DNA from: a virus
Taxonomy: Duplodnaviria > Caudoviricetes
Virus record (IMG/VR): IMGVR_UViG_3300012167_000014
Coordinates: 1 to 50,201 of that record
Reading direction: 5' to 3' (one strand)
DNA length: 50,201 nucleotides
Numbering within the stretch: position 1 is the first letter of the stretch; every line of letters begins with the position of its first letter. Under the pieces are notes generated by a model. That model worked only from the letters and a program-made list of their open reading frames with translations. It did not search any database and was not told the origin of the DNA. The position numbers were made by a program, and so were the translations under genes. Below are positions 1-50,201 of this stretch, piece by piece.

Positions 1-316
1 CAAGGGTGCGAAGCAGGAAGGACTTGATCTGTTCTTCAACGTGGACCAGATCGCTGGTATCCCTATCCGCAAGTCATATTCCTGGGACAAGTCCAGAATC
101 GACTTCGTGGTGAAGGGTGTCTGGCGGAAGGTCATGTTCAAGCAGCCGGGTATCTACAAGAAGGGTGACGAAACCCTCTTCGACATCCGGTCCACGACTG
201 ACGGTTCGCCGAAGACCTCGCTGGTCTTCTACCACGTCATCGGTTTCAACACCTACGTGAACAACCCGCCTCTGTGTTCTTTCATCGACGCACTGGCGGT
301 TCCGACCGGCTACTAA
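1..316 (+). CDS. Major capsid protein, C-terminal part
   Basis: Frame open from base 2 (KGAKQEGLDLFFNVDQIAGIPIRKSYSWDKSRIDF...NNPPLCSFIDALAVPTGY*); same codon style as 49254..50201. Confidence 0.8.
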   Translation, partial: KGAKQEGLDLFFNVDQIAGIPIRKSYSWDKSRIDFVVKGVWRKVMFKQPGIYKKGDETLFDIRSTTDGSPKTSLVFYHVIGFNTYVNNPPLCSFIDALAVPTGY

Positions 317-410
317 GCTCGGGAGGGCCCTCCCCGGTGTCCCTATCTCCTAGGGAGTCGACGGGGCTCGTACCCACTGAGGCTGGGGCTTGGTGGGACC
401 TTGAGGAATT

Positions 411-1085
411 ATGAAGAATAAGGATATCGACCTTATTAACGCGTGGTTGCTGGAAACATATGGGAGCGATCTGTTGAAGCGTCCCATGTGGAGGATCGTT
501 TGGTCTGTAGGGATCATGGAAAAGCGTGTAGGAGAGTTCCATGATTACTGTGGACCTATCTTCATTCGAGCATTTCATGGTGTACGTGAGATGCCCAAGT
601 ATCAGTATCATCCTACGTGGCGTGACCGCTGGATTCTTGAGAAGCTCATGTTCGATCTCCCGAATCCTGAAATCCTCGTAGATCAAGCAGGAACGTATGA
701 GCCTATCTATGTGTTCTATGATAGGCACGGAAACTACCAGAAGCCGACGCGTAAAGCTGTTGAGTACTTCATGTTCATGCTCCTCCAACCCAAGGCTAAG
801 GTTTGGGATTGGGAAGCTGCAGGAAAGAAGGAAGTCGACGATGAAGCTGAGTTCTTCTACGGTTGTATGGAAGACCGGTTTGGTGGTTCGTTGGCTGATG
901 CTCTCAGGAATAAAGAGGCTGTAGTTAACCCAGGAGTTCTACTCCTGCCGGATGGTAAGGAACATTGGTTTAATAGGAGTGAAAATGCAGGCAACAGTAG
1001 TCAGCCTAGTCCCGTGGCCGATTCAGGAAGTGAAGCCGGGCTTGTACCCACAGGAGTACAAGATTCCAGCGGCAGTGCTCCCTGA
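411..1085 (+). CDS. Hypothetical protein in virion operon
   Basis: 224-aa ORF with SD GAGGA directly after the capsid gene; overlaps the next ORF by about 100 nt. Confidence 0.7.
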   Translation: MKNKDIDLINAWLLETYGSDLLKRPMWRIVWSVGIMEKRVGEFHDYCGPIFIRAFHGVREMPKYQYHPTWRDRWILEKLMFDLPNPEILVDQAGTYEPIYVFYDRHGNYQKPTRKAVEYFMFMLLQPKAKVWDWEAAGKKEVDDEAEFFYGCMEDRFGGSLADALRNKEAVVNPGVLLLPDGKEHWFNRSENAGNSSQPSPVADSGSEAGLVPTGVQDSSGSAP

Positions 1086-1620
1086 CTTTTCCACGCTTTT
1101 GATCGAAGATGGAAAGCGATCTGTGTTCCTTGATGGTGATAGGGGAACGGAGGCTATCTTTGTTCCAGCAACCACGATTGCGAAGTCGTTGGTTGTGGAC
1201 TATTCGATCGGACAACCTGCTCAAGAAGCTGAGGTTGCTGGACCGGGGATCTTCTTTGTTGAGGGAAAAGTTAGTAAGAAGGATATCCTCGACAGTCACT
1301 CAGAAGAGCTGAAGAAAGCTCAGAAGCTCCAGCATCAGTGGTGGGTCATCCTTGTGAGGTTGGCGGATGACCTTTGGACGAACAACCACAAGTACAGTCA
1401 GATCTCGGATCTCGAGCGGACTGCTTGTCGCTCACTCGGACTCAAGCGAGATTGGCTGGACGATTCACCGGACACAATCACTAAGTGTCCTTACTGCACG
1501 ACCCTCATCTCTACCTTCGCTATTGTCTGCTTCGCTTGCAGACTCCCAATCAAGATCGAGGAGTACAAGAAGGTACTCGAGGCTGTTGGGATGAACCCTG
1601 TTCAGACTCTGAACAAGTAA
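985..1620 (+). CDS. Hypothetical protein with C-terminal zinc ribbon (CPYC..CFAC)
   Basis: AGGAG SD before ATG 985; CxxC-x10-CxxC motif. Confidence 0.75.
   Translation: MQATVVSLVPWPIQEVKPGLYPQEYKIPAAVLPDFSTLLIEDGKRSVFLDGDRGTEAIFVPATTIAKSLVVDYSIGQPAQEAEVAGPGIFFVEGKVSKKDILDSHSEELKKAQKLQHQWWVILVRLADDLWTNNHKYSQISDLERTACRSLGLKRDWLDDSPDTITKCPYCTTLISTFAIVCFACRLPIKIEEYKKVLEAVGMNPVQTLNK
1599..1615. promoter_or_regulatory. 17-bp palindrome TGTTCAGACTCTGAACA
   Basis: Read directly; at the 3' end of ORF 985..1620, just upstream of the next SD. Confidence 0.75.
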
Positions 1621-1629
1621 GGAGCTTTC

Positions 1630-2298
1630 GTGTCACTTACAGCTGGAAACGTAATGGATGAGTCAGCTGCACTCTTGACTGATCCAGATAAGATTACGTT
1701 CACCTATGAAGCCCAGCTGCCATACCTCCGAATTGCTTGGAGGGAACTCGAAGAAGCTCTCGTAGCGAATGGGATCGCTGATGTGGAGGAGAAGTTCTCA
1801 CTTCCCTCAACGATCACAGCAAATACGACTGAGTGGGTCGGCCAGCCCATCGACCTCCTAGTTCCACTTTACATGTGGGAACGTCCAGTAGGAGGTCCAC
1901 TCTCGTCCTATGAGACAATGGAGGAAAGAGAATCTGATCCTTTCGAGATCCCTGTAGCAGAACTCGAGAACTGGTTCTTCAAGGAAGGAATCATCAAGTT
2001 CAAGGGGGCTACGACAGATCGAGAAGTCATCCTCAAGTATCAAAGAGAACTGATTACGATTGTTGGTCAATCAACAGTTCTTCCTGTCTTTGGTTGTGGT
2101 TCCTTTCTCTCTTTCAGAAACGCAGCTATCTTAGCTCGTTCAAGAGGGAATAGAAGTAGAGCAGATGATCTGGACGCAGATGCGACCACTCATCTTGGTG
2201 ACTCTATCTCTACGAAGGTCAAGAACGAGCAGGGAACACCTGTGAGACCGAAGCCTTATGGGTGGGCGAGACGAGGAAGACAGCGTTCCAATAGATAG
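1630..2298 (+). CDS. Putative head-tail adaptor/connector protein
   Basis: 222 aa, AAGGAG SD; size and position between capsid and nozzle; podovirus adaptor-like helical N- and C-termini. Confidence 0.55.
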   Translation: MSLTAGNVMDESAALLTDPDKITFTYEAQLPYLRIAWRELEEALVANGIADVEEKFSLPSTITANTTEWVGQPIDLLVPLYMWERPVGGPLSSYETMEERESDPFEIPVAELENWFFKEGIIKFKGATTDREVILKYQRELITIVGQSTVLPVFGCGSFLSFRNAAILARSRGNRSRADDLDADATTHLGDSISTKVKNEQGTPVRPKPYGWARRGRQRSNR

Positions 2299-2307
2299 GA
2301 GCTTGAA

Positions 2308-2676
2308 ATGGCGGTTGCTGCTGTGACGGTGACGACTGTACAGGAACTTCCGATGTTGGGGGATGCGGTGCTTGTCGTTGGCACCTTGGCAATCGCTCCA
2401 GCTGCGGATACGTACGCGACAAATGGCTTGGCGCTTGGGGAGGCCGAGTTCCGTAACAAGGGAGTTCTTATCGCTGGGAGAGCTCCCAACAGGATGATCT
2501 GTTTTGGTAAGGCAGGTTATCACTACGAGTACAATGAGGTCACGGACAAGTTGATTGTCCGAACTGGGGCTGCTGCAGCAGCTCCTCTCACGGAGATGGC
2601 GAACGCTCTTGCCATTCCCGCGGCCCTCAGCGGAGATGTCATCAACTTCTGGGCCCTCTTCAACAAGCTTGGCTAA
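2308..2676 (+). CDS. Small virion structural (decoration-like) protein
   Basis: 122 aa, AGGAG SD, Ala-rich, YATNGL..GYHYEY..DKLIV pattern. Confidence 0.5.
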   Translation: MAVAAVTVTTVQELPMLGDAVLVVGTLAIAPAADTYATNGLALGEAEFRNKGVLIAGRAPNRMICFGKAGYHYEYNEVTDKLIVRTGAAAAAPLTEMANALAIPAALSGDVINFWALFNKLG

Positions 2677-4568
2677 TGAGAGATCATACTCCCATCGGTA
2701 TCAAGGAGTTCAGAGGCCACTTTTCTCGTGGTCTACCAGAAGCTTGTCCGAAGGAGTATGCTCTCGATGAGCTGAACGTTGAGTTCACAGAGGGAGGGGT
2801 TCTTACTCGTGCAGGGTTTGACCTCTCCCTCTCTGCCGTAATTGGTGGGTGGAGCGGAGTTTGTAAGAGAGTCTTCGAGTACAAGAAGCGTGGAGAAGTC
2901 TCGCGTCTACTTATCCTAGACGCTAGTGGACAGATCTATGACTCTTCTACAACCATGTTAACTCCTATCTTGACTGTTGCAGGCATGGTAGACTTTTCTG
3001 CTATTACCATGTTTGATCGTGCTTACATCTCTCCTCATGATGGCAATAAGGGATTGTCTAATGAGAAGGTGTATGTTTACGATGGAGTAGGCGTTGCACG
3101 CGTGGCTGCTGGCGTCGCACCATCTGGATATACTCTAACAGTTGTGGATTCCGCAACTTCAGGAAATATCGAAATAGGTACTCATCTCTTCTCCGTAGCT
3201 TTTGAGACAGCTTCTGGACACGTAACGAAGTTTGGTCTAACGGGGGCAGAGGTCAAGACATATGCTGCACCTGGAGGAAAGAAAGCAGATATCTCTACTA
3301 TTCCTCTAGGTCCAGCTGGAACAGTTGCGCGTCATATCGTAGTCACAAAGGTACAGAAAGACTACGATGGGAATCCAAAGGACAAGCAATGGTTCTTTCT
3401 TCCTAGTGGCAGGATTGGAGATAATACAACTACGGTACTCGCCGGAGTTAATTTCTTCGATTCCGACCTCATAGTTCTTGCTGATAGACTACTCAATCAG
3501 CTAGCTACGATTCCAGCTGGTTCTTGCATCACCACGTATGAATCTTCTCTTGTAGTAGGAGGAGCAGCAGACGCAGAATCCACGATAAGAATCTCAGACT
3601 CAGGTAATCCAGAGTCCTTCTCAGACTTGGAAGGCTTTGTGCATATTGATCCTGGGGACTCTGGTGGAGCTGTTCATCAGTTGATAGATCATCGTGGACT
3701 CCTCTACATCATGAAGGATCTACGTACACACGCAACGAAATCAAACGGTGCTGCTCCTTCTTCCTGGGAAGTAATACCGATTGATGCTGCTCAAGGAACA
3801 GGAGTGCATGGAGCATCTGGAGTACTTGACTCTAAAGGTCACACTCTAGATATGTTCCTTGCTTGTACCCGCTCGGGGCTTCAAAAGTTCACAGGTTCCT
3901 ATGGGGCAGAAAAGGAACTTACGTATGTGATTGAAGATGTGTGGAGGAGGATTAACCCACTCTACTTTAAGCTCGTACAGATCTCTGTAGATCCCGTCGT
4001 GAAGCGTGTGTACATTTCCGCTCCACTAGATTCTGCAATTGAAGCCTCTCATGTTCTTATGGGAGACTTTAATGAAGGTCTAGACGCTACAAAGATCAAG
4101 TGGTCAGTCTGGGCTTTCCCAAAGAAGCCTACAAGTAACTGGGTTGAAGTTGACTTCACCACTCAGAGAACCAAGTTTAGATTTGGTGCTTCTGATGGAG
4201 GGTTATACACACGTAACCCTGATAGACTCAATGACTTCAATACGGTTATCATCTCGTTCTACAGGTGTGGTTACGTAACACTGGATTCCTCCGGTGGAGT
4301 TTGTCACTTCCACGCACTCCGAGGTAGTGGTATCGGTGATGGTCAGTTGGAACTAACAGTCTATGGGGTAGATGATGTACAGGTGAAGGTTCTACCCTCG
4401 ATAACACTTTCCGAAACACCGGGGAGAGTGTTACTTAGATTGATGTCATTTGTCAATGAAGAAGCCTCATTGAAGTTTGGGGTCGACTCAGCAGATGAGT
4501 GGTTCCACATCACCTCGATGTATATCATGACCTCTGTAATGTGGGAAGAACAACTCCAAAGTGGCTGA
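2676..4568 (+). CDS. Putative tail nozzle/stabilisation protein (beta-propeller, P22 gp10-like role)
   Basis: 630 aa, beta-rich, TAATG coupling, follows the adaptor gene. Confidence 0.6.
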   Translation: MRDHTPIGIKEFRGHFSRGLPEACPKEYALDELNVEFTEGGVLTRAGFDLSLSAVIGGWSGVCKRVFEYKKRGEVSRLLILDASGQIYDSSTTMLTPILTVAGMVDFSAITMFDRAYISPHDGNKGLSNEKVYVYDGVGVARVAAGVAPSGYTLTVVDSATSGNIEIGTHLFSVAFETASGHVTKFGLTGAEVKTYAAPGGKKADISTIPLGPAGTVARHIVVTKVQKDYDGNPKDKQWFFLPSGRIGDNTTTVLAGVNFFDSDLIVLADRLLNQLATIPAGSCITTYESSLVVGGAADAESTIRISDSGNPESFSDLEGFVHIDPGDSGGAVHQLIDHRGLLYIMKDLRTHATKSNGAAPSSWEVIPIDAAQGTGVHGASGVLDSKGHTLDMFLACTRSGLQKFTGSYGAEKELTYVIEDVWRRINPLYFKLVQISVDPVVKRVYISAPLDSAIEASHVLMGDFNEGLDATKIKWSVWAFPKKPTSNWVEVDFTTQRTKFRFGASDGGLYTRNPDRLNDFNTVIISFYRCGYVTLDSSGGVCHFHALRGSGIGDGQLELTVYGVDDVQVKVLPSITLSETPGRVLLRLMSFVNEEASLKFGVDSADEWFHITSMYIMTSVMWEEQLQSG

Positions 4569-6006
4569 TATCATCAAGTCTAATAGGGATAAGATCCTCG
4601 CTCTTTCTGCTAACATCAGAAGGAACGATCCACGTCTGTCTGATATCATTGATCTTCTTGCAGACAATCTGCATGAAGTTATTGTCACAGTCTCTCCTAT
4701 CATATCGCTTGTTACTACCATCACAGGACCTACAGGACTTCCTGGAGCGATAACGAGTGTCACGATTACTCTTACTCGGACTGCGATTCAGATCACGTGG
4801 AGTTCAGTAGCCAGTGCTCAGTTGTATGAGATAAGAGAAGGAGAAGTCTGGGAGACTGCTGTCTTTATCCTTCGTACTCCTTCACTTGGTGCGGCACTTG
4901 CTCCTCGAGTTCCTGCCCCACTAATTGATGGGTATCACTTCTTGATTAAGTCCATCAATGCCTTAGGAGTTGAGAGCACTACGGCCTTCGCCTTTTCTGT
5001 TCTTATCCCTCTTATGGGGATGCCTTCCATTTCTTCTCAAGTCATCGACAATAACGTTCTTCTCTTCTGGACCATTCCATTCTCGATCTTCCAGATAGAT
5101 CACTACAATGTCTATAAGGACAACGTAAAGTTCGCGGAGATCTCTGGTACGTTCATCACACGTTTCGAGGCTGCGTCAGGAACTTATCTATATCAGGTAG
5201 AAGCTGTTGACATAGCTGGACAGCTTTCGGCTAGAGGTTCTACTTCTGCTACCGTTCGTCAGCCACCTGATTATAACTTACTACTTGAGTTTGAGTCAGA
5301 CTTCACAGGAACTCTAGTTAACTGTATCAGGGAGATAACGGATCTTAAGCGTCTCATCGCGTGCGTGGATACAACTGAGACTTATCAGAATCATTTCATC
5401 AATGGTCCAGGTGGTCCTTGGGTAGATCCTGAGGATCAAGTAACTGCTGGATTCGAACGTTTCATCCAAGAGAACTTGCTCACAGGTTCCTATCAAGATC
5501 AGATTGACTATGGTGCCGTAATTCAGAACATCATAGTCAATGTGACCTATGTTAAGGAACAGTTCACAGGTACTACGGATGTAACAGTAGTGGTCAAGAT
5601 GGACTCCTCACTGAATGGTACAGTGTGGACTGGTGAAGTAGTGGGTGTTTCTCAATTCTTTCCAGCTTTTCGCTATCTTCGTATAAAGATGGAGTTCACA
5701 GCTCCTAACTCAGACTCCATGATTGCTATCTCCTCCTTTAAGGCTGCAATCAACGTAAAGAGAGAAATGGATTCTGGAACAGTTTCTGTCTTGGCTAGTG
5801 ATACAACAGGTACACAAGTCAACTTCACGAAACCCTTCAGAGATGTAGACTCTGTAACGGGAGAGGCCCAATCTACTGAACCCGTAGATGTAGTTGTAGA
5901 CTTCGTGGACATTCCAGATCCTGTAGGTTTTAAGCTTTTTGCCTTTAATGGTTTCGGACAACGTGTAGATTCTCAGGTCTACTGGAAGGCAAGAGGTATA
6001 GTCTAA
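4561..6006 (+). CDS. Tail/fibre-associated protein with fibronectin type III-like domains
   Basis: 481 aa; FN3-like motifs (ITWSSV..LYEIR, HYNVYKD..YLYQVEAVDIAG). Confidence 0.6.
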   Translation: MADIIKSNRDKILALSANIRRNDPRLSDIIDLLADNLHEVIVTVSPIISLVTTITGPTGLPGAITSVTITLTRTAIQITWSSVASAQLYEIREGEVWETAVFILRTPSLGAALAPRVPAPLIDGYHFLIKSINALGVESTTAFAFSVLIPLMGMPSISSQVIDNNVLLFWTIPFSIFQIDHYNVYKDNVKFAEISGTFITRFEAASGTYLYQVEAVDIAGQLSARGSTSATVRQPPDYNLLLEFESDFTGTLVNCIREITDLKRLIACVDTTETYQNHFINGPGGPWVDPEDQVTAGFERFIQENLLTGSYQDQIDYGAVIQNIIVNVTYVKEQFTGTTDVTVVVKMDSSLNGTVWTGEVVGVSQFFPAFRYLRIKMEFTAPNSDSMIAISSFKAAINVKREMDSGTVSVLASDTTGTQVNFTKPFRDVDSVTGEAQSTEPVDVVVDFVDIPDPVGFKLFAFNGFGQRVDSQVYWKARGIV

Positions 6007-6521
6007 TGTCACAAAGATGGATACGCTATAATGAAACGCTCAAGTATTGGGAGCGTTCTGTAGATGGAGTTAATTTCTCCCCTGTCATTGAAGGTTGGCA
6101 GCATCACTGTCGTGCCTATCGTACAACGAATCAAACAATACCGAATACAACTGATGTCTTCATTGATTTCGATAACGAGCGACTCGATAGTACCGGGATG
6201 CATGTAGTTAGTGGAGCTACTAACAGAATCACCATTCTCGAACCTGGCCTATATCTTGTTGGTGCTCAAGTAAGGTGGGCATCCAATACTGGTGGAACTT
6301 TCCGAGCCCTTCGTCTAAAGACTTCAAATGGAGACGTTATTGCTGTTGTCTCTTTTTCTCCCTTGAATTCAGTTACAGATCAAATAGTCACAACCATGTG
6401 GAAGTTCGCCCTAAACGAATGGGTCACAGTGGAAGTAGCACAAAATAGTGGCGGAAACTTAGACATAGTAAGTCAAGCTTCTTTTTCCCCTGAGTTCTGG
6501 GCTGTTAGATTAGGTGCCTAA
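6006..6521 (+). CDS. Putative receptor-binding protein with C1q/TNF-like jelly-roll domain
   Basis: Motifs FDNE, RITILEPGLYLVGAQVRW, VEVAQNSGG. Confidence 0.55.
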   Translation: MSQRWIRYNETLKYWERSVDGVNFSPVIEGWQHHCRAYRTTNQTIPNTTDVFIDFDNERLDSTGMHVVSGATNRITILEPGLYLVGAQVRWASNTGGTFRALRLKTSNGDVIAVVSFSPLNSVTDQIVTTMWKFALNEWVTVEVAQNSGGNLDIVSQASFSPEFWAVRLGA

Positions 6522-6820
6522 TGGAAGAAATGCACCCATTAGAACTCTTCCTCATGATTGGGGAAAGAGAGGTTCGCATTCGACAGCTCGAGAAAGAAGT
6601 AGCTCGATACAAACAAGAGGCAGAAGATGGCAGATTGGAACTCGCCAGGATTAACGACAGCATACGCGACCGTTCTCTCGGACCTAAAGGCGAGGGATGT
6701 GGACGGGGCGTCGTTGTTCCTATCCGCCCCGACGAATCCAGTAGTGGGGATGATCAGGTACGAAAGAACCCTGAACAAATTCCAGGAGTACCGCACATCA
6801 CCCTCAGCGAACTGGTATGA
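6521..6820 (+). CDS. Small coiled-coil hypothetical protein (possible fibre chaperone)
   Basis: TAATG coupling to the upstream gene; heptad-like N-terminus; 3' half overlaps 6627..7073. Confidence 0.45.
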   Translation: MEEMHPLELFLMIGEREVRIRQLEKEVARYKQEAEDGRLELARINDSIRDRSLGPKGEGCGRGVVVPIRPDESSSGDDQVRKNPEQIPGVPHITLSELV

Positions 6821-7073
6821 TCTCATCCTTTCTGCCGCGGGTGGAGGAACGGGTGGTGTTTCTGTTCTGGGTACGATGGCTGCTCAGAATAGCAACGCGG
6901 TTGCCATCACAGGTGGTAGCGTAATCGGACTTACTACCTTACAGCTTGGTAGTGATTTAACGATGAACGCAGATGATACGAGGTCAATCGGTACGAACGC
7001 ATCTCGACCTAAGTATATCTACGTTCGTTCTGGTTTTGTTCTTCCTGTCGGCGTCGACAAGTGGGTTCCCTAG
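6627..7073 (+). CDS. Tail fibre-like protein
   Basis: GGTGG and LGTMAAQNSNAVAITGGS fibre motifs. Confidence 0.6.
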   Translation: MADWNSPGLTTAYATVLSDLKARDVDGASLFLSAPTNPVVGMIRYERTLNKFQEYRTSPSANWYDLILSAAGGGTGGVSVLGTMAAQNSNAVAITGGSVIGLTTLQLGSDLTMNADDTRSIGTNASRPKYIYVRSGFVLPVGVDKWVP

Positions 7074-7074
7074 T

Positions 7075-7485
7075 ATGAAGTGGGGACAGATGGGTCCAGA
7101 TGCTCCTGAAGAATATCGTCCAAGAAAGCTAACTGGAAGACTAGAAGAGGAACGTCCTAGTTTTCTTCAAGATACAGGGGGTATGTTAACTAATGCCCTT
7201 GCTGATGTGATCTCTACTGAGGCAGTTCGTAGAGGAGGTGGACAGGAAGATAATCCAGTCCTACGTAAGCTCCAAGTGAAAGGATCAAACGTACCAAGCA
7301 TGATTGGGGGCTCATTGATCCAGGCTTTCCTTGCACATAAGTTAGGAAAGAAGCATCCTAACATTGCACATGCACTTAAGACAGTGCAAACATCAGCTAG
7401 TGGTACGTTAGCTGGACAAAATGCTTCTCTCCTTGGAAAAGGTCAATACAAGGATGATCGCATAAGAGTCTTTGGGAGAAGATAA
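7075..7485 (+). CDS. Hypothetical protein
   Basis: ATG 1 nt after the upstream stop; ADVIST..RRGGGQEDNPVL motif. Confidence 0.6.
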   Translation: MKWGQMGPDAPEEYRPRKLTGRLEEERPSFLQDTGGMLTNALADVISTEAVRRGGGQEDNPVLRKLQVKGSNVPSMIGGSLIQAFLAHKLGKKHPNIAHALKTVQTSASGTLAGQNASLLGKGQYKDDRIRVFGRR

Positions 7486-8742
7486 GTGGCCCTCGTTGTA
7501 AGCACAGGAGATCCAGGTCAGTTAAGTGTTAATGAAAGTGCACACTTAACTAATGTGGTTTTCTATGGTTCTTGGGGTGGTAACGATTTCACACTTAAAC
7601 TCTTCTTTGATTACGGCATTGGTGCCTTTACTACTGAGTTTGCTTTTATCGGGAACTACTGTGATGTTAGTGGAAACTTTAATCAAACGATTGCACTCAC
7701 TTCAGATAAGAGCTATATCGTTCGAGCTAGACTTAACGCTTTCTTTAACTCTGGTTTTTGTATTGCAGAGACTTTCGTTGGTGTCGCAAATGCAGGCTTA
7801 AAGAGTTTTAAGTCCTGGGCAGTAACTCCCGTTAACTCTGTAGATGGTGTAGCATCATCTATCACAGCGACGGATGCATTACTTACTTTCTCGGACTTCA
7901 AAGTTAATACTGATGAGAGTACAGGAACGGCCCAGATTGAGTATCGTAAACAGGGTGACGCGACTTGGATTCCAGTAGGTTCAGCTTCGGGGACACTTTC
8001 AGGTTATGGAACTCAATCTCTTGCTCGTACTGCTTCTGGACTTCTGGGTTCTACTATTTATGAGTATCGTATTACTATCACTCGTACAACTTCTAACGTT
8101 ACAGTATGGTCTTCCTCCATCTATACATTTACAACTTCTGCCTCGGTTCCTACTATTCAAACTGATCCTGCTAGCTATTTTGCTCCTACTGCAGCAAGCC
8201 TTAACGGAACTGTTGATCCGAACTTTAATTCTACTACGTATTACTTTGAGTATGGATTGACAACTGGATATGGAACTACTACAGGCTCTCTTGGTCCTAA
8301 TAGTGGAGGTTCTCCACTTGGCTATCAACAACGTATTTATGGACTTCTGCCTACTACCCTTTACCACTTTCGAGCTGTTCTCTCGTATTCAGGTGGAATT
8401 CTTGTTGGTAGTGATAGGACCTTTACTACTACTGTTACAAGAGAGAATGGGAGTGTCTGGGTAGAAGGAACTGATCTTCATTGGATTAGTGATGGAGTAA
8501 ATTGGAGAAGCACAGGAGGAAGTTCAGGAGCCGTAGCGGGCAAAGTAGGTTCTATCTGGGTAGAGGGAAACGATCTTCATTACATTGATTCCTCGGGGAA
8601 TGAGCGGACTCTCGTAGGAGTCGATGGTGGAGTCGTAGCAGGGAAGATGGGTTCCCTCTGGATAGATGGAACTGTGAACAATAATCTCTACTGGATTGAT
8701 GCATCCAACCATAAGAGATCGCTTTTAGGTGTGAATCCATAA
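7486..8742 (+). CDS. Putative receptor-binding/fibre protein with two FN3-like domains and three C-terminal GS(V/I/L)W(V/I)(E/D)G repeats
   Basis: ASLNGTVDPN..TYYFEYG..GLLPTTLYHFRAV is FN3-like; Thr/Ser-rich; T-rich codon usage. Confidence 0.65.
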   Translation: MALVVSTGDPGQLSVNESAHLTNVVFYGSWGGNDFTLKLFFDYGIGAFTTEFAFIGNYCDVSGNFNQTIALTSDKSYIVRARLNAFFNSGFCIAETFVGVANAGLKSFKSWAVTPVNSVDGVASSITATDALLTFSDFKVNTDESTGTAQIEYRKQGDATWIPVGSASGTLSGYGTQSLARTASGLLGSTIYEYRITITRTTSNVTVWSSSIYTFTTSASVPTIQTDPASYFAPTAASLNGTVDPNFNSTTYYFEYGLTTGYGTTTGSLGPNSGGSPLGYQQRIYGLLPTTLYHFRAVLSYSGGILVGSDRTFTTTVTRENGSVWVEGTDLHWISDGVNWRSTGGSSGAVAGKVGSIWVEGNDLHYIDSSGNERTLVGVDGGVVAGKMGSLWIDGTVNNNLYWIDASNHKRSLLGVNP

Positions 8743-8744
8743 GG

Positions 8745-8761
8745 TGTTCACAGTCTGAACA
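8745..8761. promoter_or_regulatory. 17-bp palindrome TGTTCACAGTCTGAACA
   Basis: Intergenic, immediately before the lysozyme SD. Confidence 0.75.
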
Positions 8762-8770
8762 GGAAATAGT

Positions 8771-9244
8771 ATGGATATCCCACGATTGATCGAACGTCTC
8801 AAGCTAGATGAAGGCTGGAGTGCTGTCATCTATATTGACGATACAGGGAATCTCACGATAGGTTTTGGCTACAACCTGGGGAAGCTTATCCTTCCTGAGG
8901 GTATAGACCTTAAGCTTGTTTCAGTGAAACCTGTTAATGGGATATCCAAGGAAATAGGAGAACTTCTTCTAAGTGGTTTCTTAATGAAGCTCCTTATTGA
9001 TCTTACGATCAAGCTTCCTTGGCTTAAAAACCTCGATGATGTACGTCAAAGAGTCATTGCGAATATGGCCTATAACCTAGGTGTAGATGGGTTGCTGCTC
9101 TGGCCAATATTCCTACGGCAGACGAGAAATGGTGAGTGGCTAAAGGCTGCACACAATATGCGCTCCACTCGCTGGTTTCGTCAAGTGGGATCTCGTGGAA
9201 GACGCTTGGCGAACATGATGGAAACGGGTAAGGACCCAGAATAA
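8771..9244 (+). CDS. Lysozyme/endolysin (glycoside hydrolase family 24, T4-lysozyme-like)
   Basis: Catalytic E-x8-D-x5-T pattern in DEGWSAVIYIDDTGNLTIGFG, plus NMAYNLG and S.W..QVG.R. Confidence 0.88.
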   Translation: MDIPRLIERLKLDEGWSAVIYIDDTGNLTIGFGYNLGKLILPEGIDLKLVSVKPVNGISKEIGELLLSGFLMKLLIDLTIKLPWLKNLDDVRQRVIANMAYNLGVDGLLLWPIFLRQTRNGEWLKAAHNMRSTRWFRQVGSRGRRLANMMETGKDPE

Positions 9245-9253
9245 AGGAATATC

Positions 9254-10213
9254 ATGGCACTTGGTAAGGACGCAAGGGCGAAATCGGATGAGATGGCCCT
9301 CCAGGGGAGAGCCAGAGATATTCCTGATTACTCTGATTACTCTTCTCGTTTCAGGGGATATGGGAATGACGCAGCAGCCACGTGGGGAGAAGCCCAGGGT
9401 TGGGGTCTGGGTGAGATGCGTGGGATGTACGACGAGCTTAGCTCAGGGGGAGGTGGTGGAGGAGGAATCCCGGGTTATGGTGGTCAGTACGACCAGTACA
9501 AGAAGTGGTATGACACCGTAGGCGAACTCGGTGGTGCTAACGCAGAGCAGGTTGATGCTATGCGTGGGTACGGTCAGTTCAAGAACTTTGCCAATACCGG
9601 AGGCTGGTCGGACGCTGACAAGAACGACTTCCGAGCTCGTGCTGATAGTGGTACTCCTCAGCTCTTTGAGGGCATCCGTAATGAGATGACCCGAAGGGGG
9701 ACTGTCCAAGGGGGTTACGGTGTTGGTGGTGGTACAGCACTGGAATCCATGGCTCGGCAGCAGGCTGAGCAGATGCGTCAGTCTCGGCTTGGAGCTGAGG
9801 GACATATCGCTGACAGCGTAAGAGAAGGACAGAAGTGGGGAGCCTCCTCTGGTTCAGAAGCGGAACAGAAGGTGTTCCAGAACATGCTCACTGGTCAGCA
9901 AGGTGGGATGGGGATTGCTGAAAGGATTGCAGCTGAGAACAGAGCTGCCGCCTCCTCTCGTGCATCTTCTGGAAGACAGAACATGCAGGATCGTATGGGC
10001 ATGATTGACGCCTATACGGGTCTTGCAAGACAGACGGGTGGACAGGTCGCATACGGTGAGCAGGAGCTTGCCGGATATGGTGGACGTACAAGTGCTGACC
10101 TGGGTTATCAGCAGGCGTATCAGCAGGGGAATCAGAAGGGTGCTGGTGTTCCTTGGGGTGCGATTGCTGGAGCCGTCGGGACAATTGGTGGAGGAGTCGC
10201 TATCGCAATGTAA
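9254..10213 (+). CDS. Putative ejection/DNA pilot (internal virion) protein
   Basis: Gly/Ala/Gln-rich helical protein with hydrophobic C-terminal WGAIAGAVGTIGGGVAIAM. Confidence 0.6.
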   Translation: MALGKDARAKSDEMALQGRARDIPDYSDYSSRFRGYGNDAAATWGEAQGWGLGEMRGMYDELSSGGGGGGGIPGYGGQYDQYKKWYDTVGELGGANAEQVDAMRGYGQFKNFANTGGWSDADKNDFRARADSGTPQLFEGIRNEMTRRGTVQGGYGVGGGTALESMARQQAEQMRQSRLGAEGHIADSVREGQKWGASSGSEAEQKVFQNMLTGQQGGMGIAERIAAENRAAASSRASSGRQNMQDRMGMIDAYTGLARQTGGQVAYGEQELAGYGGRTSADLGYQQAYQQGNQKGAGVPWGAIAGAVGTIGGGVAIAM

Positions 10214-11010
10214 TGCTGTACGACAAAATTCAAAGGAGCGTCGACCTAGTTCATTACTCCATGAGTAGAGGGAGTAGTCCCATCGTTATGTCTAGCTTCG
10301 GAAAAGACTCACTTGTCATGCTGGACATAATCGAACGTTGTGGATACAAACTTCCTATTCTCTTCTTGAAGGAACCCTTCCTTCCGAAGAAGTATGAGTT
10401 TGCCAATGAGGTTATCCTGAAGAAGGATTACACGGTCTATGACTATCCTCCTACGTACATGGCGATAGTCAAGAGTAAGACTGGATTCGGGATTGGAGGT
10501 GTCTATCAGTGTGGTCCTAAGGTTACTGACACGATCTTTAGGGCTCTAGAGATAGTACAACCTAAGGAAGGTGAACCATTTCTATGTGGGTTGAAGGATC
10601 TCTACGAGAAGCCTACAGGTGGTATCAATTTCATATGGGATCTTATCTTCATTGGTCACAAGAGTTCGGATGTTGACCCAGTGTATGGGCATATTCCACT
10701 TAAGCAGGACTTCGTGGAATCTAGTCCTCTTGTCTCTCTTCCTCTTGCTGACTTTACAGATGAGGATATCTGGAAGTATACAGAAGAGTTCGAACTTCCA
10801 GTAAACCGTAAACGCTATGATCCTGAGACGAACAAGAATCGAGAGGACATAACGTATAACCCTGACTACTATTATGCTTGTACAGCATGTATAGATAAAG
10901 ATAGGGAGCCTCAGGTTTTTTGTCCTCTAGTGAATAAGGAAATCAAGAACGTTTCCTCCAAAGTACTCTATCTGGATCATAAGCTGCCAGCTTACGTGGG
11001 AGAAAAGTGA
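10213..11010 (+). CDS. PAPS-reductase-like (adenine nucleotide alpha-hydrolase, PP-loop) protein
   Basis: SSFGKDSLVML PP-loop, PLADFTDEDIWKY, C-terminal CTAC..CP; TAATG-coupled start at 10213. Confidence 0.75.
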   Translation: MLYDKIQRSVDLVHYSMSRGSSPIVMSSFGKDSLVMLDIIERCGYKLPILFLKEPFLPKKYEFANEVILKKDYTVYDYPPTYMAIVKSKTGFGIGGVYQCGPKVTDTIFRALEIVQPKEGEPFLCGLKDLYEKPTGGINFIWDLIFIGHKSSDVDPVYGHIPLKQDFVESSPLVSLPLADFTDEDIWKYTEEFELPVNRKRYDPETNKNREDITYNPDYYYACTACIDKDREPQVFCPLVNKEIKNVSSKVLYLDHKLPAYVGEK

Positions 11011-12344
11011 TGGGCATGGACATAATGCAGTCGATGCTTCTCGAGCAGGAAATGAGGAAGAAGAAGGCCCTTGAGGATGCCGCTAAGGCTGCGGCTTCTA
11101 CAGGTGGATTCGATCCTCCTCCTCCTACTCCAGATTACAACGATGATCCTGGTTTCCTCGATGATCCTGACAATGCTCAGCCTCAAGATTGGCAGAATTC
11201 TCCAGATGAAACTGGGAATGAAGTAGATGACGTAGATACTCCTCGAGATGATGAGAACCTCTTCACTCAGGTTCATGCTCAGGATACTCTACGTGACCCT
11301 GCATCCCGTCGTAATCAGGAGTATGAAGAAGATCCTATCAATCCTCTGAGTAATGAGGAGAGAGATGTTCCTCTTAGGAATTTCCTTGATCCTGAGACGA
11401 ATATTACATCTGAAGTTGAGGAAGGAACACAACCTGGGCTAAACCTACAGGAAGATCCTCCTCCTCCTCAGATGGCCGTTGAAGGAACACAACCTACCAA
11501 GTCTCGTCAGGAAGCGTTCTTCGATGAACAGGATGAGTGGAGGGGAAGGAGACCAGATAGGAACAATCCCGAGTATAAGGCTAGCACAGGGAGGAAGATC
11601 CTTGCAGCCTTGGCTGGTGGTCTCGTCGGTCTTACAGATCCCAAGTCTGGGATGAACATGATTGGAGACGTTATCAACGCGAAGTACAACGCTGCTCATG
11701 GAGACTGGACGGAAGAAGGGAAGCATCTGGGAGATGTAGGCGAACTCCTCCAGAAGGGTGCAGAAACAAAAAGGAAGTATCGTGCAAACGATCTGACCTT
11801 TGAAGCTTCTATGGCAGGAATCAAGCAAAGGAGAGAAGCCGAAGACCTACGTCATGCTGATCGCTTCCGAGAGGATCTTACAGATCGAGAGAGACTCGAA
11901 GAAACGAATAGGCATAACCAGGAGCTTGAAGGGATCGCTGGAGAGGAGAATCGTATCAGTCAGCAGAACGCCAACACGCGTGGCAAGACCGCTGATGCGT
12001 ACGTCTCAAGAACAAACGAGCTCAATAAGAGAGGCCCAAAGCGTCCTGGTGTATCTGCACAGACAGATGCTTACCTGAACACTGCAGATGAGTTGTTCTT
12101 GGAGAATCCTGATATGGAGAGGTACTTCCATAGGGACCCAAAGAGTAAGCTCGTCATGGGCCTGAAGGCCAGCATCGGGGATGATCTGAGTCCAGAAGAA
12201 CTACTCAAGCTGCAGAACTTCATCGCAAAAGCCAAGAAGAAGGCAGAGTTGAGTTATGGTTTCGCTGATGTTGACGATGATCCTACTCCTCCTTTTTCTG
12301 ACTTCGAGCTTCCTCCTCCTAACAGGAAGCGGGCTGTTCAGTAA
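11007..12344 (+). CDS. Putative internal virion/ejection protein
   Basis: 445 aa; acidic Pro-rich N-terminal half, ILAALAGGLVGL hydrophobic segment, helical C-terminal half. Confidence 0.55.
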   Translation: MMGMDIMQSMLLEQEMRKKKALEDAAKAAASTGGFDPPPPTPDYNDDPGFLDDPDNAQPQDWQNSPDETGNEVDDVDTPRDDENLFTQVHAQDTLRDPASRRNQEYEEDPINPLSNEERDVPLRNFLDPETNITSEVEEGTQPGLNLQEDPPPPQMAVEGTQPTKSRQEAFFDEQDEWRGRRPDRNNPEYKASTGRKILAALAGGLVGLTDPKSGMNMIGDVINAKYNAAHGDWTEEGKHLGDVGELLQKGAETKRKYRANDLTFEASMAGIKQRREAEDLRHADRFREDLTDRERLEETNRHNQELEGIAGEENRISQQNANTRGKTADAYVSRTNELNKRGPKRPGVSAQTDAYLNTADELFLENPDMERYFHRDPKSKLVMGLKASIGDDLSPEELLKLQNFIAKAKKKAELSYGFADVDDDPTPPFSDFELPPPNRKRAVQ

Positions 12345-15300
12345 TGGCTCCTTTTAACTGGAGGTTACATCACCCGATCATCGACTATGAGACGGGTCAT
12401 ACGTACTGGTGGGATCAGAACTTCGTTCCGAATGAGAAGGAACGAAACTCCTTTATCCAACAGGAAAGGGAAAAACGTAAGGAGAACGTTGGGCCTCTAG
12501 ATGTCGCTAGTGAGATAGCTTTCAAGCCTATCGAGCCAATCAAGCAAGCTGCTGAGTGGTATAGTGAGGCTAGGAAGAATCCTATCGTTCGAGCTGTTGG
12601 AACTGCAGCTGGAGTTCCTGAAGCTGTTGCTGGACTCTCTGAAGGGGCCTCACGGGTGGGGGCTGCTCTTGACCCTATGAGTCAGCAACCAGGAATGGAC
12701 GTAGGAGTCGATAGACTTAAGCGCTTCTTTGGGAATGAACCAGCTATTGTTGAGGGAACCAAGGAAGGAATTAAAGCATCTGGTAAGATCCTTACACCCT
12801 TGGACGTAGCGTTGTTGGCTACAGGGATGGGAGGAGCTAATACCGCTGGCATCCTAGGTCGTACGATGAGAGGGATGACTACTGGTCTCTCTATTGCAGA
12901 CATGACAGCTGGAGGTGTACAGGTCGCGGCTGCTGAAACTCCTATGGAAACTGCGATGGGAGTTACCAGGATTGCTGGGGCTGGTGTCGGAATGAAGCAG
13001 CCCCATGTGGATCAACCTCCAGGTCTTAATCGAGGACCGTTTGACGTTAACGAACCACGATATGATTCTTCAGGGAGATACATAGGAGGTGCGTCCGCTG
13101 AAGCTAATCGTGCTAGATATACTCCACGTCCAGTTGAGCCCCTCCAAACTCAACCTGTCACACGCCAGATGGGAACTGTGGGAGAATATCAGGGTCTTCC
13201 TTCTAAGCCTCCTGAATCTCCTTTCGTGGATGAATCCATCGAGGAACAGATTCCGGGTGAGCTCTTTGATGAACCTGTGGAGGATCTCGACTCTACAGGG
13301 ATGCCCACGTTCTACCACTCTGGAGATTCCTTCCTAAAGAAACCAGGGAAGGACGCTGGTCTTCACGTCTATGAGAATCGTGTAACACCTAATCGGGAAC
13401 ACCAACCTACGGTTGTATTTGAACGTACGAAGCGCTTTAACTCTCCCGAGGTTACAGATCCAGGTAGTAGGTGGCGTCCTCTACTTATGCTTAGAGAGAA
13501 GAAGGTTATCTCTGACGCTGAGTGGATGATGGTTCAGAAGAAGATTAGAGAGGGTGAAGGACCTCCTGGATACGTTGCAGATCTCCCACAAGCTACTAAG
13601 AAAGCCAGACAAAAGTATGGGACTGATCCTTTCATCAGCCAATACGGACCTGACTATGCTCTTGAGATTCCCTGGGCTGCTCACTTGCTTAAGGAAAAGG
13701 GGATGGATCCTGCACTCTCATATAAGAACAGGTATGAGATTCCCGGTGGGATCGTAGCTGCTGAGGGTCAAACCTTAAGTCGCTCAAGAGCCCTTGCTGC
13801 TAAGAGACTAGGTAAGGAACCGTTTGAAATCAGAGATAATCAGATCACCCTCGATGAGTGGGAGCAGGCTGGAGGAGGAACGTCTCACTTCGTACTAGAT
13901 CCTGAGGTTCTTGGCAAGGGACGTCCTATGCTCAAGAAACCTGAGAGTGGAGGGATCATTGGTAGGAATCATATCACTGGGGAGAAGGCTACTGATCAGC
14001 TCCTAAAGGATATGATTGAGGGAAGACGCAATAAGCCGAGCACTCGGATTTCTTCTGAAGGAGAAATGCAGGAAGGTCTGGAGAGTCTTCCTGACTCCTG
14101 GAATCCTACGCTTCAAGTTGATGTCGAAGAGAATTATGATGTCGTTAACTATCAGGGTCAAACGGTTAAGACCTTTACTGATCCTGAGAAGGCTGCCACC
14201 TATGCTAACAACAAAGGATTCAATGTCCACAATTACAAGGGTGAGCATGTAGATTCTACTGGGAAGCCCTTTGTTAAGGCTAAGGGAGTCGATACAATAG
14301 TTGCCTTCGATACGAAAAACCCAAAGGAGTGGTGGAAGGATAAGGATAGTGGGTATGTAGTCTACAACAAAGACAATGAGGCTGTTACCTGGTATCCTGA
14401 AAGGCAGTCTGCTCAGGAACATGCGAGTACAATCGGTGGGGCTTTCTCTAAGCATTACAAAGGAGTAGCTGATATAGAAGCTCCTACTGAAAGTCTAGAG
14501 GATGTCTCTAATCCTTGGAAGAATCAGGATGATCGTCTAGGTCAACCTGACTATCATGACACTGAGGATATCTCAGGTGGGCCTACAAAGCTCCTTCAAG
14601 AGGATTTGGGGGAAGTCGGAAAACTCCCTTGGGAGGCTGACGAGGAGGGTTCAACAGGAGGTCAAGATTTTGAGCCTGCTCGAAAGTCCTTCTGGGAGAG
14701 GGATCGTCATGAGCAGATGCGGCTTATCAACGATGCACAGAATAAGCAGATCTGGAGAGAGAAGAGTGAAGCTGTAACTCACCTGGAGAATAAGGGAGCT
14801 GGGAGGAGTGTTGTAGTTGCAGCAGAGCGTATCGAGAACTTGATGAAAGAGTCCTTCAAGAGGATCAAGGAGCGTGCATCCATGCTCCTCAATGAACCTG
14901 AACTGTTGGATATGGATATCGACCTTAACTGGCGGCAGGGTAATGGAGCTTGGTATGCTGGAAAGCGTTCTCTCCAGGTAGCAGGAGATCGAGAGTATTC
15001 TCCTAAGTTTTATCCTAAAGATGCTAAGAGGTACGACAAGATCTTCATCAATCCAATTGAGCTTGCTGCAAAATATCATACCAACAAAGCCTTTGCTTCT
15101 TACATGCGTTACATTATCACGCATGAACCTGCGCATGCTCGAGCTCTTCATAAGTTTGGTCGTGAGCTAGAGATGCCTGGGGGAAAACTTGCTGAGATTC
15201 CAGAGGAGTGGAGAACCCGGCAAGCTGTAAATCAGCAGAAGCGTGCTGGCGTAGGTGAGCATGAAGCTAGGCTAGAGCTAGGTCAGAATATCCTGGAGCA

Positions 15301-17677
15301 TGATCCAGAGATACAGAAAGTCGCTGCACAAATTGAGAAGATGCTCCTCGAAAATCCGGATATTCACGCAAACTTAAAGTCTCAGGCAGCAATTGATGCG
15401 GCTAATCGCTCAGCCGCCTATGAACCAGGGGCTACAGGTGGGCAAGATATTCCTCCGGGAGGAAAAACCGAGGGAATTCCTGAGCCTGTTCAGAGCCGTT
15501 CAGAGGCCCCTGAAAAGGGAGGGTCCGAAGTAGAACCCGTCAAGCCCGGCGATCGCCCCGCTGAACGGCTATCTGAGCCTCTGAACGCCAACCTGGAAGG
15601 GTCGCCCGCCAGCAAGCCTGCTCCCATGCCGACCGTGGGAAAGCCGGCACTTGAGGCTATAACTCGACCCAAGAATTTCTCCGAATATCTTACTCAGAAG
15701 TTTGGTGATAGGTCAGCTACCAAGCGTGAAAGGATAAGCGCAAGGGCAGAGTGGCAGGCTATCAAGGAAGACAGACAGGTTGAAAGGCTAGCTGCTAAGG
15801 CTGGTATACCTCCTGAGAAAGTAAAGAGTATCCTAAAGGGCATTCCCAAGGAAGAGAGTGAAGTTAACAATCTTGGTCTCATTCGTCGTGCTAGTCAACC
15901 TGTCCTTGATAACTTCGGTAAGGTTCATCCTTGGCTCAAGGAAAGGTTCTCTCATTACGTAGAAGACGCTGAGCGTCCAGCCATGAAGCACATCGCTGAC
16001 TCCTACAAGATCCAGAAGGGGCTTAAGGGGAAACAGGAGAGAGAGGTCATTCGAGTCCTAGATGGAAGACAGAGTATCCTGGAAGTTAAGGATCTTGTAG
16101 TCAAGTCTGCCATCATGGATTATCGTAAGATGCTTGATCAAGTTTGGTCTGACGCAGTAGCTGTTAAGCTGGTCAAGGGTGGTGGCAAGCGGCAGAACTA
16201 CTTCCCTCATAAGTATGCTGAAGGGTGGGATGATAGCCTGCTGAGATTCCCTGACTTGGACAAGCAGTGGAACCTGCGTGATCCTCACCTAGAGAAGCAG
16301 AGACTCTCAACTCGTGCAGACTTTAGGAAGGACCTTGGAGTTCTCGATGAGTACTTCCTTAGTGCGTATCGACGTATCTCCGAGGTGCAAAACTTCGGTC
16401 GTAGACTGGAGATACTCCGGTCCTTCTTGAAGAAGTCACCTTTGAATAAGCCTACCTCTGACTGGTTGCATACGAACATACGTAGGGTCACAGGTAGGGA
16501 ACAACCTAAGACATTCGATATCGTTAGTGGACATGCAAGACATGTGCAAGCATTCACAGACCTAGGATTCGCTGCTTTCTACCAGCCTATGCAGGCTGTG
16601 AATACTGCCCTCTACGCTGGGTTTGGAAGGTCAGCTAAGGCTATTGCACGTGTCGCACGTAATTACCCTACGGAAGTATACGACGCTATACGCTCGGGGT
16701 CCTTGACACCCAATATTACACAAGAGGTAATACAGGGTGCGTACTCAGCTCAGGAAGGTATCAAGAGCCCAGCTCTGCAGAAGTTCATGTGGGGGATTCC
16801 GAAGGTTGATGAGTGGACCAGGGTCATCGCGAATACTAGTGGGAAGATCCTCGTAGAGGACGCCCTCAAGGGTAGTAAGGGAGCATTGAAGGATCTCAAG
16901 ATGTTAGGATTCGATACTCCTGTAAAAACACCTGAGTACATGGACAAGGTAGGGAAAGCCCTGTCTGATAAGGCTCTCTTTAGGACGGGAACCTTAGAGA
17001 TCCCAGGATGGGCATCCTCTGGAGCTGGTAAACTCGCTACTCAGTATACCAGGTTCATGTACCGCCACTCAATCTTTGTGACTGACATCTTCAAGCAAGC
17101 AGCTCACGGTAACGTACGTCCAGCTGCCCGCTTCCTTGCAGCTATGGGAACAGCAATACCTGCTATGGCAGAGATAATCTTTCCCATCAGAGAAGGTATC
17201 AGAGAAGAAGTAAAGCAGCTCTTCTCCGAAGATGACTGGGATCAGAAGAAGGTCTGGGAGGAAGCGATAGGAAACGAGAACTCGTGGGATGAGGAAGTAC
17301 AATGGGAACATGTACTTCGTAACAAGCGCATTCCCTGGTCTCATCCCCTTAAGCGTATGTTGCAGAACCTTTCCTTGTGGGGAGGCATCGGTATATTCCA
17401 GATGGCGATAGAGAAGGGTGCCACTGGTGGGTCGATCTTTGAACGGGGTGGGAAGGCGATAGCAGGCCCCGTAGTTACGAACGTCGCAGAAGCTATAGGT
17501 TCAGCTACAGGAGATGTGCAGAACATAGCAGAGGATGTGGATGAGGATGAGATACCAGGAAAGCGCACTGCGAAGTGGGCTACTCAACAAATCCCAATCG
17601 TAGGATTCCCGGCTGCTAAGAGAGCCTTTCCTCCAACTGGAGCTGCACCTAGTCGGCAAAGACGTAGGCGACGTTAA
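12344..17677 (+). CDS. Large internal virion/ejection polyvalent protein (ART-like and HExxH metallopeptidase-like domains)
   Basis: 1777 aa at the end of the virion operon; YHSG..GLHV..SYKNRYE..SHFVLDP segment; ITHEPAH motif at about 15116..15136. Confidence 0.7.
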   Translation: MAPFNWRLHHPIIDYETGHTYWWDQNFVPNEKERNSFIQQEREKRKENVGPLDVASEIAFKPIEPIKQAAEWYSEARKNPIVRAVGTAAGVPEAVAGLSEGASRVGAALDPMSQQPGMDVGVDRLKRFFGNEPAIVEGTKEGIKASGKILTPLDVALLATGMGGANTAGILGRTMRGMTTGLSIADMTAGGVQVAAAETPMETAMGVTRIAGAGVGMKQPHVDQPPGLNRGPFDVNEPRYDSSGRYIGGASAEANRARYTPRPVEPLQTQPVTRQMGTVGEYQGLPSKPPESPFVDESIEEQIPGELFDEPVEDLDSTGMPTFYHSGDSFLKKPGKDAGLHVYENRVTPNREHQPTVVFERTKRFNSPEVTDPGSRWRPLLMLREKKVISDAEWMMVQKKIREGEGPPGYVADLPQATKKARQKYGTDPFISQYGPDYALEIPWAAHLLKEKGMDPALSYKNRYEIPGGIVAAEGQTLSRSRALAAKRLGKEPFEIRDNQITLDEWEQAGGGTSHFVLDPEVLGKGRPMLKKPESGGIIGRNHITGEKATDQLLKDMIEGRRNKPSTRISSEGEMQEGLESLPDSWNPTLQVDVEENYDVVNYQGQTVKTFTDPEKAATYANNKGFNVHNYKGEHVDSTGKPFVKAKGVDTIVAFDTKNPKEWWKDKDSGYVVYNKDNEAVTWYPERQSAQEHASTIGGAFSKHYKGVADIEAPTESLEDVSNPWKNQDDRLGQPDYHDTEDISGGPTKLLQEDLGEVGKLPWEADEEGSTGGQDFEPARKSFWERDRHEQMRLINDAQNKQIWREKSEAVTHLENKGAGRSVVVAAERIENLMKESFKRIKERASMLLNEPELLDMDIDLNWRQGNGAWYAGKRSLQVAGDREYSPKFYPKDAKRYDKIFINPIELAAKYHTNKAFASYMRYIITHEPAHARALHKFGRELEMPGGKLAEIPEEWRTRQAVNQQKRAGVGEHEARLELGQNILEHDPEIQKVAAQIEKMLLENPDIHANLKSQAAIDAANRSAAYEPGATGGQDIPPGGKTEGIPEPVQSRSEAPEKGGSEVEPVKPGDRPAERLSEPLNANLEGSPASKPAPMPTVGKPALEAITRPKNFSEYLTQKFGDRSATKRERISARAEWQAIKEDRQVERLAAKAGIPPEKVKSILKGIPKEESEVNNLGLIRRASQPVLDNFGKVHPWLKERFSHYVEDAERPAMKHIADSYKIQKGLKGKQEREVIRVLDGRQSILEVKDLVVKSAIMDYRKMLDQVWSDAVAVKLVKGGGKRQNYFPHKYAEGWDDSLLRFPDLDKQWNLRDPHLEKQRLSTRADFRKDLGVLDEYFLSAYRRISEVQNFGRRLEILRSFLKKSPLNKPTSDWLHTNIRRVTGREQPKTFDIVSGHARHVQAFTDLGFAAFYQPMQAVNTALYAGFGRSAKAIARVARNYPTEVYDAIRSGSLTPNITQEVIQGAYSAQEGIKSPALQKFMWGIPKVDEWTRVIANTSGKILVEDALKGSKGALKDLKMLGFDTPVKTPEYMDKVGKALSDKALFRTGTLEIPGWASSGAGKLATQYTRFMYRHSIFVTDIFKQAAHGNVRPAARFLAAMGTAIPAMAEIIFPIREGIREEVKQLFSEDDWDQKKVWEEAIGNENSWDEEVQWEHVLRNKRIPWSHPLKRMLQNLSLWGGIGIFQMAIEKGATGGSIFERGGKAIAGPVVTNVAEAIGSATGDVQNIAEDVDEDEIPGKRTAKWATQQIPIVGFPAAKRAFPPTGAAPSRQRRRRR

Positions 17678-17679
17678 CC

Positions 17680-17696
17680 CGTTCAGGGAGTGAACA
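17680..17696. promoter_or_regulatory. 17-bp palindrome CGTTCAGGGAGTGAACA
   Basis: Intergenic; the spacer contains the GGGAG SD of ORF 17701. Confidence 0.7.
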
Positions 17697-17700
17697 GCAA

Positions 17701-18216
17701 ATGGCGATGGATATAATGGCAGGTAAAAAGCGTGGGGGATTCACGGGTGGGATGGGGGTTATGAGAGAACAAGTTATGCCCCCTCCTGCGCCCATGATGG
17801 GAGGGATGGCTAATGCCGTCTCTGGAGGTGGTTGGGGAACAATGGCAAAGCCTATGACTGCTATGAACGCAGTCGGGACTGCTAATCCAGCTCTGGGAGG
17901 GGGAGGAGTGGCACCCATGATGGGTGGAGGAGTCTCTAGTGTCATGGGCGGCGGAGGAGGTTTCGAATCCGCTCTACCTCCTTCAAACGAAGGGGATATG
18001 CGGGGTGTCATACGAGGTCTTCCGCCGGCAGGCCGACCCATGCCTCGTCCGCCAATGTCAGGACCCCCACAGCCAGAGGTGATGGACAGGGGGATGGTAA
18101 ATCAACCTCCTCCCCCGATCGCGACCAACCTCGCTCGTCCCATGCCACCTCCTCAGAACCTCGGGTCAGCTTACCGGAGGAACGCAGGTCGGGGTGGTCC
18201 GCAACGAATGTACTGA
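17701..18216 (+). CDS. Low-complexity Met/Gly/Pro-rich protein
   Basis: 171 aa, GGGAG SD, last gene of the + operon. Confidence 0.6.
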   Translation: MAMDIMAGKKRGGFTGGMGVMREQVMPPPAPMMGGMANAVSGGGWGTMAKPMTAMNAVGTANPALGGGGVAPMMGGGVSSVMGGGGGFESALPPSNEGDMRGVIRGLPPAGRPMPRPPMSGPPQPEVMDRGMVNQPPPPIATNLARPMPPPQNLGSAYRRNAGRGGPQRMY

Positions 18217-18369
18217 GGTAGAAGAAGTAGCAGTGGAAAAACCCAATAAGGGCTGCCAGGGTAATCCAGAGTAGGAACAATCCTACTGCTGAGATACCCT
18301 GGTAGCCGCTCTCTATTAGTCCTATTGAAATGAAGAATAGGCCATAATAGATGAGGATAGGATCGTTCT

Positions 18370-18729
18370 TCATCCCTTCGGTCCAAACGTGAACTTCGTT
18401 CCTACCCGTTTCACACTCTGTCTCACGACTCCCCCTCCTGATTTCAGGGTTACCTGATTCTGCATCTCCTCTCTCAGATTGTCCCGGAGATTGTCAATAT
18501 TCTCCAGACACCACTTGATGTAGTCAATAGGTAGATCATCGAGGAGGGTACCTTTGTGTTTTCCAAAGGGCATCCTCAGACCCTCCCTCTGGGGAGGAGG
18601 AGTATCCAGCGTAGGTACTTCCCCAGGACGGTCAATCACGTCCTGCCACTCATGCCCTCTAGCGTCGATGTATGTTACTCTCAAGGTAACAGCTTCTTGT
18701 CCACACTCAGGACAGATTATAGGAATCAT
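18370..18729 (-). CDS. DUF3820/QSregVF_b-like domain protein with N-terminal CPECG
   Basis: LRMPFGKHKGTLLDDLPIDYIKWCLEN motif; TAATG-coupled ATG at 18729. Confidence 0.7.
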   Translation of the reverse strand: MIPIICPECGQEAVTLRVTYIDARGHEWQDVIDRPGEVPTLDTPPPQREGLRMPFGKHKGTLLDDLPIDYIKWCLENIDNLRDNLREEMQNQVTLKSGGGVVRQSVKRVGTKFTFGPKG

Positions 18730-18815
18730 TAGTCTAACCCCAGCTTTTCTAGGGTCCAACATAGACCCACAAAGAAACAGAAGACCATGAGTAGAAAGAG
18801 AATAAGTAGGATCAT
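18729..18815 (-). CDS. 28-aa single-TM microprotein MILLILFLLMVFCFFVGLCWTLEKLGLD
   Basis: Read manually; ATGA overlap with the upstream microprotein and TAATG overlap with the downstream gene. Confidence 0.6.
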   Translation of the reverse strand: MILLILFLLMVFCFFVGLCWTLEKLGLD

Positions 18816-18898
18816 TTTCTGTTCTCCCAAATTCTAATGATGAGTAACATTCCCATGACGGTAATGACAACAAACATGAGTAAATCTTTCCAGCTCAT
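18812..18898 (-). CDS. 28-aa single-TM microprotein MSWKDLLMFVVITVMGMLLIIRIWENRK
   Basis: Read manually; GGGAG SD upstream; coupled to neighbours at both ends. Confidence 0.6.
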   Translation of the reverse strand: MSWKDLLMFVVITVMGMLLIIRIWENRK

Positions 18899-19009
18899 TT
18901 TAGCTCCCTGTATTCATAGAGTCCAGGCTCTATCTCTACGACAGTGTAGAACGACGCGTGACTAGTGACGTAGATGTATCGCTTACACCAACAGATGAGG
19001 GCATCACAC

Positions 19010-20197
19010 TCAGTTAATGCCTCCCTTATAGGCTTCATAGTCTTGGAGGAGGAGGGGCGTGGCCTTGTAGATTTCATCTCTTCCCCGCTTAAAGACTTGT
19101 ATAGCCTTGGCTTTCTCTAACGTTCCTATGATTACGTCCAACTCCAGGTGAGTAAAGTCACTCCAGTACTTCCTAAGTAGGAACGATCGAGAGACTTTGT
19201 TACCCTTCGAAGTCATCAAGGCTTCTAGAACTATGAGGATTTTAGGACCAAAGTCAGATTGTCCAGCTCCCCTGTTAAGCTCCGTTGCAGTCTTGATGGC
19301 TGCATCCAACATGTGCATCGACTCATCTAGATCTTCCTTGAGAAGGATAAGACAGTTATCCCTCGCGAGTGAGTGAAGCATCGCCACCTTGAGGATCTGG
19401 TCATGGATACGATTAGCAGTCCCTGTCTTATCGTCCATCTTCTCTGGATTGAAGTCTTCGTACCAAGACTCATAGGCGAGACGGGCTTCTTCACTCCATT
19501 GGAATTGTCCATTGATTTCTGATATCTCCTTTAGTCTAGGAGTAAGCTTCGTGTAGTCCAGGTCGATCTCTGGCTTCTTAGTGAGAGGATTCTTCAGGGC
19601 TCGCTTCGTTTCTTCAACGATGATTGTTCGAGCGATGAAGCCTCCTGTGATATCCTTCTTCGTGATCATGCTCTTGAACAGGGGAGGATTGATCGCTCCC
19701 AGCATGGTGACGCAGATGTCTTTCAGGGTCTGTACCCCTGAACCTTTGAGGGTATACTTCCATCCCTCACTATGATAATGACTGTCGTATAGGTCCGTGA
19801 GTATCGTAAACGTATGAGGGTCTTCCACGAAGGTAGTGGAGAGCTCCCCCGATACAATGAACCCATGTGACTTCGTCATGGGAGCTTTCTTCGGACGAGT
19901 GTATGCAGTCGATAGGTCTTGGATGATCGCCTGGATAGAGTTCCTTCCAGAGATGATCCTGTTGTTGTCTATTGGTGAAGCCAGCTTCTTAGAGAGGTCT
20001 GCTGCGAATCCCTTCCTCAGACCTGACTCTGCGACTAAGAGTACGAAGATGTTCGGATAGAGCTTGTAGTAGAACTTATCAAGGAAAACTTGATCCTTGA
20101 TTACGGCGGAGATAGCTGCATAGGCTCCCCAACGTATGAACGAGCGAGGAGTCTCTGCTTCCTTCGTAGCCTCTAAGACTTCTTCTACCCATCCCAC
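19010..20197 (-). CDS. DUF3987-like P-loop/AAA+ replicative helicase-like protein
   Basis: LYPNIFVLLVAESGLRKGFA Walker A-like motif, GGFIARTIIV, C-terminal wHTH-like region. Confidence 0.7.
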   Translation of the reverse strand: MGWVEEVLEATKEAETPRSFIRWGAYAAISAVIKDQVFLDKFYYKLYPNIFVLLVAESGLRKGFAADLSKKLASPIDNNRIISGRNSIQAIIQDLSTAYTRPKKAPMTKSHGFIVSGELSTTFVEDPHTFTILTDLYDSHYHSEGWKYTLKGSGVQTLKDICVTMLGAINPPLFKSMITKKDITGGFIARTIIVEETKRALKNPLTKKPEIDLDYTKLTPRLKEISEINGQFQWSEEARLAYESWYEDFNPEKMDDKTGTANRIHDQILKVAMLHSLARDNCLILLKEDLDESMHMLDAAIKTATELNRGAGQSDFGPKILIVLEALMTSKGNKVSRSFLLRKYWSDFTHLELDVIIGTLEKAKAIQVFKRGRDEIYKATPLLLQDYEAYKGGIN

Positions 20198-20953
20198 TTA
20201 TCCAACCTTGTATTTCTTGAGGTCCTTGTAGTTATCGCCTACCTCAATATCACAGGGGATAACAATAGATCCCCTGGAAAGTGAACACCCTGAGAAGTCA
20301 ATTGGTTCTTCCATGACCTCCTTACCGTAAGCTGCGACCTCTGAAATGTTGGCAGTAGGAAGATCCACGCAGAAGGCATCATGTGCTTCAAGGATGATAC
20401 GCAACCAAGGAAACTTCTTCTTCATCTTCAACATGGAGAACTTCGTCTTGTCCGACACATCAGCCTGAGGAATGTAGGAGTACATCTCCCTGTATAGATC
20501 CTCATTGAGACGATCCGCGAAATACCTTACTCGTCCATGAGCCGTTCGCACTGTTCGCGTACTATGAGCAATAGACTTAATAGCAGGCCAATAAACCTCT
20601 GAGATCTTTGGGCACTTCTCATCCATGATCTTGATAATTTGTTTAGCCCTCCATTCACTAATCTGAATATCAATGTGAAACCGACGAGCGTTCGTGTTCG
20701 CTTCGAGCATGAGCTTATGAGGTGAAGTTCCATAAGGGTAAGCGTGACGACCAATCTTACCAATATGACGCTCAGGCGGTTCTTTACCTTTTTCTTTAGT
20801 GTAATTCTTTTCATCACCACCGAAAATATATTGTGCTGTTCTTGCATGAGGATCTATACCTTGTTCAAACCAGGATAAAAGTTCTTCATCTTGGGAAAGA
20901 ATAGCAACAACTCGAGTTTCTGCTTGGGATAAGTCAAAATTCATGAAAGGCAT
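20198..20953 (-). CDS. DNA polymerase family A, C-terminal polymerase fragment (motifs A, B, C)
   Basis: NFDLSQAETRVVA (A), RHIGKIGRHAYPYG (B), LEAHDAF (C). Confidence 0.9.
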   Translation of the reverse strand: MPFMNFDLSQAETRVVAILSQDEELLSWFEQGIDPHARTAQYIFGGDEKNYTKEKGKEPPERHIGKIGRHAYPYGTSPHKLMLEANTNARRFHIDIQISEWRAKQIIKIMDEKCPKISEVYWPAIKSIAHSTRTVRTAHGRVRYFADRLNEDLYREMYSYIPQADVSDKTKFSMLKMKKKFPWLRIILEAHDAFCVDLPTANISEVAAYGKEVMEEPIDFSGCSLSRGSIVIPCDIEVGDNYKDLKKYKVG

Positions 20954-21262
20954 TTAAGCCCTCATTAAAAGGTTCTGACTATGAGTCATAGCTGAGAGAC
21001 AAGCAGGGCTTATGCAATGTCTATAGGGACAAGACTTTGCATGTCCTATCTCTTTATCCATAGGAATAGGACCTACGAAAGTTTCATAAGAAAGCTTATG
21101 TGCTGTTACAGTTTTACATCTTACTCCTCTTTTATTTTTTGTTGCAGCTTTAGCATATCCTGTTTTCTTATCTATATACCTTTTCCAGAGCCAATGAATA
21201 TCTATAAAATCTACTCGATCTAAAATGTAGTCTGAGTTAGCTTCATCTTTCATTACATTCAT
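20954..21262 (-). mobile_element. Free-standing HNH homing endonuclease (HNH_3-like, probably degenerate) inserted in polA
   Basis: AHKLSYETFVGPIP..EIGH..C..RHCISPACL..MTHSQN; markedly AT-rich; sits exactly between the two polA halves. Confidence 0.8.
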
Positions 21263-21263
21263 A

Positions 21264-22919
21264 TCATTCAAAGTCCGACACAAACATGCGTCGGATGTCT
21301 CCCCCTAGATCACCATGCTTGGTGATACTGTGAAACGACATGCCCATCTCATGAGCCCTTACAGGTTTCTTGAGGATGGCAGTGGATGTACGTCCTGCCT
21401 CAGTACCTACGATCCTGTAGGATGTACGCATCCTACCATCGTAGTCAACACGTGCAGCTATCTTCGATCGAGCGTTCTTGATACGTCGAACGTCTATTAT
21501 CTTACCCAGGATAAGCTTTCTCTTCTCATCCTTTACAGCGTTGGCAGAGAGAGCAACGAGGACATCCTCGTCCACGCAGAGGACACCCTTCTTGAATCTC
21601 TTGGGGAGTTTCAGTTGTTCGTAGAGGAGGAACCGTATCTGCTTGACTGATCCACAGTTGATAGGATAGCCTATCAGCTCGAAGAGTTCATCCTCAGTCT
21701 TAAGCTGCATGTCTACGTACTTCGAGTACAGCTGATCCCTAACGTCGAAGTCAACCTTGAATCCCCAACCTTCCATCTCATGGTAGAGATCATGGAGAGG
21801 TTGTATCTTCTCGAAGTAGAGGTCCTTCATCCCCAGCTCAACGAGTTCCTTCATAAGACACTCGTAGACTTCGAAGGTGACTGCCGCGTCTCTAGCGTTG
21901 TAGATGAGTACATCCGTGAGTCTCCTCTTTCCCATGTCGAAGAGCTGCCACTCATCCTTGTAGTAAGGCTCACGAGTGTAGATGGATGTGAAGAACTCGA
22001 GGGCTCCAGGGAACTCGGGGTTAACCGTCTTTCCCAGGATCATCGTATCCACATAGAGCTTAAGGCGGAAGCCTAAGCACTCTAGCTTACGTTGGTCATA
22101 CTTGAAATTCTGTCCGATGAAGAGCATCGACTCATCTCGGAAGAATGCATCAAGCAGTCTCCAAATCTCAGCCATTTCTGAGCCTGAGATGTCAAAAGTT
22201 TTGTCGAAGTGCTTGAGATTGAACAGGGGAATAGAGAGTGCTGCATGACGGGAGAACGCGATGGAGATACAAAAGGGAACAACTCCTTCAGTGTCTAAGG
22301 CAGCTATCTTGTTTTCCCTGTTTCTTTGAAGGAAGTCGTAGACATCTGTGAATCTCTTAGCGTAGTTGAGATTTCTCCTCGGCAGCTCAAGCTCTCTAGT
22401 AAGAGACTCTTCAACAGCCCTGTTGAAGTCAAGCTGCATGTAGATCTTTGATGAGTACGGAAAGGCTCCCTTCTCACCTCTCCTCTCAAAGAGGTTAGCA
22501 GGATGGATGGAGGGAACTACCTTGATGTTGTGATAGAGAGCAGGAAGGATGGAACCCCTCCACTTGGTGATTCCATTCTCTCCTGTGATCGTACTAAGAG
22601 CTAGGTTCCCGAGAGCTAATATGCAATTAGCCTCAGTGAGAGCCTTAAACTCTTCCCAGAGTTCAGGGATACCTTCTTCTATGGTATGCCCAGTCTGGTG
22701 TGCTAGATAGAGCTTGTTCCCAGGAGGATGATACTTGAAGACATTCGTGAACCAACAGGACTCAGGTGACATGCCTGCTTGACGAAGCATGTTCCTTGTC
22801 TCTTGTCCTGTTGGTCCTACGAATGGCCTCTGTGCCTCTTCCTCTTGCTTACCACCTGCTTCACCACAGACGATAAGTTTTGCTGACCCCGAGCCATAGC
22901 CCGGAATGTAAATGCTCAC
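21264..22919 (-). CDS. Family 4 uracil-DNA glycosylase-like domain fused to PolA 3'-5' exonuclease and N-terminal polymerase region
   Basis: CGEAGG..PFVG..TNVFKYHPPGN..HPA (UDG4); ALDTEG, QNFKYD, YNARDA (Exo I-III); GTEAGRTS; ends IRRMFVSDFE just before motif A. Confidence 0.88.
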   Translation of the reverse strand: MSIYIPGYGSGSAKLIVCGEAGGKQEEEAQRPFVGPTGQETRNMLRQAGMSPESCWFTNVFKYHPPGNKLYLAHQTGHTIEEGIPELWEEFKALTEANCILALGNLALSTITGENGITKWRGSILPALYHNIKVVPSIHPANLFERRGEKGAFPYSSKIYMQLDFNRAVEESLTRELELPRRNLNYAKRFTDVYDFLQRNRENKIAALDTEGVVPFCISIAFSRHAALSIPLFNLKHFDKTFDISGSEMAEIWRLLDAFFRDESMLFIGQNFKYDQRKLECLGFRLKLYVDTMILGKTVNPEFPGALEFFTSIYTREPYYKDEWQLFDMGKRRLTDVLIYNARDAAVTFEVYECLMKELVELGMKDLYFEKIQPLHDLYHEMEGWGFKVDFDVRDQLYSKYVDMQLKTEDELFELIGYPINCGSVKQIRFLLYEQLKLPKRFKKGVLCVDEDVLVALSANAVKDEKRKLILGKIIDVRRIKNARSKIAARVDYDGRMRTSYRIVGTEAGRTSTAILKKPVRAHEMGMSFHSITKHGDLGGDIRRMFVSDFE

Positions 22920-23275
22920 CTCTGCATCGCAGTCTTGATGTGAGCGATCGCTCGGTTCACATCTTCAATAGCGTATCCAGTAGGGTTTGACTTGCTCCTC
23001 TCAAGATCATCGACGGCGTGCTTGAGGATGTCGAGATCCTCACGAGTGAAACGATCGTCAATGAGTTCGAGCTTGAAAGCCTCCTTGAGGGCTCGATAGA
23101 CGTCTCTCAAGACCTCGTCTTTCTGTTCTCGATCCTCCTTGATGGTATCCCACTTGAGCTCTCCAGCAGTTTGCTTGATAGCATCAATGAGAATTTCCTC
23201 AGCCATATCGTAATCAGGAAAGATCTCGATGGCTTTCACAGCTGCAGACTTGAGTTCTTCAACGCTTAGTTTCAT
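22916..23275 (-). CDS. Hypothetical protein
   Basis: 119 aa, GAGGAG SD. Confidence 0.65.
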   Translation of the reverse strand: MKLSVEELKSAAVKAIEIFPDYDMAEEILIDAIKQTAGELKWDTIKEDREQKDEVLRDVYRALKEAFKLELIDDRFTREDLDILKHAVDDLERSKSNPTGYAIEDVNRAIAHIKTAMQR

Positions 23276-23510
23276 ATCTCCTCGACCAGGTTATCCGACG
23301 GGTTCCACAGTGAAAACAGGGAGAATCCCACCTATTGACCAACTTAAGTTTATTAAGTTGTTCGAGTAGCTTCCGAACGCTCTGGGAAGTGCTACCAATT
23401 CCCTTTGCGATCTGAGCTGCCGTTTGAAGAGCGGAAACTTTTCCGTTCTCTAAGTAATCAAGGATTGATTTTTGTTTCTCCAGTCTTAAGTCGTTCCCTA
23501 ACTTGCTCAT
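23259..23510 (-). CDS. Small winged-helix DNA-binding protein
   Basis: ILDYL..TAAQIAKGIGSTSQSVRKLLEQL..LV wHTH pattern, with CFHC in the wing. Confidence 0.6.
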   Translation of the reverse strand: MSKLGNDLRLEKQKSILDYLENGKVSALQTAAQIAKGIGSTSQSVRKLLEQLNKLKLVNRWDSPCFHCGTRRITWSRRYETKR

Positions 23511-24726
23511 AGAAAGTCCTATCCCTTTCAATACCTATCCAGCGGCGAGAGAGACGTTTGCAGGCTTCAAGGTGAGAGCCGGAGCCAGCAAAAGGATCTA
23601 GCACGATAGCACCTTCGTTCGTGCAATCCTCAACCAGTGCCTCAATAAGCTCAACTGGTTTCTCGTTGGGGTGGGTAAGACAGACAGGAGCAAGTGGAGG
23701 AAAGACGAAGACGGAAGACTGCTGTGTGGACTCTATGAGTGAGGGAGTCCCCTTGACTGCGAGTAAGATAAGCTCGAAGTCTCTGGAGTATTCCCAGGGT
23801 CTGGCTCCTTTACTGAGAACTACTCCATGGAGTCGACTATCTCTGAGTTCTTTCTTGACCCAGATCAGAGGAGTCTTGCTAACCGTAAAGCCGAAGGTAG
23901 CCAGATTCCTACTGTAACTACGATAGTCCTCCAGACCACAGAACAGATAGACGAAAGAGTCTGGACGCAAGACTCTAAAGACTTCCTTGAAGACTGGAAC
24001 AGTCTCATCATCTCGGGTGAGCTTGGCATCGATGTACCTCAACCAGGGTGGATCGGTGATGCAGGCGTCAAAGACTCCATCAGGGAAGCGCTTGAGGATA
24101 TCGACGGAGGAACCATTGTAGACCTGATCTACCTTGAAGTCTACTGGACGTTCGGCATCCTCCTCTGCCTCGATACGTCTCGCTGCGTTCCTGACCAAGC
24201 GGACGGCGGTATCTCGATCCTTGATATTACGTAGGGACGCATCACGTTTGACCGCGTTATCGAGCATGACCGCTTCAGACACGAATCCGAGAGAAATCCC
24301 AAGCTGAGCAGCAGTATCACGCATCGACCAGCCCGGGTTCTCGCGCGAAGCCTTTCCTCTCTTAGCTTCGCTTGCGCCAAGGTCCATCTGCTTCGTCGCG
24401 TGCCAAGATGATACAAGCTCACAGATTTCCCACCAGGGGAGATTGGTTCGCTTGAGATTTTCTTCAATGGTAACAAGCGTGATCTCCTTCTCATCCCCCA
24501 TTACGACTCGGCAGGGAAGCTCTGAGATGCCGAGTAGAGAGACGGCTTTGAGCCGCTTCTTCCCAGCGATTACCTTGAATCTACCGTTCAGAGCCTGAAC
24601 GGTAATGGGATTGAGCAACCCTCGTTCTTTGATCGACTCGGAGAGTTCTTGTATGAACTCACTCATCTCCAAGTCGTCACAGTCGATGAGGGACAGCTCG
24701 ATGTTCTGTGTAGGGAGTTCCTTCAC
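23458..24726 (-). CDS. ParB-like CTPase domain + HTH + beta-class N6-A/N4-C DNA methyltransferase fusion
   Basis: GTG start 24726 overlaps the DHH stop, with GGAGG SD. ELSESIKERGLLNPITV..IAGKKRLKA and EENLKR (ParB); SMRDTAAQLGISLGFVS (HTH); ITDPPW, HPNEKP, VLDPFAGSGS (MTase). Confidence 0.9.
   Translation of the reverse strand: MKELPTQNIELSLIDCDDLEMSEFIQELSESIKERGLLNPITVQALNGRFKVIAGKKRLKAVSLLGISELPCRVVMGDEKEITLVTIEENLKRTNLPWWEICELVSSWHATKQMDLGASEAKRGKASRENPGWSMRDTAAQLGISLGFVSEAVMLDNAVKRDASLRNIKDRDTAVRLVRNAARRIEAEEDAERPVDFKVDQVYNGSSVDILKRFPDGVFDACITDPPWLRYIDAKLTRDDETVPVFKEVFRVLRPDSFVYLFCGLEDYRSYSRNLATFGFTVSKTPLIWVKKELRDSRLHGVVLSKGARPWEYSRDFELILLAVKGTPSLIESTQQSSVFVFPPLAPVCLTHPNEKPVELIEALVEDCTNEGAIVLDPFAGSGSHLEACKRLSRRWIGIERDRTFYEQVRERLKTGETKINP
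24585..24601. promoter_or_regulatory. 17-bp palindrome CGTTCAGAGCCTGAACG inside the ParB domain coding sequence
   Basis: Arms extend to TACCGTTCAG/CTGAACGGTA. Confidence 0.7.
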
Positions 24727-25583
24727 TTGGCCTCCCAAGGCAGGATAGCAGCGTCGAACCCTGCAGCGTTCCGATGACCACCACCGCCGAAGAGCTTGGC
24801 AATCTCGGAGACGTCGAAGTTGTTTCCATCCTTGTCCGAACGGAGGGAGAACCTCCAACGTCCATCCCCACCTCGGTAGTAAGAAGCAACGAATGGAGTG
24901 GGAACCCCAAGCTCTGCAGCCTTCTTGAGCTGAGAGTGAAGATGCTCGGAACAGTTCATGTAAGGCATGTTGGTGGTGGGAACGAAATGTCCAGCAACCA
25001 TCTCCCAACGAGACTGCTCCATCGCCTTCTTGCCGTACTGGTCGATGTACCTGAGGATGAAAGATCCCTTGAGGCACACCTCGATAAGAGGCGTGTTGGC
25101 AAGCTCATCCCAAGACTCGAAGTCTAGTGGGACGGTGGAGATCCACCCGTGGGCATCGGCTGTCTCCGCGAACTCGAACTTCCAGATGTCCCTGTCTTCG
25201 ATGATATTCACGAGCCAGGGTCGGGGCTTTCCAGGGAAGAACCAATCCCAGGCGAGTCCTGCTCCCGACCGCTTCATGTCGAAGACTGCGTAGGGGAGAT
25301 CCTTGAGATCAGCTTCCGCAGTCTTGTGATGATCGAGGATAGTGAGGGACTTGGAAGTCCTGTACATCTCCAGGATCACATCTCGCTTGTACGAGAAGTC
25401 CACGATGTACACGTCCTGACCATCTACGATAGGAGGAATGTCGCCATACTTCGCACCGTGGAAGATGGGATTAAGCTCGACGATTCCCCTCTCCTTGAAG
25501 TACTTCCTGACTACCCAGGCTGCTGTCATTCCGTCGAAGCAGTCCTTGTGATAGATGACTAGAGGCATCGGATTGAGCATCAT
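24723..25583 (-). CDS. DHH/DHHA1 phosphoesterase (NrnB/oligoribonuclease-like)
   Basis: YHKDCFDG, IVDFS, LDHHKT, DRDIW, SLRS, GGGGHRNAAGF. Confidence 0.9.
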   Translation of the reverse strand: MMLNPMPLVIYHKDCFDGMTAAWVVRKYFKERGIVELNPIFHGAKYGDIPPIVDGQDVYIVDFSYKRDVILEMYRTSKSLTILDHHKTAEADLKDLPYAVFDMKRSGAGLAWDWFFPGKPRPWLVNIIEDRDIWKFEFAETADAHGWISTVPLDFESWDELANTPLIEVCLKGSFILRYIDQYGKKAMEQSRWEMVAGHFVPTTNMPYMNCSEHLHSQLKKAAELGVPTPFVASYYRGGDGRWRFSLRSDKDGNNFDVSEIAKLFGGGGHRNAAGFDAAILPWEAK

Positions 25584-25726
25584 ATTCTCCTGTTTCTACA
25601 AGCGTTGTGTCGATTAACCGAACGAAGAGGATTACGAGGGCTGATCCTAGTAGAAGAAGCAGACCTAAGAGGGAGAGCGTTAGAATCGCGTGTGACTGGT
25701 TCATCATGAAGTCTATCATAGATACC

Positions 25727-25985
25727 TCTGAGTACTACAACGCTGCTATCAGGATCATCGCTACGTGGACTGTATCGCGTCCACCGGGTTGTGCAGTGGA
25801 ACCAGCCCTAGTAACAGGATTGTCAGGAGGCGCGTACTTCATTAGTCCTCCAGGCTCCCCTGATAGCATCGTTCTAGTACTCAAGACCGGCTGGATCGAG
25901 CTTTATCTATCCTATTCCCGGCTTATTTGGATAGAATCCAGTTTTACGTAAATGACCGTTTAACGTGTGGTCTCCACGTACGATC
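25727..25985 (-). ncRNA. Putative structured non-coding RNA of unknown family
   Basis: 25-bp stem 25729-25753/25859-25883 (23 of 25 paired) closing three hairpins, plus two further stem-loops; G-U pairs in the 5' hairpin favour the minus strand. Confidence 0.6.
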
Positions 25986-26006
25986 TTACGCCCTCAAACG
26001 AACTAC

Positions 26007-26228
26007 TTAGACCTTGTCGGTGGGATCCTTCGGCGGGGCTTCGTCTTCGTCTTCCTCGCCATCCAGGTCCTCATCGTCTTCGTCATCGTCATCTTCTTCC
26101 AGATCGGGGTCCTCACCCTTCTCCTCCTTTTCCTCGATTTCCGCTTCCTTCTCGATCTGATCCTCAGTCGGCTCTTCGTCTGCCGACATCCGAATCTCCT
26201 GACCGTAGTTGTTGAACGCTCCACTCAT
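26007..26228 (-). CDS. Small, extremely acidic protein
   Basis: AGGAGG SD; 73 aa, about half Asp/Glu. Confidence 0.65.
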   Translation of the reverse strand: MSGAFNNYGQEIRMSADEEPTEDQIEKEAEIEEKEEKGEDPDLEEDDDDEDDEDLDGEEDEDEAPPKDPTDKV

Positions 26229-26347
26229 GTGTGTCCTCCTTAGGACAACGACGTAAAAGAGGGAGGGCAGGTTTCCTCTCGGAATAACCATTTCTTATAC
26301 GTTATCTCTCGTGCGCACTATGCAAGCTAGAGAGACCCCCCAGTGAC

Positions 26348-26737
26348 TTACGCGGTGGCGATCACGCGGGCACGGAACTTCGACACGTTGTTCTGGAGGT
26401 TGCCCTTGTTGTCCTTACGCTGCTCGATGAACGCGTCGATGTGCTTGTTCTTCGTCTCCTCGAACTCGAAGGAACCGCCCTTCTCCTCGAGGTTCTTCCC
26501 GCAGGCGGCAGCGTAGTCCTTGATGAACCCCGGAGCCTTCTCGTTGAAGTACCGGAGCAGGGGCACGCCTTTGTACTTGCCGTCCTCGATGACGAGGTCG
26601 ACAATGACGTTCTGCGAACCGTCGGTGTCCGCCTGATCCTCCCGGATGTCCTTGACGAACACCGGGTACCACGCTGCTTCCTCGATCAACGTCCCGCGGA
26701 GGAGATCCTCTGCGGAGTACCGCATCTTGATTGACAT
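26348..26737 (-). CDS. Putative single-stranded DNA-binding protein (DUF669-like)
   Basis: 129-aa OB-fold-like protein (WYPVFVKDI..DLVIEDGKYKG..NNVSKF) downstream of AAA ATPase and nuclease; strongly biased codons. Confidence 0.6.
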   Translation of the reverse strand: MSIKMRYSAEDLLRGTLIEEAAWYPVFVKDIREDQADTDGSQNVIVDLVIEDGKYKGVPLLRYFNEKAPGFIKDYAAACGKNLEEKGGSFEFEETKNKHIDAFIEQRKDNKGNLQNNVSKFRARVIATA

Positions 26738-26790
26738 GGGTTTGACTTTCTTTCTTTCGGTTGGTTAGTTGCCTTACGGATTATAAGGCC

Positions 26791-27633
26791 CTACTTCTCC
26801 AGCAAGGTACGAACGTACGACGGGTCCATCTTCTCCACTTCCTTCATGATACCAGGATAGAACCCTGCATCGCCTGGCTTCATCGTCCAATTGATTACGG
26901 CAGGAAGGGAGAGTGCGGAACGACACTCTACGAACTCCTCGTTAGGTACGGTGAAGGCTTGGTACTCCGGCAGTCCACCCATCATGCCCGATACCTCAGG
27001 CTTGAAGAGGTAGACTTCATCGAAGTAAACTGGAATCTTCGGAGCGATCTTTCTCCCTGCTGTAACAAGGAGACGCTCGATCTTCTGTTCCTCTGTCTTC
27101 GTTACCTTGTTCATCACCTTGTACTCGACCTGCATGATATGTGCAGTCATGATGAAGTGACGAGGAAAGGAACGAAGGTTGTCGAGGATGGTAGAGATAC
27201 CACGCATCTCTGCCTTGTAGTCTTGCATCTCAGGCATGTCCAAGACGCCCTTCTTCATCTTGTCCGATCGACCCTGTCCACCCTTGTTGAGTACGATCGA
27301 GTAGTCAATGGTCATATCGGCAAGCATAGAGAGTCCATCCAGGATGATAGCCCAGAACTGATCGGGATGATCCAGGAGCCAACAAGTCTTGTCGTAGAGC
27401 TTCTCGAAGTCATGAGGACCATACGAGTCAGCTTGGATCAATCCCTTCGGAAGGTCTGGGAACATCTTCACGATGGGACGCATACGACCATCGTTGTCGA
27501 AGATGTACACCCGTTCGCCAGGAGGGCACAGACGTGCGATACTCGCGGCAGCAACCGTCTTTCCTCCTCCGCTACGTCCTACGTGCAGCCCCTTGATTCT
27601 GGTAGCGGGCTTGACTTCACTAAGGTCGTACAT
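26791..27633 (-). CDS. AAA_24/Sak4-like P-loop ATPase (recombination)
   Basis: GRSGGGKT Walker A, IILDGLS Walker B, MTAH, YFDEVY. Confidence 0.8.
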   Translation of the reverse strand: MYDLSEVKPATRIKGLHVGRSGGGKTVAAASIARLCPPGERVYIFDNDGRMRPIVKMFPDLPKGLIQADSYGPHDFEKLYDKTCWLLDHPDQFWAIILDGLSMLADMTIDYSIVLNKGGQGRSDKMKKGVLDMPEMQDYKAEMRGISTILDNLRSFPRHFIMTAHIMQVEYKVMNKVTKTEEQKIERLLVTAGRKIAPKIPVYFDEVYLFKPEVSGMMGGLPEYQAFTVPNEEFVECRSALSLPAVINWTMKPGDAGFYPGIMKEVEKMDPSYVRTLLEK

Positions 27634-28496
27634 TACACGCCCCTCTCAAAGATAGAAACATTCCGCTTCTTCTGAATGAAGTTATCATTCAGGAATCTCT
27701 CCCTGTCCACAGGAGACTGCATGCATACATCGGCGAACCAACATCCACCGAAGTCTCCACACTTTGTGAAGTCAGGTGGGAAATGATCCTCCTTGATGCA
27801 AGCATCAATGAACTGGGCTCTATAGACTGTCCAGCCTACCCAGTGCTCGAGAACCGCCTTAGGATAGGGAAAGAAGTCTCGTGTGAACTTCTTCTCAGGG
27901 GGAAGTGAAGTCTGGAAGCCCACGTTATTTCTCATGGACCTATTAGTCCCAGAGAGATGAGCATAGGCCATGAACTGATTACTGAGGGCGATTGGGTTGT
28001 TGTCGTTACGCGAACGTGTCTTGTGGTCAGTCCAGATACGATGACCTTGTTGGTTCTCGAAGATGATGTCCACGATTAGTTGGAATAGGACGCGTAGGCC
28101 CTCACCCTCATCCGAGTCAGGACGCTCATAGATGGGAATGACCATCGCTTGCTCTACTGCTACGGGTAGATAGTTGTCGTTCTGCCAATAGAGGCAGTAA
28201 TCTCGAAAGGTGGAGATAACGATGTCCTCACTCTCGATCACGTCGAGATCCATCGTTACCACTCGCTGCCTGCCAAGCATGATGGCTTTCTCGATCATCT
28301 CGAGATGCTTGAGACGTTCCTCCACAGGCTTCATCTTCTCACGGTAGTACTCCGCGAGCATGATGTGCATGAGATCCCCCTTCTCGAGGAAGGCGGGCTT
28401 AGTTGGCGGAGCAGCCTCGACGAGCTTATCGTAGAGGTATTTCGTCATACATGATGAGAGGTTGAGCGAGTTGGGAGACGTCAAGAGAGTCTTCAA
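27633..28496 (-). CDS. PD-(D/E)XK exonuclease (RecB/Cas4-like)
   Basis: KGDLMH, VE, VDII, DHKT, QFMAY, C-terminal C..C..C cluster. Confidence 0.8.
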   Translation of the reverse strand: MKTLLTSPNSLNLSSCMTKYLYDKLVEAAPPTKPAFLEKGDLMHIMLAEYYREKMKPVEERLKHLEMIEKAIMLGRQRVVTMDLDVIESEDIVISTFRDYCLYWQNDNYLPVAVEQAMVIPIYERPDSDEGEGLRVLFQLIVDIIFENQQGHRIWTDHKTRSRNDNNPIALSNQFMAYAHLSGTNRSMRNNVGFQTSLPPEKKFTRDFFPYPKAVLEHWVGWTVYRAQFIDACIKEDHFPPDFTKCGDFGGCWFADVCMQSPVDRERFLNDNFIQKKRNVSIFERGV

Positions 28497-28852
28497 TTGT
28501 CCCTTGCCTTCTGCCTACTCTCACGTGCCATCTGTTCACCCTGTACGATCTGAGTGTTGAGATCCCACATGGAGATCGCATTCTCTAGAAAGTGGCCAAG
28601 AGAGAATCCTTCAGCCTTATGCTGCCGAGCGATAAGGAGAAAGATACCAGCCTTCCCTTGTGGAGAAAATTCGTATTCAGCAGTCTGGAGTACATCCAGA
28701 AGTACATTCGTTTTCTCAACGATAGCTTCTGGAGTAATGTCAACTAGCTCCTGTTCTACCTGTAAGACGTGCTCTGTTCCACACTTCACACATCGACCAT
28801 GAGTGTCAACTTCGACAATCATGTTGCAGTTGGGACAGGCATTAACTTTCAT
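28493..28852 (-). CDS. Zinc-ribbon hypothetical protein
   Basis: CPNC..CVKC; AAGGAGG SD. Confidence 0.6.
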   Translation of the reverse strand: MKVNACPNCNMIVEVDTHGRCVKCGTEHVLQVEQELVDITPEAIVEKTNVLLDVLQTAEYEFSPQGKAGIFLLIARQHKAEGFSLGHFLENAISMWDLNTQIVQGEQMARESRQKARDN

Positions 28853-28897
28853 CTCGGCCTCCTTGGTGAACCCGCTGTGCAAGCTGGCCCCCAACAG

Positions 28898-29116
28898 TTA
28901 ATTGATGTCTTTCTCCGTGAGCGTTTGCGCCTCGATCCACTTCTTGAACCAGGGGACCATTTGCGTGTTCGACGTGCAGACGAGCTTCGCATCCCCTTTC
29001 TTGTCGATGATATAGACATCAATGAGACTTGTCCCACTCAAGTACCTCGTAAAGACGTGGAACTTCTTCATACGCTTGGGCTCAGGTTGGAATAAGGAAG
29101 CGAGCCACTTATACAT
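28898..29116 (-). CDS. Hypothetical protein
   Basis: 72-aa ORF in the early operon, coupled to its neighbour. Confidence 0.5.
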   Translation of the reverse strand: MYKWLASLFQPEPKRMKKFHVFTRYLSGTSLIDVYIIDKKGDAKLVCTSNTQMVPWFKKWIEAQTLTEKDIN

Positions 29117-29447
29117 AACGGAGAACTTCTCTGATCTCGGCGAAGATCTTGGAACCTTCTTCGTCGTTACGGATGATGGACTCGAGGAGCTTCTTCATCT
29201 TGAGGTTATCCCTCTCGAGATTCTTCCTCGCGGCGTCCCACTGAGCACGCTCTGCATGATAGTCTGAGGCAGAGACTGGAGTGGAACCGGCAAAGAAGGT
29301 GTCAGGCCGCTTCTTCACCTTCAAGTAAGCTGCCATCGGAGGCTCTACTTCCTCATGAGGAGTACGAGGAGCAGGACTTCCTTGAATTCCTCGAAGTCCT
29401 TGAAGTCCTTCTGGAAAGTAGACTAGACCACAATGATCACACTTCAT
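29109..29447 (-). CDS. Hypothetical protein
   Basis: 112 aa; short GLQGLRGIQG stretch. Confidence 0.55.
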   Translation of the reverse strand: MKCDHCGLVYFPEGLQGLRGIQGSPAPRTPHEEVEPPMAAYLKVKKRPDTFFAGSTPVSASDYHAERAQWDAARKNLERDNLKMKKLLESIIRNDEEGSKIFAEIREVLRYV

Positions 29448-29740
29448 CTTTCACTCTCCTCATGAATTTCTAATCCAGATTTCATTTCTTCTGTCACTGG
29501 ACCTTGAAGCTTAATACTTGAACCAGATTCGAATACGATATGAGACTGTTCAAGGCTTTTCTTGAGTCTTTCTCTCCTCTGAGTTTGCTCTCTAGCCCTC
29601 ATTTCCTTTTGGTGGATGAGGTACTTCTTACGTCGCTTACTCTTGATACTGCGAGTAGCTTCGATCATCTGAAGGACAGAGGCACGCGCACGTACCCCCG
29701 TCCCATGCCCTGTGGAGCAGAGCTTGGACTTGTTCTTCAT
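29444..29740 (-). CDS. Basic hypothetical protein
   Basis: ATGA-coupled at both ends. Confidence 0.5.
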   Translation of the reverse strand: MKNKSKLCSTGHGTGVRARASVLQMIEATRSIKSKRRKKYLIHQKEMRAREQTQRRERLKKSLEQSHIVFESGSSIKLQGPVTEEMKSGLEIHEESER

Positions 29741-30189
29741 TTGGTTCTCCGATGCACATCGCGGGGTTGACCGCACCAGTACGGGCTATGCCCTTGCCCC
29801 GTAACGAAGTGACATCTGTCCGCTCCAACGCTGCACTCTACGAACTCATGTCCAAGCGGCAGCTTCTCGGGCTCCGATTCGCCGAGGGCGCGGCGAGCGG
29901 CATAGTGGTCCTGCATGTCCGAAAGGACTGGGCGACAACACCGATCCCAGCCAAGTTCCGCCTGACCACCCTTGGCAAAGTCGGGTGAGCCGGAACAGAA
30001 AATCAGGGCTTCGTGCATTCGGTCCAACAGTTCCAGCGCCTCCCGCCGCGCCTCCGCCTGGAGCTTCACGCGGTAGGCCGCGATGAACTCGGCCACCCGA
30101 GAAGTGGGATACCAAGGTCGGTCGGTGGCAGCGTTGATGGCCTTCGCCACTTCCCGGTCATCCTCGTTCGGCTCGACTCGCTCGGTCAT
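29737..30189 (-). CDS. Hypothetical protein (GC-rich cassette)
   Basis: GGGAGAG SD within a 15-bp repeat, ATG 30189. Confidence 0.55.
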   Translation of the reverse strand: MTERVEPNEDDREVAKAINAATDRPWYPTSRVAEFIAAYRVKLQAEARREALELLDRMHEALIFCSGSPDFAKGGQAELGWDRCCRPVLSDMQDHYAARRALGESEPEKLPLGHEFVECSVGADRCHFVTGQGHSPYWCGQPRDVHRRTK

Positions 30190-30485
30190 GGCTTCTCTCC
30201 CACTGAAATAATCAGTCTCTCGTCGCATTCAGCCGTACCGCCGACGCGCTCACAGCGCCACCGACCGCAGAAGTTGCAGACCTCCCGGCCCTGAGCGTCT
30301 CGGAAGACCGTATCGCTTCCCTTGTCTCCCGACGAGCACTCCGGGCACCTGACCACGGCCAGCGTTGCGGTTGGTGGGTCGTACGTGTCACGCATCGCGT
30401 TGGAGCACCGGCGATGACAGCGAGGACAGTACAGGTGGATCTTCCCTGCGCGATGCTTGTTGAACCCGACGTACTCCAGGCTCAC
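30186..30485 (-). CDS. Cys-rich hypothetical protein (three CxxC)
   Basis: CPRC, CPEC, CNFC; GTGA/ATGA coupling. Confidence 0.55.
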   Translation of the reverse strand: MSLEYVGFNKHRAGKIHLYCPRCHRRCSNAMRDTYDPPTATLAVVRCPECSSGDKGSDTVFRDAQGREVCNFCGRWRCERVGGTAECDERLIISVGEKP

Positions 30486-30808
30486 CCTTTCTCTCCCACT
30501 GAAGGGGCCGCATGGGCGGCATAGTGCTCGTCCAAAATCGCCAGCGCCTTCTTGAGCAACGGTCGGAGATCACGCTTGCCCCAGAACGTGACCGCGCTGG
30601 AGTCGTCGTCGCCGGGACGGTGAATGAAGGGGCCGCGCACTGTCTCGGTGGGACCGTCGCTGCCGTCTGGATTGCCCGGAGTGCGGCGCGGAATCGTCGC
30701 CGGGAGTTCAAGGTAGAACCGCACCGCCGTGAAGGTCAGGCCGTCGATTTCCTTGGAGATGATCTCCACGCGCTCCGTCATCTCCTCGGCGTAAATGTTG
30801 ACTCTCAT
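30482..30808 (-). CDS. Phage hypothetical protein (MRVNIYAEE...DDDSSAVTFWG)
   Basis: AGGAGGAG SD before ATG 30808. Confidence 0.65.
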   Translation of the reverse strand: MRVNIYAEEMTERVEIISKEIDGLTFTAVRFYLELPATIPRRTPGNPDGSDGPTETVRGPFIHRPGDDDSSAVTFWGKRDLRPLLKKALAILDEHYAAHAAPSVGEKG

Positions 30809-31051
30809 TTCTCCTCCTGATCGGCGTGCTCTTGAGGGGCGGCGCGGGCTAGGCAGCGCGACCAAATTGTCCCCTTCGTTCGGCTCTGGATCACTCATCG
30901 CTTGTACTCATCGACCGGAGCGAACTGGAAGAATCTGTACTCACGGATTCGATACTCCTTGTCACTCTCATCCCAGAGAAGGACAAAGACGTCGTTAGCA
31001 TCGAACAGGAGATAGTAGTTGTCCGTCTCGAGGAACTCCATCGTGCAGGTG

Positions 31052-31225
31052 TCAGGCATTGACGCTCTGCTTGGCCTTGAGGATGGCCCTATCGTACGCA
31101 CGGCCAAGAGGACCGTGCATGAGTTCCCTTCGGAGCTCTCGGTTGTATTTGGAGATCTTCTTCATCCAAGCTCGTCGCTCACGAAGGGCACGGCGGACTT
31201 TACGGTAGAGGTCTTTTCCTTTCAT
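31052..31225 (-). CDS. Small basic hypothetical protein
   Basis: MKGKDLYRKVRRALRERR..., coupled to its neighbour. Confidence 0.45.
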   Translation of the reverse strand: MKGKDLYRKVRRALRERRAWMKKISKYNRELRRELMHGPLGRAYDRAILKAKQSVNA

Positions 31226-31512
31226 ACATCCTTCCGATAGATAGACAGGGGGGAAACGAGCTTGAGGTCCTTGGTTTCCACCAAGAACCAATCCTTCTTC
31301 CTGCCTATTCCATCCTCGAGAAACTCGAACCTCTCATTGGAATCGAAGGCGACTCCAGCAGCCTTGAAAGCTCCGTTGTCCACGAGACAGACAGGGAAGG
31401 CATCGAGGTTGGAATAGTCCCAATCCCTCACGTCCTTCTCACTGATCTGGATTCCTTCCTTCTTGAGCCAGTCTTCCTTGCTCATATCCGGAGGATTGAC
31501 ATAGCAGCCCAG
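31222..31512 (-). CDS. Hypothetical protein (GCYVNPPDMSKEDWL...VCLVDNGAFKAAGVAF); start codon uncertain
   Basis: Globular-looking ORF; the codon following an AGGAAG SD is CTG. Confidence 0.5.
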   Translation of the reverse strand: MGCYVNPPDMSKEDWLKKEGIQISEKDVRDWDYSNLDAFPVCLVDNGAFKAAGVAFDSNERFEFLEDGIGRKKDWFLVETKDLKLVSPLSIYRKDV

Positions 31513-31513
31513 G

Positions 31514-31669
31514 TTAGACTTCCTTTCTAAAAAAGATAACAACATCACTAACGTCGAACTCGACTTGATCCAGATAGGCCTTAGCCATATCGAGACCTTC
31601 ACTCATCGTCTTACATTCCTTGTTGAATGTAATCTGTTGACGCGGAAACATGAGCACAATCTTCAACAT
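31514..31669 (-). CDS. Small hypothetical protein
   Basis: GGAGGT SD; a palindrome copy lies immediately upstream. Confidence 0.5.
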   Translation of the reverse strand: MLKIVLMFPRQQITFNKECKTMSEGLDMAKAYLDQVEFDVSDVVIFFRKEV

Positions 31670-31685
31670 GACATACCTCCCTTGG

Positions 31686-31702
31686 TGTTCAGACTCTGAA
31701 CA
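31686..31702. promoter_or_regulatory. 17-bp palindrome TGTTCAGACTCTGAACA
   Basis: Intergenic, after the SNF2 helicase stop. Confidence 0.75.
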
Positions 31703-31713
31703 GGAAACTCTAC

Positions 31714-33639
31714 CTATGGACGCCACCTCGCTCTTCCCTCGGTCACGAGCTTATTCATCATCTCAGCCATGACCTCGTTCTCTGTCAAGGCTACCCACTT
31801 CCCGTCCACCGTTGCGAGGTATCCCCTCTTACGCTCTACGATCTCGGTGAGGATCTCATCGACGGTTCCGAGAGCAATTGGGTACACGATGTTGACAGAT
31901 TGGGCAGTCGAACCAGGACGGGGGAACCTGGCCTCAGCCTGTTCCTCATTGGGGGGATTCCACTGACGTTCGTGGAGTACGGCGTCGGCACAGAATTGGA
32001 AGTTCTTCCCTTCCCCTGAGGCGAGTGTGGATGCGACGAGTACCCTACGCAGCGGATTGGTCTTGAACTCGTTCTCTATCTCTGCTGACTTGTCACCTGA
32101 GATACCTCCGAGGAGTCTGATAGTCGGAGCCAACCCTCTCTGCTTGAGTTCCTCGTCCAATCGACTCTGGATGAGAGTCCCCACAGCGACGTGGTGTACG
32201 AAGATAACGATCTTGGGCTTGGCGATGATCTTCAAGTCACCGTCTTCCAAGAGGAGCTTCTCTTCGTCATGTTCGTCGATCCAGTCAAGTACGTGCTCTA
32301 CGGTCGTCTCGACCTTGGCAATCCCTACGATCTGCCGTAGGCGCATGATGCTCTGTCCAACAGCTTGTTTGGCCTCAAACTTCGCCTGGCCAGTGACAGC
32401 TTCCGACTCATCGTATGCATCGAGGAAGGTGGACATCTCCTTGCGGTATGCTTCCTCGTCCTCATCCGTGAGAGCTGCGAAACGGTTCTGCCTGAAGATA
32501 CGCGGCAGATCAGGCATTACGTCTTCGCGCTTGTAGTCTACTGTGTAAGGCTTGGTGATCCTGGTGAATTTCTCATATGTCTTCTCCAGTAGCCCACCAA
32601 CGCGCAACCTACCCTGGTCGTCGTGGTAGTAATGCACGTATTCGTCGAAGAAGCGTTGACGGACACCGAAGTTGAGCGGATCGATGATGTTGAGAACGTT
32701 AAAGTATTCTCCAAAGTTGTTCTTGATGGGCTTACCAGAGAGTGCGATGAAGTGCTTCGCACGCTTCGCAAGCTCCTGCACCATCCTTGTACGCTGTGCA
32801 TCAGGGTTCTTGATGTGCTGAACCTCGTCGAAGATGACCGTCTTCGGTGCATACGAATCTAGCCACTTCAAACGCCTCAGTAAGTCCATAGAGACGATGA
32901 TGGCCTTGAACCCCTTCTCGGGACGCTCACGTGCAGTCATGATGATCTGTACTGGTTGGTTCGTCCACTCCAACCACTCCATCGCCCACTGTGTCGTCAT
33001 GGACGCCTTACACACAATGAGGATAGGCGAGAGCTCTTTGGAATACTTGAGCCCAAGCATTGCGCTAACGATCGTCTTCCCCAGTCCCATATCGAGCCTA
33101 ATGAGCGCTCGGAAACCCGCCTTAACGACCTTCTTGCAGGTTGTCTTCTGGTAAGGGAAAGGACGCTTATGGTGGAAGGATACGATGTCGTCGAACGAAC
33201 GAACGCTCTCAAGCTCGTTCGATACGAGATGCCCACATACAAGCGTGGTCACCTTCATCTTCACGAGCTTCATGTTTTCACCGTCCTCTTTAGGGACAGT
33301 GACAGTGATGTGGGATTCCTCAACTGCGGGCTTGCCGCACTCCTCACATTTGAGCTTGAGGATCGAGGTCTTCGCCTTGATGGGGGTTACTTCGATGATG
33401 GGTTGAGCAGGTGCTTCGGGCTTGTACTCGAATGGAGCCTTGAAGTCCTGTATGATCTCCTTGGCACTCATCCGATGCACTTGGACAACGACAGGCTCGG
33501 GCCAGAGCTTCTGGATGGCCTCATCCATGATAGCTCTAGTGGTAACGTCGAGTGGCTTAGGCTCCTCAACGAGCTTGGAAGAACGAGGGGCTCCCCCTTC
33601 GTCCTCCCAAGTCATCAAGTCTTTCCTGGTGTAATGCAT
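31714..33639 (-). CDS. SNF2-family (SF2) helicase
   Basis: DMGLGKT, FDEVQHIKN, LSGKPIKN, GEGKNFQ, WNPPNEEQAEARFPRPG. Confidence 0.9.
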   Translation of the reverse strand: MHYTRKDLMTWEDEGGAPRSSKLVEEPKPLDVTTRAIMDEAIQKLWPEPVVVQVHRMSAKEIIQDFKAPFEYKPEAPAQPIIEVTPIKAKTSILKLKCEECGKPAVEESHITVTVPKEDGENMKLVKMKVTTLVCGHLVSNELESVRSFDDIVSFHHKRPFPYQKTTCKKVVKAGFRALIRLDMGLGKTIVSAMLGLKYSKELSPILIVCKASMTTQWAMEWLEWTNQPVQIIMTARERPEKGFKAIIVSMDLLRRLKWLDSYAPKTVIFDEVQHIKNPDAQRTRMVQELAKRAKHFIALSGKPIKNNFGEYFNVLNIIDPLNFGVRQRFFDEYVHYYHDDQGRLRVGGLLEKTYEKFTRITKPYTVDYKREDVMPDLPRIFRQNRFAALTDEDEEAYRKEMSTFLDAYDESEAVTGQAKFEAKQAVGQSIMRLRQIVGIAKVETTVEHVLDWIDEHDEEKLLLEDGDLKIIAKPKIVIFVHHVAVGTLIQSRLDEELKQRGLAPTIRLLGGISGDKSAEIENEFKTNPLRRVLVASTLASGEGKNFQFCADAVLHERQWNPPNEEQAEARFPRPGSTAQSVNIVYPIALGTVDEILTEIVERKRGYLATVDGKWVALTENEVMAEMMNKLVTEGRARWRP

Positions 33640-33641
33640 AA

Positions 33642-34310
33642 CTACTCGGTGGGCTCAGGCGGGACAACGCCCGTCTCGAGAACCTCGGCAGCTGCCAAGC
33701 GATCCTCGATCTTCTTCATCCGCTTCTCAGCCTTCTCGCGGGTGATGCCGTACATCTTCATGACGGTTTCGATCGCGTCCGCTCCGAGTCCAGTACCTGG
33801 ACTCTTTCGAGCTTTCTTCGGAGCCGATGGGTCAACTTCCTTCGGCGTGGCCTTCGGTTTGTACGACATCTCCCTGAGCTTCAGTGCATCCCGTTGTTCC
33901 TTCTTCAGGGTGATGCGACGTTCCTCCAGGGTCTTCTTGGCAGCCTGAGTTGCCACCTTGATACGAATGGAGGCTTGCCTGAGCCGCTCGATATGGTCCA
34001 CGAGGGTTTCAGGGTCCATCTTCACTACGACGTTTGCCGAGCGAACAAAGAGCTTCATGTATTCCTCAGGCGTGAGGTCTGGCTCCTGTCCACTGACTTT
34101 GAGACCATCTTCCATCGCGTTACCTAGCTTTCCTTGACACCCGCCACACGTTGGCAGGTCAAAAGGCAACCACTCGATCCCTCTTTCGAGAGAAGTGAGT
34201 CCACCACAAAGGGATCTGAAACCGTTAGCCCACTCTGTGAGGACATGAATCCGACCCTCAAGGCCCTTGGCACCGTCAACCCTACCGACTCTGAAGGGTT
34301 CTTGTGACAT
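33642..34310 (-). CDS. Hypothetical protein
   Basis: 222-aa ORF in the early operon. Confidence 0.65.
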   Translation of the reverse strand: MSQEPFRVGRVDGAKGLEGRIHVLTEWANGFRSLCGGLTSLERGIEWLPFDLPTCGGCQGKLGNAMEDGLKVSGQEPDLTPEEYMKLFVRSANVVVKMDPETLVDHIERLRQASIRIKVATQAAKKTLEERRITLKKEQRDALKLREMSYKPKATPKEVDPSAPKKARKSPGTGLGADAIETVMKMYGITREKAEKRMKKIEDRLAAAEVLETGVVPPEPTE

Positions 34311-34569
34311 TGTCCACTACCTGTGCACCGTGGGCCTCTGCACACCGAAGTGCTTCAGTCCTGGCACGCTCACGGATCTGCTTGAACCGCTTGAGACGCT
34401 CGTTACGCGCGTCCTCAGCCTCACCCTCCGGTGTGGACTTCTTGAACCACCAGAAGGCATACGCTGTGATGCGCTTGTAGACCCTCACGGCTTTCCTCGT
34501 AGTGTTGAGGACAGTGTTCGACCCGTGAAAGGTCTTCTTCGACGTTCGCTTCTTGTCTGTGTTTGCCAT
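34282..34569 (-). CDS. Basic hypothetical protein
   Basis: TAATG coupling. Confidence 0.5.
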   Translation of the reverse strand: MANTDKKRTSKKTFHGSNTVLNTTRKAVRVYKRITAYAFWWFKKSTPEGEAEDARNERLKRFKQIRERARTEALRCAEAHGAQVVDNVTRTLQSR

Positions 34570-35036
34570 TAGCCTTTCTCGGGAGTGGATGTACGGTCCT
34601 GTTCAGACTCTGAACGGATAAGGTCACGAATTACGTCATTTTGAATCTCATCCAGCGTCTTAGGCTTTGGACGAGCTTCCATCTCTTTCTCATATTCCTC
34701 TTCGACTGCGTCTTTCGCTTCTCTTGGAGGAAGTAAAGCAAAGATGCCCTTAAGTGAGATATCTTTCGCTACTGGCGAGAGTCGAGCATCTAAATTGGCT
34801 TGAACCTGCTCTTCACAACGCCCACAACGAATCTTTGCCATCAAGAGATCCTTCCCCGTGATGACAAACTCGTTTCCACAAGTATCATAAAAGCAGCGAA
34901 CCGTTCGCCCAATCATGAGTTCCTTGTTGTAGATACAGTTAGGACAGTCGAGGCACTTCCAGAGCTCTGTGCCTTTCTTGGTCGTCATCCTTCGGTATCG
35001 GTGATGTTCGCACCGAGCACCCTTCTTTAACGTCAT
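34569..35036 (-). CDS. Cys/His-rich (zinc-binding) hypothetical protein
   Basis: CEHH, CLDCPNC, CFYDTC, CGRC. Confidence 0.65.
   Translation of the reverse strand: MTLKKGARCEHHRYRRMTTKKGTELWKCLDCPNCIYNKELMIGRTVRCFYDTCGNEFVITGKDLLMAKIRCGRCEEQVQANLDARLSPVAKDISLKGIFALLPPREAKDAVEEEYEKEMEARPKPKTLDEIQNDVIRDLIRSESEQDRTSTPEKG
34600..34616. promoter_or_regulatory. 17-bp palindrome TGTTCAGACTCTGAACG
   Basis: Inside the 3' end of ORF 34569..35036. Confidence 0.7.
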
Positions 35037-35235
35037 TAGCTCTCTCCCGTCCTTTCTAGCTTGGAGACACTCGCTGGAGTCTCCAAGATGGAAACTACGA
35101 GGGGACCTTCGGGTTTTCCACGCTGTCCCAGTACTGCCGAATCTCCTCAGCAGCGTTGGCCAGGTGCTTCCAGCCCTCTCTCAGGAAGGCGTCCCGCGTC
35201 TCTTCCCAGAACTTGGTCATCATATCTAGCTCTCC

Positions 35236-35532
35236 TTAGTTTGAGCGGATTCCCTGAGCTTCATGGAGGATGGCAACGGCCTCAGAGAGACTACACTGTG
35301 CTCTCTCCCTAATTCGTGTCACGCATGAGATTGAGCCCTTTTCGTTGTAGATCTTCACCTCCTCTGCTTCGAGCTTGTGGGATGCAACCAGGGGCTTCTT
35401 GAATCCCTTACGCTGAGGACATCCATCGACATTGTGAGCACGATGTGCCTTTGTGTAGGTCTCAGGTGTCATCGACATGATCTCTTCCTGAGTGTCAGGG
35501 AAGCTCATGCCGCACAACGGACAGTTGACCAT
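35236..35532 (-). CDS. Zinc-knuckle protein with C-terminal ribosomal bL12 CTD-like motif
   Basis: CPLCG at the N-terminus; ISCVTRIRERAQCSLSEAVAIL resembles the I.AIK..RE.TG.GL.EAK motif. Confidence 0.5.
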   Translation of the reverse strand: MVNCPLCGMSFPDTQEEIMSMTPETYTKAHRAHNVDGCPQRKGFKKPLVASHKLEAEEVKIYNEKGSISCVTRIRERAQCSLSEAVAILHEAQGIRSN

Positions 35533-35825
35533 TAGCTCTCCTTCACTACGCCGATGATCAGCTCGACGCTCGTCGTCTTCGGGGTCAATCCCCACTTCAG
35601 GAAGAAGTAGGCGAGGTCGTGGGCAAGCTGCATCTCTGCCGCCATCGCTGTGGCTACTTCCCTATCAGAGAGGTTACCATCCTTCGCGAGGAGGTTGAGA
35701 GCGGTTGAAACGAGTACGATCGTCACAGCTCGCTGTTCCTGTGAGCGCATACCCACGGGGGTCTTCAGGATAGGCTTCCCAAGCCTACCAATGAGGTCGA
35801 GTGCTGCTCTGGTATCGGGGCTCAT
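35532..35825 (-). CDS. Hypothetical protein
   Basis: 97 aa, coupled on both sides. Confidence 0.55.
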   Translation of the reverse strand: MSPDTRAALDLIGRLGKPILKTPVGMRSQEQRAVTIVLVSTALNLLAKDGNLSDREVATAMAAEMQLAHDLAYFFLKWGLTPKTTSVELIIGVVKES

Positions 35826-36166
35826 GAGTTCAGCTCCAAGCCCTCATCATGATCCCGATCCACTCGTGTACTGATACGAGCGCCAGGAAGACGGCGGTAG
35901 ACCCCATTCCAGGGAGAAAAGCCCTTTCGCAGATACCACTTCTCCAGTTGTTCATAGGAGAGCCCATTGGAAGGACTAATCTCGAGGAAGAGCGTGATGT
36001 TATCCTTATCGGCATCTGCAAGGATCGAGTCCAAAAGCCTTGACCCTACACCCTTGCCACGGCTTGCGATAGGGACGTTGATCCTTGTGAGGATCATCCC
36101 GTGACCATAGTAGTCACAGAGGTCCGCTGTCGAGTTCGACTCACGGTCATAGTAGTAGCTCTTCAC
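35822..36166 (-). CDS. GNAT-family acetyltransferase
   Basis: INVPIASRGKGVGSRLL acetyl-CoA motif A, WYLRKGF; AAAGGA SD. Confidence 0.85.
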   Translation of the reverse strand: MKSYYYDRESNSTADLCDYYGHGMILTRINVPIASRGKGVGSRLLDSILADADKDNITLFLEISPSNGLSYEQLEKWYLRKGFSPWNGVYRRLPGARISTRVDRDHDEGLELNS

Positions 36167-36289
36167 ACTATCCTTTCTTAGCGAGAAGGGTTGAAACCAG
36201 GGAAAAACCCGTATGCGCCCAAGGGGTCACCCTGCATTCCCCCTGCAGAACCCGGGCTATCCCCCTGCATTCTGCAGGCGCCCCTCTTT

Positions 36290-36590
36290 CGCGTAAACCC
36301 TTTGGAATCAATCACTTAGCGCCTCTAGGGGAGCTAGTACCCGCCCTCCCCCAACCCCAATATAGGCTTGGGGAAGGCCAATGTCAAGTCTCATTTTGGG
36401 GGAAACCGACAATCCGGGGAACCCGAGGGAATTTTCTAATTGCCTTATTAGTTCTTAAAAACACAAAAAAAAAATAGAACAACAACACGAAAAACCGCAG
36501 TAAAGTCGGGGTACGAATGAGCGTACAAACACGGTCGGGGGAGGGTGGGGGCTAGAAGGCTAAGTGCTTTATTTCCAGTGAGTTAGACCC
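36290..36590 (+). other. Candidate replication origin/control locus
   Basis: A-rich core (about 36430-36500) flanked by inverted, related 25-bp dyads at 36294-36318 and 36561-36585; no long ORF. Confidence 0.45.
36359..36387 (-). promoter_or_regulatory. Sigma70-type early promoter (TTGACA-17-TATATT)
   Basis: The minus strand reads TTGACA ttggccttccccaagcc TATATT, about 190 nt upstream of the GNAT gene. Confidence 0.8.
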
Positions 36591-36715
36591 GTCCTGACCC
36601 CCTGTAGACTGCCGGGGTAATGCCCGGTGATTGCACGGGGAGTGCTCGGGAACCCAATGGGAGATAAATGCTTCAGGGCTGAAGTATGCTATCGACGGAA
36701 AAAAGAGGCCAACCT

Positions 36716-36732
36716 TGTTCAGGGTCTGAACA
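36716..36732. promoter_or_regulatory. 17-bp palindrome TGTTCAGGGTCTGAACA
   Basis: In the large non-coding control region. Confidence 0.75.
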
Positions 36733-36825
36733 GCAATAAGACGGTTGGAATTGACAGGCGTATCCAGCTCTTAAGCGGTTGGATAGGAGGGCGGGAGTTG
36801 GAGTGCTGGCCTGAGCCCTAGACGC

Positions 36826-36864
36826 ACGAAACCCTGGGAGGGTGCTCTCTCCCAGGGAGTCGTG
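36826..36864 (-). terminator. Stem-loop downstream of gene 36881..37399
   Basis: CCCTGGGAG/CTCCCAGGG 9-bp stem followed by TTTC on the minus strand. Confidence 0.5.
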
Positions 36865-36880
36865 TCCGGTAGGTTGTCAG

Positions 36881-37399
36881 TTACGCGTCGTCTTCCGTCT
36901 CATCGTCTTCCGACTCCGCAGCCTCGCGCATGAGCTTGGCTGCGGCCAGGGCCTTCGCCTCGCTCTTGAACCGACCCTGCTTCATCAGCAACGCGGCCAG
37001 TCGCTTGTCCGCAGCCTCGGGGTCCACGAACCCGGATTCGTAAGCCACCCGGATCTTGCTGCGCCGTTGCAGCCCGTAAGCGTAATCCAGGAGCCCCGCG
37101 AAGGGGTTGTCCGCCGGGACCTCGTCACCGTCGTCATTCTTGACCGTGCCCTTGTTGGCCTCGATCAAGCTCCAGAGCTGCGCGGCAGCTTCCGGGGTGT
37201 CGAGCACGAACTCGACCTTGTTGAACGGCACGAACACCGTGTCTCCCTTGTTGGGCACATTCTTGACGGTGACACTCACCGCCTCGCCGTTTGCCTTCTT
37301 GGACACGAACCGTGCCAGGCCCGCCTCGACTGCCTTGATTGCCCAAGGCGTGTGAACATCCGCGTCTGCGACGGAATCCAACGTCTTCTTTTCGGTCAT
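36881..37399 (-). CDS. Hypothetical early protein with acidic tail
   Basis: 172 aa, high GC3; first gene on the leftward arm. Confidence 0.75.
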   Translation of the reverse strand: MTEKKTLDSVADADVHTPWAIKAVEAGLARFVSKKANGEAVSVTVKNVPNKGDTVFVPFNKVEFVLDTPEAAAQLWSLIEANKGTVKNDDGDEVPADNPFAGLLDYAYGLQRRSKIRVAYESGFVDPEAADKRLAALLMKQGRFKSEAKALAAAKLMREAAESEDDETEDDA

Positions 37400-37513
37400 G
37401 GTCCTATCATCCTTTCAAAGAGCGTCTGCGCGAGCGTTCGCCCGCTGTCTACAAGGTGCGGCCCGGCAGCCAGAATAGCAAGGGAAATATGCCCGACCCG
37501 CAAATAAACTTCT

Positions 37514-37576
37514 GTGTCAAAACAGACACAGCCCCCCGTCCAGGCCCGGCAAACTTTCCCGTGTCAAAACGCACAC
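37514..37576. repeat. Direct repeat GTGTCAAAAC-NN-ACAC x2 (37514-37529, 37561-37576)
   Basis: Read directly; each copy contains TTGACA on the minus strand. Confidence 0.6.
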
Positions 37577-37799
37577 ACTCACTCGTCGATGCGATCCGTA
37601 AACTTGGATTACTTAACCCAAGGGGATGGATAGTCCGATCCAACCCCCCGGACGGACCAGAGCGGGTCCCATGTCGGCCGGGGGGACGGATCGTGCAACG
37701 CTCGCGTTTTCACTTTCTCCAAATCAAAATCTGGTTGGAATTCTCTACCAAGGAATGGGTCCCATATTCTCATACCTCGATTCGCTACCAAGGATCAGG

Positions 37800-37816
37800 T
37801 GTTCATAGTCTGAACA
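37800..37816. promoter_or_regulatory. 17-bp palindrome TGTTCATAGTCTGAACA
   Basis: About 43 bp upstream of the late promoter -35 box. Confidence 0.75.
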
Positions 37817-37858
37817 GATGTTTATTTGCTGTTCAACCGGGAAACCTTGTTCAGGGCC

Positions 37859-37887
37859 TTGACAAAAATGAGCCACGGGCGTATCTT
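37859..37887 (+). promoter_or_regulatory. Sigma70-type promoter for the late operon (TTGACA-17-TATCTT)
   Basis: TTGACA 37859-37864 and TATCTT 37882-37887, 70 nt before the terS ATG. Confidence 0.7.
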
Positions 37888-37956
37888 CTCAGTGGGGGCT
37901 TTACGCCTCTTTGCCGGATCGAAGGGTTCACGGGGCTTACGCCCCAGAGAATACTC

Positions 37957-38541
37957 ATGGAGATCTCGAACGAAGACGCCGAAGCCCTCCTTTCTAACCC
38001 ACGTAATGGGGGTCCCCTCTTCTCTCGTTCTCTAATCTCTGAGAAAGAAGTCACCTATGAGCCTCTCCACAAGGGTACGAGGAACGGCGGCAGAGAAGTC
38101 CCGCCTCTTATGCGGGAACTCATCGGAGTCTCTGCACATAGAGACACTCTTGCTAACACAGCTGGAGCCTTTGACGTTAGTGTAAGTACCGTAGCACAAG
38201 CGAAGAAGGGGAATGTGGGCGTAGCCCGTCACGATGCGGATCTTGCGTCCCGTATCGAGAAACAGGTCGGGAAGGATGCAAAAGCAGTCAAGGATCTTGC
38301 GCTTGAGAGGCTTGCAGGGATGTTCGCCTCTGCGATCACTCAAGACAAACTCGACGCTATCCCGAAGGTTAGGGAAGCAGTCACCGTCGCGAGGGAACTT
38401 GCAGGCATCGCGTCCTCACTTACGGAAAAGAAGGAAGGTGGGAACGTAGCGGTCTTCATCCAGTATCCTCGGATAAAGGATGAAAAGGAATACGATGCAG
38501 TCGATCTTATCCACATTCCCGATAAGAAGAAGGTCGACTGA
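37957..38541 (+). CDS. Putative terminase small subunit
   Basis: Immediately upstream of terL with TGATG coupling; HTH-like TAGAFDVSVSTVAQ. The upstream extension in the ORF track is probably non-coding. Confidence 0.55.
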   Translation: MEISNEDAEALLSNPRNGGPLFSRSLISEKEVTYEPLHKGTRNGGREVPPLMRELIGVSAHRDTLANTAGAFDVSVSTVAQAKKGNVGVARHDADLASRIEKQVGKDAKAVKDLALERLAGMFASAITQDKLDAIPKVREAVTVARELAGIASSLTEKKEGGNVAVFIQYPRIKDEKEYDAVDLIHIPDKKKVD

Positions 38542-40196
38542 TGGAAGTCGAGGTGGTCGGGGATGCTGTAGAACGCATCGAGTTCAAGCCTTTCCCCAAG
38601 CAGGCTGAGTTCCTCAGTCTTCCTACTTCAATCAAAGAGGGTTTCTTCGGCGGAGCTGCAGGACCGGGTAAGTCGTGGTGCTTACTCATGGACCCTCTTA
38701 TGAGACGCCTGCACGAACATCCACGGTTTCACGGTATCGTATTCAGGGAGACTTTCAGACAGCTGGAAGAGTCTCTCGTGTTCGAGTCTCAACACCTATA
38801 TCCCCTAGTAGGTGGGCGTTACAATGGTCAAGATTACTGCTGGACGTTCCCTTCCGGAGCTAAGATTCGCTTTAGTTACTTAGCTCGGGATGAGCAGGTC
38901 TATGACCATGACACAGCTCAGTACAACTACGCAGCTTACGATGAGCTGACAGCGTTTACCCGCTTTAGGTATATGTACATCGTCCATTCGCGCGTACGCA
39001 CGACTGTTAAAGGATTACCCGCGTATGCGAGATCTGCCTCTAACCCACTGGGGATAGGACACTCCTGGGTTAAGGAACGCTTCATAGCCCCAGCTAAAGA
39101 CGGTGGCAAGATCATTCGTGAGATCATGCCCGATGGAGCCGTAAACAAGCGGATATTCATCAAGGCTAGGGTCACGGATAATCCTATCCTGATGAAGGAG
39201 AACCCAGAGTATATTAACTCTCTGATGCTTCTCCCTGAGGCAGAGAAACGCTCCAAGCTCTATGGAGACTGGGACGCTATTGCTGGGCAGGTCTTTACAG
39301 AGTTCCGCTCAGAACTCATGCCTGATGAACCTTCCAATGCTCTCCACATAATCAAGCCTTACGTCATCCCCGATTACTGGCCCGTTATCCTCTCTGTTGA
39401 CTGGGGATACGATGCCATGACGTTCGGTGGGTTCTTCGCTATTTCCCCAGAAGAAAGAGTCATACACTGCGAAGAATTCTCGGCAGTGCAGACTAAGATC
39501 AAGGTTTGGGGAGCGGATCTGGGCGTAATGGCTCGTCGCTACCCTAATCTGAAGACTCCAATCACCCTAGATAAGTCAGCCTGGGCAGAACGGGGGGATG
39601 AGCAGACTATTGCTGAGCAAGTAGAGGATGCGATAGGTTTGCCTGTTGAGAAGAGTGATTCCGACCGTGTAGGTGGGAAGATGCTCTTCCATGAGTACCT
39701 CCGGTTTCGGCAGAAGCCACCTAGGTATGTTCCTCCTGGAGGGTATGACCCTTCCATAGAAGAAAAGCTGTATCGTATCAAGGGAGAAAAGGCTGCTTTA
39801 GAGTATCGACACGTCTTCGATCCAGAGCCGCCTGAAGTGAATCTCCCTAAGTTACAGATTTTCGATACCTGTAAGCTTCTTCCCGAAGCTCTCATCTCTT
39901 GTGTGTCCAATCCGGATAAGCCAAACGACGTACTTCCCTTCCCCGGTGATGATCCTTACGATGGTTCTCGCTACGCCCTGAAAAGGGTAGCGCGTTACTT
40001 CGAAGAATCGAAGGAAGGACATAGGGAGTTCATCAAGAAGGATCAAATAATCGAGAATCTCCGTAAGACTGGCGATATGACCGCCTTTTACAGAGAAATG
40101 GAGAACCTTGAAGAGCAAGAGCTTTCGAGAAATACTGGGGTTAGGCGGTACAACACGTACGGCTCCCCTCGAAGATCCTTTAGAGCGTCTCGTTGA
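38541..40196 (+). CDS. terL: Terminase large subunit
   Basis: GGAAGPGKS Walker A, YDELT Walker B, SASNPLG, LYGDWD, SVDWGY RNase H-like nuclease, DDPYDGSRYAL. Confidence 0.95.
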   Translation: MEVEVVGDAVERIEFKPFPKQAEFLSLPTSIKEGFFGGAAGPGKSWCLLMDPLMRRLHEHPRFHGIVFRETFRQLEESLVFESQHLYPLVGGRYNGQDYCWTFPSGAKIRFSYLARDEQVYDHDTAQYNYAAYDELTAFTRFRYMYIVHSRVRTTVKGLPAYARSASNPLGIGHSWVKERFIAPAKDGGKIIREIMPDGAVNKRIFIKARVTDNPILMKENPEYINSLMLLPEAEKRSKLYGDWDAIAGQVFTEFRSELMPDEPSNALHIIKPYVIPDYWPVILSVDWGYDAMTFGGFFAISPEERVIHCEEFSAVQTKIKVWGADLGVMARRYPNLKTPITLDKSAWAERGDEQTIAEQVEDAIGLPVEKSDSDRVGGKMLFHEYLRFRQKPPRYVPPGGYDPSIEEKLYRIKGEKAALEYRHVFDPEPPEVNLPKLQIFDTCKLLPEALISCVSNPDKPNDVLPFPGDDPYDGSRYALKRVARYFEESKEGHREFIKKDQIIENLRKTGDMTAFYREMENLEEQELSRNTGVRRYNTYGSPRRSFRASR

Positions 40197-40400
40197 GAGG
40201 CTCGAGCTGGATCTTGCACACGAACGGTCGCTTAACGCTCAGTTGGTTGCACTCATGACGCCATCTTACAAGACGCTTCCGGTGATTCCTGAGGACTCTC
40301 CCTTGATTTCTCAACAGCCGGAGGCTATTTCTCGAGGCGTCCGTACTTTGAGTCACATGAAGCGTCGTGCAGCCGACATACTTCGATCAAAGGAGAAGGA

Positions 40401-41537
40401 ATGAGGGACTTTTTCATAGCACTTCTTATAGGTTCCATGATGGCGGGACCTATGCAGTCATGTGAAGGTAATCCTCCTCCTAAGGAGGTGTGCGATGCGT
40501 GCAAAGTCTGCGAAGCGAACCCGACGATGGAAGGTTGTCCTCTTCTTATTGCTAGCGGCGTTTGCGCCCGATGTGGCAGCATTCCACCTCCTTCCACGTC
40601 CACGACAACTACAACCACTACAACCTTCAATCCACAGCCGACACCAACTCCAACCCCCATTCCGACTCCAACTCCTAATCCCAACAACTGTACCAGACAG
40701 GTTCAACCTGCTACATGCTCTACACCAATGCCTGGGGAATGGAAGGGAGACGTTAATGCTGCCCTGCATTCAGCCAGTGGGTGTCCGATCAATCAGGTTT
40801 GTCGAGTTCTCAACTGGAGACAAACGATTGTTCGGACCATGGAGCTTCTTGAGGCCAATGGGTACTGCGTGTCCTTCGACATCGACAGCGGGAACTGTTG
40901 GTTTTTCGCTCCGAATGGAGAGTGTCTCCGTAGGGGACTCGGTTCGGAGATGGGTGTACGGAAGGGATTGTCGAAGACAGAATTCTATCAGCCCATTACA
41001 GCTACAGAGAACACGCGTTGGGCTGATCCACGTTCAATCTGTCGGCCAGCCTTCGATGAAGAGACTCTTGAGCAGACAAGAGCCCATCTCAATGTTGGAC
41101 CAGAACCTGTCCCTACACCTACTCCAGGGCCGACGCCAATTCCTCCTCCCTCAGGGGGTCTTTGCACCAATCCAACCCCAGGACCACTTGCGAAGTGGGA
41201 GGTTAAGGTCCATGTTCGTGGACCCAACTGGACGACGTTGGATTCTACAGCGTTGGTTGGTCCCGACGCAATGTATTGCTCGCAGATCGGATACACGGAT
41301 GGTCGACGCTTTTGTCCTCCACGCACGGAGGGGACCGCAGAAGCAATCATCCGGCAGTGCTTACTCGACGTGGTCGGTCAGCCTCCCTTCCCCGTCTGGA
41401 AGTGGAATGGCAGTACGACCTTGCCTGAGGGAATACAGCATGATGACAATCCTTACCACCTCCTCGTAAGGCCCTGGTTGCACGGGACGGCTGAGGTGTG
41501 TGGTTCTAACGGCGTTTGCGGTGAGCTGGTTCTATGA
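40401..41537 (+). CDS. Exported Cys-rich protein with Pro/Thr linkers (possible lipoprotein)
   Basis: Signal-like MRDFFIALLIGSMMAGPMQSC; more than 20 Cys; PTPTPTP linkers separating three domains. Confidence 0.7.
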   Translation: MRDFFIALLIGSMMAGPMQSCEGNPPPKEVCDACKVCEANPTMEGCPLLIASGVCARCGSIPPPSTSTTTTTTTTFNPQPTPTPTPIPTPTPNPNNCTRQVQPATCSTPMPGEWKGDVNAALHSASGCPINQVCRVLNWRQTIVRTMELLEANGYCVSFDIDSGNCWFFAPNGECLRRGLGSEMGVRKGLSKTEFYQPITATENTRWADPRSICRPAFDEETLEQTRAHLNVGPEPVPTPTPGPTPIPPPSGGLCTNPTPGPLAKWEVKVHVRGPNWTTLDSTALVGPDAMYCSQIGYTDGRRFCPPRTEGTAEAIIRQCLLDVVGQPPFPVWKWNGSTTLPEGIQHDDNPYHLLVRPWLHGTAEVCGSNGVCGELVL

Positions 41538-41860
41538 GCTTCATTCTCACCCGACAGCTTTATCGTATCGAACGGAAACTGGACTTCGTATTACGCCAAT
41601 TGGGGCGTGAACGTGAGGAGGATGCAGAGATGGCAGCAGTTCTTGCAGACGTTCAGGCTGCAGTGGCAGCGAACACGACTCAGATTGGCAGCGTTGTCGA
41701 GCTGATTCGTGGTTTCGCTGACCTTCTGCAGGAAGCCATCGACCGAGGAGCTTCCCCTGCGGAACTCCAGGCTCTGGTCGATGAGCTGAGAGCGAGTGAT
41801 CAGGCGTTGGCGGAGGCAGCGGCCACGATTCCCACTGCCCCTCCGGCGCCTCCGGCGTAA
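41534..41860 (+). CDS. Ala-rich coiled-coil hypothetical protein
   Basis: 108 aa; possible second start MAAVLAD at 41630 behind GAGGAGG. Confidence 0.6.
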   Translation: MSFILTRQLYRIERKLDFVLRQLGREREEDAEMAAVLADVQAAVAANTTQIGSVVELIRGFADLLQEAIDRGASPAELQALVDELRASDQALAEAAATIPTAPPAPPA

Positions 41861-41884
41861 ACAACCAAGCCCCCAGGGAAGGAG

Positions 41885-41914
41885 TGGGGGGTGGGAAACT
41901 ATCCCCCATTTTTT
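41885..41914 (+). terminator. Rho-independent terminator
   Basis: TGGGGGGTGG-GAAA-CTATCCCCCA stem with GNRA loop, followed by T6. Confidence 0.7.
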
Positions 41915-41916
41915 GA

Positions 41917-42240
41917 ATGACACCAGAAGTGGTCGATGGCTGGACTCCAGATAAAGTAACTCAACTTCTTGTTGCAGTCTTCGCAGGTTTGGGTATTCTT
42001 CTAACTGCAGCGACTGGAATGGTGGTTGCTATCTGGAAACTGCGGAGTACGACGCAGGAAGTCCATGCTGCGGTTAATGGGGCCAACAGATCTCTACTTC
42101 TACGTGTCGATAGGCTTACTTCTAGGGTTGCTGACTATACGGGAAAGCCTATTGACATCGAAGAATCTGAGGCAGCCCATGCTGAGGTAGTGGCTAACGC
42201 TGCGCTTCCTCAGAATCTGCCAAAGGCAGGAGAACCGTGA
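41917..42240 (+). CDS. Single-TM membrane protein (holin-like candidate)
   Basis: LLVAVFAGLGILLTAATGMVVAIW TM helix followed by a soluble domain. Confidence 0.5.
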   Translation: MTPEVVDGWTPDKVTQLLVAVFAGLGILLTAATGMVVAIWKLRSTTQEVHAAVNGANRSLLLRVDRLTSRVADYTGKPIDIEESEAAHAEVVANAALPQNLPKAGEP

Positions 42241-42476
42241 CTGACGAAATTCGTCCAATACCGAATACGACATTTGCCATCCGGGACTCCGTGGCTCGAC
42301 GTCTGGATGGGCTCGACTTCAAGACCGTCGCATTCGTGGCTCATGGGGATCTTAACGGGGATATCAAGACATCTGTGATGGTCCACATTGGTGGTGGGTG
42401 GTCCTTCGCAGGATATCTCGATAAGCCTCGTCATTCGTCCTTGGAAGGTGGAGCGGAGTTAATATTCGCCAAATGA
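42237..42476 (+). CDS. Small beta-strand-rich hypothetical protein
   Basis: 79 aa, coupled on both sides. Confidence 0.55.
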   Translation: MTDEIRPIPNTTFAIRDSVARRLDGLDFKTVAFVAHGDLNGDIKTSVMVHIGGGWSFAGYLDKPRHSSLEGGAELIFAK

Positions 42477-44833
42477 GCACCTTTCCTCCAGACGTCCAAG
42501 ATCCTGAGATGGATATGCCAGAGGAGCCTGTTGATCCTATGGTCAATCCTGAAATGGCTCCGCCTTTGGGCTTGGATCCAGAAATGGGAATACCCTCCCA
42601 GCCCCCGACCGAACCACCTGTAAAGCAGTTCGGTATCGGAGAGTCTGTCGAATTGACAGACGAGGAGAAGACGGCCCTAAAGTACATACGGGATACTATT
42701 ACTCGTCCGGATGATGAGATCCGTGAGAGAATGACTCCCGTTTGGCAGATGTACGAGAACTACTGGAGGGGTCTGCAGGATGTCATTTACGACTCCGTAT
42801 CGCAGTCCTTCCTATCGGCCTCGGGTGTGCTCAAGTCCGCTGGAGAGCTGGAAGATACGTACATTGGCTCGAAGATCGTCAACGTCTATCGGGCACATGG
42901 TGAATCAATCGCTGCAGCTGTTAGCGCTGGTACGCCAACAATCACGTTCTTCCCGGAAGATGCAGATCAACCCAGCGATATCACCACGGCTAAGACTTAT
43001 ACGGTTGCCTCTGAGTTCGTGGCGGATGACAACGATTCAAAACTTCTCCATCTTCGGGCACTCTACACGAGGTGGAACCAACCGTTCGTAGCGTACTACA
43101 ATACGTACGTCTACGATGAGGAATACGGAACCATCGAGAAGAATCGCTACGGTATTCAGGAAGTTGATATTCCCGAAGCCTTCTGTCCAAGCTGTGGTGA
43201 GGATCTTCCTGTTCAGACTCCGAACAGCATGTGTCCGGACTGTAATGTTGAAGCGGAGACCACAGTAGTAACGAATCTCATTCCTAAGATTGAGGAGGTC
43301 GTACAGATCCCCAAGGGGAGAGAAGTAATTGAGGTCTATGGTCCACGTCATGTACGTGTACCATATAACGTAAAGGATCTCAAGCAGTGTGGCTATCTTA
43401 TCCTCGAGACGGAGCATCACTGGGCCGCCCTAGTCACTCTCTATCCTCAGCTTGCAGAAGTTATCACAAGTGGGTCTTCTGCTCAATCCTCTACGGCGGA
43501 TCAAGCTAGGAGAAAGAGAATCGCGATTGAGGGATCTGAACCTGACATGGACCAGCGAACGCTGGATCGTGCTTGGTTCAGAACCTGGACCTTCAACCTA
43601 GTAAAGGATGAAGAGGTTCGGGCCTCTTTGAAGGTGAAGTTCCCACATGGAGTGCAGTGTACCTTCGTCGATGAAGAGTATGTCGAGGCATACGATGAAT
43701 CGATGGATGATCACTGGACCCTCCTGCCAGATCCGTATGCCGAGCATATCCATGGAGATCCACTCGGGAAGCCTGAAATTCCCATCCAGGATATGACCAA
43801 CGATACGGTCCAGCTTACGTTGGAGACGATCCTCTTTGGAATCGTGGAAACGTTCGCTGATCCTGGTGTACTTAACTTTGATAAGTACAAGGATGCAGTA
43901 AAAGCTCCAGGAAACACCTTCCCTGCGAAGCGTCCTGCTGGAATGAACCTGGATGCTGGCTTCCACCAACCTCGTCCTGCGACGTTGAGCGATAACGTTG
44001 AAGTCTTTCGTCAGGCCCTCGACTCCATGGGTCAGTTCGTCACAGGAGATTCTCCTGGGATCTTTGGTGGACCCTTGGCGAAGGGTTCTTCGAGGACGGC
44101 GGATGAGTATAGACAGGCGAAGCAGGGTGCTCTTCAACGTTTGAGCATCGTTTGGTTTGCACTAAACGTAGCTTGGGCTCAGGTGATGAAGAAAGCTGTT
44201 AACGAGCTTCGGATTCATATGAGATTCCAGGGAGAGGACATCAAGTTCGTCAAGGAGGCTGGAAAGGGATTCACGAACGTTTGGATCAAGCTCGCGGATA
44301 TTGACGATGGGCGTATTGGTCGTGTCCGAGCTGAAGCATCCGAGCAGTTCCCTCTTACGAGTGAGCAGCAGAGGGGTGTGCTCATGGAACTGATCCAGAC
44401 TGCACGTCCTGAACTCACGCAGTTCATCTTCGCTCCTGAGAACATTGGTGAGTTTACTCGAATCCTTATCGGGTTGAATCGCTTCAAGATCCCTGGAGAA
44501 GAGGATCGAGAGTATCAGCTCTCTGAGATTCAGGAGATGATGAGTGGGATGCCTGCAGAGATTGATCCCATGATCGACAATCATCAGGCACATGCTATGG
44601 TCATCCAGTCCTGGGCTGCTAGCGAGGATGGTAGGACGGCCAAGAAGATTAACCCAATGGGTTATCAACTCGTCATGGAACATATGCAACAGCATGTGTT
44701 TATCCTTCAGCAGGCTATGGCGCAAGCTGCTGCACAAGAGGCTGCTCAAGCGGCAGCAAGCGCTCCTCCTCCTAAGGGTGGACAGGCTCAGAAAACCGGT
44801 GCGGCAGAACCGCCCCCAACGATGCAAGGATAA
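42473..44833 (+). CDS. Portal protein (P22-like size) with inserted zinc ribbon
   Basis: 786 aa downstream of terL; CPSC..CPDC insertion; C-terminal DNHQAH..HMQQH and Gln/Ala-rich tail. Confidence 0.8.
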   Translation: MSTFPPDVQDPEMDMPEEPVDPMVNPEMAPPLGLDPEMGIPSQPPTEPPVKQFGIGESVELTDEEKTALKYIRDTITRPDDEIRERMTPVWQMYENYWRGLQDVIYDSVSQSFLSASGVLKSAGELEDTYIGSKIVNVYRAHGESIAAAVSAGTPTITFFPEDADQPSDITTAKTYTVASEFVADDNDSKLLHLRALYTRWNQPFVAYYNTYVYDEEYGTIEKNRYGIQEVDIPEAFCPSCGEDLPVQTPNSMCPDCNVEAETTVVTNLIPKIEEVVQIPKGREVIEVYGPRHVRVPYNVKDLKQCGYLILETEHHWAALVTLYPQLAEVITSGSSAQSSTADQARRKRIAIEGSEPDMDQRTLDRAWFRTWTFNLVKDEEVRASLKVKFPHGVQCTFVDEEYVEAYDESMDDHWTLLPDPYAEHIHGDPLGKPEIPIQDMTNDTVQLTLETILFGIVETFADPGVLNFDKYKDAVKAPGNTFPAKRPAGMNLDAGFHQPRPATLSDNVEVFRQALDSMGQFVTGDSPGIFGGPLAKGSSRTADEYRQAKQGALQRLSIVWFALNVAWAQVMKKAVNELRIHMRFQGEDIKFVKEAGKGFTNVWIKLADIDDGRIGRVRAEASEQFPLTSEQQRGVLMELIQTARPELTQFIFAPENIGEFTRILIGLNRFKIPGEEDREYQLSEIQEMMSGMPAEIDPMIDNHQAHAMVIQSWAASEDGRTAKKINPMGYQLVMEHMQQHVFILQQAMAQAAAQEAAQAAASAPPPKGGQAQKTGAAEPPPTMQG
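43210..43226. promoter_or_regulatory. Near-consensus palindrome TGTTCAGACTCCGAACA (1 mismatch) in the portal gene
   Basis: Read directly. Confidence 0.6.
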
Positions 44834-44834
44834 C

Positions 44835-45173
44835 ATGCCTACTCAATTGCTGCAGCCGGGTGAGATCACGAAGTTGTTCGATGCGAATCCTTTGGGTTCG
44901 CCTCCGGTCAACTCAGCCGTCTTTGCTCTTCCTACCACGCTGGCCAAGGTGATCACGTGGACCTATTGGTTCAGTGCCGCCCCCTCAGCTGCGAGCATCA
45001 AGCTCCAGGTTTCCAACAACGTGAACGGTCCTTGGACTGATCTCGATCCTGGAATCCTGACAACGGGTGAGACACGTACATCTCCCGTAACGGATGCGGC
45101 TTTCCTTCGTGCTCAGAAAACGTCTCAGACAGGTGCTGGTGATCTTACCGTCGAGGTCACGTTTGGTTACTAA
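44835..45173 (+). CDS. Small virion structural protein
   Basis: AAGGA SD, ATG 44835; beta-sandwich pattern (IKLQVSN..WTDL..FLRA). Confidence 0.6.
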   Translation: MPTQLLQPGEITKLFDANPLGSPPVNSAVFALPTTLAKVITWTYWFSAAPSAASIKLQVSNNVNGPWTDLDPGILTTGETRTSPVTDAAFLRAQKTSQTGAGDLTVEVTFGY

Positions 45174-45323
45174 GTTCAAAACTTGGTGGAAATCCAAGAT
45201 TCGTATCATTGGGAGGGAGAACTACATTCGTCTCTTTCCCAACCCCGGAATTCGTATGGTCTTCCGAGGCAAGGAACTCAAATGGACTCAGCGAGACGGT
45301 CGGAGATACGGTAGGGTAAGATA

Positions 45324-45767
45324 ATGCCACAGTTTGGAAGACCATCAACTGACACGACGAGAGATAACTGGGAGGAAGATGATGGGACGACGACAGCCAT
45401 CTTCGACCAGATTGATGAAGTCGCTGCGGATGATGGTGACTATATCCGAACTGGCCTTACTCCTACGAGTGATGTCTATGTCACTAAGCTCACGACGCTC
45501 GAAGATCCGGTTTCCTCTGCTAACCATATTGTGCGCTTTCGATATGGAAAAGATGCTGCAGGTGGAGATCCCATTGATCTTACTGTCCAACTTCGACAGG
45601 GATATGTTAGTGAGGGAACTCCAGGAACACTCATCGCAACGGTTGCCACGCTTACAGATATTCCCTCGGGCTGGACGGCGGGGTCCTATACACTCTCGGC
45701 AGGGGAAGCAGACGCCATCACGGATTATACTAACCTGTATCTGAGGTTCATAGCGAACAAACCCTAA
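45324..45767 (+). CDS. Jelly-roll-like virion accessory protein
   Basis: 147 aa, beta-rich (IDE..DDGDYI..HIVRFRY..LRQG..EADAITDYTNLYLRF). Confidence 0.65.
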   Translation: MPQFGRPSTDTTRDNWEEDDGTTTAIFDQIDEVAADDGDYIRTGLTPTSDVYVTKLTTLEDPVSSANHIVRFRYGKDAAGGDPIDLTVQLRQGYVSEGTPGTLIATVATLTDIPSGWTAGSYTLSAGEADAITDYTNLYLRFIANKP

Positions 45768-46906
45768 TGGCACACATTTGGGCGGACCGCATCTTCGAAA
45801 CGTCGACGACAACGGGGACGGGTGCGCTCACTTTAGGTGGAGCCGTGGTTGGGCATCGTACATTTGCAGCCGTTTGTACGAGTCCTTCGGATACTGTCTG
45901 CTACGTAATCTGGAATCGTTCTGTACCCTCCGAGTGGGAAGTTGGCATTGGGACTTACTCCGCTGCTAACACGCTTACTAGGACAACGGTTCTCGCTTCC
46001 TCCACAGGTTCAGCTGTTTCCTTCTCTGCTGGAACCAAGGATGTCTTTCTTGACGTCATCTCTAAGCTCGTCATGCTCCCGCAAGTCGACATCTTCCTTG
46101 CGAATGGAACATGGACAAAGAATCCACTCGCTCGGTGGGTCTCGGCAGCAGGAGTTGGACAGGGCGGTGGTGCAGGTGCAGGTAGGAAGGGAGCTGCTTC
46201 CTCTATCTGTTGTGGTGGAGGTGGTGGAGCAGGTGGGGTGTGGAACATCATGCCTCCCACATCTATTGCATTACTTGGAGCGACAGAGGCTGTCGTAGTT
46301 GGAACGGCGGCTAACGGTGCTGCTGGACAAGCGACGAACTCTACGAATGGGGCCAGTGGAACAGCAGGAATCAACACTACCTTTGGTGGTTGGTTATTCT
46401 GTGCTGGTGGATCACTCGGTGCTGGTGGTACTGCTACATCAGGTGTTGGCGGAGCGGTTGGTACACGTCCACTTGAGGGTGGCTCGGCTGGTGGTACTGC
46501 AAGCACAACAGGGCTCGTAGGAGTTGCTGGTAGTGCGGCTAACGAGGCTTCTGGTGGTGGGTCTGGTGGTGGCGTAACTACAGGTAACGCCGTTTCTGCT
46601 GGTGGGGCCGGTGGTATGGCTTCTTTTAGTAGGAATCTTGCTGGTCTTACTGGAGGAACAGCTGGACCTTCTGGAGGTGCTTCTCCTGGAGGAGCAGGTA
46701 ACTCAGTAACTGCCAATGAGGTACATGGTGGTTCTGGTGGAGGAGGTGGGGGTTCACGTATCTCTGGGGGTCCTGGTGCTGCTGGAGGTAACGGAGGAAA
46801 CTACGGCGGTGGAGGAGGAGGCGGAGGAGCAGGACGAGACTCGGTAGGTAACTCCGGTGCTGGTGGGAACGGTGGACCAGGAATCTTAATAGTGGTGCAA
46901 AGCTAA
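45767..46906 (+). CDS. Glycine-rich fibre protein
   Basis: ADRIFETSTTTGTGALTL..WEVGIGTY..LTRTTVLASS..FSAGTKDVF N-terminal module followed by a long GGGGG/GGAG-rich domain. Confidence 0.75.
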   Translation: MAHIWADRIFETSTTTGTGALTLGGAVVGHRTFAAVCTSPSDTVCYVIWNRSVPSEWEVGIGTYSAANTLTRTTVLASSTGSAVSFSAGTKDVFLDVISKLVMLPQVDIFLANGTWTKNPLARWVSAAGVGQGGGAGAGRKGAASSICCGGGGGAGGVWNIMPPTSIALLGATEAVVVGTAANGAAGQATNSTNGASGTAGINTTFGGWLFCAGGSLGAGGTATSGVGGAVGTRPLEGGSAGGTASTTGLVGVAGSAANEASGGGSGGGVTTGNAVSAGGAGGMASFSRNLAGLTGGTAGPSGGASPGGAGNSVTANEVHGGSGGGGGGSRISGGPGAAGGNGGNYGGGGGGGGAGRDSVGNSGAGGNGGPGILIVVQS

Positions 46907-47226
46907 TGGCGAACTACTGGTGTTATCAATTCGCAACGGGACGAGAAGCCTTTGGAGTCTCGGCTGAGCCCAACCCAGTGATGTTTACAGCCCACTTCAA
47001 AGTGGCTTATGTTGGATCGGATGTTCCACAGATTGGGGAGGGTCCAGATAGACAGGGACCCTTCCTCATTCAAGATCGCATGATAAACGTGGAAATCCTT
47101 CTTGCTGACACTCCCGCTCAGATGCTCACCAAGGTGACCTCTGCGATCGTTGCAGATGCACTTAGTTTGGGCATCACGGTGGGACGTACAGCGGGGCTCG
47201 TTTGCTCCTTTGCTCGTGGAACATAA
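46906..47226 (+). CDS. Hypothetical protein
   Basis: 106 aa, TAATG coupling. Confidence 0.6.
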   Translation: MANYWCYQFATGREAFGVSAEPNPVMFTAHFKVAYVGSDVPQIGEGPDRQGPFLIQDRMINVEILLADTPAQMLTKVTSAIVADALSLGITVGRTAGLVCSFARGT

Positions 47227-47229
47227 AGT

Positions 47230-47697
47230 GTGCTTGGCCTCCGTGGAATCGGTGACAACCCGATTGCGTCTATTGGAACTCCAAGAACTGCTCAAGTCTC
47301 TTGGGCAGAACTCGAAGTTCCTACTGCGCCAGCACCACGAAGGTCTCAAGTTTCCTGGGCAGAGTTTGAGATACCGCTCGTTCCCCATCGAGCACAAGTT
47401 TCTTGGGCCGAGTTGGAAGTACCCTTCGCACCTCGTCGAGGACAAGTTGCTTGGGCTGAGTTTCAGGTACCGTTCGCTCCACGTCGAGCTTATGTCTCCT
47501 GGGCGGAGTTGGAAGTACCAGCTGCACCAGCACCGAGAAGGTCACAGGTCTCATGGGCGGAATTCGAAGTCCCATTCGCTCCAAGACGTGCACAAATCTC
47601 GTGGGCAGAGCTTCAAATCCCCACACTTGGGGAAGGAACGCTTGGACCCTCAAACACAGACGTTTGGTTTCGTGTTAGAGTAAGAGGTGTAGCGTGA
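47230..47697 (+). CDS. Tandem-repeat protein, 7 x RxxQVSWAE(L/F)(E/Q)(V/I)P
   Basis: Seven 16-18 aa units (48/54-nt period) with mostly synonymous DNA divergence. Confidence 0.75.
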   Translation: MLGLRGIGDNPIASIGTPRTAQVSWAELEVPTAPAPRRSQVSWAEFEIPLVPHRAQVSWAELEVPFAPRRGQVAWAEFQVPFAPRRAYVSWAELEVPAAPAPRRSQVSWAEFEVPFAPRRAQISWAELQIPTLGEGTLGPSNTDVWFRVRVRGVA

Positions 47698-47918
47698 GAG
47701 TTCCTTGCAAGAAGTGTGGACAGCAGCTGGATATCAAGCCCTATGGAGAAGCAACCGAGGATTCCGTCCGTAGGCTGGCGTCTGATCATGCGTCCAAGGA
47801 AGGTTGCGACTGGCCTGCGAACAACATCACGAGCTTGACCGTGAAGTTCCGTAAGCCTGAGCCTCCTGTTGGAGCCGTTCTCACCAAGCCTGGGGTTGAG
47901 CTTAAGCCCATCAAGTAA
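47694..47918 (+). CDS. Small zinc-binding hypothetical protein
   Basis: CKKC..H....C; GTGA overlap. Confidence 0.5.
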   Translation: MRVPCKKCGQQLDIKPYGEATEDSVRRLASDHASKEGCDWPANNITSLTVKFRKPEPPVGAVLTKPGVELKPIK

Positions 47919-47945
47919 ACGTAGCACCCATTAAGGGAGAAAGTC

Positions 47946-49250
47946 ATGCCTGAGGGAGCCGGAGAGTCGCAGGAGCTTCAAATCGAAGCTGAGAGTAACC
48001 TTACGGAGATGAATCGTCTTCTCGACAAGGACGACGCCGATCATCCTGAGCCTGCACCTAAGGAGAGAGAAACACCTGCTCCTGAAGGTCGTAAGGTTCG
48101 AGGTGAGGAGTCTGTCGATGATCTCGAGCTTCCTCTTGACGATGAAGAGGAACCTGAGCCCAGACTTGTCGATGAAGATGAGGATGAGGATCAGCTTGAG
48201 CAGGAAGAGGAACCCGAGGAAGAGCAAGAACTCAGGGACTCCCTCAAACCTCAATTGCTCAAGGATCTCGAGAAGGAATACCCCGATATTCTGAAGAAGC
48301 ACAAGCCCCTTCGGAATGCCATCATTCGTCATGAACAGTTCTCTCAGCTCTTCGTCGATCCGAAGCAGGCTCAGGAAGCGGTTCAGCTCAACGAGGATTA
48401 TCGGGGTTTCGAGAATGAGATTCTCAATGGTGATCCCGCTAAGGTCATCAGGTCTATTCAGCAGACCTCTGAAAAGGGTTACAAGCGTTTCATCTCGGGT
48501 GTTCTACCAGCTCTTTACGATCTAGATAGGGCAACCTACTCTGAGGTTGTCTTCCCAGTCTTTGCCAACCTTCTTCGTAAAGCAAGGGTTAACGGGGAAG
48601 CGTCTGGGAACGAGAACTTGGTTAGGTCAACCAAGCATATCTGCAGTCTCATCTGGCCAGAGTTGAAGGGTGGAATTCCTAACTTTGACTCGAAGCGAGT
48701 GGAGGCTGATCCTGAGATTGATTCTCGGGCCAAAGAGGTTGAGGAACGCGAACGTCGTTATGAGATGAGGGTTAGAACTGACTTCATCGGCGGAATCAAA
48801 GGCAATGGTGAAAAGCTCCTGAAGAAGCGTATCGAAAAGGGGCTCGATCCTGACAACACGTTGAACTCGTTCCTGAAGGCGTCGATCATCGACAAAACGA
48901 TGAAGGATGTCCAAGAGCTCATGGACGAAGATGTCCACTTCAACAGAACGATGGATCATCTGTTGGAGAGAGGTCGCAGATCAGGATACTCCAATGAGTA
49001 CAAGACTCGTATGATCGGTACGTTTATCGGTCGTGCGACTCAGCTCATTGGACCCATTCGGCGTCGGTACTTCAATCAGGCCTTGGGACGTGTTGAGAAA
49101 ACCAAGGAGGGCAAGGCTCCCCCGATGAGGCGCCCTGTTGGTGAAGCACCATCTGGAGGAGGGAAGAAGATTCGGTCGAGTGAGATCGACTGGGCCTCTA
49201 CCTCCGATCTGGATATCATGAATAGGACGCCTAAACTCAAGAGGAAGTAA
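47946..49250 (+). CDS. Capsid scaffolding protein
   Basis: Acidic disordered N-terminus, helical core, directly upstream of the capsid gene. Confidence 0.65.
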   Translation: MPEGAGESQELQIEAESNLTEMNRLLDKDDADHPEPAPKERETPAPEGRKVRGEESVDDLELPLDDEEEPEPRLVDEDEDEDQLEQEEEPEEEQELRDSLKPQLLKDLEKEYPDILKKHKPLRNAIIRHEQFSQLFVDPKQAQEAVQLNEDYRGFENEILNGDPAKVIRSIQQTSEKGYKRFISGVLPALYDLDRATYSEVVFPVFANLLRKARVNGEASGNENLVRSTKHICSLIWPELKGGIPNFDSKRVEADPEIDSRAKEVEERERRYEMRVRTDFIGGIKGNGEKLLKKRIEKGLDPDNTLNSFLKASIIDKTMKDVQELMDEDVHFNRTMDHLLERGRRSGYSNEYKTRMIGTFIGRATQLIGPIRRRYFNQALGRVEKTKEGKAPPMRRPVGEAPSGGGKKIRSSEIDWASTSDLDIMNRTPKLKRK

Positions 49251-49253
49251 CCT

Positions 49254-50201
49254 ATGCCGGCTCAGGACGAAGCGGCTGTTGCCGCAACAGAACTGGAGCA
49301 CGTCGACAGGATCGTCCCAGTTCTGTTTGATCGAGAAGGACCGTTTCTGAAGTTCTGCGAAACGGCTGATGACGCGGAAGTTTCCAACAGGGATGCTCGA
49401 GTTCCTCTCGAGATCCGGCCTGGTGGGAACTTCGGTCACTACAACCCGGATGGTGGCGCCCTCGGATTGGGCTATGCACCCGTGTACGACAAGGGTGTGA
49501 TCAACAGCCAGCATTTCAGGTTGGGTTCTCAGTACACGCGCAAGGCCGAGTGGGCCACGGAGAGTGGACGAAAGGCCGTGGTCAACACGGTTCGACGTCT
49601 CTCTGCGAGCGCGATCGCTGAGTTCCGACGTCACCTCGATTCCTTGCTCATGACAGATGGGCGTGGTATTCTCGGAACGGTGACCACGGCGGACGGTGGC
49701 ACACCTGAGACGATCACGCTCACCACAGACGGTTATGGTTCCCGTCTGATGCGCTACAGCCAGGAAGTAGCCATCATGAGTTCCACACTGGCGGCGAATC
49801 GCACAGCTGGAATTGATAAGCTCATTACGTTCCATGATCTTGTCGGCAAGACGATCAAAATCGCAACAGCTACGGCTGGTACAGTGGCTGGTGACAAGAT
49901 CGTCGTTGGCGGTCTTGGCAACGTGACGGGTGCAGGTGTCGTCTCCTTGCTTGGAGTGCCGTATCATCACTCCAACGCATCTTCCGGAACGTGGCTCGGG
50001 ATGGATCGTGCGCTCTTCCCCGAGATCCGTGCCAACCGTATCAACGCGAACAGTGGCAGCATCGCGCTCTCGTACATCCGTCGCGCGGTGAACGTTATCG
50101 GGGATCGCGTGGGTACGGACAACATGGAGAAGTCGGTCGCCTGGATGCATCCTTGTCAGGTTCAGGCAATCGAAAGCCTGGGTTGGGGGTTGACGACGAT
50201 C
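49254..50201 (+). CDS. Major capsid protein, N-terminal part (runs off window end, continues at window start)
   Basis: Not in the ORF track because it has no stop. ATG at 49254, 3 nt after the scaffold stop; open for 316 codons (MPAQDEAAVAATELEHVDRIVPVLFDREG...RVPLEIRPGGNFGHYNPDGGALG...). Position after scaffold and biased codon usage fit a capsid gene. Confidence 0.85.
   Translation, partial: MPAQDEAAVAATELEHVDRIVPVLFDREGPFLKFCETADDAEVSNRDARVPLEIRPGGNFGHYNPDGGALGLGYAPVYDKGVINSQHFRLGSQYTRKAEWATESGRKAVVNTVRRLSASAIAEFRRHLDSLLMTDGRGILGTVTTADGGTPETITLTTDGYGSRLMRYSQEVAIMSSTLAANRTAGIDKLITFHDLVGKTIKIATATAGTVAGDKIVVGGLGNVTGAGVVSLLGVPYHHSNASSGTWLGMDRALFPEIRANRINANSGSIALSYIRRAVNVIGDRVGTDNMEKSVAWMHPCQVQAIESLGWGLTTI

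Follow-up and report, generated by a model that had tools for sequence, protein, structure and literature searches.

What purpose is served by a 17-bp palindrome that occurs nine times in the genome of a freshwater phage? The window, ie the whole stretch of 50,201 nt analysed here, contains eight exact copies of GTTCA-N5-TGAAC, starting at 1600, 8746, 17681, 24586, 31687, 34601, 36717 and 37801, compared to an expectation of 0.03 (100 dinucleotide shuffles, none of which reached eight). With up to one mismatch there are 11 matches where 1.9 would be expected. Among them, the one at 43211 is a genuine ninth site, kept in every relative, and the earlier statement, made from the sequence alone, that eight exact copies and a one-mismatch copy lie far above chance was borne out. 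Its single mismatch is accounted for by a Pro codon (V-Q-T-P-N), which forces the change. The other one-mismatch matches, at 9852 and 43576, were at chance level and absent among the conserved slots.

The sequence-only reading treated the five central bases as free. The spacer is in fact constrained, and the consensus is T-GTTCAGA-n-TCTGAAC-A, a 7-1-7 palindrome. The centres differ (GACTC, CAGTC, GGGAG, GAGCC, GGGTC, TAGTC), with GACTC, of the GANTC type, present in four of the nine sites. Across relatives the wider motif family is GTTCR-N5-YGAAC. The record was treated as a circle because the two ends of the window adjoin in the colinear relative G001, in agreement with the circular genome assumed earlier; the gaps then reported between sites were reproduced, as was the location of four copies within coding sequences (1600, in the last codons of its gene, 24586, 34601 and 43211). 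Table 1 lists the sites; its 17-mers start one base before the GTTCA starts given above because the flanking T or C is counted in.

Table 1. Palindromic sites and related features of the window. G numbers denote relatives in which the slot is filled.
Feature	Position	Strand	Sequence	Context	Slot filled in
Site A	1599..1615		T-GTTCAGACTCTGAAC-A	final codons (V-Q-T-L-N) of gene 952-1620; next start codon 15 nt on	G001, G007, G008, G004, also G032, G022
Site B	8745..8761		T-GTTCACAGTCTGAAC-A	28-nt gap between gene 7486-8742 and lysozyme-like gene 8771-9244	G001, G007, G008
Site C	17680..17696		C-GTTCAGGGAGTGAAC-A	23-nt gap behind 1777-aa gene; ATG 17701 follows 5 nt later	G001, G007, G008
Site D	24585..24601			within ParB-HTH-MTase gene, codons 43-47 (V-Q-A-L-N), box I region	
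Site E	31686..31702		T-GTTCAGACTCTGAAC-A	gap after SNF2 helicase gene (stop 31714); 17 nt ahead of minus-strand SD + ATG at 31669	G001, G007, G008, G006, G005
Site F	34600..34616			3' end of gene 34569-35036 (-); ~30 nt before next minus-strand start	G001, G007, G008, G006, G004, G005
Site G	36716..36732			non-coding 36312-36880; ~330 bp upstream of predicted leftward early promoter (36387-36359)	G007, G006, G004, G005
Site H	37800..37816			divergent non-coding region between gene 36881-37399 (-) and terS-like gene 37957-38541 (+)	G001, G007, G008, G006 (one arm altered), G004, G005
Degenerate copy	37848..37865		TGTTCAGGGCCTTGACAA	overlaps -35 hexamer of predicted rightward promoter (37859-37887)	
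Site I	43210..43226		T-GTTCAGACTCCGAAC-A	within 786-aa portal-like gene	identical one-mismatch copy in G001, G004, G005, G006, G007, G008
ParB-HTH-MTase gene	23458..24726	-		GTG start at 24726 assigned from orthologues	

All nine sites hold the same gene-order slots in relatives with approximately 65-70% gene identity, although the intergenic DNA of these relatives can no longer be aligned. A copy near the position of site I is also seen in G016 and G017. The nucleotides of site D are fixed at synonymous positions, and the palindrome is retained there under other peptides (VHRMN, VRPAN, VRPLN, VHELN and others) and even in a different reading frame (loci L128 and L153). Judged from this conservation, the nine sites are under selection as DNA. 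It is highly improbable that they act as a hairpin in RNA or single-stranded DNA, for instance as an intergenic signal for processing, translation or priming. Many copies do lie directly upstream of ribosome-binding sites, a stem of 5 bp closing a loop of 5 nt would match small regulatory hairpins in geometry, and symmetric changes between clades preserve pairing. However, eight of the nine folds were no stabler than those of shuffles (35-nt contexts, z -1.5 to +0.4), the minimum-energy fold at 17681 does not contain the hairpin, and a search of Rfam gave no family match. The arms are invariant inside each genome, with no independent compensatory drift; the asymmetric arms (GTTCG...TGAAC) present in some clades would weaken the stem; and the motif tracks the gene of a DNA-binding protein.

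The regular spacing first described for the sites held for the window and three relatives but not more widely. The largest gap was smaller than for random points in the window (p 0.008), G001 (0.0003), G007 (0.004) and G008 (0.04), values that are not independent because inherited slots are common to all four; in other clades p ranged from 0.08 to 0.65. Even spacing of approximately 7 kb is found only in the window's own clade.

Site D lies inside the gene of the candidate binder, whose annotation as a ParB-HTH-methyltransferase was correct. The protein consists of a ParB N-terminal domain (NTD), a ParB-type HTH and a beta-class methylase (PF02195 + PF01555). Residues 1 to approximately 200 align over about 200 columns with C-terminally truncated Noc and ParB, a Noc-DNA complex included, and the best solved matches to this part in sequence and fold are 4umk, 7ng0, 7nfu, 7ol9 and 7bm8; the match to the sequence of KorB is weak (8qa8, E 0.009). 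Ten orthologues share, without variation, the box II Arg and the box III E-N-L-x-R, which line up with AGERR and ENLQR in the solved ParB and Noc structures; box II here reads G-K-K-R as against G-E-R-R. A homodimer model scored 0.69 (best control 0.00), a mark passed by 20 out of 30 homodimers of solved structure and by one single chain out of 23, though the pass may mirror likeness to known structures because beta-class methylase dimers are already solved. Its contacts agree to at least 97% between runs, with partner pLDDT of at least 78, and its interface is formed by methylase-domain residues 258-341.

At about 220 aa the methylase domain is minimal, with low-confidence segments at 229-237 and 294-314 of the model, and CcrM is among the nearest solved folds. 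GANTC is the CcrM site. These features, together with the GACTC centres, are what would be expected if the palindrome were the rare target of the methylase itself, the HTH giving specificity and methylation at only about nine places serving as an epigenetic mark, for instance to time replication or packaging. We regard this as unlikely: the site centre is variable, an enzyme acting at fixed sites would not need a conserved domain of CTPase fold in which box II and III residues are invariant, and the even spacing in the window's clade would be left without explanation.

The motif follows the gene across genomes. In 61 loci with a full-length orthologue, many of them near-copies of one another, GTTCR-N5-YGAAC occurs 104 times in 920 kb, with at least one site in 53; in 64 control viral loci there are five in 942 kb, confined to three loci. 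Two orthologue loci of 19-21 kb, L112 and L150, contain no copy. It had been predicted that relatives with the ParB-MTase would carry the palindrome and those without would not, and in a capsid-defined set (23 of 25 genomes searched) this was mostly so. The nine genomes with the gene have 9, 9, 8, 11, 7, 6, 6, 4 and 0 sites, ie eight have between 4 and 11, and 13 of the 14 without it have none, the remaining one having two. The genome with zero sites, G011, has an intact ParB-MTase gene (E 6e-206) and no copy in 45 kb. On the best capsid tree, presence of the gene requires three changes, of which strongly supported branches force only one, and much of the association between gene and motif could reflect shared ancestry.

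The same distribution bears on two further binders suggested by the sequence-only reading, a host LexA-like regulator and the small wHTH ORF at 23259-23531. Dyad symmetry would suit operators of either, and GTTC/GAAC arms resemble some LexA boxes. Nevertheless this is the least credible of the explanations. The presence of the motif follows the phage gene across relatives, which makes a host LexA-like box unlikely. The wHTH ORF, with a sub-threshold match to MarR_2 only (E 0.007), has no homologue in any relative and so cannot account for a conserved motif. Four sites are within genes, and no integrase was found in this phage, hence there is no sign of lysogeny.

Changes in the protein are matched by changes in the site, as had also been predicted, with the recognition-helix residue (Gln or Glu) tracking half-site base 5 (A or G). 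With S-Q-D helices base 5 is A in 30 of 30 half-sites, and with (S/A)-E-D helices it is G in 57 and A in 33. All three independent pairs on well-supported branches (four on the best tree) go in the same direction, in an underpowered sign test (p 0.25). A Desulfofustis phage with a 27%-identical orthologue and a different helix has its own dispersed palindrome, GTCCCAAnTTGGGAC, present at gene boundaries in six copies in 44 kb (corrected p 5e-15). No significant palindrome was detected in two other distant GenBank carriers of ParB-methylase genes, Microcystis phage Mel-JY34 and a Coprococcus phage. Corndog, an unrelated actinophage of Cluster O, has 34 copies of the 17-bp TGTTCGGNNNCCGAACA in 70 kb (PMC4351075), and its gp90 (502 aa) shows homology to the window's ParB in the NTD and the first part of the HTH (hhalign probability 92%, E 7e-7). 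As gp90 is without a methylase domain, the motif family cannot in general serve to target a methylase. The proposal that the sites serve the phage's own ParB-HTH-MTase is thus favoured by the relatives, the covariation and the Desulfofustis palindrome, with the site-free G011 counting against it.

Some other dimeric DNA-binding protein, of phage or host, might bind the sites, the ParB-MTase being linked to them by shared ancestry or linkage only. Most genes of this phage are without a known family, G011 has the gene without sites, and the capsid tree is compatible with one origin of the gene. This too seems improbable, as the required distribution, ie presence in nine of nine motif-bearing and zero of nine ParB-MTase-less genomes, is shown by no other ORF cluster. 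The runners-up are two structural genes (nine of nine against two of nine), the wHTH ORF is a singleton, and the motif family extends beyond the window's clade, to which a 172-aa protein (36881-37399) is restricted. Moreover, an HTH of the ParB type is indicated by the covariation of helix and base and by the parallel cases of Desulfofustis phage and Corndog.

On these comparative grounds the ParB-HTH-MTase is the most likely binder, and we think it probable that the nine palindromes are its cis-acting sites, used as entry points that concentrate the methylase on phage DNA. In a dimer joined through the methylase domains, as modelled, each of the two ParB-type HTH domains would read one half-site, TGTTCAG(A). 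The analogy of ParB, Noc and KorB suggests that nucleotide-gated NTDs would let the enzyme stay on phage DNA after entry, and that it would probably spread from the sites. Phage DNA, and not that of the host, would thereby be enriched in methylase. Transcription may also be influenced by the copies near the early/late control region, and the degenerate copy over the predicted -35 fits a regulatory reading equally well. A lone GTTCA lies beside that copy, at about 37831.

The same binder could have a different purpose, with the ParB-MTase, or its ParB part, acting as a KorB-like global regulator or genome organiser, the sites as operators or anchors, and methylation incidental or site-restricted. 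This is a less probable but serious alternative. Three sites (34601, 36717, 37801) cluster at the control region, as had been noted, and the promoter overlapped by the degenerate copy is predicted upstream of the terS-like and terL genes (promoter scan of 31000-39000). Start codons lie 5-31 nt downstream of five sites, slot positions are kept over deep divergence, and gp90 shares the motif family while lacking a methylase. KorB itself, a CTPase clamp of the ParB family, exerts repression from operators at a distance (PMC11790492). On the other hand, promoter space is absent at A, B and C, which occupy 9-28-nt gaps in long co-oriented runs of late genes, and at D and I, deep within genes. Some relatives lack both gene and sites, which is odd for an essential regulatory circuit, and the Cluster O authors thought it unlikely that their repeat takes part in initiating transcription (PMC4351075).

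Targeting of the methylase from the palindromes can be compared with several known systems. The Cluster O repeat resembles the window's sites in its 17-bp length, outer arms (TGTTC...GAACA) and GTTCR-N5-YGAAC frame, and in being dispersed, partly intergenic, partly intragenic and promoter-independent; Corndog likewise encodes a ParB-like protein and is not evidently temperate (PMC4351075). It is denser, with 34 copies over 70 kb where the window has 9 over 50 kb, and its inner bases, GG/CC, are different. In the available text of PMC4351075 its function is given as unknown, and gp90 is one of three possible binders, with no link drawn to the repeat. Cluster A stoperators are also short operators in many dispersed copies, often in small intergenic gaps, but are asymmetric and transcription-oriented, and what binds them is a temperate phage's prophage repressor (PMC4351075); the window's sites are symmetric, with no integrase or repressor evident.

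The similarity of the window's protein to Noc and ParB is in residues 1 to approximately 200 and in the conserved boxes II and III. Noc sites are dispersed over the genome, and parS is often in or beside parB, just as site D is inside the ParB-MTase gene. The likeness to parS drawn earlier is nevertheless a loose one, parS being 16 bp and the present site 17 bp with an odd centre. The window's protein lacks a ParB C-terminal domain, and its sequence contains no ParA-binding motif of the form written in PMC12704722. Its proposed role would be neither segregation nor nucleoid occlusion; no ParA was found for this phage, and so the system is not a partition system.

KorB, of plasmid RK2, combines a ParB-family NTD of CTPase fold with an HTH on a mobile element of about 50-60 kb that bears several dispersed palindromic cognate sites, OB, at which it loads before sliding as a CTP-gated clamp (PMC11790492). 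It is a repressor that has a domain for dimerisation at its C-terminus, ParA as a partner and KorA as a lock, whereas the window's protein has a DNA methylase as its C-terminal part, the phage lacks ParA, and sliding is suggested by analogy. The OB palindrome has an odd centre.

Phage thymine dioxygenase activators also couple a ParB homologue to a post-replicative DNA-modifying enzyme, but there the ParB-like activator is a separate protein, without an obvious DNA-binding domain and with its C-terminal dimerisation domain kept; no cis sites are described in the accessible portion of that report (PMC13229309). Fusions of a ParB-CTPase fold to an N6_N4 methyltransferase, with the Pfam architecture of the window's protein, are phage-enriched and of unknown function, 'perhaps anti-defense' (PMC12704722). 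They were among 50 proteins chosen for testing, and in the sections of that paper at hand they are not named among the NTP binders, and neither an HTH nor a cognate DNA site is mentioned (PMC12704722). The present analysis proposes a DNA target for a ParB-like DNA methyltransferase, a common phage fusion protein without a known one, and the comparative link from the ParB-methylase fusion to a dispersed palindrome is new relative to the account available in PMC12704722.

The window is a viral record 50,201 bp long, complete and circularly permuted, and contains eight exact copies of GTTCA-N5-TGAAC. The mean in dinucleotide shuffles, which were used for counts, was 0.03, and none of 100 shuffles reached eight; elsewhere a first-order Markov expectation was used. 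Allowing one mismatch added three hits, of which relatives share only the copy at 43211. The consensus, T-GTTCAGA-n-TCTGAAC-A, is a 7-1-7 palindrome with a constrained spacer, and GTTCAGA-n-TCTGAAC is the genome's most over-represented palindrome (corrected p 3e-11). The dyad arms are invariant in the window, the centre is variable and the copies, shown as sites A to I in the table, are dispersed over genes and gaps. Stoperators or prophage operators were rejected, the sites being palindromic, not asymmetric, and a PF00589 search of the window for a tyrosine integrase giving no match. The reading as RNA hairpins is weak: eight of the nine contexts fold no better than shuffles (z > -1.6), with 0 Rfam matches. 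Regular spacing, part of the original sequence-only reading, held for the window's clade, where it is about 7 kb and the largest-gap test gave p 0.0003-0.04 in four genomes sharing inherited slots (the same gene-order positions), and did not extend to other clades (p 0.08-0.65).

Relatives were gathered via the terminase and fetched as whole records. Their genes have about 65-70% nucleotide identity to those of the window, and their intergenic DNA is unalignable. Three relatives, G007, G008 and G001, have all nine slots filled (in G001 eight of nine in the exact or same one-mismatch form), and the incomplete records G004-G006 have a site in every slot that they cover. Site D lies inside the gene for ParB-MTase, a fusion of a ParB N-terminal domain, a helix-turn-helix (HTH) and a methylase. 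In five close orthologues GTT CAG GMT CTG AAC is fixed here at synonymous positions and the neighbouring codons drift; distant orthologues retain GTTC-N7-GAAC at this position, with the peptides VHRMN, VRPAN, VRPLN, VHELN, VRSVN and VRNTN, and in two loci, L128 and L153, the in-gene palindrome occupies another reading frame. Judged by these comparisons, the nine-copy palindrome is under selection as DNA, site D being the clearest case. Among the matches listed, one diverged strain has indels flanking sites G and H and none inside them, from which no inference is drawn. The phage was represented in nine public sequencing runs, from freshwater sediment, by contigs only; no RNA run was among those listed, and four runs aligned with the window showed no positions at which molecules start or stop.

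Positions of the palindromes and of other features in the window and its relatives
Feature	Position	Strand	Context
Site A	1600		Last codons of gene; next start 15-31 nt on (range for A and F)
Site B	8746		Intergenic gap (23-44 nt for B, C and E)
Site C	17681		Intergenic gap
Site D	24586		Deep within gene
Site E	31687		Intergenic gap
Site F	34601		Last codons of gene
Site G	36716		Long non-coding stretch of control region
Site H	37800		Long non-coding stretch of control region
Site I	43211		Deep within gene
Degenerate copy	37848		Overlaps -35 of predicted rightward promoter
ParB-MTase	23458-24726	-	422 aa: PF02195 NTD, ParB-type HTH, PF01555 methylase
wHTH ORF	23259-23531
172-aa protein	36881-37399	-	Acidic C-terminal tail; 49-52% identity in relatives; no known family
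ORF overlapping 172-aa gene	36842-37507	+	Probably spurious
Predicted leftward promoter	36387-36359		Strong, sigma-70-like
Predicted rightward promoter	37859-37887
23-nt inverted repeat	36334-36356 / 36533-36555		C-rich/G-rich, 83% complementary
A-rich run	36460-36476
Family-A DNA polymerase	20198-22919	-	Two ORFs
109-aa ORF	20954-21283		Between polymerase halves
Homologue of 109-aa ORF	G001: about 11548-11796
1777-aa ORF	12344-17677	+	No Pfam family
Portal-like protein	42473-44833	+	786 aa; two Cys-x-x-Cys pairs around 43190-43260
Three consecutive genes	411-2298	+	224, 222 and 222 aa
HTH-only ORF	G002: 9940-10179
HTH-only ORF	G003: 4788-5156
HTH-only ORF	G025: 2762-3022
HTH-only ORF	G027: 21740-22021
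HTH-only ORF	G030: 31381-31689
TGTCC-N8-GGACA copies	G020: 35505-42293		6 copies within 7 kb

Pfam identified a split family-A DNA polymerase with an N-terminal UDG domain, a DUF3987 primase/helicase, a DHH phosphoesterase, an AAA_24 ATPase, a PD-(D/E)XK nuclease, an SNF2 helicase, the large terminase subunit and a lysozyme-like protein; the majority of structural and early genes have no Pfam family. The window has no tRNA gene, no Rfam match and no ParA over the family cut-off. Megablast of 20 kb of it against GenBank phages gave no match, and ten control-region proteins fell in no PHROGs family. One of the control-region genes, that of the 172-aa protein, is flanked by sites G and H and is restricted to the window's clade. 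The predicted early promoter region and the A-rich run lie between the arms of the 23-nt inverted repeat, which could be an origin or regulatory structure. The N-terminal polymerase ORF comprises UDG, exonuclease and polymerase start, and the 109-aa ORF between the two halves, whose homologue lies elsewhere in G001, may be a mobile insertion. The 1777-aa ORF, of which only the C-terminal ~700 aa are conserved in close relatives and which was not detected in more distant ones, presumably encodes a tail protein or one resembling a tape measure. Site I sits between the two Cys-x-x-Cys pairs (…CPSCGEDLPVQTPNSMCPDCN…) of the portal-like protein, where the same DNA encodes a zinc-ribbon-like insert, and site A is at the junction of the second and third of three consecutive genes, which lie downstream of the capsid gene and are conserved lineage-wide.

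The palindrome was then compared with the distribution of the gene. Searches found 187 relatives of ParB-MTase and 491 of the capsid protein. Sixty-one viral loci whose orthologue is full-length (38-64% identity) contain 104 GTTCR-N5-YGAAC in 920 kb, with at least one site in 53 of the 61, counts which are not independent because many of the loci are near-copies. Only 5 occur in 942 kb of 64 control viral loci matching the methylase domain alone, about the random expectation. A capsid-defined set was chosen blind to the methylase gene, and 23 of the 25 near-complete records requested were searched. The nine genomes with the gene have 9, 9, 8, 11, 7, 6, 6, 4 and 0 sites; 13 of the 14 without it have none, and the other, G002, has two. 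The expectation that relatives with ParB-MTase would carry the palindrome and those without would lack it was, for the most part, borne out. On the capsid tree, gene presence requires three changes (best tree; 3-4 in bootstraps), only one of them forced by strongly supported branches. G018, with seven sites, is sister to G030, which has neither gene nor site (support 93/89); site decay could not be followed between them, the genomes being too diverged (one HSP of 387 nt). Clustering of ORFs from 19 genomes gave no other family present in all nine motif-bearing and in none of nine gene-less genomes, the next best being two structural genes (9/9 vs 2/9). The wHTH ORF, suggested earlier as an alternative binder, is a singleton in this clustering, which counts against it. 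A host LexA box, the other suggestion, is disfavoured because the motif follows the phage gene and four of the nine copies are inside genes. In G011, whose gene is intact, the 45 kb contain no site; three copies of TGAGA-N1-TCTCA in that genome were not significant after correction. No significant palindrome was found in Microcystis phage Mel-JY34 or a Coprococcus phage, GenBank records with distant ParB-methylases. G020, a relative lacking a ParB-methylase, has copies of a different palindrome, TGTCC-N8-GGACA (corrected p 2e-8), which looks like a local, not dispersed, operator set.

The N-terminal domain of ParB-MTase matches PF02195 (E 1e-10), and G55, R58, A61, E89, N90, L91 and R93 are invariant in the ParB part of ten orthologues. 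In alignments with the solved ParB and Noc structures 4umk, 7ng0 and 1vz0, box II (AGKKRLKA) falls opposite AGERRLRA and box III (EENLKR) opposite ENIQR/ENLQR. Like the ParB-CTPase clamps ParB, Noc and KorB, the protein combines a ParB_N fold with the arginine of box II and the E-N-x-x-R of box III; its box II reads G-K-K-R, a departure from GERR. The Pfam HTH_ParB model gave no hit; the HTH shows in the model as helices 135-142 and 146-161, and Foldseek alignments of about 200 columns pair residues 1 to ~200 with C-terminally truncated Noc/ParB, among them the Noc-DNA complex 7ol9. Residues ~200 to 422 are a beta-class methylase domain (PF01555, E 1e-23), in which D225, P226, P227, W228 (DPPW), F379, G381 and S382 are invariant in the ten orthologues; D-P-P-(Y/W) and F-x-G-x-G stand in the beta order of N6-adenine/N4-cytosine methyltransferases, and the best fold matches are M1.HpyAVI, CcrM and TTHA0409. 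The homodimer model scored 0.69 (best control 0.00), a mark that 20 of 30 solved homodimers attained, as did 1 of 23 single chains; since beta-class methylase dimers are already solved, the model may reproduce a known complex. Its interface (residues 258-341) lies in the methylase domain, and between runs contacts agreed by at least 97% with partner pLDDT of at least 78. In ParB-CTPase clamps the dimer is closed at the end away from the N-gate; a methylase dimer of this predicted form could stand in for the dimerisation domain of ParB. A ParABS partition system was ruled out: the ParB C-terminal domain is absent, its place being taken by the methylase; the ParA-binding motif (L/F/I)G(K/R)G(L/F/I), as in passages of PMC12704722, does not occur in the ParB-MTase translation; and for the ParA partner PF13614 had no match and PF01656 only a sub-threshold 13.6-bit P-loop hit to the AAA_24 gene. 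Stand-alone ORFs of 80-122 aa, homologous only to the HTH segment (residues ~96-187), occur in relatives without ParB-MTase. The one in G002 adjoins the DNA polymerase, which is also the neighbour of the full gene in the window, and contains one of that genome's two motif hits (9988).

The sequence-only reading also proposed to test whether the motif co-varies with the recognition helix, and the two do differ in step between clades: half-site GTTCAGA accompanies …SLGF[VI]SEA… in the window's clade, GTTCAYC accompanies …GKTSQDL… in the G013/G018 clade and GTTCGCC accompanies …GP[IL][AS]EDL… in the G010/G012/G022 clade. As a rule, Gln favours adenine and Glu cytosine. Among 34 helix classes in all, half-site base 5 was A in each of the 30 half-sites that go with S-Q-D helices; with (S/A)-E-D helices it was G in 57 and A in 33. 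The tree was built with the HTH columns kept and again without them; on the latter the Q/E label changes four times. There are three independent pairs on well-supported branches and four on the best tree, and the base follows in a mean of 2.8 and goes the opposite way in none (p 0.25, few pairs). The helices of the long site-less loci, noted post hoc, are S-D-D-L (G011/L030), S-E-N-L (L112) and S-E-A-I (L150). The Gln/Glu residue is put forward, on this comparative footing, as a candidate specificity residue for A/G at base 5.

Co-occurrence, helix-base covariation and the in-gene site give comparative support for specific binding of the palindrome, and ParB-MTase probably binds the sites. That they are also entry points for nucleotide-gated spreading, by which methylation would be delivered to phage DNA, is a tentative suggestion drawn by analogy with ParB. 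ParB-methylase clamps would load at the dispersed parS-like sites and modify phage DNA in cis; a sliding methyltransferase of this kind, site-loaded and nucleotide-gated, which marked the phage genome and not the host chromosome, is a possible but rather doubtful outcome. Otherwise, the protein could regulate transcription in the manner of KorB, a ParB-family protein, or the palindromes could be the only targets of the enzyme. In passages of PMC12704722, N6N4-methylase fusions belong to the 50 proteins selected for assay and are absent from the named NTP binders.

Fusions of a ParB fold to a methyltransferase rank with the most frequent ParB architectures specific to phages, and the same 2025 survey (PMC12704722) left their function open. 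Our literature search found no report linking such fusions to cognate dispersed sites. Through the window and some 60 contigs related to it, these fusions are connected with a repeat of the type seen in Cluster O mycobacteriophages. Together the sequences supply a 17-bp site and a candidate binder, both defined, a residue that may set specificity, relatives that serve as natural loss-of-gene controls, and a second class of specificity. The idea of a DNA-modifying enzyme targeted to a single replicon via ParB-like loading becomes directly testable. Were cis delivery from the sites correct, delivery of an enzyme would join segregation and repression among the roles of CTP-switch clamps, widespread phage fusions would be given a function, a phage route to quick protection of its own DNA without methylating the host would be suggested, and the pairing of TGTTCR-N5-YGAACA with a ParB-type HTH would also explain the Cluster O repeats.

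The orthologue in Desulfofustis phage LS06-2018-MD01 shares the architecture at 27% identity and differs in its helix (SSKSSISRDL); the phage has six copies in 44 kb, at 34% GC, of a palindrome with wider dyad flanks, GTCCCAAnTTGGGAC (corrected p 5e-15), at or near gene boundaries by the record's annotation. In this record (OP947158.1, loci L289 and L290) each of the six palindromes is part of a longer dyad, about 25 bp in length (…GCTATGTCCCAAnTTGGGACATAGC…), and D-F-P-Y replaces DPPW in the methylase.

A second parallel is Corndog, a Cluster O phage. Passages of the 2015 paper (PMC4351075) describe 34 copies of its 17-bp repeat TGTTCGGNNNCCGAACA, of unknown function, the Cluster O repeats lying mostly away from promoters and one third of them inside genes, and name gp90, a ParB-like protein, as one of three possible binders. 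We found no later account of the repeat. A candidate binding sequence for gp90 would be TGTTCGGTTTCCGAACA. The protein has no methylase domain and aligns to the NTD and HTH start of the ParB-MTase family (hhalign probability 92%, E 7e-7); it was recovered by profile comparison only, tblastn of NTD+HTH against GenBank phages not recovering Corndog. The 4.5 kb around gp90 contain three copies of the repeat, which fit GTTCR-N5-YGAAC. Both systems have a dispersed 17-bp dyad, TGTTC(R)...(Y)GAACA, but Cluster O genomes have more than 30 copies each, denser in the early leftward operon, compared to nine in the 50 kb of the window.

What the first reader, a model, noticed from the sequence alone, without database searches (positions are those of the whole stretch)
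23458..24726. ParB-CTPase/HTH/DNA-methyltransferase fusion carrying the palindrome in its own gene: possible sliding-clamp methylase
Seen: ParB N-domain (GLLNPITV..IAGKKRLKA, a variant of the GxRRxxA arginine patch; EENLKR), an HTH, then a complete beta-class amino-MTase (DPPW; FAGSGS). No ParA or cognate restriction enzyme was recognised. The palindrome copy at 24585 encodes TVQALNG within the ParB domain. Established: ParB clamps load at parS and slide for kilobases, and ParB-MTase fusions are known in phages. Inference: loading at sites spaced every ~7-9 kb would allow cis-restricted, processive methylation of phage DNA but not host DNA. This would be a self-marking or anti-restriction system.
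Basis: partly seen in the sequence, partly recalled or inferred. Interest (0 to 1): 0.8.

Follow-up and report, generated by a model that had tools for sequence, protein, structure and literature searches.

The report
Phage ParB-methylase with its own DNA sites
A phage gene fuses a ParB-type DNA-clamp module to a DNA methylase, and a matching palindrome sits inside that gene and about every 7 kb along the genome, which suggests the methylase is aimed at the phage's own DNA.

Summary
Window 23458-24726 (-) encodes a 422-aa protein with three parts: a ParB N-domain, a ParB-type HTH, and a beta-class N6/N4 DNA methyltransferase. The nucleotide-binding motifs G55, R58, E89 and R93 are invariant in 52 relatives.

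GTTCAG-N3-CTGAAC occurs 11 times in the window (0.22 expected). One copy lies in the gene itself.

- **Selection on the DNA:** four phages at 63-65% protein identity keep the in-gene copy with identical codons. Of 26 diverged genes whose peptide allows it, 25 carry GTTC-N7-GAAC (4.4% expected), and two carry it in another reading frame.
- **Co-variation:** clades with different recognition helices carry different inner and flanking bases, in the gene copy and the dispersed copies alike.
- **Layout:** sites are syntenic and evenly spread, with a largest gap of 7.8-9.7 kb.
- **Absence:** two near-complete relatives without the gene have 0 and 1 copies.

No ParA was found. A homodimer through the methylase domain is predicted.

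The palindromes are therefore very probably the protein's parS-like sites (about 0.75). Clamp sliding and spreading methylation remain inference (about 0.3-0.4). The fusion is known in print. My literature searches did not find the site system.

The parts
23458..24726 (-). ParB-HTH-methyltransferase fusion gene, 422 aa (P0001)
   Evidence: The family has 528 hits at E<=0.001, and the best 120 are nearly all ParB_N + N6_N4_Mtase proteins of about 400-445 aa.
24454..24663 (-). ParB N-terminal (CTPase-fold) domain, residues 22-91. It holds Box II G55-x-x-R58-x-x-A61 and Box III E89-N90-L-K-R93.
   Evidence: Pfam PF02195 E 1.5e-10. G55, R58, E89 and R93 are invariant, and A61 and N90 are at least 90% conserved, in 52 sequences. 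The PDB profile hits Noc 7ng0 at 7.4e-20, plus Spo0J, ParB and KorB.
24244..24330 (-). Helix-turn-helix of the ParB DNA-binding-domain type, residues about 133-161. The recognition helix is I-S-L-G-F-V-S-E-A-V-M-L.
   Evidence: AF2 helices 135-142 and 146-161. Foldseek aligns 191-198 columns to Noc and ParB N-domain+DBD structures. T138 and A139 are invariant.
23500..24069 (-). Beta-class N6/N4 DNA methyltransferase domain, residues 220-409 (DPPW 225-228, FAGSGS 379-384). The predicted homodimer interface is residues 258-341.
   Evidence: Pfam PF01555 E 5.2e-24. PDB profile hits DpnA/M1.HpyAVI 5hek at 4.5e-26 and CcrM 6pbd at 1e-19. Foldseek hits 5hfj at 5.6e-16.
24585..24601 (.). In-gene palindrome copy CGTTCAGAGCCTGAACG, at codons V43-N47
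   Evidence: Codons are identical in the window and L001-L004. The same gene position carries a site in 27 of 49 diverged family members.
1599..1615 (.). Palindrome copy TGTTCAGACTCTGAACA, at the junction of ORFs 952-1620 and 1630-2298
   Evidence: Syntenic copies occur in G001, G003 and G004.
8745..8761 (.). Palindrome copy (1 mismatch), filling the 28-bp gap between ORFs 7486-8742 and 8771-9244
17680..17696. Palindrome copy (2 mismatches to the 17-mer), directly after the stop of the 1777-aa ORF
   Evidence: Syntenic copies occur after the same gene in G001, G003 and G004.
31686..31702 (.). Palindrome copy (exact 17-mer), between the helicase ORF stop and the next ribosome-binding site
34600..34616. 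Palindrome copy, 32 nt before the stop of ORF 34569-35036
36716..36732 (.). Palindrome copy (exact 17-mer) in the divergent intergenic region 36167-36841
   Evidence: A sigma-70-like promoter lies at 36387-36359 on the minus strand.
37800..37816 (.). Palindrome copy (1 mismatch). A degenerate copy at 37848-37864 overlaps the -35 hexamer of a promoter-like site.
43210..43226 (.). Palindrome copy inside the 786-aa ORF. It is kept with the same flanks in G001-G004.

Best explanation
The gene encodes a dimeric DNA methyltransferase whose N-terminal half is a ParB-type nucleotide switch plus a ParB-type HTH.

**Proposed mechanism.**
1. The HTH pair recognises the 15-17 bp palindrome (T)GTTCAG-N3-CTGAAC(A). 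The two GTTCA half-sites lie 10 bp apart, centre to centre.
2. The phage keeps this palindrome about every 7 kb and once inside the gene itself. These sites act like parS: they are where the enzyme is brought onto phage DNA.
3. After nucleotide binding, the two ParB N-domains engage while the methylase domains hold the other end of the dimer together. The protein then closes round the DNA.
4. The closed protein leaves the site and diffuses along the DNA, methylating as it goes. The target is probably adenine N6, judged from the DPPW motif.
5. The result is preferential, cis-restricted modification of the phage genome made in the replication phase. It serves as protection against restriction in the next host or as a self mark.

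**Shown here.** The domain architecture, the conserved nucleotide-binding motifs, the reality of the site family, selection on its DNA sequence, and the tie between the sites and the gene.

**Inferred.** Binding, the identity of the nucleotide, clamp closure, sliding, the methylated base and target, and the biological role.

**Odds.** That the palindromes are this protein's cognate sites: about 0.75. For the full load-slide-methylate mechanism: the confidence given below.
For: **(1) Architecture.**
- ParB_N plus N6_N4_Mtase.
- The N-terminal half aligns to Noc and ParB N-domain+DBD structures.
- G55, R58, E89 and R93 are invariant in 52 relatives of 41-73% identity.

**(2) The in-gene site is selected as DNA.**
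- In the window and L001-L004 (63-75% aa and 60-68% nt identity among the five genes), only 16 of 179 columns with an identical residue keep one codon in all five.
- Four of those 16 are the GTT, CAG, CTG and AAC of the palindrome. They are the only Val and Leu codons on the list.
- Among 49 representatives below 90% identity, 26 have a compatible peptide V-[QRHLP]-x-x-N. Of these, 25 carry GTTC-N7-GAAC, where their own codon usage predicts 4.4%.
- 28 of 49 have a site in the 5' region, 27 of them at nt 109-137. L111 and L142 carry it in a different reading frame. Four control patterns together gave 4 hits.

**(3) Dispersed copies.**
- G001-G004 hold 8, 5, 8 and 9 copies with up to 1 mismatch. 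The control counts are 0, 0, 0 and 1.
- Sites fall in syntenic intervals for 8 of 9, 8 of 9 and 7 of 9 window sites in G001, G003 and G004, and for 5 of 6 testable sites in G002.

**(4) Co-variation of helix and site.**
- Helix SLGF[IV]SEA goes with cctGTTCAG..CTGAACagg.
- Helix ALGKTSQD goes with agctGTTCAY..RTGAACagct.
- Helix GPIAEDL goes with aactGTTCGS..GCGAACagtt.
- In each clade the gene copy and the dispersed copies are of the same type.

**(5) Presence and absence among polymerase relatives.**
- 32 non-redundant loci with the gene hold 43 motifs in 562 kb (3.2 times the controls).
- 26 loci without it hold 8 motifs in 432 kb (0.9 times the controls).
- Counting only motifs outside the gene gives 28 against 8, binomial P 0.007, not corrected for relatedness.
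- G010 is a complete genome and sister to the window's clade on the polymerase tree. It has no such gene and 0 motifs. G011 has no such gene and 1 motif. The positive control found the gene in 3 of 3 genomes.

**(6) Even coverage.** The largest gap is 7.8-9.7 kb in four complete genomes. The chance of so small a largest gap is 0.0002-0.04, assuming circular genomes. The genomes are not independent.

**(7) A DNA signal rather than an RNA signal.**
- 8 of 9 sites fold no better than shuffles (z -0.99 to +1.15).
- None of the terminator-like sites found in 30000-45000 coincides with a palindrome copy.
- Arm mismatches are not compensated and the central triplet shows no strand rule.
- Rfam gives 0 hits.

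**(8) Candidate binders.** No ParA was found. The neighbouring small HTH-like ORF is not conserved.

**(9) Homodimer prediction.**
- Score 0.70 against a best control of 0.00 (3 controls).
- The mark was reached by 20 of 30 proteins solved as pairs of one chain and by 1 of 23 solved as single chains.
- The runs agree in at least 71% of contacts, and the partner's pLDDT is at least 78.
- The interface lies wholly in the methylase domain (residues 258-341).
- Beta-class methylases have been solved with several chains per entry, so the pass may come from memory of those structures.

**(10) Precedents read as abstracts.** KorB on plasmid RK2 achieves long-range silencing and switches from sliding clamp to repressor (PMC11790492). 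A phage ParB homologue activates a DNA-modifying dioxygenase on dsDNA (PMC13229309).
Against: - Nothing measured here shows binding, nucleotide use, sliding or methylation.
- The canonical ParB C-terminal dimerisation domain is absent. The substitute dimer is only predicted.
- 21 of 49 family representatives lack an exact in-gene site. One sub-clade with intact motifs shows almost no GTTC-N7-GAAC. The function therefore does not depend on this exact motif everywhere.
- The presence/absence contrast is mostly one split in the polymerase tree plus two independent cases. Co-variation of helix and site also follows phylogeny, so the whole genome co-diverges with them.
- Many sites sit at gene junctions next to ribosome-binding sites. 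That placement would also suit a regulatory element.
- GGATCC, ATCGAT, GAGCTC and AAGCTT are depleted (z about -3.8 to -5.6 by my approximate Markov estimate). Blanket methyl-protection would make such depletion unnecessary.
- In the passages read of PMC12704722, the nucleotide binders named do not include an N6/N4-methylase fusion. That paper also shows that ParB folds may bind ATP or GTP instead of CTP.
Confidence: 0.38

Rival explanations
1. Site-restricted methylase. The ParB-HTH module serves only as a long recognition domain. The enzyme sits on the palindromes and methylates bases in or next to them, giving about ten epigenetic marks per genome. Examples would be timing of transcription, replication or packaging, or autoregulation through the copy in its own gene. 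There is no sliding, and the nucleotide switch only tunes binding.
For: The evidence tying sites to the gene applies here too. The methylase domain is small, about 200 residues, like M1.HpyAVI, so it may need an added DNA-reading module. Sites lie at gene junctions and in the divergent promoter region. A site inside the gene is what an autoregulated methylase might keep.
Against: The full set of nucleotide-binding and catalytic ParB motifs is invariant across the family. A mere DNA-reading adaptor would not need that. The even ~7-kb spread with no large gap is not expected for promoter-linked marks. Most sites leave no room for a promoter between the site and the next start codon.
Confidence: 0.2
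2. KorB/Noc-like organiser with a passenger enzyme. The ParB-HTH half loads at the palindromes and spreads to silence or time transcription, or to compact or position phage DNA. The methylase half works as an ordinary short-motif orphan methylase whose activity does not depend on the sites.
For: The layout is that of other ParB-family proteins with scattered sites: about ten palindromes scattered over a ~50-kb replicon. KorB acts at long range on plasmid RK2 (PMC11790492, abstract). The KorB structure 8qa8 is hit by the family profile at 5.2e-7. One degenerate copy overlaps a -35 hexamer. Depleted restriction-type palindromes fit a methylase that protects only one short motif.
Against: The fusion is constant. 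With the N-terminal 200 residues as query, the best 150 representatives are mostly 380-480 aa with the match at the N-terminus. The fusion keeps one length class across 41-73% identity, which argues that the two halves work together. No KorA-like or ParA partner was recognised.
Confidence: 0.2
3. The palindromes belong to something else: another phage or host DNA-binding protein, or an RNA or DNA hairpin signal at gene ends. The copy in the ParB-methylase gene is kept for that other reason.
For: Many copies lie within 0-55 nt of a stop codon or in 25-30 bp gaps just before a ribosome-binding site. Several have arms extended to 9-10 bp. The in-gene copy folds well as RNA (z -3.3). Most ORFs of this phage have no known family, so an unknown binder cannot be excluded.
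Against: 8 of 9 copies fold no better than shuffles. None of the terminator-like sites in 30000-45000 coincides with a palindrome copy. Arm mismatches are uncompensated and orientation does not follow the gene strand. The one position kept across the widest divergence is inside this gene, even in another reading frame. The motif is absent from two near-complete relatives that lack the gene. The adjacent small HTH-like ORF is not conserved.
Confidence: 0.12
4. The ParB-like domain is a nuclease or nickase, as the old name 'ParB-like nuclease domain' suggests. The fusion would be a cut-and-protect enzyme: it nicks DNA, and the methylase shields the phage's own DNA.
For: A prophage ParB-MTase fusion of Bacillus cereus is reported to have non-specific DNA nicking activity (passage in PMC3592412, citing its reference 29, which I did not read). 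Several PHROG hits are named 'ParB-like partition nuclease'.
Against: The closest solved relatives of the N-half are the CTP-binding clamps Noc, ParB and Spo0J. The match extends through their DNA-binding domain. The conserved residues are those of the nucleotide pocket. A non-specific nickase does not explain a conserved site family.
Confidence: 0.07

Closest known systems
Chromosomal and plasmid ParB/parS (CTP-dependent sliding clamp)
   Same: It shares the ParB N-domain with GxxRxxA and ENLxR, and an HTH of the ParB DNA-binding-domain type. It has a palindromic cognate site with TGTT...AACA ends. One copy lies inside the protein's own gene, as I recall for Bacillus subtilis spo0J (recalled, not from a call).
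   Different: There is no ParA and no N-terminal ParA-binding motif. There is no C-terminal dimerisation domain; a methyltransferase takes its place. Sites are spread evenly over the whole replicon instead of clustering at one centromere. The site has 17 bp with a central base, not 16.
KorB and its operator sites on plasmid RK2
   Same: It is a ParB-family protein with about ten palindromic sites scattered over a replicon of about 50-60 kb. KorB acts at a distance and switches from DNA-sliding clamp to repressor (PMC11790492, abstract only; the count of 12 operator sites on RK2 is recalled). The family profile hits KorB 8qa8 at 5.2e-7.
   Different: KorB has its own dimerisation domain and partners (KorA, TrbA, IncC) and no enzyme domain. 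No such partners were recognised here.
Noc and its binding sites
   Same: Noc is the best structural and sequence match for the N-half (7ng0 at 7.4e-20; 7nfu_B at 1.4e-10 over 198 columns). It too is a ParB paralogue with many dispersed sites and no partition role.
   Different: Noc tethers DNA to the membrane through an N-terminal helix (recalled). Here there is no such role in evidence, and a methylase is attached.
ParB-CTPase fold fused to N6_N4 methyltransferase in phages and prophages (survey, PMC12704722)
   Same: The Pfam architecture is the same, PF02195 + PF01555. The paper reports it as frequent in phages and enriched in prophage regions, 'perhaps in anti-defense' (passages).
   Different: In the passages found, that paper names no cognate DNA site for these fusions. 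The term 'palindrom' occurs 0 times, and parS appears only for canonical ParB. It does not list them among the proteins shown to bind a nucleotide. Its supplements could not be read and may bear on this. The present sub-family was not found in 185,579 species genomes closer than 23-28% full-length identity, so it is not a prophage family there.
Small beta-class adenine methylases (M1.HpyAVI/DpnA type, CcrM, M.BceJIV)
   Same: They share the fold, the motif order and a SAM-binding FxGxG. 5hek scores 4.5e-26, and Foldseek gives 5hfj 5.6e-16 and 6pbd 2.5e-15.
   Different: Those are stand-alone enzymes that read short motifs themselves. Here the catalytic motif is DPPW, and the enzyme carries a 200-residue ParB-HTH module.
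Phage ParB homologue that activates a thymine dioxygenase (PMC13229309)
   Same: A ParB-fold protein in phages is coupled to post-replicative chemical modification of dsDNA (abstract).
   Different: There the ParB is a separate protein with a C-terminal dimerisation domain and no obvious DNA-binding domain. Mutating its nucleotide-binding residues had no effect.

Membership tests
ParB-CTPase clamp family (ParB/Noc/KorB type) | ParB N-domain fold with Box II GxxRxxA and Box III ENxxR | tested here: met
   PF02195 E 1.5e-10, above its cut-off. G55, R58, E89 and R93 are invariant, and A61 and N90 are at least 90% conserved, in 52 sequences. The profile hits Noc, ParB and Spo0J.
ParB-CTPase clamp family (ParB/Noc/KorB type) | Central HTH DNA-binding domain | tested here: met
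   AF2 helices 135-142 and 146-161. Foldseek aligns 191-198 columns to N-domain+DBD constructs of Noc and ParB. No Pfam HTH model hit.
ParB-CTPase clamp family (ParB/Noc/KorB type) | C-terminal dimerisation domain that closes the clamp | tested here: not met
   Residues 200-422 are a methyltransferase. A homodimer through that domain is predicted: score 0.70 against a best control of 0.00. The mark was reached by 20 of 30 paired and 1 of 23 single-chain calibration proteins, with at least 71% contact agreement and pLDDT at least 78. This is a possible substitute, not the family's own domain.
ParB-CTPase clamp family (ParB/Noc/KorB type) | Cognate palindromic loading site on the replicon | tested here: inconclusive
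   A conserved, co-varying palindrome family tied to the gene exists. Physical binding cannot be tested with these tools.
ParB-CTPase clamp family (ParB/Noc/KorB type) | CTP binding or hydrolysis and site-stimulated clamp closure | not testable with these tools
   Only motif conservation is available. The survey PMC12704722 shows that sequence does not predict which NTP is bound.
ParABS partition system | ParA ATPase partner and ParA-binding motif | tested here: not met
   PF13614 gave 0 hits. PF01656 gave only 13.6 bits, below its cut-off, in the Sak4-like ORF. The N-terminus VKELPTQNIE has no LG-R/K-GL motif.
Beta-class N6/N4 DNA methyltransferase (PF01555) | Catalytic (D/S)PP(Y/F/W) motif placed before the SAM-binding FxGxG motif; fold match | tested here: met
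   DPPW 225-228 and FAGSGS 379-384, both invariant. PF01555 scores 85.9 bits against a cut-off of 26.7. The structure matches M1.HpyAVI, CcrM and M.RsrI.
Beta-class N6/N4 DNA methyltransferase (PF01555) | Methyl transfer to DNA, and which base (N6-A or N4-C) | not testable with these tools
   The Asp in DPPW suggests adenine, from recalled knowledge of the motif. N4-cytosine enzymes also rank high in the fold search (8s9o).
Restriction-modification system | Cognate restriction endonuclease encoded nearby | tested here: inconclusive
   The neighbours are a DHH phosphoesterase, small unknown ORFs and the DNA polymerase. The only nucleases named are an HNH ORF inside the polymerase gene and a recombination exonuclease. 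Most ORFs have no hit, so a restriction enzyme cannot be excluded.

The most novel reading that the evidence does not exclude
A nucleotide-gated sliding-clamp DNA methyltransferase. It would be an enzyme that is loaded at phage-specific parS-like palindromes spaced about 7 kb apart and then diffuses along the DNA while methylating it. A low-specificity chemical mark would thereby be confined in cis to one replicon. That would be a new way to tell self DNA from host DNA and to defeat many restriction systems at once. It would also be the first case of the ParB switch driving a covalent DNA modification.
Probability: 0.3. Interest if true: 0.92.

Novelty: new variant of a known kind. Interest (0 to 1): 0.8.

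Why it matters
ParB-fold proteins fused to DNA methylases are common in phages, but nobody knows what the ParB half is for (PMC12704722, passages).

This family gives that question a concrete handle. There is a defined DNA site, a site copy inside the gene, clade-specific site variants to swap, natural relatives without the gene, and a predicted dimer geometry.

If the enzyme spreads from its sites, it extends the CTP-switch principle from moving and silencing DNA to chemically marking it. It would also explain how a phage could afford a promiscuous methylase. If it does not spread, the family is still a ParB/parS-like system in a lytic-type phage genome without ParA, and that needs explaining.

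The site-plus-protein pair could also serve as a tool for replicon-restricted DNA labelling.

Tried and rejected
- **RNA element.** Rfam at gathering thresholds gave 0 matches in the window. Folding 45-nt contexts showed only 1 of 9 copies more stable than shuffles. I rejected an RNA element as the general explanation.
- **Terminators.** The terminator-like sites found in 30000-45000 number 10 against 12.1 expected, and none coincides with a palindrome copy.
- **The neighbouring small HTH-like ORF 23259-23531 as the binder.** It is not conserved in any of nine relatives and has no Pfam or PHROG hit.
- **Cultured relatives.** Searching for a named phage gave at best 27% identity (Desulfofustis phage LS06-2018-MD01).
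- **Prophage copies and host identity.** The species genomes gave methylase-domain matches of up to 36% identity (most 24-34%), or full-length matches of 23-28%. The host remains unknown.
- **Single-protein polymerase query.** It found only one relative, so I repeated the scan with an alignment.
- **Specificity test by helix/site co-variation.** It follows the tree, so it is supportive but not independent.
- **Restriction-site avoidance as a probe of methylase breadth.** The result was suggestive only, from an approximate statistic.
- **Tools and literature.** Four literature searches for a ParB-methylase with cognate sites or spreading methylation found none. A fifth, on ParB-like nuclease domain methylases and methylomes, listed nothing relevant. 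My recollection that M.EcoGIX carries a ParB domain was not borne out by the one passage found in PMC7736820, so I do not use it.


Full report
**What is at the coordinates.**
- The minus strand of window 23458-24726 holds a 422-codon gene. Its GTG start overlaps the stop of the upstream DHH phosphoesterase gene.
- Pfam finds a ParB N-terminal domain at residues 22-91 (E 1.5e-10) and an N6_N4 DNA methylase at 220-409 (E 5.2e-24). PHROGs give the same two halves.
IAGKKRLKA is an intact GxxRxxA (G55, R58, A61). EENLKR holds the ENxxR box (E89, N90, R93). DPPW (225-228) precedes FAGSGS (379-384), which is the beta-class order.
- An AlphaFold2 model built on 52 relatives is confident (pLDDT 90, pTM 0.78). 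It shows a helix-turn-helix at 135-161, then a long helix at 171-191 that leads into the methylase.
- In the Foldseek search, the C-half matches M1.HpyAVI, CcrM and M.BceJIV. The N-half aligns over 191-198 columns to Noc and ParB constructs made of the N-domain plus DNA-binding domain.
- A profile search of PDB sequences agrees: DpnA/M1.HpyAVI 4.5e-26, Noc 7.4e-20, Spo0J, ParB, and KorB 5.2e-7.

**The palindrome family in the window.**
- GTTCAGNNNCTGAAC with at most one mismatch occurs 11 times, against 0.22 expected. None of 100 shuffles reached 11.
- Nine copies are convincing: 1600, 8746, 17681, 24586, 31687, 34601, 36717, 37801 and 43211. Many extend to TGTTCAG-N3-CTGAACA or further.
- The copy at 24586-24600 reads GTT CAG GCT CTG AAC on the gene strand, which is V43-Q-A-L-N47, just after Box I of the ParB domain.

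**The genome.**
- The window is the whole record: a 50.2-kb phage contig rated complete, with no terminal repeat.
- It holds a leftward replication module. This comprises a primase, a family-A polymerase split by an HNH ORF, the fusion gene, a Sak4-like protein, an exonuclease and an SNF2-type helicase.
- It also holds rightward structural genes, including a large terminase. Most ORFs have no known family.
- No ParA was found by six-frame searches.

**The in-gene copy is selected as DNA.**
- Four viral contigs carry orthologues at 63-65% protein identity to the window. All keep the palindrome at the same codons.
- In the five-way codon alignment, 179 columns have the same residue in all five genes, but only 16 keep the same codon. 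Four of those 16 are the GTT, CAG, CTG and AAC of the palindrome, and they are the only Val and Leu codons on the list.
- With an alignment as query I fetched 76 loci with full-length relatives. I reduced them to 49 representatives below 90% identity.
- 26 of the 49 have a peptide that permits the motif (V-[QRHLP]-x-x-N). 25 of those 26 carry GTTC-N7-GAAC, although each gene's own codon usage predicts about 4.4%.
- In all, 28 of 49 have the motif in the 5' part of the gene, 27 of them at nt 109-137. Four control patterns together gave 4 hits.
- L111 and L142 hold the motif at the same place in a different reading frame, encoding C-S-P-N/D-E. There the DNA, not the peptide, is what is kept.
- 21 of 49 lack an exact in-gene motif. 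Some have a one-base variant (L092, L146, and G007).

**Dispersed copies are conserved, co-vary, and track the gene.**
- The four close relatives carry 8, 5, 8 and 9 copies, against control counts of 0, 0, 0 and 1.
- I mapped the nine window sites through flanking protein matches. A site lies in the syntenic interval for 8 of 9 (G001), 8 of 9 (G003) and 7 of 9 (G004). In the incomplete G002 it does so for 5 of 6 testable sites.
- This includes a second intragenic site in the 786-aa ORF, which has the same flanks in all five genomes.
- More distant clades keep the outer GTTC...GAAC but differ in inner and flanking bases. Those differences go with the recognition helix, and they are the same in the gene copy and the dispersed copies of a genome:

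| Recognition helix | Site type |
|---|---|
| SLGF[IV]SEA | cctGTTCAG..CTGAACagg |
| ALGKTSQD | agctGTTCAY..RTGAACagct |
| GPIAEDL | aactGTTCGS..GCGAACagtt |

- All these phages share a syntenic core, so this co-variation follows the tree and is not independent proof.
- I looked for a sharper test in relatives found through the neighbouring polymerase. Of these loci, 41 gave a tblastn match to the fusion (40 were carried forward), 30 lack it with at least 3 kb of upstream sequence available, and 9 could not be judged.
- After removing near-duplicates, 32 loci with the gene hold 43 motifs in 562 kb (3.2 times the controls). 26 loci without it hold 8 in 432 kb (0.9 times the controls).
- Counting only motifs outside the gene gives 28 against 8 (P 0.007, uncorrected for relatedness).
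- On the polymerase tree, 24 of the 26 loci without the gene form one clade, so this is mostly one event.
- Two cases are independent. G010 is a complete genome and sister to the window's clade. It has no match to the family profile and no GTTC-N7-GAAC at all. G011 is 97% complete and has no match and one motif. The same profile search found the gene in 3 of 3 positive controls.

**DNA site or RNA signal?**
- Many copies lie in 25-30 bp gaps between a stop codon and the next ribosome-binding site, or within about 55 nt of a stop. I took an RNA or terminator reading seriously for that reason.
- Against it: 8 of 9 contexts fold no better than shuffles.
- None of the terminator-like sites in 30000-45000 coincides with a palindrome copy.
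- Deviations in one arm are not compensated in the other. Examples are GTTCAT..CTGAAC and GTTCAG..CCGAAC.
- The central triplet (ACT or AGT in 18 of 41) shows no rule relative to the gene strand.
- Rfam finds nothing.
- Two GTTCA half-sites 10 bp apart fit a dimer of HTH domains.
- In a tightly packed genome, short gaps and protein tails are simply where a 17-bp signal costs least.

**Layout.** In four complete genomes the largest gap between sites is 7.8-9.7 kb. Random placement gives so small a largest gap with probability 0.0002 to 0.04, and many spacings are 6.3-8.2 kb. This assumes circular genomes, and the genomes share their sites by descent.

**Can it be a clamp?**
- The nucleotide pocket residues are invariant.
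- The ParB C-terminal dimerisation domain is missing.
- A two-copy prediction passed: score 0.70, best of 3 controls 0.00. The mark was reached by 20 of 30 proteins solved as pairs of one chain and by 1 of 23 solved as single chains. The runs agree in at least 71% of contacts, and the partner's pLDDT is at least 78.
- The symmetric interface lies entirely in the methylase domain (258-341), including the nearly invariant W311-E312-Y313.
- Related methylases have been solved with several chains, so this may reflect memory of those structures. It shows likeness, not binding.
- It does give a plausible topology: the methylase dimer acts as the fixed gate and the ParB N-domains as the nucleotide-operated gate.

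**What is known.**
- The fusion of the ParB-CTPase fold to N6_N4 methylases is reported as frequent in phages and prophages, with unknown function (PMC12704722; passages only, supplements closed).
- In those passages no cognate site is given, and no such fusion is named among the nucleotide binders.
- A Bacillus cereus prophage ParB-MTase with non-specific nicking is mentioned in PMC3592412 (passage).
- KorB acts at long range and switches from sliding clamp to repressor (PMC11790492, abstract).
- A phage ParB homologue activates a thymine dioxygenase on dsDNA (PMC13229309, abstract).
- Searches found no paper describing a site system or spreading methylation for a ParB-methylase.
- With the N-terminal 200 residues as query, 258 cluster representatives score at or below 1e-10. 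Most of the best 150 are 380-480 aa, so this ParB-HTH module is nearly always in the fused form.
- No close relative occurs in 185,579 species genomes or among cultured phages.

**Verdict.**
- That the palindromes are the cognate, parS-like sites of this protein is well supported by comparative evidence (about 0.75).
- That the protein then slides and methylates in cis is a reasonable but untested mechanism (about 0.3-0.4).
- The rivals are site-only methylation, a KorB/Noc-like organiser with a passenger methylase, an unrelated binder, and a nuclease role.
- Depletion of several 6-bp palindromes is a mild argument against blanket protection.
- I rate it a new variant of a known kind, of high interest because it is directly testable.

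Noticed in passing
window 20198-22919 (-), with 20954-21283: The family-A DNA polymerase is split into two ORFs (551 aa and 251 aa, both hitting phrog_17) by an HNH endonuclease ORF. In relative L243 the polymerase is a single 824-aa ORF, so the HNH gene looks like an insertion.
   Followed up: partly
window 42473-44833 (+), site at 43210-43226: A second intragenic palindrome copy lies in a 786-aa ORF of no known family. All four close relatives keep it with the same flanks and the same imperfect arm (CCGAAC).
   Followed up: partly
L111 about 2153 and L142 about 10086: In these two relatives the in-gene palindrome sits at the usual place but in another reading frame, encoding C-S-P-N/D-E instead of V-R-x-x-N.
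   Followed up: yes
G010 (record of L243) and G011 (record of L264): These are near-complete relatives (100% and 97%) without the fusion gene and without the motif (0 and 1 copies). In L243 the slot upstream of the polymerase holds small ORFs with no Pfam hit.
   Followed up: yes
window 47332-47625: Four to six tandem 48-nt units (72-73% alike), that is 16-residue repeats, lie inside ORF 47230-47697 (family D1). Their function is unknown.
   Followed up: no
window 26007-26291 (-) and 48117-48229: A short ORF has a strongly acidic Asp/Glu-rich tail. GAA/GAG-rich low-complexity stretches give the long imperfect inverted repeat I1.
   Followed up: no
window 36359-36387 (-) and 37859-37887 (+): There are two sigma-70-like promoter matches (11 of 12 and 10 of 12) in the two larger intergenic regions. 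The second has its -35 TTGACA inside a degenerate palindrome copy at 37848-37864. The promoter count in the region is not above shuffles.
   Followed up: no
whole window and G001, G003, G004: GATC and several 6-bp palindromes (GGATCC, ATCGAT, GAGCTC, AAGCTT) are under-represented, with z about -3 to -5.6 by an approximate Markov estimate. This suggests restriction-site avoidance.
   Followed up: partly
window 23259-23531 (-): A 90-aa ORF overlaps the 3' end of the fusion gene and has an HTH-like sequence. It is not conserved in nine relatives and has no family hit. It may not be a real gene.
   Followed up: partly

Follow-up and report, generated by a model that had tools for sequence, protein, structure and literature searches.

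A non-random 25-bp inverted repeat in a variable slot of a phage replication operon

The early polycistronic mRNA of phage T7 carries five RNase III processing signals, as described in PMC3867540, which puts the ideal target of E. coli RNase III at 22 bp, notes that mismatches at target sites can lead to single-strand cuts and counts structured 3′ ends among the determinants of stability. PeSL cassettes (early promoter plus stem-loop) occupy hyperplastic regions of T4-type phages (PMC2839356, PMC4122927); there, a conserved motif recurs that combines a strong sigma-70 promoter with a stem-loop acting as a terminator (PMC2839356). Inverted repeats also delimit MITEs, described in PMC11602168 as non-coding elements of 50–800 bp with terminal inverted repeats of at least 10–15 bp, a description that accompanies a screen of IMG/VR v4.1 for viral MITEs. 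In the mRNAs of type I toxins (150–400 nt, encoding peptides of 20–60 aa), SD/anti-SD sequestration is combined with long-distance pairing between the 5′ and 3′ ends, as summarised in PMC8594479. The locus compared with these systems here is a gap in the replication operon of a phage, for which a sequence-only reading had proposed a multi-domain structured RNA of about 260 nt. We find one real, non-random 25-bp helix in the gap; the remainder is near chance.

The inverted repeat and its setting in the operon

The window, which is the whole stretch of DNA analysed (50,201 bases), is a whole virus record of IMG/VR with a completeness rating of 100%. The structural genes occupy the plus strand as far as about 18.2 kb, a long minus-strand block extends from about 18.4 to 37.4 kb, and plus-strand genes are found again from about 38.5 kb. 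The replication operon is on the minus strand and reads, in order, PD-(D/E)XK exonuclease (27633–28496), Sak4-like AAA_24 ATPase (26791–27633), DUF669-like protein (26348–26737), an acidic protein of 73 amino acids (26007–26228), the gap, a DHH/DHHA1 phosphoesterase (24723–25583; phrog_4771, E 3.8e-81), a ParB_N–N6/N4 methyltransferase and a family A DNA polymerase with UDG and 3′–5′ exonuclease domains. The genes flanking the gap are thus all co-directional. The acidic protein is encoded by the upstream cistron, which starts with an AGGAGG followed by the ATG at 26228 and keeps its position in relatives, and the phosphoesterase gene is the conserved cistron downstream. The genetic code is standard, with TAA, TGA and TAG ending 26, 20 and 6 of the 52 predicted genes; recoding of the stop codon was considered and ruled out, as reading TAG as sense gives no special gain in open frames and TAG is the stop of 6 of the 52 genes. 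No family match to an integrase, a resolvase or a TnpB-like protein was found in the record, nor does it encode an RNase III.

The gap contains a cassette of 155 bp, consisting of two 25-bp arms (25729–25753 and 25859–25883) and an interior of 105 nt (25754–25858, with three small hairpins). All pairings listed in the sequence-only reading are present in the sequence at the positions it gave, including this stem with its two mismatches. The arms pair at 23 of 25 positions; the mismatches are G·G and A·G on the minus strand and C·C and C·T on the plus strand. Both differences are transversions that break the pairing on either strand, and neither is compatible with a G·U pair. The record was scanned for 25-nt arms separated by 3–400 nt, together with 12 dinucleotide-preserving shuffles of the whole window. 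The best arm pair matches at 23/25 in the genome and at 19–20/25 in each of the shuffles, and no stronger inverted repeat with a span of up to 400 nt occurs anywhere in the 50,201-base record. In RNA of the minus-strand sense, 25859–25883 is the 5′ arm and 25729–25753 the 3′ arm. The 3′ arm contains the TAG stop codon (25735–25737) of a 35-aa ORF and ends 1 nt before a GAGG. This GAGG is part of a ribosome-binding site that adjoins the helix on its 3′ side (25717–25728, minus strand), with GAGG at 25728–25725, a spacing of 5 nt and AUG at 25719–25717. The 25-bp helix, with 23 Watson–Crick pairs, is present in both the minimum-energy and the centroid folds.

Seven sequencing runs were listed, none of them of RNA. 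Contigs of two runs, X1 and X2, reach the element, and X3 and X4 leave it uncovered. In X1, which may be the source sample, an independent contig extends over 24700–27000 with 0 differences. In run X2, which belongs to another study, a contig of 314 nt spans 25798–26111 with a single difference, C25957T, at a depth of 4.4 (possibly an error). The repeat is not an assembly artefact. The contigs of both runs show a single orientation and no joints across the element, although contigs drop rare variants.

These contigs bear on a reading of the repeat as a site acting at the DNA level, whether as paired protein-binding sites, as a segment that inverts, or as a replication origin or a signal for priming. 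The arms are inverted copies of one 25-bp sequence with centres 130 bp apart, they lie within the replication module, and the gap also folds well as DNA (see below). Weak extra copies of the inner-arm motif are found at 25643–25656 (minus strand) and at about 25803–25820, but the motif pattern was drawn from these same copies and 7 of 100 shuffles reach an equal match count. An inverton is argued against by the single orientation in the contigs and by the record encoding no invertase, integrase or resolvase. An origin of replication was rejected, as GC skew tracks gene orientation with no switch at the gap, and the gap has neither iterons nor an AT-rich stretch (GC content 0.46–0.55). We consider a DNA-level site very unlikely.

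Folding and coding content of the gap

Folded as RNA, the whole 287-nt gap has a z-score of −4.18 for the minus strand and −3.26 for the plus strand, and folded as DNA it has a z-score of −3.47; in each case, 0 of 200 shuffles were as good. The gap as a whole thus exceeds shuffles in the energy check suggested by the sequence-only reading, but the parts outside the long helix do so barely or not at all. The 105-nt interior alone gives −1.00 on the minus strand (27/200 shuffles as good) and +0.04 on the plus strand (95/200), and the spacer that follows the stop codon of the acidic gene (25884–26006), with hairpins (b) and (c), gives a marginal −1.83 (8/200) and −0.92 (37/200), respectively. The whole-gap signal stems from the single long helix. 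Since the interior and the (b)/(c) stretch fold at or near shuffle level, the multi-domain fold is unsupported, and the case shows that a striking z-score for a whole region may depend on one inverted repeat.

The small hairpins are nevertheless present: GTGGAC/GTCCAC (25765–25784), GGGTTG/CAGCCC (25786–25808) and GGAGG/CCTCC (25826–25851) in the interior, then (b) at 25891–25941, followed on the plus strand by TTTT, and (c) at 25945–25980. Hairpin (c) had been described as perfect only with G·U pairs of the minus strand; two such pairs are indeed available on that strand only, in a stretch whose folding signal is marginal. Strand preference is mixed. In each of the three pairs of RNA z-scores given above, the minus (sense) strand has the better value. 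The wobble of GGGTTG/CAGCCC falls on the plus strand, and the C25957T variant would break a minus-strand pair and create a G·U pair on the plus strand.

Searches for known RNAs agree with the earlier statement that the element cannot be matched to a tRNA, a tmRNA, a hammerhead or a group I core. Rfam 15 gave 0 matches at gathering thresholds over the whole window, and ARAGORN found 0 tRNA or tmRNA genes. At E ≤ 10 over 25550–26250, Rfam gave no match in the gap and just four weak C/D-box matches at 26024–26099, within the acidic gene. The retron, Y-RNA and type I antitoxin families of Rfam had no match. A scan of 1.2 kb gave two promoter-like sites, as compared to 0.7 ± 0.8 in shuffles, and no terminator-like site was called in the gap. 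A 9-of-12 sigma-70-like site is located on the plus strand at 25692–25719, from which an RNA would start just before the helix.

A stand-alone structured RNA of about 155–260 nt, transcribed from either strand and acting in trans as a decoy, ribozyme or riboregulator, would draw on the z-scores of the whole gap, the absence of a conserved coding signal, this sigma-70-like site and the TTTT after hairpin (b); as it belongs to no Rfam family, it would be new. However, a single helix rises above chance, the promoter-like sites are at shuffle background with no terminator called in the gap, no homologue was found in the collections and relatives searched, and the partner proteins RT, Ro/TROVE and TnpB are missing from the record. 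Such an RNA is quite unlikely. Of the earlier proposal of a new non-coding RNA or riboregulator, a role at the RNA level survives in the cis-acting form that is our leading reading, and the separate transcript finds no support, promoter and terminator signals being at shuffle background.

The sequence-only reading also saw no convincing ORF on the minus strand of the gap. This holds insofar as no conserved coding signal was detected, but an ORF of 35 codons on that strand (25735–25842; MKYAPP...) is a called gene of the record (P0001), with no relative besides its own call among 5.8 billion protein clusters. A GGAGGA is located 3 nt before its AUG. In the minimum-energy fold, GGAGG (25851–25847) pairs with CCUCC (25830–25826), which places the AUG (25842–25840) in the loop of the SD hairpin (25826–25851, minus strand). 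For a 49-aa form of this ORF, the codon score is 0.184, which exceeds the 0.132 that marks the 95th percentile of false ORFs; mean scores are −0.113 for false and 0.255 for true ORFs.

These features raise the possibility of a fold-back cistron like a type I toxin mRNA, in which the ribosome-binding site of the 35-aa ORF would be locked by the anti-SD (sequestered in silico) and the 25-bp helix would clamp the leader to the stretch that carries the stop codon at the 3′ end. Translation would then need processing or refolding and might be opposed by a plus-strand antisense RNA. The peptide, however, is hydrophobic over its last 9–10 residues only; a promoter, terminator and antisense gene of its own are not above background; and no Rfam type I antitoxin matches. 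We estimate that several instances of GGAGG, a start codon and 35 open codons are expected by chance per 50 kb. Read-through into an in-frame hydrophobic ORF is unsupported, as TAG serves as a stop in 6 of the 52 genes. We regard this as very unlikely indeed; a real cistron of this kind would be an uncommon instance, in a lytic phage, of a gene locked by RNA. Taken together with an undescribed stand-alone RNA family acquired as a moron, a self-contained RNA module of one kind or the other is still unlikely.

Two other frames are open. The ribosome-binding site that abuts the helix would serve a doubtful ORF of 82 codons (25471–25719, minus strand; GAGG-N5-AUG), which encodes a hydrophobic run of 22 residues and overlaps the DHH gene by 113 nt. 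It is absent among the called genes and lacks homologues, and its codon score is 0.004. A plus-strand frame from 25607 or 25706 to 25951 (114 or 81 aa) could be taken for a protein gene antisense to the operon. Apart from being open, this frame has little to recommend it: it is not among the called genes, it has no relative in Pfam, PHROG or the protein collections, its codon score of 0.03–0.07 lies between the false and true means, the ATG at 25706 has no ribosome-binding site, and a 25-bp repeat pair within a coding frame would be unusual. A plus-strand gene is extremely improbable. None of the three ORFs of the gap, the 35-aa ORF being searched in its 49-aa form, matched a Pfam or PHROG family, save for a Pfam match of the 82-aa ORF (PF02245) that, at 14.1 bits, stays below the threshold of 27.

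The same slot in related phages

Homologues of the element were sought, as the sequence-only reading had advised, and none turned up in 29 loci of relatives, in six whole records of relatives, in the collections of phages and plasmids or by pattern scans. With the 287-nt element as query (blastn, word size 7), the best E-value against L002–L010 was 8.6. With the 423-nt gap, the best match in the 29 related loci (L002–L030) was 25 nt long with an E-value of 0.013. BLAST of five whole relative records found the element in 0/5, and it is absent from six such records overall. Relaxed blastn (E ≤ 1) gave no match among the 50,697 records of phages and the 72,556 of plasmids; a query of 501 nt matched 26 phage records solely through the Asp/Glu-rich repeat of the acidic gene (query positions 429–501). 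A covariance model made from this one sequence, supplied as two identical copies, recovered only the window itself from 27 sources (170,902 bases) and had 0 matches in the five whole records. The exact arm pattern had 0 matches in the IMG/VR viral contigs and 0 in one genome each of 185,579 species, a scan that misses copies differing within the 21 specified bases, and a 20-mer from the (b)/(c) junction had 0 matches. Six stretches that matched a hairpin pattern fall into two sets of near-identical contigs, of four and two, and have no likeness outside the pattern; these were dismissed as chance. In its own record, the cassette and its arms occur in one place only. By these searches, the element appears to be unique to this phage species.

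The relatives were collected by a protein-anchored search, which gave 9 viral and 20 metagenome loci, 28 of them with the DUF669-like gene; among these 28, 25 gap sequences are distinct. Synteny is clear, and in the relatives that were read (L003, L004, L005 and L012) the acidic gene follows the DUF669-like gene. The slot that follows the acidic gene, up to the next conserved one, is hypervariable, with contents that vary among the relatives: it is 165 nt in L003, L004 and L012 share an ORF of about 90 aa, and others have several small ORFs or lack the DHH gene. When 442 ORF fragments from the gaps of relatives were compared with the window by tblastn, the best match in the gap had an E-value of 0.24, and no remnant was detected.

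Long stem-loops recur in this slot. An ungapped perfect stem of 11–16 bp is present in 10 of the 25 distinct gaps, and folding lengthens several of them. L008 has an interrupted stem of 24 bp that closes 45 nt (z −5.75) and ends 1–2 nt before the AUG of the ParB-methyltransferase gene, and L028 has a stem of 15–16 bp that closes 60 nt. Stems of 19, 18 and 11 bp are found in L029, L006 and L004, respectively; in these three, an AGGAG-like site (AGGAGG in L004) and a start codon follow within about 20 nt of the stem, with spacings judged by eye. A T-rich tail is seen in L010 alone. The stem-loops of the relatives are unrelated in sequence to the helix of the window, but they resemble it in being intercistronic, mostly just before the next ribosome-binding or start site, and, L010 aside, in having no U-tract. 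In this group of freshwater-sediment phages, a hypervariable slot of the replication operon thus repeatedly holds non-homologous but similarly placed long stem-loops, a pattern that is testable for mRNA processing or modular exchange.

The turnover of the slot can also be read in another way. The repeat may be a neutral relic in DNA, left as a scar by a MITE-like insertion or formed by inverted duplication or template switch in a fast-turnover slot, and the helix may be an unselected by-product. An element of 155 bp with 25-bp arms fits the geometry of a MITE, the element occurs in this phage species only while the slot has different content in every relative, the two arm changes break pairing as neutral decay predicts, and the interior has structure at chance level. 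Signs of a mobile element are missing: the flanks of the arms (..ACCTC / AGACC..) share no direct repeat, so there is no target-site duplication, and an internal ‘TA’ is uninformative, since within a palindrome a TA of either arm necessarily recurs in its partner. The element is single copy in the record, searches of viral, genome, phage and plasmid sequences returned no copies, and the record has no transposase-like TnpB, resolvase or integrase. We hold such a relic to be rather unlikely. A relic origin of the cassette and an effect of the helix on the mRNA are not mutually exclusive, and both can hold.

A proposed cis-acting mRNA helix and its known counterparts

Our preferred reading, to which we assign a probability of about 0.4, is that the helix is a cis-acting intercistronic element of the operon mRNA, of the length of an RNase III target and adjoining a ribosome-binding site. 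Most likely, it is an ordinary mRNA hairpin, kin to the stem-loops known from between the cistrons of phage operons. By default, minus-strand transcription is assumed to continue across the gap, as the genes are co-directional and the gap has no significant promoter or terminator signal. In the operon mRNA, the arms would pair into the 25-bp helix, with two internal mismatches and a loosely structured loop. The host RNase III could then cut the helix, which would divide the transcript in two and leave the upstream piece with a structured 3′ end; alternatively, the helix may set the stability of the mRNA or the translation of the following gene. The non-homologous stem-loops in the slots of relatives may act likewise.

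A helix of at least two turns is a substrate for RNase III. The helix here has the length of an E. coli RNase III substrate (about 22 bp, or two A-form turns, with interruptions tolerated). The reading of the helix as a cis-acting element of the mRNA thus draws on a non-random helix of this length between co-directional genes, on the analogous stems of relatives and on the abutting ribosome-binding site, and, weakly, on the better folding of the sense strand and the G·U pairs of (c) that only the minus strand can form. The lack of conservation argues against it, as neither the 29 loci nor the six whole records of relatives contain the element. The arm mismatches do not favour RNA, as neither is G·U-compatible, and the strand signals are mixed (the plus-strand wobble of GGGTTG/CAGCCC and C25957T). 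The gene downstream is weak, the 82-aa ORF behind the abutting site being doubtful. The helix is not followed by a U-tract; hairpins of this kind could nonetheless be terminators in some hosts, which also counts against this reading. On the present evidence, the element is of little importance and adds one more strong but unconserved hairpin to those between the cistrons of phage operons.

Among described systems, the long stem that closes an internal domain is shared with the a1/a2 stem of retron msr/msd and with Y RNA, a likeness raised in the sequence-only reading, which had itself pointed out that no RT or Ro gene is present. That observation was borne out. In the complete record, PF00078 (RVT_1) has 0 matches at E ≤ 1 and PF05731 (TROVE) has 0 matches, with positive controls in 4 and 2 of 14 genomes, respectively; the likeness therefore fails on the protein partners. 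The mRNAs of type I toxins of the hok and aapA1 type, as described in PMC8594479 (see also PMC6733600), resemble the locus in having a short cistron, an SD/anti-SD hairpin and pairing of the leader with the 3′ end, but here the peptide lacks hydrophobicity before its last 9–10 residues, there is no evident promoter, terminator or gene for an antisense RNA, and no family matches. The prokaryotic and viral MITEs described in PMC11602168 agree with the element in its 155 bp, its 25-bp terminal inverted repeats, its (nearly) non-coding content and its intergenic location. They differ in that no target-site duplication (2–10 bp), second copy or related copy was found here in the collections searched.

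The RNase III signals of the T7 early mRNA, in the description of PMC3867540, share with the helix a hairpin of about two turns with internal mismatches, located between co-directional genes and near a ribosome-binding site. There is no sequence relation, the helix closes a loop of 105 nt rather than a small one, and it is a single site and not one of a conserved set. PeSLs as described in PMC2839356 are repeated and promoter-bearing, whereas the helix is unique, with no significant promoter and no U-tract. In both cases, however, stem-loops punctuate variable slots of orphan genes (PMC2839356 and PMC4122927 for the T4-type phages). As the PeSLs described there mark the places where relatives differ, so the slot studied here is occupied by different strong stem-loops in the relatives of this phage.

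Content of the variable slot in related phages

The hypervariable slot between the acidic-protein and DHH phosphoesterase genes of the replication operon is occupied in relatives by strong stem-loops that are non-homologous to the inverted-repeat cassette of the window. They are located at L008:4185-4282 (found also in L024 and in L026, a locus taken from the L008 record), L028:1107-1196, L029:2871-2914, L006:6571-6614, L016:2275-2331 and L004:4661-4696 (L-numbers denote loci of related phages). Most lie directly 5' of a Shine-Dalgarno-like site and start codon, and they lack U-tracts. The L008 stem-loop consists of 45 nt closed by a 24-bp interrupted helix, with a folding z-score against shuffled sequences of -5.75; the helix ends 1-2 nt before the AUG of the ParB-methyltransferase. 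In two relatives, the slot that the cassette occupies in the window contains a conserved ORF, about 90 aa long, that is common to both (L004:4710-4982 and L012:712-996; pattern ..TSITIT..NGW.V..GC..LVF.D..).

Reading frames and motif copies around the cassette

An 82-aa ORF close to the cassette (25471-25719, minus strand) has a GAGG-N5-AUG site and contains a hydrophobic run of 22 residues. It shares 113 nt with the DHH gene and is in one frame with the 35-aa ORF called within the cassette, a single TAG separating the two. No homologue of the 82-aa ORF was found, and it is absent among the called genes. Weak further copies of the inner arm motif are located within and beside the cassette, at 25803-25820 (13/18 matches) and, on the minus strand, at 25643-25656 (12/14 matches); the pattern was built from these same copies, and 7 of 100 shuffles give as many matches. 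The listed GTG start of the ParB_N-methyltransferase ORF (23458-25077, minus strand) would create a 355-nt overlap with the DHH gene. As the alignment of relatives begins only at about residue 115, the real start codon probably lies close to 24750.

Other inverted repeats in the window

A second long inverted repeat (36334-36555; 23 nt, 83%, spacer 176 nt) is situated in a 714-nt gap (36167-36880) with no ORF in the gene map. Adjoining is a divergent region of 1,141 nt (37400-38540) at the junction of the minus-strand block with the plus-strand block; this region is probably the chief regulatory one. The repeat at 35048-35099 (minus strand; 21 nt, 81% complementary, loop 10 nt) carries AAGGA within its 3' arm, and the start codon at 35036 begins 11 nt beyond its end; the z-score of the 104-nt context is only -1.00. 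A further repeat (8549-8672; 30 nt, 77% complementary, spacer 64 nt) lies within the plus-strand ORF 7486-8742.

The divided DNA polymerase

The family A DNA polymerase is split over two minus-strand ORFs (window 20198-22919). The ORF at 21264-22919 contains the UDG and 3'-5' exonuclease domains together with positions 15-123 of the Pfam model; that at 20198-20953 covers model positions 154-380. Between them lies a minus-strand ORF of 109 aa (20954-21283), for which no Pfam match reached its cut-off. By eye, this ORF recalls a candidate homing-endonuclease insert.
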